Shown: piece by piece, positions 1 through 64,000 of the stretch | Numbering within the stretch: the stretch's first letter is position 1 | Layout: every line of letters starts with the position of its first letter | Made by a program: the position numbers and the translations under genes | From: Cyanophora paradoxa CCMP329 | Lineage: Eukaryota > Plantae > Glaucophyta | DNA length: 64,000 nucleotides | Assembly: GCA_004431415.1 (NCBI GenBank) | Contig: QPMI01000553.1 | Span: 186,001 to 250,000, forward strand | Direction: 5' to 3' | Notes under the pieces: generated by a model | Databases searched by the model: none | Told to the model about the DNA's origin: nothing | What the model saw: the letters and a program-made list of their open reading frames with translations, nothing else

Positions 1-289
1 CGTGCTCTCATAATTAGAGCATTAATATTAAAACATCAGTAAAATCTAATTGAAGCTACGGGGCTCTCGCCCGCGTCCCGAATTAGAGCTTTTGATATTC
101 TCGCTCACCGGCAATCGCGATCGCGATCGGGGCAGGCGCTCCCCCGCCGGCCCCCGACGTTGAAATCCCTGAGCAAGCTGGCGGCCGCGCATTGGGGCCG
201 GTGCGCCGCTCGCGATCGGAGCCCCGAGCCGCTCGCGCGAAGCTGCCGCCTGCCCGTGACTCTAATCTGAACGCGGCCCTCTGTCGCAG

Positions 290-3200
290 GTTTCTGACGT
301 TCGAGCGATTCGATGCGCCCTCTCGATTCCAGAGGCGGGCCGCGCTCGCCATCTTCGACGGCAGGCTGCTCCTCAAGGCACGCGTGCCGTGCCCGACCCG
401 ACCGCGTGTTTAATTTTGTGGGCGGCGCACTTTTCCCTTCCGGATTCGAATTCGGCCTCACGGGCGCGGGTGCGGGCGCGCGCGCGCGCAGGCCAGTCAC
501 GCGTGCTTCGGCAGCTGGTGGCAGCGGCCGAGCCCGGCCGAGCTGGACGCGGTCGCCGCCGCCCTCGCTCGCGTGCCCGGCGACGCGTGTGCGGGCGTCG
601 AGGGCCGCGGCCCCGTGCACGAAGGGCGCACCCCTTTCCTCTGTGTGCCCGCTTTGCTCTGCATATTTGCTCTGCATCTTCGATTCTGATCGTGACCCGC
701 CGACGTTAACAGCGGCGCTCATGAGGGAGAGGTTCGACCTCGCCCGGCGACTCAAGGAGATGGGGGCCGACCCGCTCGCCGTGTACGCCCCGTACCCCTT
801 CATGGCCGCCAGCCCCGCCAAGCGCTGGGTGCGCGCCCCTCCAGCCCTCTCCCCCCCCTCCCCCCTCCCCCCCTTCACTCACTCACTCACTGCGCCCGTG
901 ACGCAGGGGAGCCCCTTTCCCTTCTTCTCCTTCGAAACGCCTCCGTCGCTTTCGTATTTGGAACGGGATTACGGGTTCGGGCGCTCGACGGACTCGGCGC
1001 TGGCGGACGTGGCCGCGGGGGCGACGGCGCTGCACGTGCTGCAGCTGGCCCCGCGGTCACCGGCCGCGGTGCTGCTGGCCGCGGAAGAAGGCGGGGCGGA
1101 ACCGGAACTCTCTGCGGGCGAGGCGGCCGAGGTCTGGCACGCGGCCTCGGGCGCGGCGCCGGCGCACTGTCCGGCCCGTCTGAATCTGATGCGCGACTCG
1201 CGTGCGCACGTATGCGCAGCTGCTGCGGTCCTTGGGGCTCGCCCCCCTCGCGAACGCGCGGCGCCTGAACGAGCGGCCGCCCCTTCACGCGCACGCGGCC
1301 CGCGGCTCGGCGCGCGCGGTCTCCGTCCTCCTCTCCCTCGGCGCCGACCCCTTCCTCCAGGCGAGTCGGTCTTGTTGCATGAACTGCGTTCGAGCTCCCG
1401 CGCCGGCGCTCACGGTCAGCGGCCCGGCCCGCGCGCGCCGGCAGGACAAGCGCGGGGACAACGCCCTCTTCGTGGCGCTGGGCGCCTCGAGGGCGGATCG
1501 GATCGAGAGGGGCCGCATCGTCAGCGCGCTCCTCGAGCTCCATCCGGGCCTCGTCCGCACCAAGGGTGCGCGATCGCGAGCTCCGCCCTTCGCTTCGCCC
1601 CTGCTCGGGATCTGTTCGTCGGGCGGGCTCGAGCGACCCGGCTCCGCGCGCGCATGCCGCAGATGGGCAGGGCCGAGGCGTCCTCGGGCTCCTCGAGAGC
1701 GCGTCCGAGATCGACTCGCTGTCCTTCGAGGCGCTCTTGAACGCCGGGGCGTTCGCGGCCGGGGCCGGCGGGGCGACGGCGGCGCTGCGCCTGGCGGTCG
1801 CGAAGCTCAAGGCGTCTAAGGAGGGCCGCGTCGGGGCGCTCGTCGGGTCGCTCCTGCGGGACCACGGGGCCGACCCGAACGCCCGGGGCTACAGAGGCTC
1901 CACCCTGCTCATGGACGCGATCCGCTGCCGCAAGCACGAGGCGTGGCAGGCGCTGCTGGCGGCCCCGGGCCCGGGCGGCGTCGTCGACGTCGCGGTGCGC
2001 GACGGCAAGGGCCGCACGGCGCTGCACCACGCCGCCGCGGTCGCCTCGGACGGCGGCCGCGCCTTCCTCGCGCTCCTCGACCACGCGCACGGCCGCCTCC
2101 TCGACGTCAACGCGCCGGACAGGGACGGCAGGGCCGCCCTGCACCTCCTCTTCGGCGGCGACGACCCCGAGAACCCTTGCACGCACGCCCCCGTCGAGAT
2201 GTTCTCGAAGCTCCTCGGTGCGCGCGCGCGCGCGGCCGCCTGCGCGTGCGTACCCTGCCTTCATTTTCATGGATCTGATCGGAACGGGCCGGGGCGTCGC
2301 ATGGTAGAGCGGGCGGATCTCAACCCAAACCTCGCGGACAAGGCGGGCCGCAGCCCCCTCTTCCTCGCCGTCCAGCGCAAGGGGTGGATCTTCTCCCGCA
2401 ACAGAGTGGACAGCAAAGCCTGGGCTTCCGTCATCACAGTGCGGCTGCCGGCCTGGCCTTGCCGCGGCCCGCACGCGCGCGCGCTCCGCTCACATGCGGC
2501 CGCGGCTGCAGCTGCTCGTCGGCCGCCTCGACATCGATGCGAACGCGGTCTCGGAGGGCGGGCAGTGCGCGCCCGTAATCCATCGATCCCGAACCCGAAA
2601 TCGATCCCGAACTCCGCTCCGCGCCGCCGCAGGACGCCGCTCTGGCACGCGTGCGCCGTGCGGGACTGGGGGACGGTGGAGCTGCTGCTCGGGGCGTCCG
2701 GCGTCGACGTCGACGTGCAGCGGGGGCCGCCGGGGCAGCCCTCCCCCCTCTTCCTCGCCCTCCGCCCGACCAGCGCGGACGGCGACGCCTACCGGGGCGC
2801 GTGGCGGCAGCGGGCGGCCGTGCGGGCGCTCGTCGCGCGGGGCGCCCGCCCGGAGCCGGCCGACGAGTACGGCCTCAGCGTCCTCCACTACGTGCGCCTC
2901 AATAATCAAGTCACTTAGAAACCTTTCATTATACCTGGCTATAGCAGTCGATTTAAGATTTACGTGGGCCACTAGGCCCCTTCTAGATCTGGCGCCATCG
3001 GATTCCTGAACCTGCACCTGACCCGGCCCGCAGGCGGCGACGGCGATGAGAGAGGACGCCGTGCAAGACATCATCGCCGCCACGGGCGACCCGCGCGCCG
3101 CCTGCGCCCTCCGCGACCCAAAAGGTCCCCGCCCCCGGCCCGGCACCCACGCCCCCCGCCCCTGTAAAATCTGACGCCTGAACGTGGACCCCGGCGCCCG

Positions 3201-4263
3201 GCAGGCCGCACGCCGCTGATGCTCGCGTGCCGCCGGGGCCGCTTTGGCGTCGCGAGGGAGCTCCTCGCCCACTCGGACGCCGCTGCTCAGGCGCGCCTCC
3301 GGCCCCGGACCCCAGCTCCTTCTGAAATCGCTGAATCGCTGAATCACTGACCGGCCGCGGCCGTCGCTTAGGACATGGATGGGAACGGGGCGCTGCACCT
3401 GTTCCGGAGCGCCGACCTGGCGCGCACGAGCGCCAGCTATGGCGCTGCACCTGGCTCCGGCGGGGCCGGCGCGGGCCCCGGCCTGGCGTTCTTCCTCGAG
3501 CTGCTGCGGGCCTGCCCCGCTGCGGCGCGCGTGCGGAACGCGGCGGGCGAGACGCCGCTCCACGCGCACGCGCTGCGGGAGCCGTGGGCGCCGGCGCCGG
3601 CGCCGGGGCGCCCGGGCGCGGCCGAGGGCGGGCGGCCGCCCGCGCTGGAGGGGGCGGCGAGGGCCTTTGTCGCCGCCTCCGACCTGCTCGCCCGCGACGC
3701 CGCCGGCCGCACGCCCGTGCGCCCCGCCGGCGAAGCCGTCGAGCCCCTCTCACGGCTTCGCTCGCTCACGCTTCTTCTCATGCGCAGCTGCACGTCGCGG
3801 CGAAGGGGCCGAGGGCGTCGTCGCCGCCGCTGCTGCGGGCGATGCTGGAGTCGCCGCAGGCGGCCGCGGCGCTCTGCGCGCAGGACGCCGGCGGCGCGAC
3901 GCCCCTCCACGTCGCGTGCGCGGTGCGCCTGCACGCCTAGGCCTCGTCCGCCGTCTCTATTTCTGAGCTGCTCCGCATGCAGGGCGGCCGGGGGAGCTCG
4001 TGGGGGCGCTGCTCGAGGCCGTGAGGCGGGCTGGCCCCGAGGCCGGGGCCGCCGGGGCCGCTGGGGCCGCCGCGGCCCTCGAGCTGCGCGACGCGGGGGG
4101 GAGGAAGCCGGAGGAGGCCGCCCCCGCCGCCCTCCGCCCCCTCTTCGCGGCGGACGAGGGCGGAGGCGGAGGCGGAGGCGGCCCGGCCTCGGATCCACCG
4201 CCGGGCGCCGGCCTGCCTCCCTGCGGCCCTTTCCCGGCCCCTTGTGAAGATCATGACTGGTGA
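290..4263 (+). CDS. Multi-exon host ankyrin-repeat protein gene (5' end uncertain)
   Basis: Repeated ankyrin motifs across frames: GADPNARGYRGSTLLMDA, RDGKGRTALHHAA, VNAPDRDGRAALHLL, LADKAGRSPLFLAV, RTPLWHACA, RNAAGETPLHAHA, QDAGGATPLHVACA. They are separated by short intron-like segments (GTGCG...GCAG). Last exon stops at 4263. Confidence 0.8.
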
Positions 4264-5428
4264 TGATTTTATTATTTAGTTACATGTACAAGATCGTGAG
4301 TCTTGTGGGCAGCTGCATTCGTGATTAGCATCGGGCAGATTAGAATGCGTGTCGGCCGTGGGTCTTTATATATATGTATGCGGGGGTGAATTCAAAGCCG
4401 CCGGGGCGACGTCGACGTTTTCCCCATGGCCATGCAGGAATTCGAACGCTTCAATTGCAAAGGCTTCAAAATCCGAAACGATTAATATTGCACATCTCAG
4501 AGTCTGCATGCCGATGGAGATGAACGATTGCACATGCTAGAAAATCAAAATCTTGGCTGGTTATCTTGAAAATCAATGTGGAAAATTGATCATGAAACAA
4601 GCTTTTCGAATCAGGGGAAAAGGACCCTTTGGAGCTCGAGGTCGCGATTCGATGATTAATTATAAAATTAATATATTGCGCCAGCAGTTGCAGGTGGGTG
4701 TGTCACAGGGGGGCAAGTATGTATACATATGCATGTGCAGGGGACCGGGCCAGTCAGTAAGGACGAAGCCTTGAAGACCGTGAATTCGAACAGTTGGCAG
4801 CGGCAGCCATTAATATTGGTATACGTAATTGGACTCCGGGAGGCGCTGATCATATCGGATCATGATACTTACTACCGCGGTAATCGTTTATCTTTCATTT
4901 GCCAAGTTGTTCGGGTTTCAAGTCGTAGGCCAGCTGCCGCGTGCAGCCTCCATGCGCACGTGCCGTCATCACGGCATGATCATCGTCGATGCCGCGCCGC
5001 GGGCCGTCTAGCTCAAGAGTCCGGGGTGGGCGTCTACGGCGGGGCTGCATGGCATTAAATGTAAACATTGTACTACGGTACAATTGGCTCGGCCTAGAAC
5101 GGGGGCGCAGCTTCAGATCTAGAGCCCAAGCGACGCTGAGTCCTTGCGGGTTGATCATGATCACGCGTACGATGCAGAGGTGGGTCAATTGCACAGATCT
5201 AATTATAATATAACGCAGTAAAAAACAAAATCATTTGACGCTTGCATGCTATAGCTAGTTTAGATCTAGATCTATACCTCTGCTAGCTAGCCGGACGAGC
5301 GCTGGCTACTCGCATCGAAAGATCGGAATCAACGAAAATTTCCTAATTTATTTTGCGGCCGTACGTGATCATGATCACGAGGGCGCGCTCTGTCTACAAT
5401 CCTAAGTGCTAGTCTCGTGCTGAATGCG

Positions 5429-8400
5429 CTACTTCCCCAGCATCGCCGCGAGCTTGCAGGGGAGGCAGATGGAGGAGCACGGCGGCGAGGCGGGGCCGGG
5501 GGCGCCGGCCGCGTCGACAGGCTGCACCGTGAACTCGGTCATCTGGCCCGTCGGCAGATCGGTGAGCTGGTACGACGTCTGCGGCGCAGAAACCATCAGG
5601 GTCCGGGAAGTCCGGTTCATGACCATCGGATGCGATCGGCTTTACCTGGTTGCCGGGGACCTTGCCGATCGGCAGGCCGTTCTGGAGCACCATGTACTGT
5701 GCCGGGGGCCCGTTCGCCGGCGGGTCCCACGTCAGAGTGCCCGTCGTGCTCGACAGGATGCCCTGATTTCGATGTCGAAGCGCGTCAGACAGGTCGATAT
5801 ATAGAGAAATTCATAAGCATATCCTGCTGACCTGGTCGACGTTGGTGAGCTGGACGTTCGAGGGAGCCGCGGGGTTGGCCGAGCGACGCGGAGCGGCCTT
5901 CTGGCCCTCCGTCGGGTCGGGCACCACGACTGGCGAGGAGCCGGCGGAGGGCGCCGGGCCGCTGGCGGTGACGGGCACGACGGAGACGACGGGGCTCGGC
6001 GGGACGTCCACGATTTCGTACTCAGTGGCCGTCGGTGGGACCGTCGCGACCGTCGCGCCGTTGACGATGACGTTGTAGCCCTGGAGGCGGCCGTTGGCGA
6101 AGGCCTTGCCAGTGGGCCGGTTCCACTTCAGGGTGGCGCTGTTGGTGGAGCTGGGCGCGGCGGTGAGCTGCAGGGCCGAGCCGGGGTCCGAGGTCGACGG
6201 GGCGCTGGCGGCCAGCGCGAACGAAGCCGTGTCAGAGACGCCGGAGGCGCCCATCGGCACGACCTGATTTCGAAACGCGATGAGCAGTGCAAGACACGAC
6301 ATGAATGGACAACAGATCAAAGCGTCGCCAAGCTTAAGAGAACTCTATGGCGTGAAGCTGCGGTTAAGATTACCTGGTACTTCGAAGTGGAGCCCGGAGT
6401 GGCGGCGGGGACGAGGACTGTGGTTTGCGAGCCGGGAACGATGGAAACGACCTGCGGAATCGACGACATTCGAATAAGCCTTCTCTGCATACATTCCTAC
6501 ATCATCTATCCCGACGTCGGGAGCACCTTGCCGTTCGCCATGACGGCGTACGTGTTAGCAGGGCCGGCTGCAGGGTGGCTCCACGAGAGAGAGCTGCTAC
6601 CACCGCGGGCGCCAGCGGAAGAGAGGCGCAGGTTCGAGGGTGCCTTCTCGTCAGGGGCCGCGCCGGACGCGCCAGATGCGCCGGGGAATGCCGGATTTGC
6701 CAAAGACGCGGCGGACGGAGCAGCAATCGGGGCTGCTCCAGCACCAAGGCCAGCAGGGGCGGGGATTGGCGAGCTCGCGCGCCCGTCCGAGCCCGAAGCC
6801 GCGCCGCCGTACCCGGCCCCGGCCAGAGCGGCCGCACCAACGCCGGCGTACGGGCCCGGTCCGAAGCCGGATCCGGCGCCGCTGCCGCCGCTGACGGGGC
6901 TCGAGGCCGGGCCGACCGCGCCGTTCGACGCGACCGGCGCAACCTGGTAGACGCTGCCGGGCTCGCCGCTCTTGGGCGAGACGTCGAACGAGGTCTCGCT
7001 CGCCGGGACGGTGCCGAGGACCTTTCGGGATTTGCGCTCTCAATGCGTAAATCGAGTTTTGCGCCGACGGAATGCGAACAAAGAAGACCGTAGCCGAGCG
7101 CCAGGCACGAAAGAGCTGAGCGACTCGCTAGCCGCGGAGCGGCGCGAGGCGAGCACGGGATAAGCAGCAGGCTGCAGCGAGCGTCCCGCAAGGGACTAGC
7201 TGAGCTAGCCGTTGGGCCGAGCCGGCGGGCTTGAAGCCGCCGAGCTCCGGGGGGTACGCTGATTCGGGGTTTCCCTTCACGCCCAGCTTCGCTCGCGGCC
7301 GCCCCAGGCCACGAAGCGACCAGCGGCGAAGCGAAATCGCCACAGCCAGCACTTCTAGCACGTCAGCTCACCATGTCGGCCCGACCGCCGACCATCCCAG
7401 CCCTTCCGGCCACAGGCCTTCCCGGCGTCAGCTGGAGCCCACTAGCCGAAGATTATCTGCGGCGCAACCGCGCAGCAGCAACCGTGCAGCAGTTCTGCGT
7501 CGACGGCTGGCCCGAAGGCACCCTCTCTCCAGCAATCCTGCCGGAATCGTCGGCGGGTGGCGGTTCCCGCTTAGCTTTAGTTCCTTACTGCCACGGCGGT
7601 ACGTGGGTTCACGACCGGGCTCGCCCGCCTCGCTAGCGTATAGCGAAGGCTATTCCGGGGGCCCATCGTCAATCCGCGGCCACCGGCCTCTCCTTTCCGT
7701 TAAGCGGCTACCGCACCTCGCCACCTGATTCCCGTCGGTTGGCTGACCATCACCTGCGCGCATGTCGAGACCAACTCGACGCGATGGCCGGCCGCGCATC
7801 CTCGGCGCCCCGGCGGATCCCGCGCAGGATCGCCTCGGCCCGCGAGCGCCCGCGCTGTAGGCCCACCTCCGTCGACCGGGGCTGGGTCATCCCGGCCCCC
7901 CGGCGGTCGGTGCCCGGGCCGCTCGCGCGGCCCGGGGAGACGACGGAGTACGGCTCCCGCGTGCGCCTCGCGCTGCAGGACGGCCCCGCGAGCGTGCGCG
8001 CTGTGGGGCCCCGTACTCGGAGTTCGGAGGCCGCGCGCGCCCCTCGCTGCGGCCCGCCCCGTCCCCGACGGAGTCCGGCCGCACCCGCGGCCGGCGAACT
8101 TCGACCAGGTGCACGGGCCTCGCGAGCACCTCGCTGTGAGGCCGCCCGCGAGCGCTTGGCGCTGTGGGCCCCGTGCAAGGAGTTCCGGGGGCCGCGCGCG
8201 TCTCGCTGTGGCCCCGGGCCGCTGCGGCGGCACCGGCCCTCCCTCGGCCGGCAACTCCCAACCTGGCCCTCAACCCCGCGTGCGCCTCGCGCTGCGGGAC
8301 GGCCCGCGGGCGCCTCGCGCTGCGGGCCCCCTACTCGGAGTTCGGAGGCCGCGCGCGGCCTCGCTGCGGCCCGCCCCGTCCCCGACGGAGCCCGGCCGCG

Positions 8401-11400
8401 CCCGCGGCCGGCGAACTTCGACCAGGAGCACGGGTCTCGCGAGCACCTCGCTGTGAGACCGCCCGCGAGCGCTTGGCGCTGTGGGCCCCGTGCAAGGAGT
8501 TCCGGGGCCGCGCGCGTCTCGCTGTGGCCCCGGGCTGCTGCGGCGGCACCGGCCCTCCCTCGGCCGGCAACTTCCAACCTGGCCCTTCACACCTGCGTGC
8601 GCCTCGCGCTGCGGGACGGCCCGCGTGCATTCAAGCTGTGGGCCGTACTCGGAGCTCGGCGGCCGCGCGCGTTTTTTCGCTGCGGCCCGTTCCGCCCCGG
8701 CGGACCCCGGCCGCGCCCGCGGCCGGCGAGCTTCGACCAGGAGCACGGGTCTCGCGAGCACCTCGCTGTGAGACCGCCCGCGAGCGCTCGACGCTGTGGG
8801 CCCCGTGCAAGGAGTTCCGGGGCTGCGCGCGTCTCGCTGTGGCCCCGGGCTGCTGCGGCGGCACCGGCCCTCCCTCGGCCGGCAACTCCCAACCTGGGCC
8901 TTCATCTCCGCGTGCGCCTCGCGCTGCGGGACGGCCCGCGGGCGCCTCGCGCTGCGGGCCCCCCTACTCGGAGTTCGGAGGCCGCGCGCGGCCCTCGCTG
9001 CGGCCCGCCCCGTCCCCGACGGAGCCCGGCCGCGCTCGCGGCCGGCGAACTTCGACCAGGAGCACGGGTCTCGCGAGCACCTCGCTGTGAGACCGCCCGC
9101 GAGCGCTTGGCGCTGTGGGCCCCGTGCAAGGAGTTCCGGGGCCGCGCGCGTCTCGCTGTGGCCCCGGGCTGCTGCGGCGGCACCGGCCCTCCCTCGGCCG
9201 GCAACTCCCAACCTGGCCCTCCACACCTGCGTGCGCCTCGCGCGGCGGGACGGCCCGCGTGCTTTCAAGCTGTGGGCCGTACTCGGAGTTCGGCGGCCGC
9301 GCGCGTTTTTCGCTGCGGCCCGTTCCGCCCCGGCGGACCCCGGCCGCGCCCGCGGCCGGCGAGCTTCGACCAGGAGCACGGGTCTCGCGAGCACCTCGCT
9401 GTGAGACAAGCCCGCGAGCGCTTAGCGCTGTGGGCCCCGTGCAAGGAGTTCCGGGGCTGCGCGCGTCTCGCTGTGGCCCCGGGCTGTCCCGCAGCGCCGG
9501 CCGCCTCCACGGCCGGCGAACTCCAGCCTGGCCCCTCCCCGCGTGCGCCTCGCGCTGCGGGCCGGCCCGTATGCATCCGCGCGGCGGGCCGTGCTCAGAG
9601 TCCGGCGCCGCGCGCGACTCCACTGAGGCCCATTCCGCCCGGCTGACCCGGCCGCGCTAGCGGCCGGCGGACTTCAGGACCGCCACTGCGGCCTTGCCAG
9701 CGCCCCGCCATGCGCACAGCGCGGGCGCCCGCCCAGCGGCCGCGCCACGGCAGCACCGCCACCTCCTCCCCGCTAGACCTCCGCTCGGGGCCCCCGTCCG
9801 CTTCACCTCGCTTCGTCTTACGACGAGCCGCAGGTCAGCACCTGCTGGCGGACGAGTTGCTCGACGAGTCCCCACCTTTCACGAAGGCGGGGATGCGGGC
9901 CTGGGTCTACTGGCGCGACCTGCCGCGACGCTCCCGCTTCCTCGCGTGCAGCAAGTTTCTCCGCCTCACCGGCTACTTCCCGCCGTTCCCCTTTGCGGGC
10001 TCGCGGACGGTCCCGCGCCTCGCGGTACGCCGCACCGGGCGCCCCCCCCCCGCAGGCGGCTCTCATCCCGCGCCAGTTCTCCGACGCCCCCGAGTTCGAC
10101 ACCTCGCACGCCTTCCTTGCCGTGCTCGTGCCGGTCTACGTGATCCGCGTCATCGGCCAGCCGCGCGCGTCGATCTGCGTCGCGATCCACTCCAAGGACG
10201 ACTACTCGGGCCTCGAAGCCACCGGCGTCAACCTCGCCGACCTGGGCGTCACTCAGGAGGAGTGGGCACACTCCACTCCCGCCTCGGCGACGTCCCCACG
10301 GTCCTTCACGCCCTCCGGGCCTTCGGTATCACCGGCGCGCGCCAGCTCGAGCTCTTCGAGTTCCACACGCTCGCCTACCCGCTCGGCGTGCCGCTCGTCT
10401 TCCCGGCCACGAGTTTTGACGACGACGCGGCCTGGCGGTACGCCGACGCGGCGCGTTGTTTCTCTTACCCCGCCGGCTCACCGCGGACACACAGCGTCAC
10501 GCACGAACTCCTACCGTGGGAATTCGCGGCCGGCCTCGCGGGCGCCGGCATGATCCACGCCTGGCTTCACGACTCGGTACGGCCGCTGTCGATACCCCGC
10601 CGATCCGGCCTCACGGCCTTGCAGGAGAAGCAGAAGTTCTCCAAGACGTTTGGAACCGGCCTGCAGCCCTGGTTCCGCGACTTCGTGCGGGCCTTCACCG
10701 GGCAAGAGCAGGGCGCGGCCTCCGGCATCGCGGAGCTGCGCACGGCCCTGCGCAACGACTACGCCGCCGCCCTTGGCCTCTGCCCCGGCCCGTCGCGGGC
10801 CGCACCGTCCCGCTCCTGGCCGGCGAGCCTTCGGCCGCTGGATCCGCCCGACTGCGAGGTCCGCCTGACCTACCCTCGCTTCGGCGCCCCCCCCCCCGCT
10901 GCGTCTCACTCCGGCGTAGATTCCATGGGACCAGCTCGTTGAGCCCTGGGGTCTCGCGGAGACGCACTTCCATCACGGGGCGATCGAGGAGGCCTGGAAT
11001 TCCCCGGGCAGGAAGGGCCGGAGCCTCTACGCTCGGCCCGCCCGGGGGTCATCTCGGCTGCGCAAGCCGGCGGTCGACGTCATCGACGTCGACGCCGGCG
11101 CCGACACCCCGGCCCCCGCCGATCCAGACGCCCCCGCCCCGGGCTCCGCCCCCGACGCCTCCAACTCTTCCGCCCCGCCGCCGGCGACGGCAAAGCGCTC
11201 GCTTCTCCCAACGGGACGGAAGCGCATCCCGCCCCCGCCGACGGCCACCGACGCCGCGACCGGCGGCGAAGAGACGGCCCCGCCCCCGGTGGGGAAGCAG
11301 AAGACGAAGAAGGCGCCGGCGCAACCGCGCCGCCTGGCCCCGTCCAAGTCTGCCCCCGCCAAGGCAAAGTCGTCAGAGGAGCCGGCCCCGCGCCCGGCCC

Positions 11401-14400
11401 AGCCGGAGAAGCGCAAACGCCGCCAGGCCGCCCCAGAAGACGACGCCTCCGACGACTCCTGGGACCCGCCCCAGCGGCGCCGTGCGGCCACGCACCCGCC
11501 GCCCGCTTCGGACGACGAGGGCGAGGAGTCCGACGACGACTCGGACCCCGACCCGGAGCCCGAGGCCGTGGTGGCCGCCCCGAAGCGGCGCTCAGCCACC
11601 AAGGAGATCGTGCGGCTGCCGCCGCCCCTCACGGGTCCGCCCCGCACCCCGCCTCGCTGCACGTCCCTCACGCCGCGGCAGAGTCCGAGCGCATGGCCGC
11701 CATCCAGCGCTCCCGCGAGGAGGCCCAGGCCGCCGCCGGCGCGAAGCCGCTCGCGGCGGCCGCCCGCCATCTGCTGGCCACCCTCCCTCCCCGTCGGCGA
11801 CGCCCGCGGCACAGCCCGCGCCGCACTACGCGCCCCTCGCCGCCGCTCAGCCCGCTCAGGCGCCGCCCCAGCCGCCGGCCGGACCCCCGTTCGTTCCGCC
11901 GGCCGACCCTGGGCCGCCACGCGTGCGGCGCTGCTGGCGGGCAACGGCCCGCCGGATCTCGTCTGGCTCGCCCAGCACGCCGCGGCCGCCGCCGCGCCCG
12001 CGGCGGGAGCGTGGGCCCCGCAGGCCGGCTTCCAGCTCGCCGCACCGACCCCCGCGATCACCGCGGGGACGGCCCCCGCCCAGACCGGACCCCGGCCGGC
12101 GCCGCTACAGCCGGGACGCGCAGAACCAGCGCGAGCACCGCGAGTCGCGCCGCGACCGCGCCAAGGACCGGACCGCCGACAAGGACCGCCGCAAGTCCTC
12201 GCCGGCGACCAAGTCGGCCGGCAGCAAGCGCACCCGCTCCGCCTCTCCACCCCCGAGCCGGAAGTCGGCTGCGCCCAGCGACCCGTCCGACCCGGACGAC
12301 TCCAGCTCCGCCTCGTCGGACGCCGGCTCCCCTGAGTCGGACTCCGACTCCTCCTCCGAGGCCTCCGCCGCTCCCTCGCGGAAGGAGGCGAAGCGGGCGA
12401 AGCCGTCGGCCGCGAAGCCGGCTGGCCGCCTCCCGAGCGATCTCGTTCGCCCCGCCAACCTCCTCGGCCTCCAGCTGCCCGCCGCCGAGACTGGCCTGCA
12501 CACCGCGGCCACCGAGCTTGCCGAGCGGCTCCGCCAGATCGAGCAGGGCTTCACCAACTACCTCATGCCCGCGGCAACAACATCGCGGGCAGCGCCGCCG
12601 GCGCGGTCGATCCCCAGGTCGCGCCCATGATCGCGAACTTCGGCCTCTTCTGCATCCGGGAGACGATCGAGTTCTGCTGGGGCCTCGTGACGCAAGGGCT
12701 CGCCCAGGCCAACGTGCAGAACGCCATCGGCCTCGTCGCGCGCATCGGCGAGATCCGCGCCCGCATGCCGGGCGGCGCCTGCGGCCGCAGCGGCGAGCTC
12801 ATCCGCGAGTGGGACGCCCTCACGCGGCCGCTGTACCACCGCCTACGGGAGGCCGTCCGCGCCCTCTCGGTCCTCCGGGCCTACATGCGGCCCTCCGCGG
12901 ACCTCACCCGCTCCCTCAACCAGGCCGGCCAGGCGGTCGCGGCCTGGCCCGACTCGGCGAAGCTCCTGCGCAGCTCCTCCGGCCGCGGCACGTCGTCGTT
13001 CCTGCAGAACCCGCCCCTCGGCCCCCACGAGCTACGCAAGTTCGACAAGCAGACGACCGCCACCCTCGCGGTTGGCACACCCGAGGCGATGACGGCCGCC
13101 TTCCTGGCCGCCGGAGGTTCTCTCCCGCCCACGCCTCCGAGACCTCCCGCCGACGCCTCGCGCGAGCAGGCGCAGAGCGCCGCGCACGCCGCGAGCGCGG
13201 CGGCCGGAAGCACAACCGCGGTGGCAAGGCACCCCGCGCCCCCGCCGCCGGCGACGATGACCCCGACGACCGGGACGACGGGCGCAAAAAGGGACGGAAG
13301 AAGAAGCCCAGCAAGGGCGACCGGGACTAGCCCCCCGCGCCCCGCCCGCGGCCTTCCCGTCGACCTCCGCGTCGCCCCCCGCCGCCCCGGGCCTGCGAGC
13401 CCGTTCCCCCGTCGTGTACCCGCGTGTACAATGCCACCAGGCGCTTCCACCCCCGACCCGTTCGAGCGCTTGCGCCGCCTGGTAGCGGCGCACGGGACCC
13501 GGGCCCATACGATTTCACGGGCGCCGCGGCACGTTTCCGCGCGGGGCAGCTCCAGGACCACGCGCACAATTGGCGCGCCTTCTTCCGCCGCGCCGGCACG
13601 CAGCTGCCGTCCTGGGTGGGCATCGTGATTAGCAAGGGCCTGCGCCTGCCGCTCCAGACTCTGAACGGCATGCCGGTCGCGTCCCCGCTGGACCTACCCG
13701 GATCCGTCCCGAAGGGCCGCGCAACTCGTGCTACCGCACGCCGGAGCACACCGCGTTCGTCGACCGCGAGGCCGCGAGCATGCTCGCCCTCGGCGTCACG
13801 CGCGTCGCGACCGAGGAGGACATCCGCCTGATCCGGCACCGGGCCTCGCTCCTCGTGGTCGACAAGGCCGGCCCGGACAAATTCCGCCTCTGCCTCGACG
13901 CGACGCCGGTGAACCCGTTCATCCGGCTGCCGACCTTCCGGTACCAGACGCTCGACGAGGTTGCGTCGTACCTCACGCCCGGCTGCTGGCTCGTGAAGTT
14001 CGACCTCAAAAAGGGCTATTACCACATCGCCCTCGAGCCGAGCACGCAGCGCCTGCTCTCTTTCGAGTGGCGAGGCGTCCTGTACGTCTACCAGGCGCTC
14101 TGCTTCGGCGTGAACATCGCGTGCTTCGCGTTCACGAAGTTCACGCGCGCGTTCGCGAAGTACTGGGCCGCCCTCGGGTCAAGCTCTGCACGTACATCGA
14201 CGACGGGCTGTTCATCTGCCCGTCCCGCGAAATCGCGGAGCTCGTGTCGATGCACCTGCGGGCGATCGCGCCCGACCTCGGCATCACGTTCTCCGAGAAA
14301 TCGGACTTCACGCCGACCCAGCTCACGGAGTACCTGGGCATCGTGATCGACGTGCGCCCCGAGTCCGGCGTTTTCGCGGTCACCGCGAAAAAGGTCGCAA

Positions 14401-17400
14401 AAACCCTCGCGCGCGTCGACGAGGCGCTCGACCAGCCCTCCGTCTCGGCCCGCCGGCTCCAGAAGCTCGCCGGCTCCCTCATCGCCCTCCGCATGGCCTT
14501 CCCCGCGGTCCGCCTCATGACCCGGCCCCTGTTCGGCCTCATGTCGACCGCGGACGCGATCGCCGACCCGTTCAACGAGTCGCTGGTCACGATCGAGGGC
14601 CCGCGCGCGAGTGCCTCGAGTGGCTGCGCGCCGCCCTCCGCCGCGGCTCGCCCCCGGAGCACCCGATCTGGACGCCGCGGTCCTTCTACCGGCTGTTCAC
14701 CGACGCCTCCGGCTACGGCTACGCCGCCTTCCTTGACAAGGCGGTGTCCTTCGACGCCGGCGCCACGCGCCAGCGCGAGGCGTGGTCCGTGTTCGGCACG
14801 TTCCCGGCGTCCCTGCGCGCCTCCGACGGCCCATGAAGGCCGGCGACACGAGCAGCAACGAGCGCGAGCTCCGCGCCATCGTCGCCGCGGCGGACGACCT
14901 GTTCCCCCTGCTCCCGCGGGCGCGCACGTCCTCATCCGCTGCGACAACCGCTCGGCGGTCGCCGCCGTGGCGCGCGGGGGCGGCTCCGCCCGCCTCTTCG
15001 ACCTGAGCGTCCGCCTCTGGCACCGCTGCGCGGCCCTCGGCGTGTCCATCACCGCCCGGCACCTGCCGGGCGAGGCCAACGTCTTCGCCGACCGCGGCTC
15101 GCGCGACGGCGCCCGCGCCCCGGCTCTGAACCGCTCCCTCCTCGAGCGGTGCCGACGTCTCCTCGGTCAGCGCGCGGCCGCCCACCACCACGTCGCCTTC
15201 GAGGACGACCTCTGGTTGGGCGACTTCCGCCCCGCGGAGCCGACCGTCCTGACGGTCGACTCTCGCCTCCGCCCGGCGCTGATCGCCTCGCTCCGCGATC
15301 GCCCGGCCTCGGCCCCCTCGGCCTCCTCCTCCCCGTCCAGCCCAGCACGACCTGGTCGGTCGCGCTGGCGGACCTTCGCGCCCGCGGCGCCTCCGTCGCC
15401 CCGCTCGCCGACCTTCCCCCCATGTCTTCTTCTCCGGGAGCATAGGCCTGGGCTCGTCCCCGTGGCCGCTCGAGCTGACCTTCTGGTCGTAGAGCCGAAC
15501 GTGGCGGCGGAGGAGCTCGCCGACTGGCAGGGGCCGCTTTCGCGCCCCGCACCACGGCGGGGCAGCGGCGCGCGCGCGCCGGTACTTCGCGTTCACCGCC
15601 CGCCACGACCTGGCGCCGGCGGCCGAGCGCTCCGTCCTCCTCTTTCTGGCCGATGCGACCGCCAGCCGCCGCCGCACGGCGGGGCAGACCTCGCCCCGAG
15701 CACCATCGGCGGCCTGGCGGCCCACATCTGGCGCGAGCTCAAGCTGCGGGGCCTGGTGGACCCCGCCCAGCCGCGCTCGTTCATGTACCAGACGGCCTGG
15801 CGCGGCATGAAGCGCCACCTGGGCCGGCCCGTCCAGCAGCGCCGCGCGCTCCTGCCCGGCGACGTCCGGGCCTGGTTCGCCACCTCCTCCTTCGGCAACC
15901 ACGCCCCGGCGCAGCGACTCCGCGACGCCGCGCTGCTCGCCGTTGGCATCGCCGGGTTCCTGCGAGGCGCAGAGCTCGTCGCCCTTCGAATGGGCGACGT
16001 CACGTGCGAGACGGAACCGTCCCCTCGCATCGCCCTGCACGTCCGGCGCTCGAAGACCGACCAGGAGGCACGCGGCGCCGTCGTCTACCTGACGCCCGCC
16101 CGCCACAGTCCGTCCTGCCCCGTGCGGCTGCTCGCGTCCCACCTGAGCGAGAACCGGGCCGACGCCCCGGCCACGGCCCCACTATTCCCGCGTCTCTCCG
16201 ACCCGTCGACCGCGGTCACCGCCGGCTTCCTACGGCGCCTGGTGAAGGAGGTGGCCGGCGCGGTCGGCCACGACCCCGCGGACTTCTCCGGGCACAGCCT
16301 CCGCCGCGGCGGCGCCACGGCTGCGGCCCGCCGCGGCCTGCCGGCGACCTGGATCCGCCGTCACGGTCGTTGGGCCCTGTACTCCTCGGTTCCCAGGGGT
16401 ACATCGAGGATTACCTGTTCCTCCTCTCCTCCGACCTCGCCGACCTCGGCTTTTAGCCCGGCGTTGTAGCGTGTAAAAAATGCATTCACGGTTAGCCGTA
16501 CTGGCAATCGAGAATGACACGCGAGGGCCCGCGCGGTGCGCGGGCGGGAAGGATAGGGAGCGGGGATGCTGAGCCGGAGGGGAAGGGGGCTCATAAAGGC
16601 CCCGCTCTTTTCCCCCCCCGGCCGCTCCAGCGTTTTATGATTGGTGCAATGTATGCTATTCTGGCTGGCTGTGACCTGACTCTTGTTTGGTAGGGGTACT
16701 GCATTCGTGCTGCGTTCGCTACGCTCACCCCGCGGCCTCCGGCGGCGGTACCCGGCTTCGGATCCCGAACCCGGAAGAAACCGCGTACCCTCCCCGGGGT
16801 ACGCTGTTCGCCCAACCGGCCCCACAAGGCGCGGCCCGAGGCCGAACGCGTACCCCGGAGAGGGGTACGGCGTCAGAGCGGCCCCGATCAAGTGTACCCC
16901 GAGCGGGTACCCCGATCGGCCCCGCGACGGCCCCGAGAGGAGTACCCCCGAGCGGGGTACACCGTCTCGACCCGCAACGGCCCTCCCCGGGGTACAGGCG
17001 CCTAGCGCGCTTACCCGGAGAGTTCTTGTTCCGGAACTCGCAAGGGCGAGGCCGGAATGGCATACGGCGATCCGCCCTGGTCGATCGCCAACGTATTATG
17101 ATACGTGGTTCCCGGGAAAGCAGCCTTGAGCTGCCGTACCTCAGGGCCCAACCTGATGCGCTATCCCGTGCATCTAGCTAAGTAGTGCCAGGCGTAAGAT
17201 AGCTAGGTCTTCTGCATTCGAAGGAAGCGAGGCGTAAATCGGGATTTGCGCTCTCAATGCGTAAATCGAGTTTTGCGCCGACGGAATGCGAACAAAGAAG
17301 ACCGTAGCCGAGCGCCAGGCACGAAAGAGCTGAGCGACTCGCTAGCCGCGGAGCGGCGCGAGGCGAGCACGGGATAAGCAGCAGGCTGCAGCGAGCGTCC

Positions 17401-20400
17401 CGCAAGGGACTAGCTGAGCTAGCCGTTGGGCCGAGCCGGCGGGCTTGAAGCCGCCGAGCTCCGGGGGGTACGCTGATTCGGGGTTTCCCTTCACGCCCAG
17501 CTTCGCTCGCGGCCGCCCCAGGCCACGAAGCGACCAGCGGCGAAGCGAAATCGCTCCCGCCCACCTCCCCGCGATTTTTCCTTCTGGGGCGCCGAACCTC
17601 GCCACCCAGCGAGCCCCGGCGCCGCGAAAAGTTCGCGCAAGAAGGCAATGCATACGGCGACCAGCGCCAGCGTTCGCCGAGGGTATTATAATACGTGGTT
17701 CCTTGTCGTCTCCTGTGCACACGGTTCCGGATGTTACTCCCGCTCGGTGCCGGCCACCAGCGCGGACGTGGTCGTGCACAGCTGATCCGTGGTAATTTAC
17801 AGTAGTCCCGTCGAAGATTCGGGCACGAACCGCGCAGACTCGGTGTACCGGTCGTCATTCGTTTTCCACGCGCGTCCGCTGGACCCACTTGTGCCGGGCC
17901 GGGGTCCAGCGCGCCCCAAGAAACAGTCGCGCGGCTTCGTGGAGAATCTCGAGTTTTCACCGCTGGTTTTACCCTGTTTTCCTCTGGACCCGCGGGTGCC
18001 GAGCCGGGGTCCAGCGCGCATGACCGTTACGCGGTTTTTCCCGCGGTAACTTGCTGGGTTTTCGAGTCTGCCGCCCCGGCGCGGGGGGAGACTCCGCGCA
18101 TGTCTCGGAGTCCTGTTGGTTTTTGATGAGCCTCGGTTGTCGTATGTTGTACGACCCCTTGGTCTCATGGTCGTCTGCGGACGACGGGCACGCTACGCGC
18201 GTGGTAGGGGGTACTGCATTCGTGCTGCGTTCGCTACGCTCACCCCGCGGCCTCCGGCGGCGGTACCCGGCTTCGGATCCCGAACCCGGAAGAAACCGCG
18301 TACCCCTCCCGGGGTACGCTGTTCGCCCAACCGGCCCCACAAGGCGCGGCCCGAGGCCGAACGCGTACCCCGGAGAGGGTACGGCGTCAGAGCGGCCCCG
18401 ATCAAGTGTACCCCGAGCGGGGTACCCGATCGGCCCCGCGACGGCCCCGAGAGGAGTACCCCGAGCGGGGTACACCGTCTCGACCCGCAACGGCCCTCCC
18501 CGGGGTACAGGCGCCTAGCGCGCTTACCCCGGAGAGTTCTTGTTCCGGAACTCGCAAGGGCGAGGCCGGAATGGCATACGGCGATCCGCCCTGGTCGATC
18601 GCCAACGTATTATGATACGTGGTTCCCGGGAAAGCAGCCTTGAGCTGCCGTACCTCAGGGCCCAACCTGATGCGCTATCCCGTGCATCTAGCTAAGTAGT
18701 GCCAGGCGTAAGATAGCTAGGTCTTCTGCATTCGAAGGAAGCGAGGCGTAAAGCCGTCGCCGATCACCATGTAGCTCGCGGGGCTGCCAGCGCGCGGACG
18801 GCTCCACGAGAGGCGGCCCGACGAGCCGAAGAGGCCCGGCGAGCTGGTCAGCTGCAGGTTCGACGGCGCCATGTCCGCGGGGCTCGCGGGGCCCGCGCCG
18901 GAGCCGGCCGGGTACGAGGCGAGCGGCACGCTGTTGCTGGCGGGGCCCGCGGGGCTGCCCGACGACGACAGCGGCACCACCGAGAAGTACGAGTTGGCGG
19001 CCGCGCTCGGGGTGAGGCCCTTGGGCGCGAAGGTGTTGACGCCCGACGGCGAGGCCTTGGCGGTCGCGATCTGCATCTGGCGGCCGTCCTGCAGGACGCC
19101 GAAGCTGCCGCGCGAAATCGCGTCAGCGCCCCGCGGCACAGCGAAAATCGCGTCGCGCGCGAAACACGGCTGCCGCACCTCGGGACGTTGCCCAGGCCGC
19201 TCGGCGTGGTCCACGCCAGCAGCGCGCTCGGCTGGAGCCGGAGCCCGCCGGCGTCGACGTCAGCGCGATGCCGGAGCTCGGGTCGCTCGGCAGCGACGCC
19301 GCGAGCGGAGCCGAGGCGGGGCCCGCGACGCCGTTGCTGTCGAACGGCACCACCTGCAGGGCCGAGGCGCCGCCGTTGGTCGGCAGGCCCGGGACGGGAC
19401 GGAGGTCTGGTTGCCGGCGACCGAGGCCACAGGCTTGCCGTCCTTGAGGACGGTGTACGAGGCGGGCGAGCCGAGGCCGGGCGCTTCCACGAGAGGGTGG
19501 CGGAGCCGGGGCCGCTGCCGTTGAAGCTGCTGAGGGCGAGGCTCGACGGGGCGAGGGGGCTCGGGGCCGGCGCGTCCACGCCCGAGCCAGCGATGCCCGC
19601 GCCGGGGCCGGAAGAGGGACCGTAGGGGCCAGCGCCAGCGGTGCCATAGCCAGGCGCACCCGCGCCACTGTAGGCGGGCGCGGGGCCCGAGCCACTGGTC
19701 GCGGTGTTCGAGGACGGGCCGACCGCGCCGTTCGACGCGACCGGCGCAACCTGGTAGACGCTGCCGGGCTCGCCGCTCTTGGGCGAGACGTCGAACGAGG
19801 TCTCGCTCGCCGGGACGGTGCCGAGGACCTTGCCGTCGCCGATCACCATGTAGCTCGCGGGGCGTCCCACGCGCGGACGGCTCCACGAGAGGCGGCCCGA
19901 CGAGCCGAAGAGGCCGGCGAGCTGGTCAGCTGCAGGTTCGACGGCGCCATGTCCGCGGGGCTCGCGGGGCCCGCGCCGGAGCCGGCCGGGTACGAGGCGA
20001 GCGGCACGCTGTTGCTGGCGGGGCCCGCGGGCTGCCCGACGACGACAGCGGCACCACCGAGAAGTACGAGTTGGCGGCCGCGCTCGGGGTGAGGCCCTTG
20101 GGCGCGAAGGTGTTGACGCCCGACGGCGAGGCCTTGGCGGTCGCGACCTGGCGGCCGTCCTGCAGGACGCCGAAGCTGCCGCGCGAAATCGCGTCAGCGC
20201 CCGCGGCACAGCGAAAATCGCGTCGCGCGCGAAACACGGCTGCCGCACCTCGGGACGTTGCCCAGGCCGCTCGGCGTGGTCCACGCCAGCAGCGCGCTCG
20301 GGCTGGAGCCGGAGCCCGCCGGCGTCGACGTCAGCGCGATGCCGGAGCTCGGGTCGCTCGGCAGCGACGCCGCGAGCGGAGCCGAGGCGGGGCCCGCGAC

Positions 20401-23400
20401 GCCGTTGCTGTCGAACGGCACCACCTGCAGGGCCGAGGCGCCGCCGTTGGTCGGCAGGCCCGGGACGGGGACGGAGGTCTGGTTGCCGGCGACCGAGGCC
20501 ACAGGCTTGCCGTCCTTGAGGACGGTGTACGAGGCGGGCGAGCCCGAGGCCGGGCGCTTCCACGAGAGGGTGGCGGAGCCGGGGCCGCTGCCGTTGAAGC
20601 TGCTGAGGGCGAGGCTTGACGGGGCGAGGGGGCTCGGGGCCGGCGCGTCCACGCCCGAGCCAGCGATGCCCGCGCCGGGGCTGGACGGGCTTGAAGGCCC
20701 GAAGCCCCCGGCAAAGCTGCCAGAACCAAGGCCAGCAGGGCGGGGGACGGCGAGGTCGCGCGCCCATACGAGTCGCTGCGCGGGCTAGTCGCCGAGGCGT
20801 ACAGCCCGTCCGAGCCCGAAGCCGCGCCGCCGTACCCGGCCCGGCCAGAGCGGCCACACCAACGCCGGCGTACGGGCCCGGTCCGAAGCCGGATCCGGCG
20901 CCGCTGCCGCTGCTGACGGGGCTCGAGGCCGGGCCGACCGCGCGTTCGACGCGACCGGCGCAACCTGGTAGACGCTGCCGGGCTCGCCGCTCTTGGGCGA
21001 GACGTCGAACGAGGTCTCGCTCGCCGGGACGGTGCCGAGGACCTTGCCGTCGCCGATCACCATGTAGCTCGCGGGGCGTCCCACGCGCGGACGGCTCCAC
21101 GAGAGGCGGCCCGACGAGCCGAAGAGGCCCGGCGAGCTGGTCAGCTGCAGGTTCGACGGCGCCATGTCCGCGGGGCTCGCGGGGCCCGCGCCGGAGCCGG
21201 CCGGGTACGAGGCGAGCGGCACGCTGTTGCTGGCGGGCCCGCGGGGCTGCCCGACGACGACAGCGGCACCACCGAGAAGTACGAGTTGGCGGCCGCGCTC
21301 GGGGTGAGGCCTTGGGCGCGAAGGTGTTGACGCCCGACGGCGAGGCCTTGGCGGTCGCGATCTGGCGGCCGTCCTGCAGGACGCCGAAGCTGCCGCGCGA
21401 AATCGCGTCAGCGCCCCGCGGCACAGCGAAAATCGCGTCGCGCGCGAAACACGGCTGCCGCACCTCGGGACGTTGCCCAGGCCGCTCGGCGTGGTCCACG
21501 CCAGCAGCGCGCTCGGGCTGGAGCCGGAGCCCGCCGGCGTCGACGTCAGCGCGATGCCGGAGCTCGGGTCCCTCGGCAGCGACGCCGCGAGCGGAGCCGA
21601 GGCGGGGCCCGCGACGCCGTTGCTGTCGAACGGCACCACCTGCAGGGCCGAGGCGCCGCCGTTGGTCGGCAGGCCCGGACGGGGACGGAGGTCTGGTTGC
21701 CGGCGACCGAGGCCACAGGCTTGCCGTCCTTGAGGACGGTGTACGATGCGGGCGAGCCCGAGGCCGGGCGCTTCCACGAGAGGGTGGCGGAGCCGGGGCC
21801 GCTGCCGTTGAAGCTGCTGAGGGCGAGGCTCGACGGGGCGAGGGGCTCGGGCCGGCGCGTCCACGCCCGAGCCAGCGATGCCCGCGCCGGGCCGGAAGAG
21901 GGACCGTAGGGGCCAGCGCCAGCGGTGCCATAGCCAGGCGCACCCGCGCCACTGTAGCGGGCGCGGGGCCCGAGCCACTGGTCGCGGTGTTCGAGGCCGG
22001 GCCGACCGCGCCGTTCGACGCGACCGGCGCAACCTGGTAGACGCTGCCGGGCTCGCCGCTCTTGGGCGAGACGTCGAACGAGGTCTCGCTCGCCGGACGG
22101 TGCCGAGGACCTTGCCGTCGCCGATCACCATGTAGCTCGCGGGGCGTCCCACGCGCGGACGGCTCCACGAGAGGCGGCCCGACGAGCCGAAGAGGCCCGG
22201 CGAGCTGGTCAGCTGCAGGTTCGACGGCGCCATGTCCGCGGGGCTCGCGGGGCCCGCGCCGGCGCCGGCCGGGTACGAGGCGAGCGGCACGCTGTTGCTG
22301 GCGGGGCCCGCGGGGCTGCCCGACGACGACAGCGGCACCACCGAGAAGTTCGAGTTGGCGGCCGCGCTCGGGGTGAGGCCCTTGGGCGCGAAGGTGTTGA
22401 CGCCCGACGGCGAGGCCTTGGCGGTCGCGATCTGGCGGCCGTCCTGCAGGACGCCGAAGCTGCCGCGCGAAATCGCGTCAGCGCCCCGCGGCACAGCGAA
22501 AATCGCGTCGCGCGCGAAACACGGCTGCCGCACCTCGGGACGTTGCCCAGGCCGCTCGGCGTGGTCCACGCCAGCAGCGCGCTCGGGCTGGAGCCGGAGC
22601 CCGCCGGCGTCGACGTCAGCGCGATGCCGGAGCTCGGGTCGCTCGGCAGCGACGCCGCGAGCGGAGCCGAGGCGGGCCCGCGACGCCGTTGCTGTCGAAC
22701 GGCACCACCTGCAGGGCCGAGGCGCCGCCGTTGGTCGGCAGGCCCGGGACGGGACGGAGGTCTGGTTGCCGGCGACCGAGGCCACAGGCTTGCCGTCCTT
22801 GAGGACGGTGTACGAGGCGGGCGAGCCCGAGGCCGGGCGCTTCCACGAGAGGGTGGCGGAGCCGGGCCGCTGCCGTTGAAGCTGCTGAGGGCGAGGCTCG
22901 ACGGGGCGAGGGGCTCGGGCCGGCGCGTCCACGCCCGAGCCAGCGATGCCCGCGCCGGGGCTGGACGGGCTTGAAGGCCCGAAGCCCCGGCAAAGCTGCC
23001 AGAACCAAGGCCAGCAGGGCGGGGGACGGCGAGGTCGCGCGCCCATACGAGTCGCTGCGCGGGCTAGTCGCCGAGGCGTACAGCCCGTCCGAGCCCGAAG
23101 CCGCGCCGCCGTACCCGGCCCCGGCCAGAGCGGCCGCACCAACGCCGGCGTACGGGCCCGGTCCGAAGCCGGATCCGGCGCCGCTGCCGCGCTGACGGGC
23201 TCGAGGCCGGGCCGACCGCGCCGTTCGACGCGACCGGCGCAACCTGGTAGACGCTGCCGGGCTCGCCGCTCTTGGGCGAGACGTCGAACGAGGTCTCGCT
23301 CGCCGGGACGGTGCCGAGGACCTTGCCGTCGCCGATCACCATGTAGCTCGCGGGGCGTCCCACGCGCGGCGGGCTCCACGAGAGGCGGCCCGACGAGCCG

Positions 23401-26400
23401 AAGAGGCCCGGCGAGCTGGTCAGCTGCAGGTTCGACGGCGCCATGTCCGCGGGGCTCGCGGGGCCCGCGCCGGAGCCGGCCGGGTACGAGGCGAGCGGCA
23501 CGCTGTTGCTGGCGGGGCCCGCGGGGCTGCCCGACGACGACAGCGGCACCACCGAGAAGTACGAGTTGGCGGCCGCGCTCGGGGTGAGGCCCTTGGGCGC
23601 GAAGGTGTTGACGCCCGACGGCGAGGCCTTGGCGGTCGCGATCTGGCGGCCGTCCTGCAGGACGCCGAAGCTGCCGCGCGAAATCGCGTCAGCGCCCCGC
23701 GGCACAGCGAAAATCGCGTCGCGCGCGAAACACGGCTGCCGCACCTCGGGACGTTGCCCAGGCCGCTCGGCGTGGTCCACGCCAGCAGCGCGCTCGGGCT
23801 GGAGCCGGAGCCCGCCGGCGTCGACGTCAGCGCGATGCCGGAGCTCGGGTCGCTCGGCAGCGACGCCGCGAGCGGAGCCGAGGCGGGGCCCGCGACGCCG
23901 TTGCTGTCGAACGGCACCACCTGCAGGGCCGAGGCGCCGCCGTTGGTCGGCAGGCCCGGGACGGGGACGGAGGTCTGGTTGCCGGCGACCGAGGCCACAG
24001 GCTTGCCGTCCTTGAGGACGGTGAACGAGGCGGGCGAGCCCGAGGCCGGGCGCTTCCACGAGAGGGTGGCGGAGCCGGGGCCGCTGCCGTTGAAGCTGCT
24101 GAGGGCGAGGCTCGACGGGGCGAGGGGCTCGGGGCCGGCGCGTCCACGCCCGAGCCAAGGATGCCCGCGCCGGGCCGGACGAGGGACCGTAGGGGCCAGC
24201 GCCAGCGGTGCCGTAGCCAGGCGCACCCGCGCCACTGTAGGCGGGCGCGGGCCCGAGCCACTGGTCGCGGTGTTCGAGGCCGGGCCGACCGCGCCGTTCG
24301 ACGCGACCGGCGCAACCTGGTAGACGCTGCCGGGCTCGCCGCTCTTGGGCGAGACGTCGAACGAGGTCTCGCTCGCCGGGACGGTGCCGAGGACCTTGCC
24401 GTCGCCGATCACCATGTAGCTCGCGGGGCGTCCACGCGCGGCGGGCTCCACGAGAGGCGGCCCGACGAGCTGAAGAGGCCCGGCGAGCTGGTCAGCTGCA
24501 GGTTCGACGGCGCCATGTCCGCGGGGCTCGCGGGGCCCGCGCCGGAGCCGGCCGGGTACGATGCGAGCGGCACGCTGTTGCTGGCGGGGCCCGCGGGCTG
24601 CCCGACGACGACAGCGGCACCACCGAGAAGTACGAGTTGGCGGCCGCGCTCGGGTGAGGCCCTTGGGCGCGAAGGTGTTGACGCCCGACGGCGAGGCCTT
24701 GGCGGTCGCGATCTGGCGGCCGTCCTGCAGGACGCCAAAGCTGCCGCGCGAAATCGCGTCAGCGCCCCGCGGCACCGCGGAAATCGCGTCAGCGCCCCGC
24801 GGCACCGCGGAAATCGCGTCGCGCGCGAAACACGGCTGCCGCACCTCGGGACGTTGCCCAGGCCGCTCGGCGTGGTCCACGCCAGCAGCGCGCTCGGGCT
24901 GGAGCCGGAGCCCGCCGGCGTCGACGTCAGCGCGATGCCGGAGCTCGGGTCGCTCGGCAGCGACGCCGCGAGCGGAGCCGAGGCGGGGCCCGCGACGCCG
25001 TTGCTGTCGAACGGCACCACCTGCAGGGCCGAGGCGCCGCCGTTGGTCGGCAGGCCCGGGACGGGGACGGAGGTCTGGTTGCCGGCGACCGAGGCCACAG
25101 GCTTGCCGTCCTTGAGGACGGTGAACGAGGCGGGCGAGCCGAGGCCGGGCGCTTCCACGAGAGGGTGGCGGAGCCGGGCCGCTGCCGTTGAAGCTGCTGA
25201 GGGCGAGGCTCGACGGGGCGAGGGGGCTCGGGGCCGGCGCGTCCACGCCCGAGCCAACGATGCCCGCGCCGGGGCCGGACGAGGGACCGTAGGGGCCAGC
25301 GCCAGCGGTGCCGTAGCCAGGCGCACCCGCGCCACTGTAGGCGGGCGCGGGGCCCGAGCCACTGGTCGCGGTGTTCGAGGCCGGGCCGACCGCGCCGTTC
25401 GACGCGACCGGCGCAACCTGGTAGACGCTGCCGGGCTCGCCGCTCTTGGGCGAGACGTCGAACGAGGTCTCGCTCGCCGGGACGGTGCCGAGGACCTTGC
25501 CGTCGCCGATCACCATGTAGCTCGCGGGGCGTCCCACGCGCGGCGGGCTCCACGAGAGGCGGCCCGACGAGCTGAAGAGGCCCGGCGAGCTGGTCAGCTG
25601 CAGGTTCGACGGCGCCATGTCCGCGGGGCTCGCGGGGCCCGCGCCGGAGCCGGCCGGGTACGATGCGAGCGGCACGCTGTTGCTGGCGGGGCCCGCGGGG
25701 CTGCCCGACGACGACAGCGGCACCACCGAGAAGTACGAGTTGGCGGCCGCGCTCGGGGTGAGGCCCTTGGGCGCGAAGGTGTTGACGCCCGACGGCGAGG
25801 CCTTGGCGGTCGCGATCTGGCGGCCGTCCTGCAGGACGCCAAAGCTGCCGCGCGAAATCGCGTCAGCGCCCCGCGGCACCGCGGAAATCGCGTCAGCGCC
25901 CCGCGGCACCGCGGAAATCGCGTCGCGCGCGAAACACGGCTGCCGCACCTCGGGACGTTGCCCAGGCCGCTCGGCGTGGTCCACGCCAGAAGCGCGCTCG
26001 GGCTGGAGCCGGAGCCCGCCACACATATGAATATTCATATTTTAATCCCTCGGCGTTCCGCCTCAGGATTAAAATATGAATATTCATATGTGTGATTCGA
26101 TGTTATATCAATAAAATCGATTAATTTATTTGAATTTTCACCTGAATTTTCATATTTTTACATGCATTTTCAATTAATTTAATCGATGTTATATCGATAA
26201 ACTCGATTAATCGATATTGTATCTTAATTGTAGTTAATCGGAATTATATCAATAACTTCGATTGATCTTAATTGAATCCTAAATGAATCTAATCGGAATT
26301 ATATCAATAAATTCGATTAAATCATGTTCTTTTCCGATTAAATCAATTAAATATTTAACTTTGTTATCATAAGTGGTCTAAGTTGACTCACTTTTCATAA

Positions 26401-29400
26401 ACATTTTGAACTCTTAGTCTCTTTGAATTTCTTAAGATGACTCAACTTAGTCAACTTAGTCAACTTTGTTACCATAATCAATCAGGGTGGACTCACTTTT
26501 AGATCAACTTTGAAATTTCAAGCAAAATCAACTTGGATTTCAAAAGTGGATCTTCTAAGTGGACTCAAAATGTTCACTTTGTGATACATGTTAGCTCAAA
26601 TCCTTACTGTTTATGGTCAGGGTTGACTAAGTGGGGGGAGTTGACACATTTTTGAAATCCTTTTTAGAAAACTTTAGGTCCCAAATATTTCCTGTGAAAT
26701 TTGAGTCAACTCAACCCACTTAGTCAACCCTTGCATTGAATTCGTAACAAAATCCATATACTATTACTACTTTTACGATTAATATGAGTCAACCTTGAGT
26801 CCACTTAAATATAAATATAATATAATAGGGGGAATCAAGGGGAGATGCTGAGTGTTATTGTAAGGAAATCGAATAGTATTCGAAATACTTGACATTGCTT
26901 AATGTAGGGTGCATTCATATTTCGGCTACATCATACAGTAGAATTCTATTGTAACAAAAGCTACTGTAGAAAGAAAATCATTGTAGAAAGCTATTGTAGG
27001 AAAGGATATATTATATCCTTTTTTAACGATTGCCATTGTAATAAAAAGGTAAATTACCCTGTTTATCATTATAGAAACCCATCAAAACGGGAATCTATCA
27101 TGTTTATGTCTCTCAGTCTTCTCAAATGTTAAGAAATTCATTGTTTTATCGATCTCATCTGCAACTGCTTGTGTTTTATGCTGAGCTTCTTTACCACAAC
27201 TGAATATATCAATTGCTAACATGCCTTCATTGGAATAACAATGAGCTGTGCAATGGCTTTCATCTAATAGCAGAACCAATGCAAAACCAGGAGGTGATAG
27301 TTTGCCATCAAATATCTCACAATGCTTATGAACAATCCTAATACCTTGTCTCAATACTGCTTGTTCAAGGGTTCTCATAATCCAATTACCAAGAAAGCTA
27401 ACATGCTCATAACCTGTTGCTATAGCTGTTTTAGCCTTGTAATCAAGCATTACATGAAAGCCTCTGTATTTAGTCTCCATTAAGAATACCTTAGAAAAAT
27501 TAATTAATCCTAATCGAACCTAATGCAAATATCCCTGTACTCTACTTTGATTGATGAAGTAGCCCTTTTCCTGTAAGCCTGAGAATGCTTTTTGTTGCAT
27601 TCCCTACAACCTGATCCCTTCACATGATTAAAGGGATATGTAAGGATCACCTTGTTACACTGCAAACATCTCACAGATACTTTCTCTTGAGCTTTGATGT
27701 AATGTGTCTCACTGTAATCGAATTTATCTTTACCATGAACTGTCATAGCAGCATCAATAAACTTTTTTGTTTTACTATCCATACTCTATATATAACCAAT
27801 ATTCTTATGGAGCAGTATCCTGTCCAAAAATGGGGAAATATCGATTTGTGCCATAATACTCAGCATAGGTATTCTGCCTTGCAATAAAATCGGTTCTCTC
27901 AGCATATAATACACACTTGTAGATACCAAACTTGGTGGCTCTCACCAGAAACTGATAGTCTTCCAAACCGAAATTGACTCCATGATAAGCAATACCAAAA
28001 TTATCATATGGGGTGATCACAACTGCAAAATTAGGAGTTCCACCCTCCACTTGACATACAGCATATACATCTGGTGGAATATCCACAACAACCTTGTAGT
28101 GGTCACCAATCTCAACAAGAGAATCTACTACTGCTGTCTGTTCATTTACTACAATGGGGAATATTTTGATTATATAGGGGGCATTCATGCTGGGGACATA
28201 GGTTCGAATTCTTGTATTGGGATCAATGGGATTGGGTTGATCATTCACAAATAAAGGCGCTCCAACAGCCCCACCAACCCTAAGACCATCACCAATATAA
28301 GCTCCCCCCGATTTGCAGTTAATAGCTCCCGACCTAGATTCAAAAGAATAAGTAGACAGAGGATCTCCATAGCTATCTGGGTCTCCATAATGAGCAGAAA
28401 AGTTTGCATTTGTCACAAGTAGCTTAGTTGTCTTAACTATTCCATTATTTTTATCACATCTGAGTTCCTGTAATCTCAGTTTATGGGTGGAACCAAAGGT
28501 GTTCATTGTAGGTTGGACCTCTGTTGATTGGAGACCCTCTACATCATCAAAGGTAGCATGCTGTAAAACATGGTTTGCTGGGGCAGCTAATGATAGTTGA
28601 GGTGTAATAATTCGTTCAAGTGGGGGTTGCTCAGCCATTTTACATTAAAGGGATATATCTTTTATGGGGTTGGGTCATCAATTACATCTAATTCTTGGTA
28701 AAATCCTGTTGTGAATATATCAGCAACATTTACCCCACGAAGTGCTGATACAGCTGCTATATCTGTTCTCAGTCCCATAATCATAGTATTGTATACTCCA
28801 ACCTCAGTGACAAACAGATCATAGGTAAATGTCAAATTGTTATAAACACAATATCCTCTGCCAAAATGGTTCGAAGCTTGAACAAAGAATAAGTAGTTGT
28901 GTCCTGGTTGATTATTATTGGCTCTACACATGGAAAGCATTGCAGTGGGAAGAGGAATATTTCTTCTTACTCGATCAGTTCCTGTAATGGAAACTAATTC
29001 CGAATTCTCAAGAGTTACAGAGGATGCAACATAGAAATGCAAAAAAGGTTGCTGTGCAACAGGTGTGTAGAAACGAATTCGTTGTGGGTTCTCCACATTT
29101 TGTTCGAGAGTATCTGGGACATCATTGTAGGAAACAGATGAAGATAGCTGACCTGAAACTCTGCAGCCACCACCAATAAATGCTCCTCCTGATCTCACAG
29201 TTACAGCAGCAGTGTTTTTATCATAATCAAGGGCTTTCAGATCAACACTGTAAGCATCAGGACCTCCATTAGTAGGCTGGAAAAAGTTAGCATTTGTGAC
29301 AAGAAGTCGAGTTGTTTTAACCACACCAGAATTCTTATCAGCTCTCAGCTCTTTAACTCGAATAATCGAATTTTTATCAAAGGAGTTGCCATTGGAATTG

Positions 29401-32400
29401 GGTCTCTCTGTGGATTCTAAACCACGAACCTCATCATTTACTTCATGCTGGCGAAAATGCATTGCAGGGGATCCAAGGGAATATATAGGCAGTTGAACTC
29501 GATTATATTCACCCATTGCTTCTTTTACTAAGAAGGAAAGAAAAATAATGTTCATTGTTCTTCTGTGACATAATTATATTCGATACCTTTCTTTACAGTT
29601 CCCCTTTGGAATGCCTGTAAAACGATGGCTTCCTTTGAGGTTGGTATTTGAATTCCTGATGCAATGCAAGACTGGATCTCTTTCTGAACAATATCATCAA
29701 TTGCAATTCTTGCCCTGTTATGAACCACATTATCAATCCAATCCTGAACAGAAGCTGCACAGAATTCCATTCCCAGCTTCTCAGTATCTGAGAGAACTAC
29801 TTGGTAGATATTCGACATTCCTACTTTATAAAGAGAAAATTTATGTGACACTCAAAAGTTCACCTGTGAATGTTGTTCGATTTGTGTAGCTACCCCCATT
29901 ATTTGTTACAAGTGTTATATACTCACCCATAGCAATGTTAAGAATTACACTAATGTAAAGCGGTTTATTCGTAAGAGTTGAGTCATTTTGTGTTATGATA
30001 CTTTGACCCCCTGGGTCTTGGTCATTTACTTTTAAAGAGAGACTTATTGGACTACTTGAAGTTGAATGGGTATATGCTGTAAATCTGTAATGACCTGCAA
30101 CAGGAGCAGTGAACCTTCCATTACTGACATTGAATGCCCCCTATTATTCACAAACACTACTCCCCAATTGATAAGAGCAGTTTCACTGGTAGCAACATGA
30201 GGATAATTAAGTTGAACAGAAAATCGAGGCTGATAGTCATATTTTAAATAACAATTTGTGTTGATTGTCAAGCGATTGGCTTCCAGAGTAGCCATAATAT
30301 CACTGTTGCGTTTCAAAACAAGATTCACATTTGCTCCTGTATCGATTTCAGGTGTGACCACCTTGGAAGTTGCTGTTATTATCGATTGTGTTGTTTCTGG
30401 AATACTTATGCCTCCATTGGCTGTTACTGAACCTGTAAATGTGCTTGTTCCTGTAATGTTTACTTGATTGGCTGTTAGAGTTCCATCAATCCTTGCCCCA
30501 TCTCCAATATATGCCCCTCCACTTCTAACTGAAAGAGCAGCATTATTAATTGTATTATCAAAAGTAACTATTTTGGGTGTGGTGAACCCTCCCACATTGT
30601 CATAAATTGCTGTATCTGAAACAATTTGACCTGATTGGACTTGGTTCTTGTTAGATACAATGAGTCCTGTGGTTCTTATTTTTCCCCATTGCGATCACAT
30701 CGAATTTCTTTGCATCTAATCACAGAATTTTGTGAAAACGAATCAGCCCCTGTTGTTTCTGTGCAAATAAACCCAGGTGTTGCATCTGTTACTGTATGGT
30801 TCAGTTGATGTATTTTTGGGGCGGCATAACAGAAAACAGGAACTGCTATTTGTGTGGACATTCTTTATATTATACAGATAATATTATGTAGCAGTAACAA
30901 GATAACAAGAAAAATAGTATCTGATATCAAATTGAAGACTGGCTCCAGAAGAATTGCGTATATCAAAGGAGTCACCTTCAATAACAGAAAGTAAAATTTC
31001 ATATGAAATTGGAGTTACAAATGTATTAGAAATCCCTGCGGACGGCATTGAAACCCTTGTTTGGATGGTTGTAGGATTTCCATTTAAATAAATGCTGGTA
31101 GCAATATGAGTATAAGAGGTTGTGCCAGCTCTCATACATGCAAAGAACACCCTATATACTCCGGAAACAGGAGCTGTAAATTTTGTGGATGAAAAGTTTC
31201 CTTCATTGTTTACAAGATAAGCTCCATTTATAAAGTTAAAGGGTGTTCCAGCTGTAAGTATTATGGACCCTGTCAAACCAGGAGCTTGTCTTGATATATT
31301 CATTCTTGGACAATAGGATCGTTTCAGACCACTATTTTCCGGGATTGTGATTGCTTTCAGATCTGTTATTGTCTTTTCGAGAGTGAAAATGGTATTTCCG
31401 TTTCGTTTATAATTCACATTTGCATCTGTCCCATTATCCATCTCAGGTGCATTAACTCTTGTTGTAGCTTTTCGAGTTTCAACGCTAACATTTCCCAAGA
31501 GTCCACCATTGAAGGTCATCAATCCTGTAAATGAACTTGTCCCATTCACATTTAATTGATTCGCTGTTACAGTCCCTGCAACATTTGCCCCATCTCCAAT
31601 GTATGCTCCTCCACTCTTGACAACAAGAGCCGAATTATTTATTGTGTTATCGAAAGTTACTATCTTTGCTGTGGTGAATCCACCCACATTATCATACACT
31701 GCTGAATCTGGGACTACTTGACCTGCTTGAACTTGATTTTTATTCGAGATAATAATTCCTGTGGTTCTTATCTTGCCTCCATTTCGATCACATCGAATTT
31801 CTTTGACTCTGAGTATATTATTCTCTGTGAAAGAGGTATTACTTGAAGTTTCAGTGCAAATATACCCAGGTGTTGAATCAACTACTCCATGAGAGGTGCT
31901 ATGAAGTGATTTGGCTGCAAGTTCATAGTTTGGGATTTCTAATAGAGAGGTCATCTTTATAATTACGAAATAGTTAAATTGCGACAGCAATGTAATGAAT
32001 TGTAACTGGAAATCCTGGTCTGTCAAAAGAACTTAATGGAACTATGTCAAGCTCACAAGTGAAATAGCTACTGTAAACTTGTTTAAGCCTAACATACATT
32101 CGATAGTAGTAGGCTGTCTCATTGTGTTGTATACCAGTTGTTACAATAGGAGGGTTAGCAAAGCTGCTGTTGAAATTAATAGTGAGGTTAAACCTATGGT
32201 CAGGATTTGCCCAAAGATAAGGAGTAGTGTAAACATACGTTCCTGCTTGGATTTTCCCATTAAAATATGCATTGAGTTGACTGGAAAGATCTGCCTCTGT
32301 AATACATCGACTGATGGTCGCATTATTTGAGGGGTTCATAGCATAGAAATTTCTTGCATAGGCATTTCCACGAACAAGTAAGGTTTTATCAAAGTAATTC

Positions 32401-35400
32401 TGCGAATTGTGGAAGAACCATGTTTCTTCAAACATAGGTCCTGCTGGTTCTACAATCTGACCTGATCCTACATACATTGTGTTGTTGGCTCTGATTGTGG
32501 TGGCTGTGAAAGGATCAAGAGTTGGTCTATTGGTCAAATCATTGTAGTTTCCTGAGAAAATTGCAGGTTTGTTATAGATATCTGTATTCCAATCATGAGT
32601 GTGTGCAAAATCTGTAATCTCTGCCTTTGTGTGGGTGTGACCAACATATGCAACATTTCCAAGATCTGTAATCTCTGCCTTGGTATGGGTGTGACCCACA
32701 TATGCAACATTTCCGAGATCTAATATCTCTGATTTAACATGAGTGTGAGCGAAATTTGTGATATCTGCTCTTGTGTGGAAGTGTGCAAAATCTGTAATTT
32801 GTGATTTGGTGTGAGTGTGTGCAAAATCTGTGATTTCTGCCTTTGTGTGGGTGTGTGATCTATTATTTAGATCAAGGAAACTACCCGAAAATGCAACAGG
32901 ATGCAGATTTGCAGCAGTAGGTTTATTTATGAGATCATTATAATCTCCTGTGAAAGAGATGGTCTTTAGTTCACCCCTTCCTACATAATCAGAAGGGAGA
33001 TCAATCTTAATGGGCATAATAGCTGGATCATCAGGTATCTCATACTCACCTCCTGGATGAACCACAGGAAAGGTTTGATTGCTTTCAGTATGGACAAAGA
33101 AGTTACATGCTGTTACTGTTCCATCAATAGTCCCACCTGTGAGAGGGAGGTAATTGCCTGTAACACCAATACCTATACCTGCAATGATTGTATTTAGTTC
33201 TGTTTCATCTATGTAGTTCTGAGCTTGAAGGTAATCCTCTGTGACTACTCTCGAAATGCTCTCATTGTGTATGTTTTTTGCAGCCATTCTTTGATTGGCT
33301 TCCAGAACCCCACCATAATCTGTTTTAATCCATGCAAGCTCTGCCCTTCCATAATTATCATTTGCAGTTCCCACTATGGGAATGTAGGAATACTTATCTC
33401 GACTGAAAACTATCATTGGTCTTGAGCCATCTAAGCTGCTTACATCTGCTACATGAACCTGTATAGCAGAGTTGTAATTTTGGTAGGTTGCTGGGTCTGT
33501 TGGGACTCTGAATGTATCTGTGGGAATGTCAGCCTCCATGTAGCTTGACACAAAGATATTTGGTATGGTTGCTCCTGGTGGTGGTGGGGTTTCAAAAGAG
33601 CCTGGTAATGTCCTAATATGAAGTGGTCCTCTCATAGCTGAATTTGCAAGTGTCCCATTCACATGAACATAGTGTTCATTCAAAAAGATCCTTTCAGGGA
33701 TATTACAAGTCTGGTAAAGAGAAACCCCCAAGTTATCAAGAGGCTCCACCTTTGCAAATTCTGGTTGGTCATTGATCTCATCCCAAATATGTTCATGTTT
33801 GCTTGGTGGGAACTCAGTTGGAATCCCATCAATTTCACCCCAATCATGCCTGTGATCCTCTGGTGGATACTTTTGAGGTTTGCCTAAGATCTCATCCCAA
33901 TCATGATTGTGATCCTCTGGGGGATACTTTGCAGGTTTATTATTAATTTGTTCATAATCAGGAAAGAACTCCCAGATCTCAGGTCGAAATCCATCTGGTA
34001 ATAATTCCTCATGGGGTTCATAAGGTTGCTCATAATCAACAACTGGTGGATCATGCCCATCTGGCAAATACTCCTCATCAGGTTCATAGTTCTGCTCATA
34101 CTCAAACTCTTGTGGATCTAAGCCATCTGGTAGTATCTCCTCCTCATTGGGATCAAACTGATCATATTCATATTCTTGTGGGTCAAAACCATCTGGTAAA
34201 TATTCTTCCTCATCTGGAACGAATTGATATTCATCAAGCTCTAATATATCGATTTCAGGAGGTAAATACTGCTCATCTATTTGCTTTTTTGGTTCAATTA
34301 TAGGTTTATTGCGAACTTGCTCCCAACTAACAATGTGCTGCCCAAAGGCTACATCTTCAGTTGCTGTGTATTCTCTTCCAGGCTGTTTCTTTGGTGTTAA
34401 ATCGGGAGGTCCATTTGGAAATGGAATAGGGAATGGGACTGTTGGTCCATTGGGACCATAATGCTCAATTATTTCCCTTAGAGTTTTCTCACTCACAAGT
34501 TTCTCCCCATTTGCATACACATTGCTGCCATGGATATTTCGCCATTGCCTGGTTCTAATTCCAAGGTCTTTCACATTGCTATACAAAGGCAAAAGGTGCC
34601 TATCCATTTCGACTAAATCAGGGTGTAAATGGATTGCTACTGGTTGACTGGGGCTACTGTTGATTGTAATTGATGGCTTTTTTTGATGGACATCTTTTGG
34701 AGTAAAAAACCCAAAAGGCTCATTCCTCGCAAAGTCATATGTAATATCCTTGGGGTAGACATCATTTGTGTAGGAGACCTGATTTGTGTTGGCAATGGGA
34801 CCCACTTGCAATACTTGGGGGACCTCAGCTTTTGGAGTGCTGCCCTCATTGTAAATTCGCAAAGCTGTGTTCTGTTTGCCCTGCTCATCTTGAACATTGA
34901 AAATCAATCGACCACTATCGAACCTGGAAGGTATATCTGGGTGAGTGCCACTGGTTTTTAGTTTCCTAGGTCTCCTTCTTGTTGCTTTGATCTCTGCCAC
35001 TTGGTTTGCTTTCACATTACCCAAACTAAAAGCAACACTGACCTCCTCTTTATCTGGATCGGTTTGATTCACAGATAAAGCATGCTCCCTTGATTGAGTC
35101 TTTGATGAATTATCAGAGCTGTGGTCAATTGAAACTGAACCCTTTACTTTAATATTATCAAAGTTCACATGCTTGGTGCTGCTTGCATTATCATCTTGAA
35201 TGGTTTCTAGATTTGGTGGGTAATTGAAGCTCATGGCTTTTACTATATGGATTTATAAAATTCCTGATAAGTAAAAGATGCCTCTCAAGGTCGCTTTAGC
35301 TTTATCAGGGGGAGGTGCAAGGGGCATTATCATAACCAGGCTGCTCAAAGAAATCGAAAATCGAACTGGCAGGAGAATAATCGATCTTGTGGATCTTGTG

Positions 35401-38400
35401 AGTGGAACTTCCACTGGTGGGATCATTGCTATTGGGTTAAACATCAGGCATCCTGATAAACCAGGTGAACCTAAACTCACAGCAAACGATTTACACAATA
35501 TTTACCTAACTCAACTGCCCTTGATTTTCGCAAATCCTCGAAATATCATCGAAAATGCCCTATTTAACACAAAGTATGATGTGGGACCCTTGGAGACTGC
35601 AATCAATTCAGTTACTGGTGAATCACTAATACAGGATTCCCTAAAGGACATTGTGATCACATCCTTTGATACTCAGAATATGAAACCAATATTTATCACA
35701 AATGATAACAATTACAACTTTATGCCTTGTAAGATTGCTGCTAGGGCTACTTCTGCTGCTCCTACATACTTTTCACCTGTAAGCATTGTTGATTTCAATC
35801 GGGGAGTATATGTCTGTCTCATTGATGGTGCCATTTCGGGTAACAATAATCCCAGTGTGTGTGGTTACAGCCATGCAAAGAAGATTTACAGTGATGATGA
35901 TGATATTATAGTAATAAGTATCTCTTGTGGAGAGGTGGACCCACATTTAGAGTCTGACTATGTGGGTTATGCTTATGAGACTGTGAACAGCTGGGGCATT
36001 CTCTCATGGATTGCCTCAACAGATGGAAGCCCATTGATTAACATGCTCATGGCTGCAAGTGAGCTTTCTGCCCTTGATAAGATGGAGGAGTTGTTACCCT
36101 ACAACTATGATCAGGATTATGGGAGATACTATAGGCTATCAGTCCCTCTTCCAAACCATATAGTAAGCTCCCTTGATGACACTTCTAAAATCCCAGATAT
36201 GCTTTCTTTCACAGAAACATACATAGCAGCAAACAATGATATGATCAATAAGCTTTGCAGCCTTTTAGTAGCAAACTATGAACTAAAGAACCCTACAAAG
36301 GCTTACATCTCATCCACTCTCACTACATCACCTCCTTTGGATGCTAATTGGTATCAGCTTGCAGATGATGCCTTCACTGCCTCATCCTCTGTGACTGGTA
36401 AAGAGCCTTTCATGGCTAGACCTTCAGCATTTGGCTGGGAAGCTGGAGCCTATGCTCCTGAACAGATATGGGAAACCCCCACTGAATACCTACAAGTTGC
36501 TTTTCCATATACTTTTGAACTCTCTTCTGTGATTGCCTATGGATCAGGGGACACCAATGCTTTTATTAAGACTTTCAATGTGGCAACATCCACTGATGGG
36601 ATCAACTGGTCTTTTATTCGATCAGATGGGCAGAACAAAATATATGTCTGTGAGAACATCAACAATGCTCACAACTCTGGTGATGTGGCTTTATTGAGTG
36701 GATTCCCTCTCAGCATCAAGGATGCTTTTTACATAGGTTTTTCTCTCAGAATTAAATATATTCGCATTTATCCCCTTGTGTATGTGAATGCTCCCACAAT
36801 GAGAGTTGATTTCACAGGTGCCTTTATTCGATAAACTCCAACTGAAAAGAATTATCGATTCCATTCATATCAATCAGTTCACCAAAGTAATCTTTAAATT
36901 CAACTGTGAGTTCCCTTATCACCAGGTTTCTGTCATTTATCTGAATGAATTCTGCATGCTCACCACTATGGTAAACATAGCCACCTATATCCTTACTCAA
37001 TTGTAATCTAAGGATAGCCCCCTGGTTATGTGGTTGCGATTTCGGAATTATATTGTGTCTGCTGGCAAAGGGGGCTAGCTCTTTAATATGCATGTACAGA
37101 TACTGCTCAGCATTCATATCAGACATCTTCCTGCTGTCAAAATAATACTGCAAGGGCTTTGAGGAGAGTCTGGGTCCTGAGAAGGTGATTCCCCATGCTG
37201 GGTGATCAGGTGTAATAGGTTTACCATCATACTTTAAAAGGTTCTCAGGTCGATATGGAGATCCACCAACAGGAGGAGTGCTATAATACCCAGTGGTGTA
37301 TTCAGTAGAACTCACACCCAAAAGCTTCCCTATTCGCTTGTTGCTTGCAATAAAACGAAACTCATGATTACTGTAAAACTCCACTTTATAGGTTGTTGGG
37401 TTGTAGAATATCTTGAACTCAAAAGCTACTGTTTTGCCTGCAATGGTTTGGAAGCTTGAATAGTTCAGCCCATAATTATAAGGGTGTGTTACCCCAAAAT
37501 GACCCTGATTGATGTAGCCACTGGGAAGGGGATACACTTGTTGTGTGATCACTTGGTTATATGAACCATCTTGGTAATTAAACTGAACTGTTAGATGATC
37601 AGTTCCCACACTGTTATAGATACTGTTTGGAATCTCTGCATATAGAACCCTGCATTCTCTTGGTCTCTCTACTGGAGTTGTGAGGGTGACCCTGTAAGAG
37701 TTTTCATTTTGTCCTTGGCTTCTATCCCTGCTATCAATATTAACGAGCCGGTTCATTTTAATATATAAATATAGATAAAAGAAGAATGCCTGTGGATTAC
37801 ATCGAGGTTAGCTCATTTAATACAATCTCTGGTGATGGTCCCACATCAAGCTTTGTGGCTCGACTTCCCAGTACTTATGAGAATGTGAGGGCTGTGAGAC
37901 TGGTCTCAGCCGAATTTTATAACAGCATCCCTATGGTGAGTGGTGAAACCAAAGCAGGAGATGTAACAGTTGATAACACATTTAGTATTTATTATTCTGA
38001 ACAAACTCCTGGAGCTGGAAGCTCAGGAATTCCAACAACTCGTCCAGCTGCTGATTTTGAACAATGGAAACAGTTCATGGTAAATCGCGAGACCCCCATC
38101 CAAAGCCACCAACAGCTGGTGAATGTAATCAACTCAAAATTCATTGGCAGAACTCCCCAACCATCCATTCGCTGCAAATGGGATGAATCACTGAAACGAA
38201 TTATATTCCACTCAGCAGTGCCTTTTTACCTGGCTTTTTCACTTGCTGTAAACCCAAGCCAACAAACAATCCAAAAGCTATTGAGTTCAGCTAGACTGCT
38301 TGGTCTTGATCCTGGAAGATATGGGAATTCCCCAATCAAATCCCAAGTTTATGATGCTCTCACTGATGGAATCTTTACTGATGGTCGAGTGAATGGCATT

Positions 38401-41400
38401 ATATCTTCTTTTGAGCCTGAGAAGACCAGGGACAGTGTTTTGTTTGTGAGAGTAAAGGAGCTGGGTGATCTGGTTCAATGTGGGGATGGTCTTCTGACTG
38501 GTTACTTCCATAAAATAGTGGTTCCTGACAAAGATTATGGTGAGCATGTTGTTTACAATTCAACAGAGGCTCATCCACTTTATAAATACTATAACAAAAA
38601 GGTTGGATTATCCACTTTCTCGGTTGATATTGTTAATGCTGTAAATGAACCAATTGATTTTGAGGGTCAACCTGTTCATCTGACCTTTGAAATTCGCTAT
38701 GGTGATGAGCCAGCTGGGGACCCAGTTTATGAATACTTTAAAATGAGAATGTCTCAGCTTCACCCTTCCTATCCAGTTATTACAAGCTTCGCATAAATTA
38801 AGGATCATTGGTAGATTTTTTATGTTGCAGTATAATAAAAGAGAATATCATGGATATCACTTCCACTCTTCAAAGACTTTCGCTGAAAGAAGCCCTAACA
38901 ACCCAGAGGAGGCGAAAGCCTTTTTCCTGGATAACTCCCTTATGCTTGGTCTCGAATCCAAGTCTAAGCCAGTTCTAGTTGTTGTGAATCCCAGCAATAC
39001 TTTTGAGAATAATGTTGGAAATCGCATTTCCTTCAAGCTACCTCGCTACAATTTCTGTGGAAAACTCGAACTTGCTTTCGACCTTCCAGCCATCACTTTT
39101 GGTGGTGAAGATCTTGTTCGAAATGGATACACTCGCCCTGTTGGTGCTTTAGTTCAGCGACTTGAAATTACCTATGGATCTTACACCTACCATATTCCAT
39201 CTGATTTCCTTGCTCATTTCCCCCTGGTCTATTATTCGGAGGATCAACTAGCTAAAAAGAAACGCTCAATGGGCATGGTTCATGGTATCCCTGCTCATGG
39301 AACCAACCGACTTGGTGGCTCATTCTTTGTTGAAATCCCAGTGCCTTGGCTCAATCACTACCTTCCCCTTGGTGCTTTATCTGGTGAAATGGTTGTTACT
39401 GTTTGGTTTAAGGATGCTGATAAGGGTTATGTTGAGACTTCCTATGGTGGTCGCTCTCTTCCTGTTGTTGGTGGGACAGCTGCTGATAAGACAGAAGATG
39501 ATGGTCTTGGTGATACTGCTAATGCTACACTTGCCCATGTTGGTCAAAATATCACAACTTTCAGCCTTGGTGCAACAACCCCTGGTATTACAATTACCTC
39601 TCCTCGCCTTTACATGCATGCTGTTAATGTTTCTGATGAGCTTTTCGCTACTGTAATTGAAAAGGTTAAGACTACTGGCATGGCTATTCCTGCTCTAGAC
39701 ATTGGGTTTGTTGATGCTAGTGCTTTCCCTGCCAAGGGCAATGCCCAACCCAATCGAATTAACCTCTCTCAAATATCAGGTCTTGTATATGCTCTGCTTG
39801 TTTCAGTTCGTGATAATGCAACTGTTGACAAAGCCAATGGCTCCCACAGTGTTCTTAAGACCTATGCCAACTCCAAAGAGATAACATTCACAACTGAAAT
39901 AAATGGACAGCGACTTTTTGCCACTGAGCCAATTTCCCTACTCAAAGGTGCTGAGCTAATTGCTGATGCCTTCAAATGCTCTAACATGGATAAGGTTGCT
40001 GATCGCTATGTCCTTTCAGGATTGCCTTTCTGCCTTGATGGAGAAAAGGCGATTCGAAATATTGCCCAGTCTGGTTATGTTGATTTAACAAATTCCTCCT
40101 CTTCATTCCTCACCCTCTACATGCCTTCAGATAAGGTAATCGATGTTAATGTTCGCGCTCTCATGCATAGCTTTATTATTGTCGACAAAGACGGATTAAG
40201 GCGTATCAATCTTTAGAGTCTACAGTGAAGATTGTATGTATTCATTGGAGTTTTCTGCAAAAAATGATTTCGTTTTATCTTCTTCTCATCATTTAAAGAG
40301 AAGTCATATTTAGAATATAAAAGCAATATGCTGCCTCTTACAACTTCAGATTTCATTGAGCGAAGCAAGGGTAAGTATGGAGACAAATTTGGGTATGAGA
40401 AAACAGAATACAAAAATGCAAAAACAGTTCTAACAGTTACCTGTAACACTTGCCAAAAAGATTTCACATCTTATCCTCACCACCATCTAAAGGGTAATGG
40501 AGGTTGTAAGAGTTGCAAAAGTGATCTCTACCATAACCTATTTGTAAAGCCAGTCGAGAAGTTCATAGAAGAAGCTCAAGTAATTCATGGTGACAAGTAC
40601 GATTATTCACAGGTAAAGCAAAATTACAAAAATGCGAAAGTGAAGGTAGCAATTACATGTAAGGGTTGTGGAAATGTGTTTCAGCAAGAGCCATATTCAC
40701 ATCTTAGAGGTCGAGGTTGTCGAAAATGTGGTCATCAGGAAAAGGGTGCAAAGCTGAGGAGCAATACTTTGGAATTCATCTCAAAAGCAAAGAGCATCCA
40801 TGGAGACAAGTATGATTATAGTCAAGTTGAATATAAAAACAAGTTTAGCATTGTCAAATTGAAATGCAACATTTGCTTGAATGAATTCCAACAGGAAGCA
40901 AGAGTACATTTAATGGGAAGTGGCTGCATTGCTTGCAAAGCTTCTAAAGGAGAGAATGCAATTGCTTCCATCCTCAATAATATTGGCTTAGAGTACGAAA
41001 GAGAGTATTCCTTCAAGGACTGCAAGGCTCTAAGAGTTCTCCCTTTCGATTTCTATATGCCTGCATTGAAAATAGCTATTGAATATGATGGAAAACAACA
41101 CTTTGAACCTGTTGAATACTTTGGAGGGGAACAGGATTTTGAGAAACGAAAACTAAAAGATGCTATTAAAACTAGATACTGTGAAGCCAACAACATATTA
41201 CTCCTAAGAATCCCATACACCGAAACCGATATTGAGGGCTGCATTAAACAATTCCTATCTAATCTGTAAAACCATAATCAGTAACATTTCATTATTTTTA
41301 TCTGTCTTTATTTAGAAAGATATACAACAATGAATGATTTGGATGAATTTGTGGCTGGTGAAATGATAGAACCACCGTTTAGAGTCCTAGCAATTGGTAA

Positions 41401-44400
41401 ATCAGCAACTGGTAAATCAGAAGCTGTAAAGTATTGGCTAAAGCAGTTGCATGATGCCAAAAAGATTGATGTTGTATTAGTTGTGAGTGGGACCAGCTTC
41501 AATCATTTCTGGGATAAAGTGGCAACACTGCAACTGGGAAAATGGGATGCCCCTTACATTGCTAAATTGCTAGATGAGAGGCAAGAGAAAATAGAAAAGG
41601 GTGAACCTGTTAACCAGTTATGCGTAGTTTTAGATGATTTAATCGATAATGAGATAGTCGATCTCACAAGGGATAAAATAATCGGATCATTGTATTCCAG
41701 AGGTCGCCATTCGAAAATATCCATTATCTGCATCACACAAAAGCTAAGGAAAGTCTCTTCGACTATTCGAGTTAATTCGGACTATGCTATGTTTCTCAGT
41801 GCTGCAAATCGCAAAGAACTAGAAGCCATAGAGGAAGAATACAATATAATGCGAAATAAAGAGGATTTTTACAAGATGTTTGAAGAGTATGTTCACTCCT
41901 ATCAGTATATCATTTGGTCCTCTGCAAACTACTCAGTTAAATACTATGTAGATAAAGCTGAGCTTGTGAAAGATTTCCCATTTCCTCGCTTCCACAGGAA
42001 GCCAAAAAAGAAAGAGGATGAACTGAAACCACCAGAAAAAGAGGAAGCCCCCAAAGAAGTGAAAAGCCAAGTCCATAGCAATAAATTGATGCGATATAAA
42101 CGCGGTTTATAAAATTATCTCTCATTCTAATAAAGATACAATGCCTCCCAAACGAAAGATAGGGATCCCAGCTGGGGCTGTTGGCTATTCAGGTGGTGGA
42201 AACAATGGATCCATTAACACTGAACCACTGAAGTTCAATGGTATGAATGAGGTGAAGCCCTCACAACAAGAAGAAGACCCTCTTAATGCTGCCTATGAGG
42301 AATCAGTCGATGACAAAGCCCCACAGGCTTCAACCAGTGACCAACTCAACATCTCACCAGAAGCCTCAAAAATGAAAGCTGTTGCTGAGGGTGCCAGGCG
42401 AATTATTGGGGCTGCTGATGATAAAGGTTTAGGCTTGCAAGATCTTTCACTGGCTCGCAAAGGTGAAGGTCTTAGTAAGGAATCAGACAAGGTTATTCAG
42501 TCTATGGCTGGTGAAGTCACATATAAGACTGCTCCCACTCAAAATATTCATCGAATTCCCAAGGCTCAATGGGATGAGATGACTGCTAAACTCAAAGATC
42601 TGGAAGCCAAATCAAGTGCCTTGGAGCAGTATGTTACTGAGAAGAAAGAGAGAGCCAAGCTAAAGGAGATGCTTCGAAAGGAAGTTTATAAAATGGGCAT
42701 TACTGGTGTCCCAGATAAACAGTTTATTGCCAAGAAGGAGAACCAAATCGATGAGCAAGCAGTAGATGAAATGAAAACAAAGACCCAAAAGGGAACCATT
42801 GAGCCTGGTGCCACCAAAGCTGAAGTAGAAAAGGGAGTAGCCCCAACAGTATATAAAAGACGAGTTTGGCTTTAATTTTCTCTGTTTTATTAGAGACATG
42901 GATATAATACGAAAGTTTATTGAGATGCTCAGTCTGCATGTGGTCAGCAATTGCCACAGTGGATGCTGTGACACAACAATAGAGTTTGAGATGTCAGATA
43001 ATGAGGATAATGCCTCAGAAGCAAGAGAGAGAAGAAGATCAACAGTGTCTGTGGAGTCAATGCCAGCAGACCCCACAGAGTATACATATGAGCAACAGGA
43101 GTATCCAAGGAGAAGTTCTCTGCCAGCAGAAAACGTTTTCTCAGCAAATATTAATGGAGGATACAATTAGTTTGATCGAGTTTACTAGTGATGAGCCTTT
43201 AACTGAGGGTGCTATTAGACACATTCTAGCAAAGCAGAAACGATATAGAGAGGACCCAGCATATAGAGAGTATAAGAAACAACAAGCCCTGGCATCCTAT
43301 TATCGCAGAAAAGCCCAAAAAGAGGAGCAGAGACCCAGAGGGAGACCGATTAAATATTATTTGCCTACTGATAGTAGCAATGGACCCACAGGTCTATAAG
43401 ATACTTGAGAAAAAGCGGTCTCAGTATGCTACTGAGGCAGCTATTAAAGTTTACAGACAGGAACTGGTGTTCGCAACAAAAAATGACTTAAAGAAAAAGT
43501 AGATAGGTTGTATTGAGGAAAAATTATTTTCGTATCTACTATTAAAGAGAAATGCCGAATATCCGCAAGATACTCACAGATGATGAAAAAGCAGAGAAGC
43601 TGAGACTGAAAAGGGAGCAAGATGCCCAAAGAAAACGCGAAGCCTATCATAAAAAGAAGGAGGAACGATTATCCCAAGGAGCCGCTACAGTTCACACACC
43701 AGAAGAACTCAAAAAGATTGCCCTCAGACACCAGAGGAAATACAGGGAAAATGAAGAATATCGCGAACAGAAAAAGGCGAAAGCGCTGGAATACTACCAC
43801 AAGAAAAAGACGAACTACCCAAGACACCCAAAGAGCATAAACCGGTTGGAAGACCTCGGAAATATATCGAAGAATAAATTCTCGATCGAAACAAATTTTG
43901 TAGAAATCGATTTGATCGGAGGCAAAAAAATGACAGCTTTCTTCCCTCTTTTTTAAAACTGTACCTATATATCGAGACAGTATCCCGACCCAAAACTACT
44001 TAAGGACTTGGCAAATAATAGGATATATATAAAAGACAATTCCTCCTTCCGAAATTATTTTCTTCGTTAAAGGTAGAAGTCCCCCAAAATCGAAAATGAA
44101 CAAAATCGAGAAATTCGCCACCCCTGTTGAAAATGCTACATTCCTTAGTACTCTCATTGGTGATCGCAACAAGGTCACCCATGTATTTGATTCTGCTGAA
44201 GATGCCCTTGAAGCCATTGATAATAGCAAGGTTAAGACCTGGGCTGAATGCATTCAGCCTGAACAAGTCACCAGAGTTTACCTGGACCTGGATAAATTCG
44301 CTGATTTGAAGGAGAACATTGCTGAAAACTATGCTGAGGCTGAAACTGTTGTAAGAGAGATGAGAGATAAGCTATGGAAGCGATCTGGGACCACTTCGAT

Positions 44401-47400
44401 TAACGATATTGCTGTTGCAGTTCGCCATAGAAGGGTTTATTTGATTAAGGAGGATGTCACCAAGTTCAAGATTTCAGCCCACTTTATTATTAAATCGCTT
44501 GCATGCAAACATGAAGATATCCCCAAGCTTTTCAAAGCGATGGGATTGGTGAAAAATGAGGATTATGACAGTGGAGTTTACAGCTCCACACAGAACCTAA
44601 TCTGCCTCAATTGCTGCAAAGGTGAGACTCTGGATGCTCAAAATAAGTCGAAAAAAGATGTTGATAAAAACGTTTGCTTTAAGAAATTCGTTGACTGTGA
44701 CAAAGTGTTAATGCGAAATGAGGACTTCTTTGTATCTTACTTCTCAGCTACTACTAAACTTGTGGATGAATCAAATATTTCTGCATTTGACGGGAGGATT
44801 TGCATTAGCACACAACAACAACTACTAGGAGTTTCACATCGCCCAATTTATCTCTCCGACTAGATAACATTGAGGACCGTCGAGTGCTGTGCTCTGTCTA
44901 AGTGGTGGGAAATTCTATCTACGTCCTATATCTACAAATGGGGCGAGAGGCCGAAAGATACACCTGCAGAAAAAGCCCAGCGCCCTACGCAGACCGATGA
45001 AGGCAAACAGAGCGCGCAAACACCCTCCAGACGTGGAAGTCCGCCCTAGGGAAGACCCACGTATAGCGGAGGGCAGGAGAGGCACTACGCCTGACAAGCA
45101 AAAGTCGACGGAAAGACCTGAGCTTCCCTGCATGTGGAAAAGAACCGCCATCTAGCGACTCGACTGCGAGGGGATGAGGAGCGGAACGAAATGAGAGAGC
45201 GCCGATGAGCCCCAGCTGCCAAGCAAGGGAGCGGGGGCCGGGCGCCGTCCGCGTGTTGACGGAACACGTCGCCGCACCAGTGTGCCACACCACGGCTACC
45301 GCGCGTTCACTAACGCTGCGGCGCATGGCGGCGTGGGCTTTGCGCGAAAGCTGGCCGACATTGCGGCCAGCCGACGTCGCCGCGACCGCTCCCGCGGCAC
45401 TCCTCGCCGAGCCGGAGACATCATAGAAGCTAACCCCTGACGCGCGCGCTCCTGAATCTCCTGCGGAATGGCCGGCGACAAGGCCGGCTGCCGAGGCGCC
45501 AACTCGACGCCCATTTCGCGCCGCCGCTCGGCGCGCCAGCCGCCTACCTCACGCTGGTCACGCTGAGCGACAGCGGCGGCGCCATGGACGGGCCGCAGCC
45601 AGCCGCGCGCCGACGCGGTGGGAAATTTTCTCGTACCCGTCTCTCTCAATATTTCTGCATTTGCAAATTATACTCCTGAGCCAAAACCAGTTAAAAAGGA
45701 GCCAAAAAGTGCTAAAGTGAAGACTGAGAAGGTAGAAGCTGAAAAAGACACTGAACCCGAAAATCCTGTTACTTTCGAACTGCTACAAAGTGTTATAATG
45801 GGTCTGAATGGTGAGAGAGCTAATGAGTATAAAACTTGGATTGATGTAGGACTGGTCATCATCAATGTTGGGGAAGACAACAAATTTACCCCTAAAATGC
45901 AGGCTGAACTCTTCCACCAATTCTCAGAACAGAGTGACAAGTATGATTATGATGAATGCCAGGAGAAGTTTACACAGCTTCGCAGAAGCAAGAAGAAGGC
46001 TGAGCCTGGCAAAGTGTTGACCTTCAAATCCTTGGTTTATTGGTTGAGCAAAGATAACAATGAGCTTTTCAAGGAACTCTTCCCCAAAAAGTATGCATTC
46101 CTACCAGAGGACACAGATGAAATCGATTACAAGACTGCAAGTATCCCTCCTTTGGCTGAACATTACAATGTGCATAAGAGGTATTTCAATGCTCGAATGC
46201 ATCATGTTGAAAATGTTGGTTGTGTGATGCTCTGGGATGAACAACTACTTTGCTGGATGCCCAAAGATATTGGGAAGCTCTCTACAAAGCATTTCCCCCA
46301 TTTGATGCATAAGGTGATTGTCAATGAGGGAACAGATAATGAGAAAGAGAAATGGGAGCAATCATTTAGGAAATGGATTGTGGATCCAACAGCCACAAGA
46401 TCAACTTACATGGATTTCCTTCCCCCTCCTGCTACTCTCAGTGCAAAATGCAAGTCTGTATTTAATCTCTATCCAGGAATGAAGGTCGACCATCAGCAAT
46501 TCGAAAATGCTCCAGAGGATGTAACTGCTGAGATGATTAAGCCTTTCCTTGATCACTTGTTCTTAATGTCTGGTGAGGATCAAAATACCTATGAATATCT
46601 GTTGAAATGGTTTGCCCACATGCTGCAAAAGCCTGGGGAACTCAATGGAGTATCCTTAATCTTCATTGGTGAACAGGGAACTGGTAAGAATGTGTTGGTT
46701 GATACTTTCCAAAAGAAGATACTTGGAGATGCCCTGAGTTATGCAACTGGTAAGCCAAAAGAGGATCTGTTTGGTCGATTTGCCCATAACAGAGAGGATA
46801 AGATCCTGATTGTTGTCAATGAAGCCTCAGGCAAGGACACATTCGAAAATAATGATATGCTCAAAGATCTCATAACTTCTGATAAGATTGTAATTGAACA
46901 CAAAGGGATAGATTCATACACAAAAAGCAACTTTGCCAGGATTATATTCACCAGCAATAACAACATTCCAGTAAAAATTGAAGCTGGAGATAGGCGATTT
47001 GTGGTTGTTGAAGTTAGTAAGAAATTCGCAAAGGATAGGTCATACTTCCTTCCACTTGTAAAATGGCTAAATGATCACTGCAATATTCGAAACATTGCCC
47101 ACTATTTGAGAACCAAAGTTGACTGTGAGGATGTGAACTGGATTGCTGATAGACCCCTTACAAATAAATACTATTTAGCCCAGCAGGTATGCGCCCCAAT
47201 CATTCTTATGTTCACTAAGTGGCTTGTGGATCGAGGCTTAATTTCCGAGAATAAATGCAAGTCTGGTAGCCTTGTGGAAACCTGGAAATGGTTCCAGGAG
47301 TTTATTACCAGCAACAAATATAAAAACGATTATAATAGTCGCAGATATTATACAGAAATGCGAAGTGTTACATATATCCAAGTGAAAACTACAAATGGCA

Positions 47401-50400
47401 AACAATACTATCATTTCTTGTTCCCACAAGTATTTGAGGAATTCAGAAAGATGAAGCTTGTAGATGATGAGACCATTGAGGAAGAAGCTAATCCAAGGAT
47501 GAAACAAGAACTACCTGCTGCTGATCCTGATGCATCAGATTATGACTCTGATGTTGAAGTTTAGGTTTACTCAAAAGTGGACTCACAGTTGACTCAAATT
47601 TATCATAAAAGACCCAAACAGTCTTTTATTTATGGTTTATTTATCGATTAGGTTGACTAAGTGGGGGGAGTTGACTCATTTTTTCACAGATTCTAAAAGA
47701 GGACTCTGCCCTAAAAAGAAATAAAAAGTGCCTCAACTCCACCCACTAAGTCAACCAAAAAATGATTTAAGAGATAGAAAAATATATTTATATGTAACTA
47801 GTAAGAAATGGCTGGAACAGATCATGATTCTGGATCGATCTATATGATTGAGAGTCAGGAAATGAACAAAGTCTACATAGGAAGAACCTCACAGCCACTT
47901 CAAAAAAGATGGAGACAACACAAATCAGGTCAAATGCCATCTACAGCAGACCTATGCAAGGCTTCTGATGTGAAGTTCTCAGTCCTGTATTCAAGTAAGA
48001 AGGGTGGGCATGAAGACCTAATGAACAGAGAAGCATATTACATGTATCTCTTTGAACCTTGGATAGTCAATTTACAAAAACCGAAATCCCGATTTAGGAT
48101 TAATAGGTTTTTGCGATTCCATTCAGAGGAAGCCAGTGGATCCATTAAAACATTTTAAATTGCGTTTAGAACATCCTAAAATAAAATATCCCCTTAGAAT
48201 AGGAACAAGTTAGGAATAATGCCCCGAATTACCAACAAACTCATAAGGGAGAAGAAATGGGAACTCATGGGATTGCTGGGAACACTTTATGCAGCCCATG
48301 AAATTACAGAGGCTGAATATGACCGGGAAATAGATTTAATTGCAAAGGGCAGACCCACTTTAAGCAGATTAACCAGAAAAGCAAATAACCTATATGATAA
48401 AATTGAAACCTTGGATGAATTGGATAGGCTTAGGCAAATAGAACCAGATGCAGAAGATGGAACAGCCATGAATGAATTATATCGCTGGCTCACTTACAGA
48501 GCCAGAAGGGAAGTTGTTGTAGATGTGATTGAATTCCTGGATAGAATTGCTACATCCCTTCCAAATCGATTAAAGCAGGGTTTAGATCAATTCAGGGCAA
48601 TCAAGGTTCGCTTGTCTTTTATCTGCAAGTTCGTTAAAGTGAGCAATCCACAGGTTTGGATATCGAAATACATTTACAGTGATTACTTTGTATTAACCAG
48701 GTCGAGAAATATTCGAACTGAGCTGAATAAAGCAGCCCAAATGTGTCAGGAGCAGATGAATGTGGTTGATAGCTATCGCTTAGAAAGAATTGAAATACTC
48801 AGAGTGGCTATTATGAGTTATGCTCCAACTGGTGGATGCTTTCTACAAACCCCAGAGTGGATTGCTAGGAAGAGAGCCACAGTGAATATTCGAAATATAG
48901 ATGATTCCTGCTTCGAAAATGCGATTTTAGCCTCGATTTACAGAAAATCTATTAACTCCCATAAGAGGAATGAGCTTTCACAATATCGCAAATGGAAATA
49001 CTCAGCAATCGCTTATAATCCGCTGGCTCTCAATTTCGACAATATCCCATTCCCTGTTGCCTGTGATGCTGAAATAATTGATAAATTCGAGGCTCAAAAT
49101 GCAGGCATTAGCATTAATATATTCGGAATCGATGGAGAGGTTGTTTATCCCCTGCATCAATCCAGTTACCCAGGCAGAAAGCATAAGGTTAATCTCATGC
49201 TGATATTTGATGATGAAGGGAATGGTCATTATATTACAATCATGTCCCTTTCAAGATTATTGAAAGTAAACCATGAAACATACAATGATCAGAAGTTACA
49301 CTACTGTGACACATGCTTATCTCGATTCAGGTCTGAGGCTAAACTCACTGCTCATGTGGACTCAAATAGATGCATTGATTGGAGACTCTCAAAGGGAATC
49401 ACACCAAAACCTGAGACCACCATAGAGTTTGGACTGAAAAACCTCAGGAAAACTGTTTGGCTTCCTGTTGTGGTTTACTGCAAGATTGAACATAGAAGCA
49501 TCCCCATTGATGCATCAAAATCTAAGAGGGAAGTCTCAGCAGTCAACCTGAGAGTAGTCACTGGGGCAGATGTTCAGGAGTTTCGATTTGAGGGTCAGGA
49601 TCCAATGGGAGGTCTCTTTGAATGCTTGGAGTCCAAAGCAAGAGAACTAATCGATTTCCTGTTTACCAACATTCCTATGAATGAACTCACAGATGAGCAG
49701 AAAGCAATTTACAGAGCTACCAAACACTGTTACCTTTGCAGTGAGAGGTTCACTAAGGAGAACTTCAAATGCAGGGATCATGATCACCACACAGGTCATT
49801 ATATTGCTCCTGCATGCAGAAACTGCAATCTCCATAGGAGAATCTCAAAGCAAACCAAAGTTGCAGTAGTTGTTGACCAAATGGATGACTGTGGGACATT
49901 CATTTTCAGAAAAATAGCAGGCATGGGTGATAAAAAGCGAATCGAAATCCTTTCGAAAAACTTTGATCAATACCTTTCATTGCAATGGGGTCTTTACAAG
50001 TTCATTGATGCAAGCAATTTCATGGATTTTGGAGCTGCTGATGTAGATGAGTTAATGAACAAATTCCAAGCCTTCAGAAGGCTTTCACACTCAGTATATG
50101 GACTTGACCCAGTTCATTATGTATCTGCACCTGGGTTATCTTGGGATGCTATGCTTAGGACCACCGAGGCAAAAATAGAGCTTATAAGTGATGTAGAGCA
50201 ATACGAATTTGTTGAGAGGGGAATCAGGGGTGGCTTTGCAACAATGCCTTGTAGGTATGCTGAGGCTGATGGTGAGAACTCCCACATTATGCTGTTTGAT
50301 GCTAACAACTTGTATGGCTACTGTTTGAGTCAGCCAATTCCAGTTGGTGATTTTAGATGGGAGACCGAATTCAACCCACAAGATAACAGATCCAGTTTCC

Positions 50401-53400
50401 TGGAAGTTGATCTGGAATACCCAATAAGGCTATATCTAGACCACAGTGATTTCCCCCTAATTATTAACAAGAAAATAGTAGAATATGCGGAATTATCACA
50501 ATATCAAAAGAGCCTGTTGGATCTTTCAGGAGAAGAGCTTGATAAGACCCCTAAGCTAACTGCAACCTTTGGTTCTGTGGCAAACTATGTGATTTCTGAG
50601 CCTCTTCTGCAATATCTGTTGGACAAAGGTGTGAAATTAAAGAAAATTCACAGGGTCCTCTCATTTACTGTGGCTCCTGTAATGAAACCCTACATTGAGC
50701 TGAATACTGAGATGAGAAGGAAAGCAGTGAATAAATTCGAGGCTGATTTCTATAAACTCATGAATAACTCAATCTATGGGAAATGCATTGAATCTTGCAG
50801 AGGTAGATCTGTGGTTAAGATTGCAAACAGTGAGAAACTGTTTATGAAATATGCAGCTTCCCCATTGGTGAAATCAACAAGTCCCATAAACGAAAAAGCA
50901 GTTGCCTTTGAGTTTTACACAAAGCATGTGAAACTAGATAAGCCTGTTGCAATTGGGGCTTATGTTTTGGATGCAGCCAAACTGCATAATTACCAGTTCT
51001 TCTATGATACTGTAAGGTCCCAATGGACAAAAGCAAAGTTACTATTCCATGATACTGACTCCTTCTGTCTATATATTGAATCTAAGACCTTACAAAAAGA
51101 TATAGAGAATATATCTTATGCCTTGGACCTAGGGGGATCTAACAGAATGACCCCAGGTAAATACAAAAATGAAATGCCTGGCTCTGCAATATTGGAGTAT
51201 GTAGGTCTGAGAGCAAAAGTTTACAGTTTCAGAACTGCTGAGATTGAGAGGAGTAAGCTCTCTGGGACTTCCACTGAGGAACTCCAATTTAATGATTTTA
51301 AGCAGTGTTTATTTGCAGGTATCAGCAAGACTGTGACTGCAAAGCAGAAGAGAAGGGCAGATCACACAATAATAGATACCGTGAGTAGAAGGGTTGCCCT
51401 AAACTGCTTTGATGCAAAGAGATACATCTTACCAGATGGTATTAATTCTGTTCCTTTTAATTAAGAGATGCCAGCAACTGGAAGAATAGTTAGGAGAACC
51501 ACTGAGCAACTACAAGGTAACCTACTGCCTATCACAGTTCCAAAGGAGGAAAAAGGGGAATCTCGAATTGTCAAAAAATCAGAGATGAAAGAGCTTGTCC
51601 CTGTGGAGATCCCAGTTGCTATTGCAGTGAAAGAAACTAGCAAGATTGCCAAGAGATTCTATGATGTGAGAACTGGTTACAAAGGGCTTCAAGCTATGAG
51701 GGCTGAGTTACCAGATGAATCCTATAAGCAGTTGCAAGAGTTCTATAAAAAACAAGAGGTAGTTCAGATCAATGCACCTGCTATATCTAGGAAGAGAGAT
51801 CCCATGGTTCCAATAAGGCAACCCCTTGATACCTATGTGATTGATTTGCTCTTTTTCCCAGCTTATAAGAAACAAAACAATGGCTATGATACCTTTATGA
51901 CTGCTATGGAATCAACACTGAGAACTGGATATATCATACCTATAAGAGATAAATCAGCTCTCACTACATTAGCTGCATTTAAGCAGCTTGAAATGAGAGT
52001 GGCAAGACCCATAGTAAAAGTTCAATCAGATGCTGGGAGTGAGTTCCAAAATCGAATATTCCAGGAGTATTTATCTAGTAAATTCATAGAACACCAAGTG
52101 AGTGGAACTGCTGACCATAGAAGCCAAGGTCGAATTGAAGCCTTTAACAAGCAGATTAAGAGACTGATCACAAACTACTGCATAGCTAATAACACAGCTA
52201 GATTCTTTGATGTGTTAGGTGATATTGAGTATAATTACAATAATACAGTTCACTCAGCTACTAAGATGAAGCCAGGCGAAACTACAGAGGAGCATTATAG
52301 GTATATAGTGGGATTAGAAGATGAAAGATTCAAGAAATCAATAGCTTACCTTGATACCATGCAGCCAGGCATGTTTGTTAGAGTGAAAGTTGAGAAAAAT
52401 GCCTTTGCTAAACAGGGTAACAATTGGTCTAGGATGGTTTACACTGTTGATAGTAGGGAAGGCTTTAAGTTTAAGCTAAGGAGTCCCACTGGTGAGATCA
52501 TAGAAAACAGGTTTGCTTTCCATGAGCTGTTACCTGTGAATTCAGTTGAGTATCTGGAAACACCTACAGTGGATGCATTAGAGCAAGCCAAAGAGGAAGC
52601 CAAGGTTGATGCTGCTATAAGGAGAGAAGGCATAGAAGCTGCTAATGAAGTCCCAGATAAGCCTTTGATAGAGGCTAGAAAGGAGAAGACTGGCAAGGTT
52701 AATAGGGAACTCAAAAAGCTCACTATAGCAGGGACACAGAAACTTTCTGAGGTTAATAGCCAGAGATGGTATAATGACTTTCAGACTACTAAGGAGTCAT
52801 ATACAGCCCCTAAACCTCAGAGAACACTAAGAGAAAGGACCAAAACTAGCTAGTTTGCTAGGCAAAAACTCGTTTTTTCCAAATATATGTATGACTGATA
52901 TACATATATGCACATGATATACACATAGTCTTGTAGATCTTATCAAGCGCTTCACAGCGATATGCAGAACGTTGCGTTTTGATGATCTGGTGATGAGATA
53001 TAACAGTTTGAAGATGCAAAAGTCACTTGCCATAGTAGACTTGGTGAAACACTAGCCCAGGAGTCGACTAGATGGCAAGCCGTTTTTGGCTCAGAGAATA
53101 AAGCGCTAGATTACTGACTCAGAACTACGAGGTTCAAATCCGACCGGGAACCTTTACTTCGTTCGCCGTGAAACTTGAAAAGTAAAAAAAAACCGCGGTT
53201 TTTTCTAGATTAATGCTGTACCCGTCTAGAAACTCACTATTCACGTTTGCTACGATATCTCAACACCACATGCTCAAATCGATGCGCTTAAAACGTCATA
53301 AAATCGAGCATTTTAAGGCGGTCACAGCGCTACTATCACATCTAGGATTTTCGATACCTGTGACTCCAAATCGCGATGAAACCGATTTTGAATTTTGATT

Positions 53401-56400
53401 TTAAATTCGATTAAAATCCATTAAACGTGAGTTTTTAATACAGATCACCAGGAAGTTATCAAATCGATACACCAACGATTCAATATAATCACCAATATCA
53501 TACATAACAATAAATTGCAATCACATCTACGAATCTCGATGTGTATACATCGCTATTACGATTAAACCGATTTTGAAAATTCAAAACTAATTCGATTAAA
53601 TTCGATTATAACGAAAGAGTTAAAGATCTACATCAAATACTTATCAACTCAATCACCTGATAACATCGAATAATCAACCCAAATCTACTTTAGAGATAAT
53701 CGTGATTACATATGTGAAATCATCAATCTAACACTGCATTTAGTAAGCATCTCCCCTTGATTCCCCCTATTATATTATATTTATATTTAAGTGGACTCAA
53801 GGTTGACTCATATTAATCGTAAAAGTAGTAATAGTATATGGATTTTGTTACGAATTCAATGCAAGGGTTGACTAAGTGGGTTGAGTTGACTCAAATTTCA
53901 CAGGAAATATTTGGGACCTAAACTTTTCTAAAAAGGATTTCAAAAAATGTGTCAGCTCCCCCCACTTAGTCAACCCTGACCATAAACAGTAAGGATTTGA
54001 GCTAACATGTATCACAAAGTGAACATTTTGAGTCCACTTAGAAGATCCACTTTTGAAATCCAAGTTGATTTTGCTTGAAATTTCAAAGTTGATCTAAAAG
54101 TGAGTCCACCCTGATTGATTATGGTAACAAAGTTGACTAAGTTGACTAAGTTGAGTCATCTTAAGAAATTCAAAGAGACTAAGAGTTCAAAATGTTTATG
54201 AAAAGTGAGTCAACTTAGACCACTTATGATAACAAAGTTAAATATTTAATTGATTTAATCGGAAAAGAACATGATTTAATCGAATTTATTGATATAATTC
54301 CGATTAGATTCATTTAGGATTCAATTAAGATCAATCGAAGTTATTGATATAATTCCGATTAACTACAATTAAGATACAATATCGATTAATCGAGTTTATC
54401 GATATAACATCGATTAAATTAATTGAAAATGCATGTAAAAATATGAAAATTCAGGTGAAAATTCAAATAAATTAATCGATTTTATTGATATAACATCGAA
54501 TCACACATATGAATATTCATATTTTAATCCTGAGGCGGAACGCCGAGGGATTAAAATATGAATATTCATATGTGTCCCGCCGGCGTCGACGTCAGCGCGA
54601 TGCCGGAGCTCGGGTCGCTCGGCAGCGACGCCGCGAGCGGAGCCGAGGCGGGGCCCGCGACGCCGTTGCTGTCGAACGGCACCACCTGCAGGGCCGAGGC
54701 GCCGCCGTTGGTCGGCAGGCCCGGGACGGGGACGGAGGTCTGGTTGCCGGCGACCGAGGCCACAGGTTTGCCGTCCTTGAGGACGGTGTACGAGGCGGGC
54801 GAGCCCGAGGCCGGGCGCTTCCACGAGAGGGTGGCGGAGCCGGGGCCGCTGCCGTTGAAGCTGCTGAGGGCGAGGCTCGACGGGGCGAGGGGGCTCGGGG
54901 CCGGCGCGTCCACGCCCGAGCCAGCAATGCCCGCGCCGGGGCCGGACGAGGGACCGTAGGGGCCAGCGCCAGCGGTGCCGTAGCCAGGCGCACCCGCGCC
55001 ACTGTAGGCGGGCGCCGGGCCCGAGCCACTGGTCGCGGTGTTCGAGGCCGGGCCGACCGCGCCGTTCGACGCGACCGGCGCAACCTGGTAGACGCTGCCG
55101 GGCTCGCCGCTCTTGGGCGAGACGTCGAACGAGGTCTCGCTCGCCGGGACGGTGCCGAGGACCTTGCCGTCGCCGATCACCATGTAGCTCGCGGGGCGTC
55201 CCACGCGCGGACGGCTCCACGAGAGGCGGCCCGACGAGCCGAAGAGGCCCGACGAGCTGGTCAGCTGCAGGTTCGACGGCGCCATGTCCGCGGGGCTCGC
55301 GCGGCCCGCGCCGGAGCCGGCCGGGTACGAGGCGAGCGGCACGCTGTTGCTGGCGGGCCCGCGGGGCTGCCCGACGACGACAGCGGCACCACCGAGAAGT
55401 TCGAGTTGGCGGCCGCGCTCGGGGTGAGGCCCTTGGGCGCGAAGGTGTTGACGCCCGACGGCGAGGCCTTGGCGGTCGCGATCTGGCGGCCGTCCTGCAG
55501 GACGCCGAAGCTGCCGCGCGAAATCGCGTCAGCGCCCCGCGGCACAGCGAAAATCGCGTCGCGCGCGAAACACGGCTGCCGCACCTCGGGACGTTGCCCA
55601 GGCCGCTCGGCGTGGTCCACGCCAGCAGCGCGCTCGGGCTGGAGCCGGAGCCCGCCGGCGTCGACGTCAGCGCGATGCCGGAGCTCGGGTCGCTCGGCAG
55701 CGACGCCGCGAGCGGAGCCGAGGCGGGGCCCGCGACGCCGTTGCTGTCGAACGGCACCACCTGCAGGGCCGAGGCGCCGCCGTTGGTCGGCAGGCCCGGG
55801 ACGGGGACGGAGGTCTGGTTGCCGGCGACCGAGGCCACAGGCTTGCCGTCCTTGAGGACGGTGAACGAGGCGGGCGAGCCCGAGGCCGGGCGCTTCCACG
55901 AGAGGGTGGCGGAGCCGGGGCCGCTGCCGTTGAAGCTGCTGAGGGCGAGGCTCGACGGGGCGAGGGGGCTCGGGGCCGGCGCGTCCACGCCCGAGCCAGC
56001 GATGCCCGCGCCGGGACTGGACGGGCTTGAAGGCCCGAAGCCCCCGGCAAAGCTGCCAGAACCAAGGCCAGCAGGGGCGGGGGACGGCGAGGTCGCGCGC
56101 CCATACGAGTCGCTGCGCGGGCTAGTCGCCGAGGCGTACAGCCCGTCCGAGCCCGAAGCCGCGCCGCCGTACCCGGCCCCGGCCAGAGCGGCCGCACCAA
56201 CGCCGGCGTACGGGCCCGGTCCGAAGCCGGATCCGGCGCCGCTGCCGCCGCTGACGGGGCTCGAGGCCGGGCCGACCGCGCCGTTCGACGCGACCGGAGC
56301 AACCTGGTAGACGCTGCCGGGCTCGCCGCTCTTGGGCGAGACGTCGAACGAGGTCTCGCTCGCCGGGACGGTGCCGAGGACCTTGCCGTCGCCGATCACC

Positions 56401-59400
56401 ATGTAGCTCGCGGGGCGTCCCACGCGCGGCGGGCTCCACGAGAGGCGGCCCGACGAGCTGAAGAGGCCCGGCGAGCTGGTCAGCTGCAGGTTCGACGGCG
56501 CCATGTCCGCGGGGCTCGCGGGGCCCGCGCCGGAGCCGGCCGGGTACGAGGCGAGCGGCACGCTGTTGCTGGCGGGGCCCGCGGGGCTGCCCGACGACGA
56601 CAGCGGCACCACCGAGAAGTACGAGTTGGCGGCCGCGCTCGGGTGAGGCCCTTGGGCGCGAAGGTGTTGACGCCCGACGGCGAGGCCTTGGCGGTCGCGA
56701 TCTGGCGGCCGTCCTGCAGGACGCCGAAGCTGCCGCGCGAAATCGCGTCAGCGCCCCGCGGCACAGCGAAAATCGCGTGGCGCGCGAAACACGGCTGCCG
56801 CACCTCGGGACGTTGCCCAGGCCGCTCGGCGTGGTCCACGCCAGCAGCGCGCTCGGGCTGGAGCCGGAGCCCGCCGGCGTCGACGTCAGCGCGATGCCGG
56901 AGCTCGGGTCGCTCGGCAGCGATGCCGCGAGCGGAGCCGAGGCGGGGCCTGCGACGCCGTTGCTGTCGAACGGCACCACCTGCAGGGCCGAGGCGCCGCC
57001 GTTGGTCGGCAGGCCCGGGACGGGGACGGAGGTCTGGTTGCCGGCGACCGAGGCCACAGGCTTGCCGTCCTTGAGGACGGTGTACGAGGCGGGCGAGCCC
57101 GAGGCCGGGCGCTTCCACGAGAGGGTGGCGGAGCCGGGGCCGCTGCCGTTGAAGCTGCTGAGGGCGAGGCTCGACGGGGCGAGGGGGCTCGGGGCCGGCG
57201 CGTCCACGCCCGAGCCAGCGATGCCCGCGCCGGGGCCGGAAGAGGGACCGTAGGGGCCAGCGCCAGCGGTGCCATAGCCAGGCGCACCCGCGCCACTGTA
57301 GGCGGGCGCGGGGCCCGAGCCACTGGTCGCGGTGTTCGAGGCCGGGCCGACCGCGCCGTTCGACGCGACCGGCGCAACCTGGTAGACGCTGCCGGGCTCG
57401 CCGCTCTTGGGCGAGACGTCGAACGAGGTCTCGCTCGCCGGGACGGTGCCGAGGACCTTGCCGTCGCCGATCACCATGTAGCTCGCGGGGCGTCCCACGC
57501 GCGGACGGCTCCACGAGAGGCGGCCCGACGAGCCGAAGAGGCCCGGCGAGCTGGTCAGCTGCAGGTTCGACGGCGCCATGTCCGCGGGGCTCGCGGGGCC
57601 CGCGCTGGAGCCGGCCGGGTACGAGGCGAGCGGCACGCTGTTGCTGGCGGGGCCCGCGGGGCTGCCCGACGACGACAGCGGCACCACCGAGAAGTACGAG
57701 TTGGCGGCCGCGCTCGGGTGAGGCCCTTGGGCGCGAAGGTGTTGACGCCCGACGGCGAGGCCTTGGCGGTCGCGACCTGGCGGCCGTCCTGCAGGACGCC
57801 GAAGCTGCCGCGCGAAATCGCGTCAGCGCCCCGCGGCACCGCGGAAATCGCGTCGCGCGCGAAACACGGCTGCCGCACCTCGGGACGTTGCCCAGGCCGC
57901 TCGGCGTGGTCCACGCCAGCAGCGCGCTCGGGCTGGAGCCGGAGCCCGCCGGCGTCGACGTCAGCGCGATGCCGGAGCTCGGGTCGCTCGGCAGCGATGC
58001 CGCGAGCGGAGCCGAGGCGGGGCCTGCGACGCCGTTGCTGTCGAACGGCACCACCTGCAGGGCCGAGGCGCCGCCGTTGGTCGGCAGGCCCGGGACGGGG
58101 ACGGAGGTCTGGTTGCCGGCGACCGAGGCCACAGGCTTGCCGTCCTTGAGGACGGTGAACGAGGCGGGCGAGCCCGAGGCCGGGCGCTTCCACGAGAGGG
58201 TGGCGGAGCCGGGGCCGCTGCCGTTGAAGCTGCTGAGGGCGAGGCTCGACGGGGCGAGGGGGCTCGGGGCCGGCGCGTCCACGCCCGAGCCAGCGATGCC
58301 CGCGCCGGGGCCGGAAGAGGGACCGTAGGGGCCAGCGCCAGCGGTGCCGTAGCCAGGCGCACCCGCGCCACTGTAGGCGGGCGCCGGGCCCGAGCCACTG
58401 GTCGCGGTGTTCGAGGCCGGGCCGACCGCGCCGTTCGACGCGACCGGCGCAACCTGGTAGACGCTGCCGGGCTCGCCGCTCTTGGGCGAGACGTCGAACG
58501 AGGTCTCGCTCGCCGGGACGGTGCCGAGGACCTTGCCGTCGCCGATCACCATGTAGCTCGCGGGGCGTCCCACGCGCGGACGGCTCCACGAGAGGCGGCC
58601 CGACGAGCCGAAGAGGCCCGGCGAGCTGGTCAGCTGCAGGTTCGACGGCGCCATGTCCGCGGGGCTCGCGGGGCCCGCGCCGGAGCCGGCCGGGTACGAG
58701 GCGAGCGGCACGCTGTTGCTGGCGGGGCCCGCGGGGCTGCCCGACGACGACAGCGGCACCACCGAGAAGTACGAGTTGGCGGCCGCGCTCGGGGTGAGGC
58801 CCTTGGGCGCGAAGGTGTTGACGCCCGACGGCGAGGCCTTGGCGGTCGCGATCTGGCGGCCGTCCTGCAGGACGCCGAAGCTGCCGCGCGAAATCGCGTC
58901 AGCGCCCCGCGGCACAGCGAAAATCGCGTCGCGCGCGAAACACGGCTGCCGCACCTCGGGACGTTGCCCATGCCGCTCGGCGTGGTCCACGCCAGCAGCG
59001 CGCTCGGGCTGGAGCCGGAGCCCGCCGGCGTCGACGTCAGCGCGATGCCGGAGCTCGGGTCGCTCGGCAGCGATGCCGCGAGCGGAGCCGAGGCGGGGCC
59101 CGCGACGCCGTTGCTGTCGAACGGCACCACCTGCAGGGCCGAGGCGCCGCCGTTGGTCGGCAGGCCCGGGACGGGGACGGAGGTCTGGTTGCCGGCGACC
59201 GAGGCCACACGCTTGCCGTCCTTGAGGACGGTGTACGAGGCGGGCGAGCCCGAGGCCGGGCGCTTCCACGAGAGGGTGGCGGAGCCGGGGCCGCTGCCGT
59301 TGAAGCTGCTGAGGGCGAGGCTCGACGGGGCGAGGGGGCTCGGGGCCGGCGCGTCCACGCCCGAGCCAGCGATGCCCGCGCCGGGACTGGACGGGCTTGA

Positions 59401-62400
59401 AGGCCCGAAGCCCCCGGCAAAGCTGCCAGAACCAAGGCCAGCAGGGGCGGGGGACGGCGAGGTCGCGCGCCCATACGAGTCGCTGCGCGGGCTAGTCGCC
59501 GAGGCGTACAGCCCGTCCGAGCCCGAAGCCGCGCCGCCGTACCCAGCTCCGGCCAGAGCGGCCGCTCCAACGCCGGCATAGGGGCCCGGTCCGAAGCCGG
59601 ATCCGACGCCGCTGCCGCCGCTGACGGGGCTCGAGGCCGGGCCGACCGCGCCGTTCGACGCGACCGGCGCAACCTGGTAGACGCTGCCGGGCTCGCCGCT
59701 CTTGGGCGAGACGTCGAACGAGGTCTCGCTCGCCGGGACGGTGCCGAGGACCTTGCCGTCGCCGATCACCATGTAGCTCGCGGGGCGTCCCACGCGCGGC
59801 GGGCTCCACGAGAGGCGGCCCGACGAGCTGAAGAGGCCCGGCGAGCTGGTCAGCTGCAGGTTCGACGGCGCCATGTCCGCGGGGCTCGCGGGGCCCGCGC
59901 CGGAGCCGGCCGGGTACGAGGCGAGCGGCACGCTGTTGCTGGCGGGGCCCGCGGGGCTGCCCGACGACGACAGCGGCACCACCGAGAAGTACGAGTTGGC
60001 GGCCGCGCTCGGGGTGAGGCCCTTGGGCGCGAAGGTGTTGACGCCCGACGGCGAGGCCTTGGCGGTCGCGATCTGGCGGCCGTCCTGCAGGACGCCGAAG
60101 CTGCCGCGCGAAATCGCGTCAGCGCCCCGCGGCACAGCGAAAATCGCGTCGCGCGCGAAACACGGCTGCCGCACCTCGGGACGTTGCCCAGGCCGCTCGG
60201 CGTGGTCCACGCCAGCAGCGCGCTCGGGCTGGAGCCGGAGCCCGCCGGCGTCGACGTCAGCGCGATGCCGGAGCTCGGGTCGCTCGGCAGCGACGCCGCG
60301 AGCGGAGCCGAGGCGGGGCCCGCGACGCCGTTGCTGTCGAACGGCACCACCTGCAGGGCCGAGGCGCCGCCGTTGGTCGGCAGGCCCGGGACGGGGACGG
60401 AGGTCTGGTTGCCGGCGACCGAGGCCACAGGCTTGCCGTCCTTGAGGACGGTGTACGAGGCGGGCGAGCCCGAGGCCGGGCGCTTCCACAAGAGGGTGGC
60501 GGAGCCGGGGCCGCTGCCGTTGAAGCTGCTGAGGGCGAGGCTCGACGGGGCGAGGGGGCTCGGGGCCGGCGCGTCCACGCCCGAGCCAGCGATGCCCGCG
60601 CCGGGGCCGGACGAGGGACCGTAGGGGTAGAAACTTCCAGGAACAAGTGCTTCTCCCGCTCCGTTGTATGGACTGGGAGCGGGGCCCGAGCCACTGCTTG
60701 TCGGATTGGAGAAGGGACCCATAGTTCCGAAGCTGTCCAGCGGCACGACTTGGTAGACGCTGCCGGGCTCGCCGCTCTTGGGCGAGACGTCGAACGACGT
60801 TTGGATCGCGGGGACGGCTCCAAGGAACTGACCATCTCCAAGGACGGCGTAGCTTGCCGGGTTCCCGGCACGCGGCCGGGTCCACGACAAGGTGCTGGAG
60901 GAGAAAAGGCCCGGAGCAGTTGTTAGCTGCAGATTCGTCGGCATCATCTCCGCGGGGCTAGCCGGACCCGCTCCCGATCCCGCTGCATAAGAGGCGAGCG
61001 GGACGCTGTTGCTGCTCTGCCCAACGGGAGAGCCATTCGGAGAAAGACCAATGACGGAGAAGCGGGAGGTTACTGATGCGCCCGGCGATAAACCCTTGAC
61101 AACGAAGGAGTTCACGCCGGTCAGTGACGACGGTAGAGTTGTGATCTTGTTCCCGTCTTGCATAACAGCGAAGCTGGTTGTTTGCATTAGCCTAAGAGAA
61201 CGGCCAACGAAAGATATAAAAACGAAATGCATTGTCAAACCTTGCTAGGCCGCCGGCGTCAGAATCGAGAGCAGCGGCAGGGGTTGTCCAAGACAGGAAA
61301 GCGCTCGGGCTGGAGCCGGAGCCCGCCGGCGTCGACGTCAGCGCGATGCCGGAGCTCGGGTCGCTCGGCAGCGACGCCGCGAGCGGAGCCGAGGCGGGGC
61401 CCGCGACGCCGTTGCTGTCGAACGGCACCACCTGCAGGGCCGAGGCGCCGCCGTTGGTCGGCAGGCCCGGGACGGGGACGGAGGTCTGGTTGCCGGCGAC
61501 CGAGGCCACAGGCTTGCCGTCCTTGAGGACGGTGTACGAGGCGGGCGTGCCCGAGGCCGGGCGCTTCCACGAGAGGGTGGCGGAGCCGGGGCCGCTGCCG
61601 TTGAAGCTGCTGAGGGCGAGGCTCGACGGGGCGAGGGGGCTCGATGCGGGCACGTCGACGCCTGATCCGGCGACGCCTGCGCCAGGTCCGGAAGAGGGAC
61701 CCGATGGGCCGAAAGGAACGGAAAGTGAGGCGGGACTTGGGGAGCCAACTGTGGCAGAGCTGCCGAAGGCTGGGCTTGTGGCAGGGCCAACAGCGCCACT
61801 TTCCGCAACTGGAAGAACTTGGAAAACGTTGTTTGGCGCAATGTCCCGAACTTCGTACAAAGTTTGGCTGGCCGGGACGGTGCCGAGGACCTTGCCGTCG
61901 CAAACGACCGCATAGCTTGCAGGGCTTCCAATACGCGGCGGGCTCCACGAGAGGCGGCCCGACGAGCCGAAGAGGCCCGGCGAGCTGGTCAGCTGCAGGT
62001 TCGACGGCGCCATGTCCGCGGGGCTTGCGCGGCCCGCGCCGGAGCCGGCCGGGTACGAGGCGAGCGGCACGCTGTTGCTGGCGGGGCCCGCGGGGCTGCC
62101 CGACGACGACAGCGGCACCACCGAGAAGTACGAGTTGGCGGCCGCGCTCGGGGTGAGGCCCTTGGGCGCGAAGGTGTTGACGCCCGACGGCGAGGCCTTG
62201 GCGGTCGCGATCTGGCGGCCGTCCTGCAGGACGCCGAAGCTGCCGCGCGAAATCGCGTCAGCGCCCCGCGGCACAGCGAAAATCGGTTCGCGCGCGAAAC
62301 ACGGCTGCCGCACCTCGGGACGTTGCCCAGGCCGCTCGGCGTGGTCCACGCCAGCAGCGCGCTCGGGCTGGAGCCGGAGCCCGCCGGCGTCGACGTCAGC

Positions 62401-64000
62401 GCGATGCCGGAGCTCGGGTTGCTCGGCAGCGAGGCCGCGAGCGGAGCCGAGGCGGGGCCCGCGATGCCGTTGCTGTCGAACGGCACCACCTGCAGGGCCG
62501 AGGCGCCGCCGTTGGTCGGCAGGCCCGGGACGGGGACGGAGGTCTGGTTGCCGGCGACCGAGGCCACAGGCTTGCCGTCCTTGAGGACGGTGAACGAGGC
62601 GGGCGAGCCCGAGGCAGGGCGCTTCCACGAGAGGGTTGCGGAGCCGGGGCCACTGCCGTTGAAGCTGCTGAGGGCGAGGCTGGACGGGGCGAGCGGGCTC
62701 GGGGCGGGCGCGTCGACGCCAGAGCCGGCGATGCCCGCGCCGGGGCCGGACGAGGGACCGTACGGAGAAGACGGATCGAAGGGCGCGCCGGCGCCAGTGC
62801 CGTCATACGGACCAGGAGCTGGGCCGGAGCTGGAAATGGGGTCGTTGGAAGGGCCGAAGTTGCCGTACCGATCAACCGGTACAACCTGGTAGACGATGCC
62901 GGGCTCGCTGCTCCTGGGCGAAACGTCGAACGAGGTTTGGTTGGCCGGGACGCTGCCGAGGACCTTGCCATTGCCGACAACCACGTAGCTTGCAGGGCGT
63001 CCCGCACGCGGCGGGCTCCACGAGAGGCGGCCCGACGAGCCGAAGAGGCCCGGCGAGCTCGTCAGCTGCAGGTTTGACGGCGCCATGTCCGCGGGGCTCG
63101 CGGGGCCCGCGCCGGAACCAGTGGCATACGAAGTGAGAGGCACGCTGTTGCTTGCCTGCCCGATGGGGGCCCCGCTGGCTGACAGTGGCATAATCGAGAA
63201 CAGTGAGTCCCCAGCCGCCGAGGGCGGGAGGCGCTTGAGAGTGAATGCATTCACGCCCGTCGGAGACGGCGCTGCTGTGGCGACCTTGACCCCGTCCTTC
63301 AGCACTGCAAAGCTGCAGCACGAACGGCGTCAACAATGGAATTTCTCTGTAAAACGAAAATGAGACGCGTGATCACCTCGCAAGGCTGCCCGCTCCAGAA
63401 CCGAGGACCGATGACGGGGTAGTCCATGACAGAACGGCATCCGGGTTCGTCTCAGGGCCCGACATGGTCGAAGTGAGGGCGATGCCATTCAGAGGGTCGC
63501 TGGGCAGGGTGGCGGCAAGCGGCGACGAGGCCGGGCCCGCGACGCCGTTGCTGTCGAACGGCACCACCTGCAGGGTAGTAGCACCACCAGTGTTCGGCAA
63601 GCCCGAGACAGGAATGGAGGTCTGGTTGCCGGGCACGCTTCCAATGGGCACTCCGCCCTTGAGGACGGTGTACGCCGATGGGGCCCCCTTCGCCGGCCGG
63701 GTCCACGAGAGGGTGGCGGAGCCGGGGCCGCTGCCGTTGAAGCTGCTGAGGGCGAGGTTCGACGGGGCGAGCGGGTTCGGGGGCTGTGCGCTGAGGCCAG
63801 AGCCGGCGATGCCCGCGCCGGGTGCAAGCGATGTGCTCGAAGGGCCGTACGGTGTTGCCCACGCACCAGGCGCATCACGGCCGCCGACAGCCGGCATCGA
63901 CGCAGGGCCGGTGGAGCCGAGGCGGTCGATCGGGAGCACTTGGTAGACGCTGCCGGGCTTCGCAGACACCTCGTACGCTGTTTGGTTGGCGGGGACGGTG
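5429..64000 (-). CDS. Giant host gene of tandem fibronectin type III-like, Ser/Pro/Gly-rich domains; interrupted by two mobile elements; 5' end outside the window
   Basis: Recurring FN3-like pattern (APSNLQLT..LSWxxP..Y.V..DG..V.TV....YQV.PV..G), three domains per unit. 3' exons can be joined through GT-AG introns at 6452-6526, 6264-6373, 5763-5831 and about 5579-5646, ending ...PCSSICLPCKLAAMLGK-stop at 5429. Confidence 0.8.
7025..7340 (+). repeat. Split direct repeat A1 (316 bp)
   Basis: Matches 17239-17554 from TCGGGATTTGCG to GCGAAATCGC. Confidence 0.92.
7955..9600 (+). repeat. Tandem array of about five ~316-bp units inside the retrotransposon
   Basis: Anchor TTCGACCAGG at 8100, 8417, 8732, 9051 and 9365. 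There are two unit subtypes. Confidence 0.9.
9710..10942 (+). CDS. Retrotransposon accessory ORF of unknown function (frameshifted)
   Basis: Protein-like segments switch between frames (RAWVYWRDLP..; AFLAVLVPVYVIRVIG..; LELFEFHTLAYPLGVPLVF..). No domain recognised. Confidence 0.45.
   Translation: MRTARAPAQRPRHGSTATSSPLDLRSGPPSASPRFVLRRAAGQHLLADELLDESPPFTKAGMRAWVYWRDLPRRSRFLACSKFLRLTGYFPPFPFAGSRTVPRLAVRRTGRPPPAGGSHPAPVLRRPRVRHLARLPCRARAGLRDPRHRPAARVDLRRDPLQGRLLGPRSHRRQPRRPGRHSGGVGTLHSRLGDVPTVLHALRAFGITGARQLELFEFHTLAYPLGVPLVFPATSFDDDAAWRYADAARCFSYPAGSPRTHSVTHELLPWEFAAGLAGAGMIHAWLHDSVRPLSIPRRSGLTALQEKQKFSKTFGTGLQPWFRDFVRAFTGQEQGAASGIAELRTALRNDYAAALGLCPGPSRAAPSRSWPASLRPLDPPDCEVRLTYPRFGAPPPAASHSGVDSMGPAR
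10990..13330 (+). CDS. gag-like ORF of the YR retrotransposon (frameshifted, boundaries approximate)
   Basis: Low-complexity Pro/Ala/acidic/Ser N-part, a helical-looking core (NFGLFCIRETIEFCWGL..) and a basic C-tail (RKKGRKKKPSK). Lies directly upstream of RT. Confidence 0.5.
13530..15420 (+). CDS. Reverse transcriptase + RNase H (DIRS-type), frameshifted
   Basis: RT: KFRLCLD, KFDLKKGYYHI, ALCFG, YIDD, EYLGIVID. RNase H: LFTDAS, NERELRAI, IRCDN, HLPGEANVFADRGSR. Confidence 0.92.
15422..16456 (+). CDS. Tyrosine recombinase
   Basis: LRGAEL, RSKTDQ, CPV, HSLRRGGAT, GRW, and the catalytic Tyr (GYI) after a 1-nt frameshift near 16392. Confidence 0.92.
16688..17238 (+). repeat. Split direct repeat B1 (~551 bp)
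   Basis: Near-identical to 18202-18752. Confidence 0.92.
17239..17554 (+). repeat. Split direct repeat A2
   Basis: Copy of 7025-7340. Confidence 0.92.
18202..18752 (+). repeat. Split direct repeat B2
   Basis: Copy of 16688-17238, ending at the host junction. Confidence 0.92.
18753..26020 (-). repeat. Host FN3 tandem array, left block (about 7 units of ~1.07 or ~1.21 kb)
   Basis: Anchor GCCGATCACCATGTAG recurs near 18760, 19838, 21052, 22120, 23331, 24404 and 25505. Confidence 0.93.
26021..26093. repeat. Left terminal hairpin (28-bp perfect arms, 17-nt loop)
   Basis: ACACATATGAATATTCATATTTTAATCC-N17-GGATTAAAATATGAATATTCATATGTGT. Confidence 0.95.
26021..26849 (+). repeat. Left terminal inverted repeat
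   Basis: Reverse complement of 53746-54575 with only a few differences. Confidence 0.95.
27082..27480 (-). CDS. Pyruvoyl-dependent S-adenosylmethionine decarboxylase-like proenzyme (SpeD/SpeH class)
   Basis: GFALVLLLDESHCTAHCY..GMLAIDIFSCG matches the E-S self-cleavage motif ESH and the DxFxCG motif; 132 aa. Confidence 0.85.
   Translation of the reverse strand: METKYRGFHVMLDYKAKTAIATGYEHVSFLGNWIMRTLEQAVLRQGIRIVHKHCEIFDGKLSPPGFALVLLLDESHCTAHCYSNEGMLAIDIFSCGKEAQHKTQAVADEIDKTMNFLTFEKTERHKHDRFPF
27510..27782 (-). CDS. Small zinc-ribbon protein (single HGxKxDYS..CxxC..HxxGxGCxxC repeat, DUF723-like)
   Basis: Same repeat as in 40328-41269. Confidence 0.7.
   Translation of the reverse strand: MDSKTKKFIDAAMTVHGKDKFDYSETHYIKAQEKVSVRCLQCNKVILTYPFNHVKGSGCRECNKKHSQAYRKRATSSIKVEYRDICIRFD
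27805..28638 (-). CDS. Putative fibre/structural protein, paralogue 1
   Basis: Shared N-terminal block ELRCDKNNG.VKTT.L..TNANF...SGGAYIGDG. Confidence 0.65.
   Translation of the reverse strand: MAEQPPLERIITPQLSLAAPANHVLQHATFDDVEGLQSTEVQPTMNTFGSTHKLRLQELRCDKNNGIVKTTKLLVTNANFSAHYGDPDSYGDPLSTYSFESRSGAINCKSGGAYIGDGLRVGGAVGAPLFVNDQPNPIDPNTRIRTYVPSMNAPYIIKIFPIVVNEQTAVVDSLVEIGDHYKVVVDIPPDVYAVCQVEGGTPNFAVVITPYDNFGIAYHGVNFGLEDYQFLVRATKFGIYKCVLYAERTDFIARQNTYAEYYGTNRYFPIFGQDTAP
28662..29555 (-). CDS. Putative fibre/structural protein, paralogue 2 (probable start at MGEYNR)
   Basis: ELRADKNSGVVKTTRLLVTNANF...SGGAFIGGG; C-terminus resembles paralogue 1. Confidence 0.65.
   Translation of the reverse strand: MNIIFLSFLVKEAMGEYNRVQLPIYSLGSPAMHFRQHEVNDEVRGLESTERPNSNGNSFDKNSIIRVKELRADKNSGVVKTTRLLVTNANFFQPTNGGPDAYSVDLKALDYDKNTAAVTVRSGGAFIGGGCRVSGQLSSSVSYNDVPDTLEQNVENPQRIRFYTPVAQQPFLHFYVASSVTLENSELVSITGTDRVRRNIPLPTAMLSMCRANNNQPGHNYLFFVQASNHFGRGYCVYNNLTFTYDLFVTEVGVYNTMIMGLRTDIAAVSALRGVNVADIFTTGFYQELDVIDDPTP
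29552..29818 (-). CDS. 88-aa protein, possible fibre-associated chaperone
   Basis: Clean ORF MSNIYQVVLSDTEK..QDWIDNVVHNRARIAIDDIV.. directly downstream of a C1q fibre gene. Confidence 0.55.
   Translation of the reverse strand: MSNIYQVVLSDTEKLGMEFCAASVQDWIDNVVHNRARIAIDDIVQKEIQSCIASGIQIPTSKEAIVLQAFQRGTVKKGIEYNYVTEEQ
29841..30861 (-). CDS. Fibre paralogue 3 with C-terminal C1q-like head (two 1-nt frameshifts in G runs)
   Basis: Adding one G near 30685 and one near 30140 gives a continuous frame RCDRNGGKIRTTG...FNVSNGRFTAPVAGHYRF...TFTGELLSVT-stop, collinear with paralogue 4. Confidence 0.75.
30884..31954 (-). CDS. Fibre paralogue 4 with C-terminal C1q-like head
   Basis: EIRCDRNGGKIRTTG...SGGAYIGDG; C1q motifs FTAPVSGVYRVFF, IYLNG, GDSFDIR, FSCYLV. 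Confidence 0.75.
   Translation of the reverse strand: MTSLLEIPNYELAAKSLHSTSHGVVDSTPGYICTETSSNTSFTENNILRVKEIRCDRNGGKIRTTGIIISNKNQVQAGQVVPDSAVYDNVGGFTTAKIVTFDNTINNSALVVKSGGAYIGDGANVAGTVTANQLNVNGTSSFTGLMTFNGGLLGNVSVETRKATTRVNAPEMDNGTDANVNYKRNGNTIFTLEKTITDLKAITIPENSGLKRSYCPRMNISRQAPGLTGSIILTAGTPFNFINGAYLVNNEGNFSSTKFTAPVSGVYRVFFACMRAGTTSYTHIATSIYLNGNPTTIQTRVSMPSAGISNTFVTPISYEILLSVIEGDSFDIRNSSGASLQFDIRYYFSCYLVTAT
31974..35234 (-). CDS. 1086-aa fibre-like protein with acidic repeats, HxH repeats and a C-terminal H-type-lectin-like domain
   Basis: EEYLPDGxDP repeats; HTHTKAEITDF repeats like those of phage tail fibres; YLPLTGGTIDG; INFNSSFANPPIV...IHYIAV C-terminus. Confidence 0.75.
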   Translation of the reverse strand: MSFNYPPNLETIQDDNASSTKHVNFDNIKVKGSVSIDHSSDNSSKTQSREHALSVNQTDPDKEEVSVAFSLGNVKANQVAEIKATRRRPRKLKTSGTHPDIPSRFDSGRLIFNVQDEQGKQNTALRIYNEGSTPKAEVPQVLQVGPIANTNQVSYTNDVYPKDITYDFARNEPFGFFTPKDVHQKKPSITINSSPSQPVAIHLHPDLVEMDRHLLPLYSNVKDLGIRTRQWRNIHGSNVYANGEKLVSEKTLREIIEHYGPNGPTVPFPIPFPNGPPDLTPKKQPGREYTATEDVAFGQHIVSWEQVRNKPIIEPKKQIDEQYLPPEIDILELDEYQFVPDEEEYLPDGFDPQEYEYDQFDPNEEEILPDGLDPQEFEYEQNYEPDEEYLPDGHDPPVVDYEQPYEPHEELLPDGFRPEIWEFFPDYEQINNKPAKYPPEDHNHDWDEILGKPQKYPPEDHRHDWGEIDGIPTEFPPSKHEHIWDEINDQPEFAKVEPLDNLGVSLYQTCNIPERIFLNEHYVHVNGTLANSAMRGPLHIRTLPGSFETPPPPGATIPNIFVSSYMEADIPTDTFRVPTDPATYQNYNSAIQVHVADVSSLDGSRPMIVFSRDKYSYIPIVGTANDNYGRAELAWIKTDYGGVLEANQRMAAKNIHNESISRVVTEDYLQAQNYIDETELNTIIAGIGIGVTGNYLPLTGGTIDGTVTACNFFVHTESNQTFPVVHPGGEYEIPDDPAIMPIKIDLPSDYVGRGELKTISFTGDYNDLINKPTAANLHPVAFSGSFLDLNNRSHTHTKAEITDFAHTHTKSQITDFAHFHTRADITNFAHTHVKSEILDLGNVAYVGHTHTKAEITDLGNVAYVGHTHTKAEITDFAHTHDWNTDIYNKPAIFSGNYNDLTNRPTLDPFTATTIRANNTMYVGSGQIVEPAGPMFEETWFFHNSQNYFDKTLLVRGNAYARNFYAMNPSNNATISRCITEADLSSQLNAYFNGKIQAGTYVYTTPYLWANPDHRFNLTINFNSSFANPPIVTTGIQHNETAYYYRMYVRLKQVYSSYFTCELDIVPLSSFDRPGFPVTIHYIAVAI
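35278..36834 (+). CDS. Patatin-like phospholipase fused to a discoidin (F5/8 type C) domain
   Basis: GGGARG, GTSTG, SAAPTYF, DGA; C-terminal FTASSS, YLQV, STDGINW, YIRIYP, MRVDF. Confidence 0.88.
   Translation: MPLKVALALSGGGARGIIITRLLKEIENRTGRRIIDLVDLVSGTSTGGIIAIGLNIRHPDKPGEPKLTANDLHNIYLTQLPLIFANPRNIIENALFNTKYDVGPLETAINSVTGESLIQDSLKDIVITSFDTQNMKPIFITNDNNYNFMPCKIAARATSAAPTYFSPVSIVDFNRGVYVCLIDGAISGNNNPSVCGYSHAKKIYSDDDDIIVISISCGEVDPHLESDYVGYAYETVNSWGILSWIASTDGSPLINMLMAASELSALDKMEELLPYNYDQDYGRYYRLSVPLPNHIVSSLDDTSKIPDMLSFTETYIAANNDMINKLCSLLVANYELKNPTKAYISSTLTTSPPLDANWYQLADDAFTASSSVTGKEPFMARPSAFGWEAGAYAPEQIWETPTEYLQVAFPYTFELSSVIAYGSGDTNAFIKTFNVATSTDGINWSFIRSDGQNKIYVCENINNAHNSGDVALLSGFPLSIKDAFYIGFSLRIKYIRIYPLVYVNAPTMRVDFTGAFIR
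36824..37756 (-). CDS. Minor capsid (penton-like) protein 1
   Basis: IDSRDR...IPNSIYN...LTVEFKDYFGELIDMNG..SFQLEF pattern typical of single jelly-roll minor capsid proteins. Confidence 0.72.
   Translation of the reverse strand: MNRLVNIDSRDRSQGQNENSYRVTLTTPVERPRECRVLYAEIPNSIYNSVGTDHLTVQFNYQDGSYNQVITQQVYPLPSGYINQGHFGVTHPYNYGLNYSSFQTIAGKTVAFEFKIFYNPTTYKVEFYSNHEFRFIASNKRIGKLLGVSSTEYTTGYYSTPPVGGSPYRPENLLKYDGKPITPDHPAWGITFSGPRLSSKPLQYYFDSRKMSDMNAEQYLYMHIKELAPFASRHNIIPKSQPHNQGAILRLQLSKDIGGYVYHSGEHAEFIQINDRNLVIRELTVEFKDYFGELIDMNGIDNSFQLEFIE
37786..38796 (+). CDS. Minor capsid (penton-like) protein 2
   Basis: SFVARLP..NVRAVRLVSAEFYNS...LFVRVKEL...VDIVNAVNEPIDFEG..LTFEI; paralogous pattern to protein 1. 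Confidence 0.65.
   Translation: MPVDYIEVSSFNTISGDGPTSSFVARLPSTYENVRAVRLVSAEFYNSIPMVSGETKAGDVTVDNTFSIYYSEQTPGAGSSGIPTTRPAADFEQWKQFMVNRETPIQSHQQLVNVINSKFIGRTPQPSIRCKWDESLKRIIFHSAVPFYLAFSLAVNPSQQTIQKLLSSARLLGLDPGRYGNSPIKSQVYDALTDGIFTDGRVNGIISSFEPEKTRDSVLFVRVKELGDLVQCGDGLLTGYFHKIVVPDKDYGEHVVYNSTEAHPLYKYYNKKVGLSTFSVDIVNAVNEPIDFEGQPVHLTFEIRYGDEPAGDPVYEYFKMRMSQLHPSYPVITSFA
38822..40216 (+). CDS. Probable double jelly-roll major capsid protein (true start possibly ATG 38850, with a homopolymer indel near 38902)
   Basis: About 455 aa, beta-rich; ISFKLPR..LELAFDLP..LVQRLEITYG..VEIPVPW..YLPLGAL..VTVWF. Located between the penton-like genes and the ATPase. Confidence 0.72.
   Translation: MLQYNKREYHGYHFHSSKTFAERSPNNPEEAKAFFLDNSLMLGLESKSKPVLVVVNPSNTFENNVGNRISFKLPRYNFCGKLELAFDLPAITFGGEDLVRNGYTRPVGALVQRLEITYGSYTYHIPSDFLAHFPLVYYSEDQLAKKKRSMGMVHGIPAHGTNRLGGSFFVEIPVPWLNHYLPLGALSGEMVVTVWFKDADKGYVETSYGGRSLPVVGGTAADKTEDDGLGDTANATLAHVGQNITTFSLGATTPGITITSPRLYMHAVNVSDELFATVIEKVKTTGMAIPALDIGFVDASAFPAKGNAQPNRINLSQISGLVYALLVSVRDNATVDKANGSHSVLKTYANSKEITFTTEINGQRLFATEPISLLKGAELIADAFKCSNMDKVADRYVLSGLPFCLDGEKAIRNIAQSGYVDLTNSSSSFLTLYMPSDKVIDVNVRALMHSFIIVDKDGLRRINL
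40328..41269 (+). CDS. Zinc-ribbon repeat protein with C-terminal VSR/DUF559-like PD-(D/E)xK endonuclease
   Basis: Three xGDKxxY..CxxC..HLxGxGCxxC repeats; LPFDFY..AIEYDGKQHF..KTRYC..LLRIPY. Confidence 0.82.
   Translation: MLPLTTSDFIERSKGKYGDKFGYEKTEYKNAKTVLTVTCNTCQKDFTSYPHHHLKGNGGCKSCKSDLYHNLFVKPVEKFIEEAQVIHGDKYDYSQVKQNYKNAKVKVAITCKGCGNVFQQEPYSHLRGRGCRKCGHQEKGAKLRSNTLEFISKAKSIHGDKYDYSQVEYKNKFSIVKLKCNICLNEFQQEARVHLMGSGCIACKASKGENAIASILNNIGLEYEREYSFKDCKALRVLPFDFYMPALKIAIEYDGKQHFEPVEYFGGEQDFEKRKLKDAIKTRYCEANNILLLRIPYTETDIEGCIKQFLSNL
41330..42112 (+). CDS. A32-like (FtsK-HerA) genome-packaging ATPase
   Basis: Walker A GKSATGKS, Walker B VVLDD, GRHxxISIICITQ. Confidence 0.9.
   Translation: MNDLDEFVAGEMIEPPFRVLAIGKSATGKSEAVKYWLKQLHDAKKIDVVLVVSGTSFNHFWDKVATLQLGKWDAPYIAKLLDERQEKIEKGEPVNQLCVVLDDLIDNEIVDLTRDKIIGSLYSRGRHSKISIICITQKLRKVSSTIRVNSDYAMFLSAANRKELEAIEEEYNIMRNKEDFYKMFEEYVHSYQYIIWSSANYSVKYYVDKAELVKDFPFPRFHRKPKKKEDELKPPEKEEAPKEVKSQVHSNKLMRYKRGL
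42141..42875 (+). CDS. Hypothetical viral protein (charged, coiled-coil)
   Basis: 244-aa ORF with AT-rich upstream context. Confidence 0.7.
   Translation: MPPKRKIGIPAGAVGYSGGGNNGSINTEPLKFNGMNEVKPSQQEEDPLNAAYEESVDDKAPQASTSDQLNISPEASKMKAVAEGARRIIGAADDKGLGLQDLSLARKGEGLSKESDKVIQSMAGEVTYKTAPTQNIHRIPKAQWDEMTAKLKDLEAKSSALEQYVTEKKERAKLKEMLRKEVYKMGITGVPDKQFIAKKENQIDEQAVDEMKTKTQKGTIEPGATKAEVEKGVAPTVYKRRVWL
42898..43170 (+). CDS. Hypothetical small viral protein
   Basis: 90-aa ORF packed in tandem with its neighbours. Confidence 0.5.
   Translation: MDIIRKFIEMLSLHVVSNCHSGCCDTTIEFEMSDNEDNASEARERRRSTVSVESMPADPTEYTYEQQEYPRRSSLPAENVFSANINGGYN
43154..43399 (+). CDS. Small basic protein, possibly DNA-binding (RGRP motif)
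   Basis: KQKRYREDPAYREYKKQQALASYYRRK..RPRGRP; paralogous to 43552-43956. Confidence 0.55.
   Translation: MEDTISLIEFTSDEPLTEGAIRHILAKQKRYREDPAYREYKKQQALASYYRRKAQKEEQRPRGRPIKYYLPTDSSNGPTGL
43552..43956 (+). CDS. Small basic protein, paralogue of 43154-43399
   Basis: RHQRKYRENEEYREQKKAKALEYYHKKK. Confidence 0.6.
   Translation: MPNIRKILTDDEKAEKLRLKREQDAQRKREAYHKKKEERLSQGAATVHTPEELKKIALRHQRKYRENEEYREQKKAKALEYYHKKKTNYPRHPKSINRLEDLGNISKNKFSIETNFVEIDLIGGKKMTAFFPLF
44096..47564 (+). pseudogene. AEP primase - PriCT - SF3/D5-like helicase fusion, interrupted by an insertion
   Basis: N-part has YLDLD, SAHFII and YDSGVY; C-part has WIDVG..F..FS, GEQGTGKN, VVNEA, FTSNN and GDRRF. Removing the insert plus one TSD copy restores ..VDESNISAFANYTPE.. 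(864 aa). Confidence 0.88.
44790..45647. mobile_element. 858-bp non-autonomous insertion with 16-bp target-site duplication
   Basis: AATATTTCTGCATTTG at 44774-44789 and 45648-45663; host-like GC-rich composition; no credible ORF. Confidence 0.88.
47808..48158 (+). CDS. GIY-YIG endonuclease
   Basis: GSIYMI..KVYIGRT..KRWRQH..REAYY..VN. Confidence 0.82.
   Translation: MAGTDHDSGSIYMIESQEMNKVYIGRTSQPLQKRWRQHKSGQMPSTADLCKASDVKFSVLYSSKKGGHEDLMNREAYYMYLFEPWIVNLQKPKSRFRINRFLRFHSEEASGSIKTF
48219..51464 (+). CDS. Polinton-type family B DNA polymerase with N-terminal Cys/His domain, zinc finger and endonuclease VII-like insertion
   Basis: Motif A DANNLYG, motif B KLMNNSIYGK, motif C HDTDS, GLRAKVY; CYLC..RDHDHHTG..CRNCN insertion; NIDDSCF..GHY. 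Confidence 0.93.
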   Translation: MPRITNKLIREKKWELMGLLGTLYAAHEITEAEYDREIDLIAKGRPTLSRLTRKANNLYDKIETLDELDRLRQIEPDAEDGTAMNELYRWLTYRARREVVVDVIEFLDRIATSLPNRLKQGLDQFRAIKVRLSFICKFVKVSNPQVWISKYIYSDYFVLTRSRNIRTELNKAAQMCQEQMNVVDSYRLERIEILRVAIMSYAPTGGCFLQTPEWIARKRATVNIRNIDDSCFENAILASIYRKSINSHKRNELSQYRKWKYSAIAYNPLALNFDNIPFPVACDAEIIDKFEAQNAGISINIFGIDGEVVYPLHQSSYPGRKHKVNLMLIFDDEGNGHYITIMSLSRLLKVNHETYNDQKLHYCDTCLSRFRSEAKLTAHVDSNRCIDWRLSKGITPKPETTIEFGLKNLRKTVWLPVVVYCKIEHRSIPIDASKSKREVSAVNLRVVTGADVQEFRFEGQDPMGGLFECLESKARELIDFLFTNIPMNELTDEQKAIYRATKHCYLCSERFTKENFKCRDHDHHTGHYIAPACRNCNLHRRISKQTKVAVVVDQMDDCGTFIFRKIAGMGDKKRIEILSKNFDQYLSLQWGLYKFIDASNFMDFGAADVDELMNKFQAFRRLSHSVYGLDPVHYVSAPGLSWDAMLRTTEAKIELISDVEQYEFVERGIRGGFATMPCRYAEADGENSHIMLFDANNLYGYCLSQPIPVGDFRWETEFNPQDNRSSFLEVDLEYPIRLYLDHSDFPLIINKKIVEYAELSQYQKSLLDLSGEELDKTPKLTATFGSVANYVISEPLLQYLLDKGVKLKKIHRVLSFTVAPVMKPYIELNTEMRRKAVNKFEADFYKLMNNSIYGKCIESCRGRSVVKIANSEKLFMKYAASPLVKSTSPINEKAVAFEFYTKHVKLDKPVAIGAYVLDAAKLHNYQFFYDTVRSQWTKAKLLFHDTDSFCLYIESKTLQKDIENISYALDLGGSNRMTPGKYKNEMPGSAILEYVGLRAKVYSFRTAEIERSKLSGTSTEELQFNDFKQCLFAGISKTVTAKQKRRADHTIIDTVSRRVALNCFDAKRYILPDGINSVPFN
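51468..52853 (+). CDS. Retroviral-type (rve) DDE integrase
   Basis: IDLL, SDAGSEF, IEAFN, YNNTVHSATKMKP, and a FAKQGNNWS C-domain; consistent with the 6-bp TSD. Confidence 0.93.
   Translation: MPATGRIVRRTTEQLQGNLLPITVPKEEKGESRIVKKSEMKELVPVEIPVAIAVKETSKIAKRFYDVRTGYKGLQAMRAELPDESYKQLQEFYKKQEVVQINAPAISRKRDPMVPIRQPLDTYVIDLLFFPAYKKQNNGYDTFMTAMESTLRTGYIIPIRDKSALTTLAAFKQLEMRVARPIVKVQSDAGSEFQNRIFQEYLSSKFIEHQVSGTADHRSQGRIEAFNKQIKRLITNYCIANNTARFFDVLGDIEYNYNNTVHSATKMKPGETTEEHYRYIVGLEDERFKKSIAYLDTMQPGMFVRVKVEKNAFAKQGNNWSRMVYTVDSREGFKFKLRSPTGEIIENRFAFHELLPVNSVEYLETPTVDALEQAKEEAKVDAAIRREGIEAANEVPDKPLIEARKEKTGKVNRELKKLTIAGTQKLSEVNSQRWYNDFQTTKESYTAPKPQRTLRERTKTS
53080..53152 (+). ncRNA. Degenerate tRNA-like sequence with Pol III A and B boxes
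   Basis: TGGCTCAGAG (53087) and GGTTCAAATCC (53131) at tRNA spacing; the stems are poorly paired. Confidence 0.4.
53746..54575 (-). repeat. Right terminal inverted repeat (hairpin at 54503-54575)
   Basis: Reverse complement of the left TIR. Confidence 0.95.
54576..64000 (-). repeat. Host FN3 tandem array, right block (about 9 units, diverging toward 64000)
   Basis: Same unit as 18753-26020; units beyond ~60600 show many synonymous differences and some carry different introns. Confidence 0.93.
60101..60174 (-). other. Representative 74-nt phase-2 spliceosomal intron present in each FN3 unit
   Basis: GTGCGG...GCTGAC...GGCAG; splicing gives GLGNVPS|FGVLQDG and explains the frame change in each unit. 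Confidence 0.85.

What the first reader, a model, noticed from the sequence alone, without database searches (positions are those of the whole stretch)
26021..54575. Complete endogenous Polinton-like virus with an atypical gene set and replication module
Seen: intact TSD, near-identical TIRs and mostly open genes, which points to recent integration. It combines a Polinton-type PolB and rve integrase with an AEP primase-SF3 helicase, two penton-like genes, five fibre-like genes, a lipase and a metabolic enzyme. I see no adenain-like maturation protease. Known: canonical Polintons and virophages encode that protease, whereas many PLVs lack it. Inference: a distinct lineage whose replication may combine hairpin ends, a primase and a proofreading-deficient PolB.
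Basis: partly seen in the sequence, partly recalled or inferred. Interest (0 to 1): 0.85.

Follow-up and report, generated by a model that had tools for sequence, protein, structure and literature searches.

The report
Two-replicase provirus of a glaucophyte alga
A complete 28.5-kb DNA virus sits inserted in what is likely the genome of the alga Cyanophora; it belongs to a family already catalogued there, and it likely copies itself with a protein-primed polymerase that has lost its proofreading residues, helped by a primase-helicase gene that is broken in this copy but whole in siblings, while its fold-back ends would offer a second way to start copying.

Summary
The element is real: 26021-54575, 830-bp TIRs with 3 differences, a 6-bp TSD, 13 empty sites in the host array, and 73-nt terminal hairpins. 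Double jelly-roll MCP, A32 ATPase, rve integrase, five fibre genes, patatin and AdoMet decarboxylase are supported; the two pentons rest on motifs only. No adenain/Ulp1 protease was found. The pPolB keeps its polymerase and vOTU residues but has lost exonuclease motifs kept in 118-119 of 119 relatives.

Corrections: this copy's primase-helicase is split by an 874-bp insert (sibling copies are whole), and the MCP and fibre frameshifts look like assembly errors.

The family is catalogued: close MCPs are Cyanophora entries in Bellas 2023, and Bulzu 2025 tabulates 156 glaucophyte elements with this gene set and no protease. Exonuclease loss plus SF3 helicase (mavirus), double replicases and terminal palindromes (Halocafeteria preprint) have precedents.

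Not found in print: this pPolB's exonuclease loss, a relic TIR/origin behind the primase gene, and G.A-rich 3' hairpins. This scan noted such hairpins and replicase swaps before, on other elements of the same genome. The capsid lineage remains unplaced. Verdict: new variant of a known kind.

The parts
26015..26020 (+). left target-site duplication CCCGCC
   Evidence: 13 empty sites with one copy in the host array
26021..26849 (+). left TIR (829 bp); starts ACAC; holds 10 GT(T/G)GACT boxes and a sub-terminal palindrome at 26619-26731
26021..26093 (.). left 73-nt terminal hairpin
   Evidence: -29.7 kcal/mol, z -12.25
27082..27480 (-). prokaryote-type AdoMet decarboxylase homologue, ESH self-cleavage motif present
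   Evidence: PF02675 E 1e-11, TIGR03330, motif
27510..27782 (-). 90-aa fragment resembling the N-terminal repeat of a homing-type endonuclease
   Evidence: phrog_4605/681/559 E ~1e-8
27805..28638 (-). fibre-like protein 1
   Evidence: paralogue of fibres 2-4
28662..29555 (-). fibre-like protein 2
   Evidence: E 4e-40 to fibre 1, 1e-20 to fibre 4
29552..29818 (-). 88-aa protein, likely fibre-associated
   Evidence: weak hits only; role recalled from phage tail regions, untested
29841..30861 (-). fibre-like protein 3 with C1q-like head; two 1-nt frameshifts (30136, 30683) that are likely assembly errors
   Evidence: tblastn, C1q E 2e-6; otherwise identical contigs in X1, X3, X9 carry the extra base
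30884..31954 (-). fibre-like protein 4, weak C1q-like head
31974..35234 (-). 1086-aa fibre with phage-tail repeats and C-terminal H-type lectin
   Evidence: PTR E 2e-7, H_lectin E 3e-4; same architecture reported for a C. paradoxa PLV
35278..36834 (+). patatin phospholipase fused to F5/8 (discoidin); GGGxRG, GTSTG, DGA present
36824..37756 (-). likely penton 1
   Evidence: DUF5901 E 0.011; recalled motifs; weak score to an L001 ORF
37786..38796 (+). likely penton 2
   Evidence: position before MCP, recalled motifs; z 2.6 to penton 1
38850..40216 (+). [quoted passage not shown]
40328..41269 (+). homing-type endonuclease; low contig depth, likely in few family members
   Evidence: phrog_559 E 7e-77
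41330..42112 (+). A32 packaging ATPase
   Evidence: PF04665 E 6e-11; Walker A
42141..42875 (+). 244-aa charged protein without cysteine; likely core or scaffold protein, not a cysteine protease
   Evidence: role inferred
42898..43956 (+). three short ORFs (90, 132, 134 aa); two share a basic repeat, likely DNA-binding
   Evidence: no significant family hit
44096..44788 (+). N-terminal half of primase-helicase: likely AEP (DxD, SxH, DxxVY motifs)
   Evidence: no profile hit
44789..45647 (.). 859-bp host-like insert (62% GC, (TC)n end) between copies of a 15-16-bp duplication at 44774 and 45648; likely a retroposon
   Evidence: joint 44773>45648 in X1, X3, X9; no Rfam family
45663..47564 (+). 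C-terminal half of primase-helicase: PriCT-2 + SF3 helicase (GEQGTGKN)
47575..47756 (+). internal relic of the inner ~200 bp of a right TIR, 68% identical, palindromic core kept; likely an origin or protein-binding site
   Evidence: 5 boxes in 236 bp, P 7e-9; z -7.2
47808..48158 (+). GIY-YIG endonuclease; a contig in X3 skips it
48219..51464 (+). pPolB: TP-like region, vOTU (C231, H337), degenerate exonuclease with ~95-aa deletion, polymerase motifs A-C intact
51468..52853 (+). rve integrase with D-D-E spacing
53746..54575 (-). right TIR (830 bp); 54503-54575 forms the 3'-strand hairpin with a tandem GA/GA loop and GAA triloop
54576..54581 (+). right target-site duplication CCCGCC

Best explanation
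This is one integrated copy of a multi-copy polinton-like virus family, likely of the glaucophyte Cyanophora, whose pPolB lacks proofreading residues and likely starts copying by protein priming at the TIR ends, with a primase-SF3 helicase module that likely supplies unwinding and is broken in this copy. Shown: boundaries, TSD, gene set, loss of exonuclease residues, the insert, uninterrupted sibling genes, and the relic TIR behind the primase gene. Inferred: the rve integrase made the 6-bp TSD; the pPolB N-terminus acts as terminal protein and is released by the vOTU domain; the ACAC end allows the jump-back step of protein priming; the helicase compensates for exonuclease loss as proposed for mavirus. 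Also inferred: the genome is a mosaic in which the [GIY-YIG, pPolB, rve] block lies between a relic and the present right TIR, so the two replicases come from different sibling elements; this copy would need the helicase in trans from siblings. Virions would be built from MCP, two pentons and five fibres without Ulp1 maturation, and would use lectin-tipped fibres and the patatin to enter cells. The 3' hairpins would act as end protection or as a back-up primer on displaced strands.
For: TIR/TSD/empty sites. MCP fold: best Z 22.9 (rmsd 4.0, 322 aligned) to PBCV-1 against 12.2-12.7 to virophage MCPs. Nearest MCP is a named C. paradoxa protein, 58% identical, which matches Bellas 2023 Table S2 gene_47449 in length, contig and printed start; that study counts 366 MCP hits in two clusters. 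pPolB: polymerase and vOTU residues kept; ExoI D, ExoII N and Y lost, against 118, 119 and 119 of 119 relatives; ExoIII region 34 aa against a median of 128 in the 112 of 119 measured; the 47%-identical P0002 shares the deletion, so the loss is old and lineage-wide. Krupovic 2024 link exonuclease loss to helicase gain. Terminal reiterations serve protein priming. Uninterrupted primase-helicase in contigs of 3 of 4 runs laid. Relic TIR; repeats bracketing replication modules are reported in Barth 2026.
Against: No biochemistry, and no free virus or close environmental relative was found. The Gly-Ser-Gly-Trp stretch of relatives, recalled as the linking loop, is shortened to Asp-Ser-Tyr here and in P0002, and the full alignment did not place that Ser in the conserved column, so the terminal-protein function could be lost. 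The single-sequence pPolB model was useless (pLDDT 31), so TP and TPR folds are not shown. The Halocafeteria preprint finds terminal palindromes mainly with non-pPolB replicases. In Bulzu Table S6 only 49 of 156 glaucophyte elements hit pPolB and 15 hit PriCT-2, so neither enzyme is shown to be universal. The AEP call is motif-based.
Confidence: 0.6

Rival explanations
1. Hairpin-primed (rolling-hairpin) replication is the main route: the 3' ends fold back, the exonuclease-dead polymerase extends them, the primase-helicase unwinds, and the terminal-protein domain is vestigial.
For: The 3' end pairs flush at the base of a 29-bp stem. The 3' strand has a tandem GA/GA loop in pyrimidine-GA-purine context and a GAA triloop, motifs known to stabilise DNA hairpins; the 5' strand has pyrimidine mismatches there. 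The putative linking loop is altered. The model is proposed for Halocafeteria elements. Unchecked notes describe similar hairpins and a fold-back replicon in this genome.
Against: vOTU catalytic residues and the TP-like region are kept in both family pPolBs. The end has an ACAC reiteration. Both ends carry the same hairpin sequence, with no flip/flop pair. Computed energies of the two strands differ by only 1.1 kcal/mol. No resolvase other than rve is evident.
Confidence: 0.22
2. The two replicases are a transient, non-cooperating state: the primase module is a passenger that is being lost, and pPolB alone replicates the element.
For: The primase gene is broken here while TIRs are near-identical. 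Summed contig depth over 43.5-48.2 kb is about 1,000-6,700 against mostly 5,000-24,000 over pPolB-rve and the two ORF bins before it (a hint only, depth is no copy number). The Halocafeteria and Barth preprints read double replicases this way.
Against: Siblings keep an uninterrupted gene. The relic TIR keeps its palindromic core (32 of 33 nt) while spacers have drifted. Exonuclease-less pPolBs elsewhere come with a helicase.
Confidence: 0.15
3. The element is a chimeric assembly of several family members.
For: Multi-copy family, long-read indels, no contig spanning the stretch.
Against: Matching TSD, collinear host array on both sides, TIR pair with 3 differences; several gene junctions are crossed by contigs with 0-12 differences, e.g. 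40162-41217, 43826-44325, 47726-48204.
Confidence: 0.03

Closest known systems
Cyanophora paradoxa EVEs of Bellas et al. 2023 (PMC10120064; MCP clusters MMPC21 and MMPC29) and the glaucophyte PLV set of Bulzu et al. 2025 (PMC12220804)
   Same: MCP 58% identical to Table S2 gene_47449 (= P0001) and, by eye, closer still to gene_64235. Table S6: 156 elements, 0 hits to nine protease profiles, 49 pPolB, 85 rve, 0 tyrosine recombinase, 15 PriCT-2, 89 lipase, 66 AdoMetDC. PTR + H-lectin fibre and discoidin-patatin are named in the text.
   Different: The clusters carry no group name. In the parts I read, neither paper discusses exonuclease loss, hairpins or the relic TIR. I could not tell which of the two clusters holds this MCP.
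Mavirus and low-GC EMALEs (Krupovic 2024, PMC11161782; Hackl 2021, PMC8547959)
   Same: pPolB with TP and vOTU but only a remnant exonuclease, separate SF3 primase/helicase, rve integrase, TIRs, short TSD.
   Different: Mavirus has a virophage MCP and a maturation protease. Here the MCP is structurally nearer NCLDV capsids, there is no Ulp1 protease, and the pPolB is 33-40% identical to Maverick-type enzymes.
Halocafeteria seosinensis endogenous virophages and PLV subtype 4 (bioRxiv 10.64898/2026.07.28.741278)
   Same: Palindromes at TIR ends next to the TSD; some elements carry pPolB plus D5 primase-helicase; hairpin priming proposed.
   Different: There palindromes go mostly with non-pPolB replicases; here they go with a pPolB. 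G.A-rich strand asymmetry is not mentioned in the passages read.
Maverick-Polintons, class Polintoviricetes
   Same: pPolB of the same family (3,413 hits, named ones from animals), rve, TIRs, 6-bp TSD.
   Different: No Ulp1/adenain protease, exonuclease lost, MCP without detectable sequence relatives among them.
Multi-replicase polisuviruses (Barth, Ha, Aylward, bioRxiv 10.64898/2026.10.13.758929)
   Same: Two replicase classes in one genome, internal repeats bracketing one module, endonuclease genes next to replicases; one example is a QPMI01 contig.
   Different: Here the internal repeat is a recognisable relic of the element's own TIR; figures and supplements of the preprint were not seen.

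Membership tests
Polinton-like viruses (broad sense, Polisuviricotina) | double jelly-roll MCP | tested here: met
   model pLDDT 57; Foldseek E 6e-14, VIA Z 22.9, rmsd 4.0, 322 aligned
Polinton-like viruses (broad sense, Polisuviricotina) | A32-like packaging ATPase | tested here: met
   PF04665 E 6e-11
Polinton-like viruses (broad sense, Polisuviricotina) | single jelly-roll penton | tested here: inconclusive
   weak scores and recalled motifs only; not folded
Polinton-like viruses (broad sense, Polisuviricotina) | 15-45 kb genome with TIRs, integrase and TSD | tested here: met
   28,555 bp, 830-bp TIR, rve, 6-bp TSD
Cyanophora EVE clusters of Bellas 2023 | MCP at least 25% identical over 30% of length to a cluster member | tested here: met
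   58% over 94% to P0001 = gene_47449
Polintoviricetes (Maverick-Polintons, Gosseviruses) | pPolB plus rve integrase | tested here: met
Polintoviricetes (Maverick-Polintons, Gosseviruses) | Ulp1/adenain maturation protease | tested here: not met
   no hit in three libraries; six-frame motif scan gave 2 spurious matches; the 244- and 134-aa ORFs have no Cys, the others are 132 aa or shorter or fibre paralogues. ORFs were not folded one by one
Polintoviricetes (Maverick-Polintons, Gosseviruses) | MCP in the Mavpol/GKS1 clusters | tested here: inconclusive
   3 hits among 1.84 billion representatives, none named as such; the reference HMMs were not available
Virophaviricetes (mavirus-like) | virophage-type MCP | tested here: not met
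   Z 12.2-12.7 to mavirus and Sputnik against 21-23 to NCLDV MCPs; 0 of 156 glaucophyte elements hit MCP-VIR
Virophaviricetes (mavirus-like) | maturation protease | tested here: not met
Virophaviricetes (mavirus-like) | dependence on a giant virus | not testable with these tools
   needs co-infection
Aquintoviricetes (TsV, PgVV, Dino groups) | reduced morphogenetic module without protease | tested here: met
   as above; definition quoted
Aquintoviricetes (TsV, PgVV, Dino groups) | MCP and ATPase phylogeny within the class | not testable with these tools
   no reference set; ATPase search gave 1 hit (85%); only 2 of 156 glaucophyte elements hit the MCP-POL profiles
AEP-SF3 replicases | AEP catalytic domain followed by PriCT and SF3 helicase | tested here: inconclusive
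   PriCT-2 E 1e-8 and SF3 E 4e-21 met; AEP by motifs only

The most novel reading that the evidence does not exclude
Glaucophytes host their own deep branch of small double jelly-roll viruses, outside the named polisuvirus classes, that switched a Maverick-type pPolB from protein priming to self-priming on G.A-stabilised 3' hairpins, with an AEP-SF3 enzyme loading at a palindromic origin: a parvovirus/poxvirus-like end strategy in an rve-integrating virus.
Probability: 0.2. Interest if true: 0.72.

Novelty: new variant of a known kind. Interest (0 to 1): 0.42.

Why it matters
It gives a complete, bounded example of a capsid lineage that has been counted but not named, in a basal branch of algae. 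Its pPolB is a further, likely independent case of exonuclease loss with a helicase alongside, which bears on the compensation idea of Krupovic et al. 2024. The relic TIR is a fossil of how replication modules are swapped. Because the likely host is cultured and carries many copies, protein priming against hairpin priming can be tested directly. The parts each have precedents, so a specialist would find it useful more than surprising.

Tried and rejected
No host genome is held, so copies could not be counted or compared directly. Free or environmental relatives: none from viral-contig scans with MCP, MCP alignment, ATPase and both primase halves; one distant pPolB locus L001, 29% identical, exonuclease residues intact; none from two metagenome scans. 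These scans find close relatives only. No RNA holder listed; run X15 gave 28 and 26 low-depth contigs and may be DNA, so it is not used for expression. The ESM Atlas gave no result. The single-sequence pPolB model failed and was not searched. PDB sequence searches for MCP, pentons and AEP half gave nothing relevant; a phage tblastn for the AEP half gave one chance hit. A tRNA-like B-box at 53131 was rejected: no ARAGORN or Rfam support, fold z about +0.9. The Rfam MIR7807 match to the hairpin is far below gathering score. The upstream ATG at 38822 was rejected as MCP start: relatives align with the ATG at 38850. The frameshifted fibre gene was rejected as a pseudogene. The pPolB tree (38 of 122 sequences, midpoint root) joins the window with P0002 (support 1.0) and P0003 (0.999) but has no named reference clades, so it places nothing. 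The L001 comparison used the wrong strand and was redone. Upstream regions show only A/T-rich hexamers (TATAAA in 8 of 21, 0.6 expected; one of the 21 windows was taken 3 nt off), no specific promoter shared with a known giant virus was tested. AdoMetDC as a novelty was rejected: no main-text hit with 'polinton', but it is tabulated for glaucophyte and cryptophyte elements.

Full report
Boundaries. The element runs from 26021 to 54575. GC in 1-kb windows drops from about 0.75 to mostly 0.31-0.44, apart from one bin at 0.57 that holds an insert. The TIRs align over 830 columns with 3 differences, and CCCGCC is duplicated at both ends. The element sits in one unit of a host tandem array of about 1.1 kb, and the empty site with a single CCCGCC occurs 13 times in the window. 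This is a clean, recent-looking integration and no chance pattern.

Genes. Pfam, PHROGs and NCBIfam scans give, left to right: AdoMet decarboxylase, an endonuclease fragment, five fibre-like genes, patatin fused to discoidin, two likely pentons, MCP, a homing-type endonuclease, A32 ATPase, four unassigned ORFs, a primase-helicase, GIY-YIG, pPolB and rve integrase. Four fibres share an N-terminal domain. The MCP model (4-sequence alignment, pLDDT 57) matches double jelly-roll capsids: Z 22.9 to PBCV-1 (rmsd 4.0, 322 aligned) against 12.2-12.7 to mavirus and Sputnik (Foldseek). The pentons rest on position, recalled motifs and weak scores.

Protease. None of the three libraries finds one. A six-frame motif scan gave two spurious matches. 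The 244- and 134-aa ORFs have no cysteine; the rest are short or fibre paralogues. They were not folded individually. The pPolB does carry a vOTU protease domain with C231 and H337, which is a different enzyme from the maturation protease.

Broken genes. Contigs of four public runs were laid on the element. The MCP has a frameshift at 38901; contigs in 4 of 4 runs carry one more C, and relatives align with the ATG at 38850, so this is likely an assembly error, though sibling copies could supply that signal. The two frameshifts in the fibre at 29841-30861 are absent from otherwise identical contigs in X1, X3 and X9. The primase-helicase break is different: an 859-bp, 62% GC insert between copies of a 15-16-bp duplication. 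Contigs in X1, X3 and X9 skip exactly 874 bp there, so uninterrupted genes exist in other copies; X15 does not cover the joint. This copy's primase-helicase is therefore likely dead.

Host and family. A search of 5.8 billion proteins found one MCP relative, 58% identical, a named Cyanophora paradoxa protein. A full HMMER scan of 1.84 billion representatives found 3. Bellas et al. 2023 (PMC10120064; parts 2-3 of the text, passages, and rows of supplement file 2 seen) list that same protein and a still closer one as confirmed MCPs, and count 366 MCP hits in this alga in two unnamed clusters, 272 and 94. Bulzu et al. 2025 (PMC12220804; passages, section 13 part 1, Table S6 seen) report a PTR + H-lectin fibre from a C. 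paradoxa PLV and discoidin-patatin fusions, and tabulate 156 glaucophyte elements: 0 hits to nine protease profiles, 139 A32, 49 pPolB, 85 rve, 15 PriCT-2, 89 lipases, 66 AdoMetDC, and only 2 hits to their polinton/PLV MCP profiles. Starrett et al. 2021 (PMC8502044; section 10 seen) noted adintovirus-like proteins in this alga. So the gene set is the family norm and is on record, while the capsid is unplaced. Bellas and Sommaruga 2026 (parts 1-3 of 5 seen) do not mention Cyanophora in the main text; their HMMs and the bioRxiv supplements could not be seen and may place this MCP.

Polymerase. The pPolB has 3,413 hits, the best 120 listed: P0002 at 47% over the full length, then Maverick-type enzymes at 31-40%. 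Motifs A, B and C are intact. ExoI Asp is Lys (Asp in 118 of 119 others), ExoII Asn and Tyr are Gln and Cys (kept in 119 of 119), and the stretch before the ExoIII Asp is about 95 residues shorter (34 against a median of 128 in 112 of 119 measured). P0002 shares the deletion and has different substitutions, so the loss is old and tolerated. Krupovic et al. 2024 (PMC11161782; parts 2-3 of 6 and passages seen) describe the same state in mavirus and argue that exonuclease loss goes with helicase gain. Hackl et al. 2021 (passages seen) describe primase/helicase plus pPolB plus rve in low-GC EMALEs.

Ends. Each end is a 73-nt palindrome (z about -12). The 3' strand folds with a 29-bp stem, a tandem GA/GA loop in pyrimidine-GA-purine context and a GAA triloop, motifs that stabilise DNA hairpins (PMC10085684, passages seen); its 3' end pairs flush on the template. 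I looked for this asymmetry after an earlier unchecked note on another element of this genome. Against a hairpin-only model: the end begins ACAC, the kind of reiteration used in protein priming (PMC5175343, passages seen), the vOTU residues are kept, and both ends are identical. For it: the recalled linking loop is altered. The Halocafeteria preprint (section 7 and passages seen) already reports terminal palindromes, a hairpin-priming model and pPolB with D5 primase-helicase. Two searches (polinton + terminal hairpin, 6 papers; polinton + palindrom + TIR + virophage, 7 papers) showed no other polinton-like case in the listings or in the one further paper opened.

Internal relic. Eleven bases after the primase-helicase stop lies a 180-bp stretch collinear with the inner end of the right TIR, 68% identical overall but 32 of 33 in its core. 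The box GT(T/G)GACT occurs 20 times in the TIRs, 5 times in these 236 bp and 7 times in the other 26.7 kb (P 7e-9; the motif was chosen by inspection, so P is optimistic). The relic and the right TIR bracket GIY-YIG, pPolB and rve as direct repeats. The simplest reading is a join between an element that ended after its primase-helicase and a pPolB-rve block from a sibling. Lower summed contig depth over 43.5-48.2 kb hints that the primase module is in a subset of copies, but depth is not a copy number. Barth et al. 2026 (parts 1-4 of 5 seen) describe such repeat-bracketed modules.

Mechanism. Most likely (0.6): rve integrates a linear genome; pPolB primes with its own N-terminal domain at the ACAC ends; the SF3 helicase, loaded at the palindromic boxes, makes up for the lost exonuclease domain; this copy would borrow it from siblings. 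Hairpin priming as the main route (0.22) and a passenger primase (0.15) are the rivals. Whether the virus needs a giant virus is untested. The AdoMetDC may feed polyamine synthesis, but viral homologues can be arginine or ornithine decarboxylases (PMC9992855, passages seen).

Verdict. The element is a polinton-like virus in the broad sense, not a Maverick-Polinton or virophage by the tested features, and a member of a catalogued but unnamed glaucophyte family. Searches for Cyanophora + polinton (5 papers) and glaucophyte + endogenous + virus + capsid + Cyanophora (0 papers) found no dedicated description. New variant of a known kind; interest 0.42.

Noticed in passing
window about 9,600-18,700: A GC-rich retrotransposon with reverse transcriptase-like (13665-14350) and tyrosine-recombinase-like (to about 16470) frames and repeated end segments (about 7094-7362 and 17700-17990), resembling DIRS/Ngaro elements; read from translations, family name recalled.
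   Followed up: no
window 18,600-26,020 and 54,576-64,000, plus 5811-7039: The host array of about 1.07-1.22-kb units encodes Ser/Gly/Pro-rich repeats that look like fibronectin-III-type domains of a very long surface protein; the virus interrupts it.
   Followed up: partly
window 44789-45647: Host-like insert with 15-16-bp duplication and (TC)n end; its 5' part has high contig depth, so it is likely a repeated host retroposon. No Rfam match.
   Followed up: partly
window 40328-41269 and 47808-48158: Both endonuclease genes look optional in the family: low, uniform contig depth for the first, and a contig that skips 47752-48176 for the second.
   Followed up: partly
window 32590-32860 and 33800-34320: Contigs show several deletions and rearrangements in the His-Thr-His repeats and the acidic repeats of the long fibre, so fibre length likely varies among copies.
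   Followed up: no
window 52854-53745: About 900 bp without a long ORF between integrase and TIR, with a tRNA-like B-box at 53131 and short imperfect repeats; no RNA family found.
   Followed up: yes
window 35219-35278 and 37756-37786: Two pairs of divergent genes start only 30-45 bp apart and share one A/T-rich spacer, likely bidirectional promoters.
   Followed up: no
P0123: The only MCP hit beyond the family (E 8e-4, 28%) lies on a 42.7-kb contig and has a weak Capsid_NCLDV match (E 0.012): a possible link to mriyavirus-sized viruses.
   Followed up: partly
L001 33-14442: An IMG/VR polinton-like genome with a 1487-aa pPolB whose exonuclease residues are intact, plus MCP-, penton- and ATPase-like ORFs.
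   Followed up: partly
window 298-4250: Host genes with ankyrin-like repeats, split by introns or frameshifts.
   Followed up: no

Follow-up and report, generated by a model that had tools for sequence, protein, structure and literature searches.

Strand-asymmetric terminal palindromes of a polinton-like virus integrated in Cyanophora paradoxa and a possible role in 3'-hairpin self-priming

The window (the whole stretch of 64,000 nucleotides of Cyanophora paradoxa DNA that was analyzed) contains an integrated polinton-like virus (PLV) whose two ends are formed by palindromes of 73 nt. Whether these palindromes serve 3'-hairpin self-priming with asymmetric resolution is, in our judgment, an evenly balanced question, and every other reading is given less weight here. 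The self-priming or rolling-hairpin replication put forward in the original prediction is sustained in part: a stable apex on the 3' strand only and the loss of both the priming motif and the proofreading site of the viral polymerase speak for it, while its symmetric version fares poorly, since inverted junctions are few.

Results

Integration site and gene content

The 6-bp target-site duplication (TSD) directly abuts both palindromes, and the empty insertion site is present in 13 other host repeat units; the ends of the element are therefore fixed at the palindrome tips (Table 1). Element and TIR lengths are within the polinton/PLV range (14-40 kb, with TIRs of several hundred bp). The virus was inserted within one unit of a host tandem array (18600-26020 and 54576-64000), which consists of near-identical units of ~1.07-1.22 kb with long open frames.

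Table 1. Features of the integrated element and its flanks (positions in the window)
Feature	Position	Strand	Remarks
Left target-site duplication	26015..26020	+	CCCGCC, 6 bp
Whole integrated polinton-like virus	26021..54575	.	28,555 bp, 39.5% GC, within ~75% GC host tandem repeats
Left TIR	26021..26850	+	830 bp, 30% GC
Left terminal palindrome	26021..26093	-	Minus is the 3'-terminal strand and carries the G-A-type apex; sequence, folding, pairing check
Nested 16-bp perfect palindrome, outer arm	26025..26040	n/a	Also 26074-26089, 54507-54522, 54556-54571
Asymmetric apex	26049..26065	-	3' strand: T.G, G.A, A.G, 4-bp GC stem, GAA loop
Second, subterminal inverted repeat	26619..26731	.	35-nt arms, 86%; counterpart 53864-53977; internal relative 47575-47756
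Double jelly-roll capsid protein	38822..40216	+	Predicted model (pLDDT 60) matches PBCV-1 capsid proteins, E 7e-16
Zinc-finger homing-type endonuclease, candidate nickase	40328..41269	+	Profile match
A32-type packaging ATPase	41330..42112	+	Pox_A32 E 5.6e-11
Primase-helicase region	44096..47564	+	N-terminal AEP-like motifs by eye, then PriCT-2 and SF3-type helicase
Insertion splitting the primase-helicase frame	44790..45663	.	874 bp, one copy of a 16-bp duplication included; 62% GC
GIY-YIG endonuclease, candidate nickase	47808..48158	+	Profile match
pPolB, 1081 aa	48219..51464	+	Terminal-protein domain, shortened priming loop V183-D-S-Y186; vOTU C231/H337, EndoVII insert, motifs A-C kept; exonuclease dead
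rve integrase	51468..52853	+	Pfam PF00665 E 2.5e-4, under curated cut-off; homologs carry PF00665; 6-bp TSD
Right TIR	53746..54575	-	99.6% identity to left TIR
Right terminal palindrome	54503..54575	+	Plus is the 3'-terminal strand; "flip" orientation as on left
Right target-site duplication	54576..54581	+	CCCGCC, 6 bp

Fibers are also encoded. The ORF at 36824-37756 has a weak DUF5901 match (E 0.011), and that at 37786-38796 matched no profile. No maturation cysteine protease was matched among 21 ORFs (Pfam) or 8 ORFs (NCBIfam), searches that a distant one could escape, and no HUH Rep/NS1 nickase was found among 21 ORFs (Pfam). For the putative AEP segment (44096-44788), profile searches gave no match, bar one weak unrelated one. 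The closest relative of the capsid protein is a Cyanophora paradoxa protein (59%), and the accessible text of PMC12220804 mentions a PLV of Cyanophora whose fiber has the same PTR plus H-lectin make-up; the family of the element has therefore likely been catalogued already.

Several features of the element are recorded here in their own right. The primase-helicase halves on either side of the insertion are in the same frame, and there is no second copy in the window. Adjoining the left TIR is an S-adenosylmethionine decarboxylase gene (27082-27480; Pfam E 1e-11), an unusual cargo for a small virus. The protein encoded at 35278-36834 joins a patatin phospholipase to an F5/8 carbohydrate-binding domain; its best NCBIfam match is a CBASS lipase family, under the cut-off of that family.

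Sequence and fold of the terminal palindromes

The left palindrome has perfect 28-bp arms flanking a 17-nt center, which is made up of a 3x3 mismatch bubble, a GGCG/CGCC stem, and a TTC loop. Its folding energy is -29.5/-30.6 kcal/mol (z scores of -14/-13), a stability that 0 of 200 shuffles equaled, and within the interior of the element no other perfect stem of at least 11 bp with a loop of 3-40 nt was found. The palindrome nested in each arm, which was recreated in 167 of 200,000 arm shuffles, is a candidate site for a dimeric protein. Sequence, folding, and shuffling thus bear out the hairpins with nested palindromes that had been described at both virus ends. The inverted copy at the right end was likewise confirmed as an exact reverse complement; both copies sit in one 829/830-bp TIR with 3 differences, so the right-hand palindrome was rejected as independent support. 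A T- or Y-shaped fold arising from the nested palindromes was also rejected, the T-shaped alternative reaching -13.4 versus -30.6 kcal/mol.

The tips of the element read (AC)2A..T(GT)2, a short-repeat end motif as in Polintons/Mavericks that resembles the 5'-(AC)3A//T(GT)3-3' tips reported for eel Mavericks in the accessible text of PMC8097293. The view that ACAC...GTGT termini are atypical was not upheld, and they were dropped as an unusual end type, this being an already known Maverick end.

Just inside the hairpin, 26097-26320 holds short, iteron-like AT-rich repeats in both orientations (39-bp and 34-bp copies). Upstream of the GIY-YIG and polymerase genes sits the internal relative of the subterminal inverted repeat. 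Contig depth summed over 26681-26840 reaches roughly tenfold the level of the remaining TIR, so this motif is likely common to further elements, perhaps as a promoter or origin.

The two strands of the palindrome differ at the apex. On the 5' strand the bubble pairs as C.A, T.C, and C.T, followed by the TTC loop, and the tandem 5'-GA/GA-3' in a pyrimidine-GA-purine setting together with a GNA loop is found on the 3'-terminal strand only. Tandem sheared G-A pairs in pyrimidine-GA-purine steps are a known stable DNA fold (PMC10085684, in the text accessible), and GNA triloops are a known stable DNA motif (PMC3201870, likewise). Judged from its sequence, the apex would fit tandem sheared G-A pairs and a GAA triloop solely on the 3'-terminal strand. 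When apex sequences were enumerated, tandem GA plus a GNA loop arose on either strand in 192 of 110,592 and on the named strand in 96. The weak points of the apex are a GAA loop with the weaker G:C closing pair (PMC3201870, same portion) and a T.G wobble as one flank of the tandem GA, and the computed stability gap between the strands is ~1 kcal/mol, against a stem of 30 kcal/mol.

A polymerase with a degenerate priming loop

The pPolB of the element was compared with the best 120 of 2,878 matches (only the 7,995 best candidates were scored). The priming-loop column holds Ser or Thr in 117 of these 120 listed homologs (Ser 108, Thr 9) and Asp184 in the element. The G-S/T-G-W loop of the listed homologs has become V-D-S-Y, without Gly or Pro, and, set against 112 of the 120, the loop that joins helix 162-181 to strand 186-200 is short by 4 residues. 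The accessible text of PMC11161782/bioRxiv 10.1101/2024.03.18.585575 places the linking Ser/Tyr, with Gly/Pro nearby, in the loop where the second helix of the N-terminal domain is joined to its last strand. We infer that the conserved loop Ser is the linking residue in the polymerase family of the element.

The exonuclease has been lost as well: the ExoI Asp, present in all 120 listed homologs, is Lys (D422K), ExoII is gone, and ~94 residues are deleted. Polymerase motifs A-C are intact in a frame unbroken over 1081 codons, and the losses are therefore not recent decay. Upstream of this exonuclease-dead pPolB lie PriCT-2 and the SF3-type helicase; the pairing of exonuclease loss with helicase gain is a pattern described in the accessible part of bioRxiv 10.1101/2024.03.18.585575. 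The predicted pPolB fold resembles the phi29 polymerase and PolBs of the adintovirus or bidnavirus type. No close PolB relative was found among the 7,995 best candidates scored, in which proteins of 594-1892 aa reached at best 36-40% identity; a separate comparison with shorter proteins gave 24-26%.

The EndoVII-like domain of the polymerase had been named as a possible cutter of the terminal cruciforms. All 120 listed homologs retain its H-x-H and C-N residues, and 117 of them also have the priming Ser/Thr, so the domain is not a special partner of the hairpin; the proposed link is non-specific, and the domain was set aside as ordinary in this polymerase family.

Rather than hairpin priming, it is possible, if somewhat unlikely, that the terminal-protein domain or the primase-helicase still starts replication and that the palindrome is a cap, an integrase/excision site, or a packaging signal; there would then be no hairpin transfer, and orientation would be kept. 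The dominance of a single loop orientation (see below) agrees with this, as does the (AC)2A tip of known Maverick type. Since Ser185, Tyr186, and the vOTU active-site residues persist, the pPolB may, to judge by its residues, still be capable of protein priming. Either Ser185 or Tyr186, neighbors of the lost Ser, might serve as the linking residue, which would count against hairpin priming. The terminal-protein fold, still predicted in an alignment-driven model, these two residues, the vOTU catalytic Cys and His, and a tip of the jumping-back type all fit retained protein priming. For a packaging role, an A32 ATPase is encoded, and mismatched hairpins of larger viruses have been tied to packaging (accessible text of PMC12085832); for excision, the outer-left arm and the inner-right arm form a pair of 28-bp direct repeats that could serve. 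Continued protein priming leaves unexplained why a motif present in 117 of the 120 listed relatives is lost and why the stable apex is on the 3' strand, though a role as a 3' cap would account for the apex.

Loop orientation in public contigs

Five of 24 public runs were compared, as assembled contigs representing integrated copies only. About ten other host flanks of the palindrome appear as loose ends (among the 20 of 24 loose ends and 32 of 194 pieces listed). The two orientations were distinguished with 31-letter words, which differ only where a word spans a loop base, the whole arm, and an outside base. In run X3, both flip inner-junction words had a depth of 50, and the loop contig had a depth of 51.3. 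Simulated ratios of flip word to loop were 1.0 for flip only, 0.90/0.85 for 15% flop, and 0.66/0.52 for 50% flop; the ratio was ~1.0 or more in X4 and X9 and 0.70-0.95 in X1, depending on the baseline chosen. One loop orientation thus accounts for about 70-100% of integrated ends, with the ratios to be read as rough, the depths being contig means summed over many copies and open to library bias and the runs possibly representing one strain.

An inverted-type junction, a word that a flip-only population could not contain, was found in X3 on a 454-nt contig that covers 26064-26093 and enters other DNA at a depth of 3.3; its flank recurs in X1 and is absent in X9. Depth residuals in X3 suggest a second inverted-type word (26065-26094, depth 5). 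Such junctions may stem from true flop ends, from solo palindromes, or from loops that were inverted later. The comparison of copies for flip/flop inversion that had been proposed, run here on public contigs, therefore yields inverted-type junctions that exist but form a minority. Separately, one genomic copy (26027-26056) ends at the apex after 26056 and continues into unrelated DNA in X3, X4, and X9 of 4 runs, representing either an end opened at its tip or a loop with an insertion. When scaled to host repeats, the depth of the TIR showed an ~8-fold spread among runs; this was rejected as a sign of free virus, as library bias could produce it.

Neither the viral nor the metagenome contigs contained an exact match to the arm or apex (0 in each), and scans of viral contigs for related loci, based on the integrase or capsid, revealed no relative. 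One distantly related metagenome locus (L001, 5527-10726) has a 35% integrase and the same order of polB, GIY-YIG, and rve; it has an E-G-S-G motif and an intact exonuclease. The 335 nt beyond its integrase lack a palindrome, but the contig stop is probably not the virus end.

We see a slim chance that the palindrome is a by-product, left when the genome end once folded back and since copied together with the TIR, and that the inverted junctions reflect later host-side loop inversion or arm-to-arm recombination. In favor of such an origin, loops flanked by short inverted arms are known to invert, and viral and metagenome contigs provided no relative with the same end that would show conservation. 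The authors of the Halocafeteria study themselves name accidental annealing as an alternative (bioRxiv 10.64898/2026.07.28.741278, accessible text). Two points weigh against a by-product: the apex pattern is rare by chance, as enumerated above, and the same source reports terminal palindromes in five Halocafeteria subtypes.

Similarly improbable is a symmetric mechanism of the AAV or poxvirus type, in which closed hairpin ends would undergo hairpin transfer or EndoVII cruciform cleavage to give equal flip and flop. The AT-rich imperfect hairpin, the retained EndoVII residues, the occurrence of inverted-type junctions, and the copy broken at the apex would suit it. However, in 3 of 4 runs the flip words were about as deep as the loop, and in the fourth they reached 0.70-0.95 of its depth, when 0.58 was expected. 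If X3 has 13 ends, at most 2 inverted ones have a P of 0.011 at 50:50; if it has 10 ends, P is 0.055. Symmetric resolution is disfavored because inverted-type junctions are a minority, and it would be viable only with an integrase that chooses one isomer.

Palindromes are prone to mis-assembly and no single contig spans the whole end, yet the chance of an assembly artifact is negligible, this reading being refuted by the clean TSD, the 13 empty sites, and the public contigs, which contain the palindrome in five runs, cover it piecewise by mismatch-free overlaps in 4 of 4 (X1, X3, X4, and X9), and bridge the left junction of the window itself as far as 26046 in both X1 and X9.

Discussion

Proposed mechanism

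In the mechanism that we propose, the simplest one to unite these observations, each 3' end of the free virus would fold into a G-A-capped hairpin, which would prime strand-displacement copying in place of the terminal protein and would be expected to yield head-to-head junctions. A nuclease (the EndoVII domain or the GIY-YIG or zinc-finger candidate) would cut both strands at the inner border of the arms, leaving one overhang with a weak apex and one with a strong apex. The former would be filled in, giving the extended "flip" end that the integrase inserts, and the latter would snap back and enter another round of copying, as at the left end of MVM. Rare inverted junctions would result when the wrong overhang is occasionally filled in or when arms recombine. 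Simple hairpin transfer gives 50:50 isomers, so this model requires an additional, assumed asymmetry. Everything in it beyond the anatomy of the integration site is what we infer.

A more far-reaching proposal, which we hold to be unlikely, is that protein priming was swapped for a strand-specific G-A-capped hairpin telomere that the EndoVII domain of the polymerase resolves asymmetrically, so that one isomer integrates, and that the palindromes permit exit as a circle or a hairpin-ended molecule, leaving solo palindromes behind. If true, exit through the palindromes would explain how such proviruses excise.

Comparison with known systems

The closest parallels are endogenous virophages of Halocafeteria seosinensis (subtypes 1, 2, 5, and 6) and a PLV (subtype 4), in which palindromes adjoin the TSD and hairpin priming was proposed (bioRxiv 10.64898/2026.07.28.741278, as far as the text is accessible). 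Like these elements, the Cyanophora virus has a palindrome in the TIR beside the TSD and an rve integrase. The Halocafeteria palindromes occur mostly with non-pPolB replicases, according to the same portion, a point in favor of hairpin priming; the element described here has a pPolB with a degenerate priming loop and exonuclease. The words "flip," "orientation," and "mismatch" are absent from the main text of that preprint.

With Polintons/Mavericks, as they are described in the accessible text of PMC8097293 and bioRxiv 10.1101/2024.03.18.585575, the element shares a pPolB with a terminal protein, vOTU, and an EndoVII-type insert, as well as the rve integrase, a 6-bp TSD, long TIRs, an AC-repeat tip, a double jelly-roll capsid, and the ATPase. 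It departs from those descriptions in its 73-nt terminal palindrome, its primase-helicase, and the lack of the priming motif and proofreading, and no maturation protease was found in it by the searches above.

Parvoviruses are single-stranded DNA viruses with a nickase, NS1, of the HUH family. The two ends of the Cyanophora element are identical, it integrates by rve, and no HUH nickase was found in it, unlike in parvoviruses. Like the MVM and LuIII left-end telomere, its end is an imperfect 3' hairpin with a small bubble whose orientation is kept. In the accessible text of PMC1185569, the MVM left-end junction is resolved asymmetrically into extended and turnaround forms, and the left end of the LuIII minus strand is reported as flip only.

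Flip and flop isomers of AAV and poxvirus telomeres occur in equal ratio. Unlike these telomeres, the isomers of the element are far from equal (in integrated copies), and a T-shaped fold is strongly disfavored. Shared with AAV ITRs and with poxvirus, asfarvirus, and chlorovirus telomeres (PMC11788076, accessible text) are an AT-rich, incompletely paired hairpin and the existence of inverted isomers.

Isomer bias in PLVs is not reported in the accessible portions of PMC12721341, 10.64898/2026.10.13.758929, 10.1101/2025.10.09.676808, PMC11788076, or PMC12085832, and a term search of 10.64898/2026.06.19.733378 gave no matches. A literature search turned up no paper that deals with biased isomers, an apex confined to one strand, or a lost priming loop in PLVs; its scope left out most subscription journals, and bioRxiv supplements could contain such data.

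Implications

Terminal palindromes and hairpin priming have already been proposed for Halocafeteria virophages and PLVs, and the general idea is not new. What is added here is an apex confined to the 3' strand, the loss of the priming loop and proofreading beside a primase-helicase, and a biased loop orientation. The element joins a decayed priming loop, a 3'-strand hairpin, and a measurable isomer bias, and it does so in an alga that can be cultured and has many near-identical copies; this bears on how polintons and PLVs copy their ends and exit host chromosomes. A sequence rule also follows, under which PLVs that have lost the priming motif should carry terminal palindromes, and thousands of PLVs can be screened with it. 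Many giant viruses have hairpin telomeres, and hairpin priming, if true, would show how protein-primed ends could give way to hairpin-primed ones in a group thought to be related to them.
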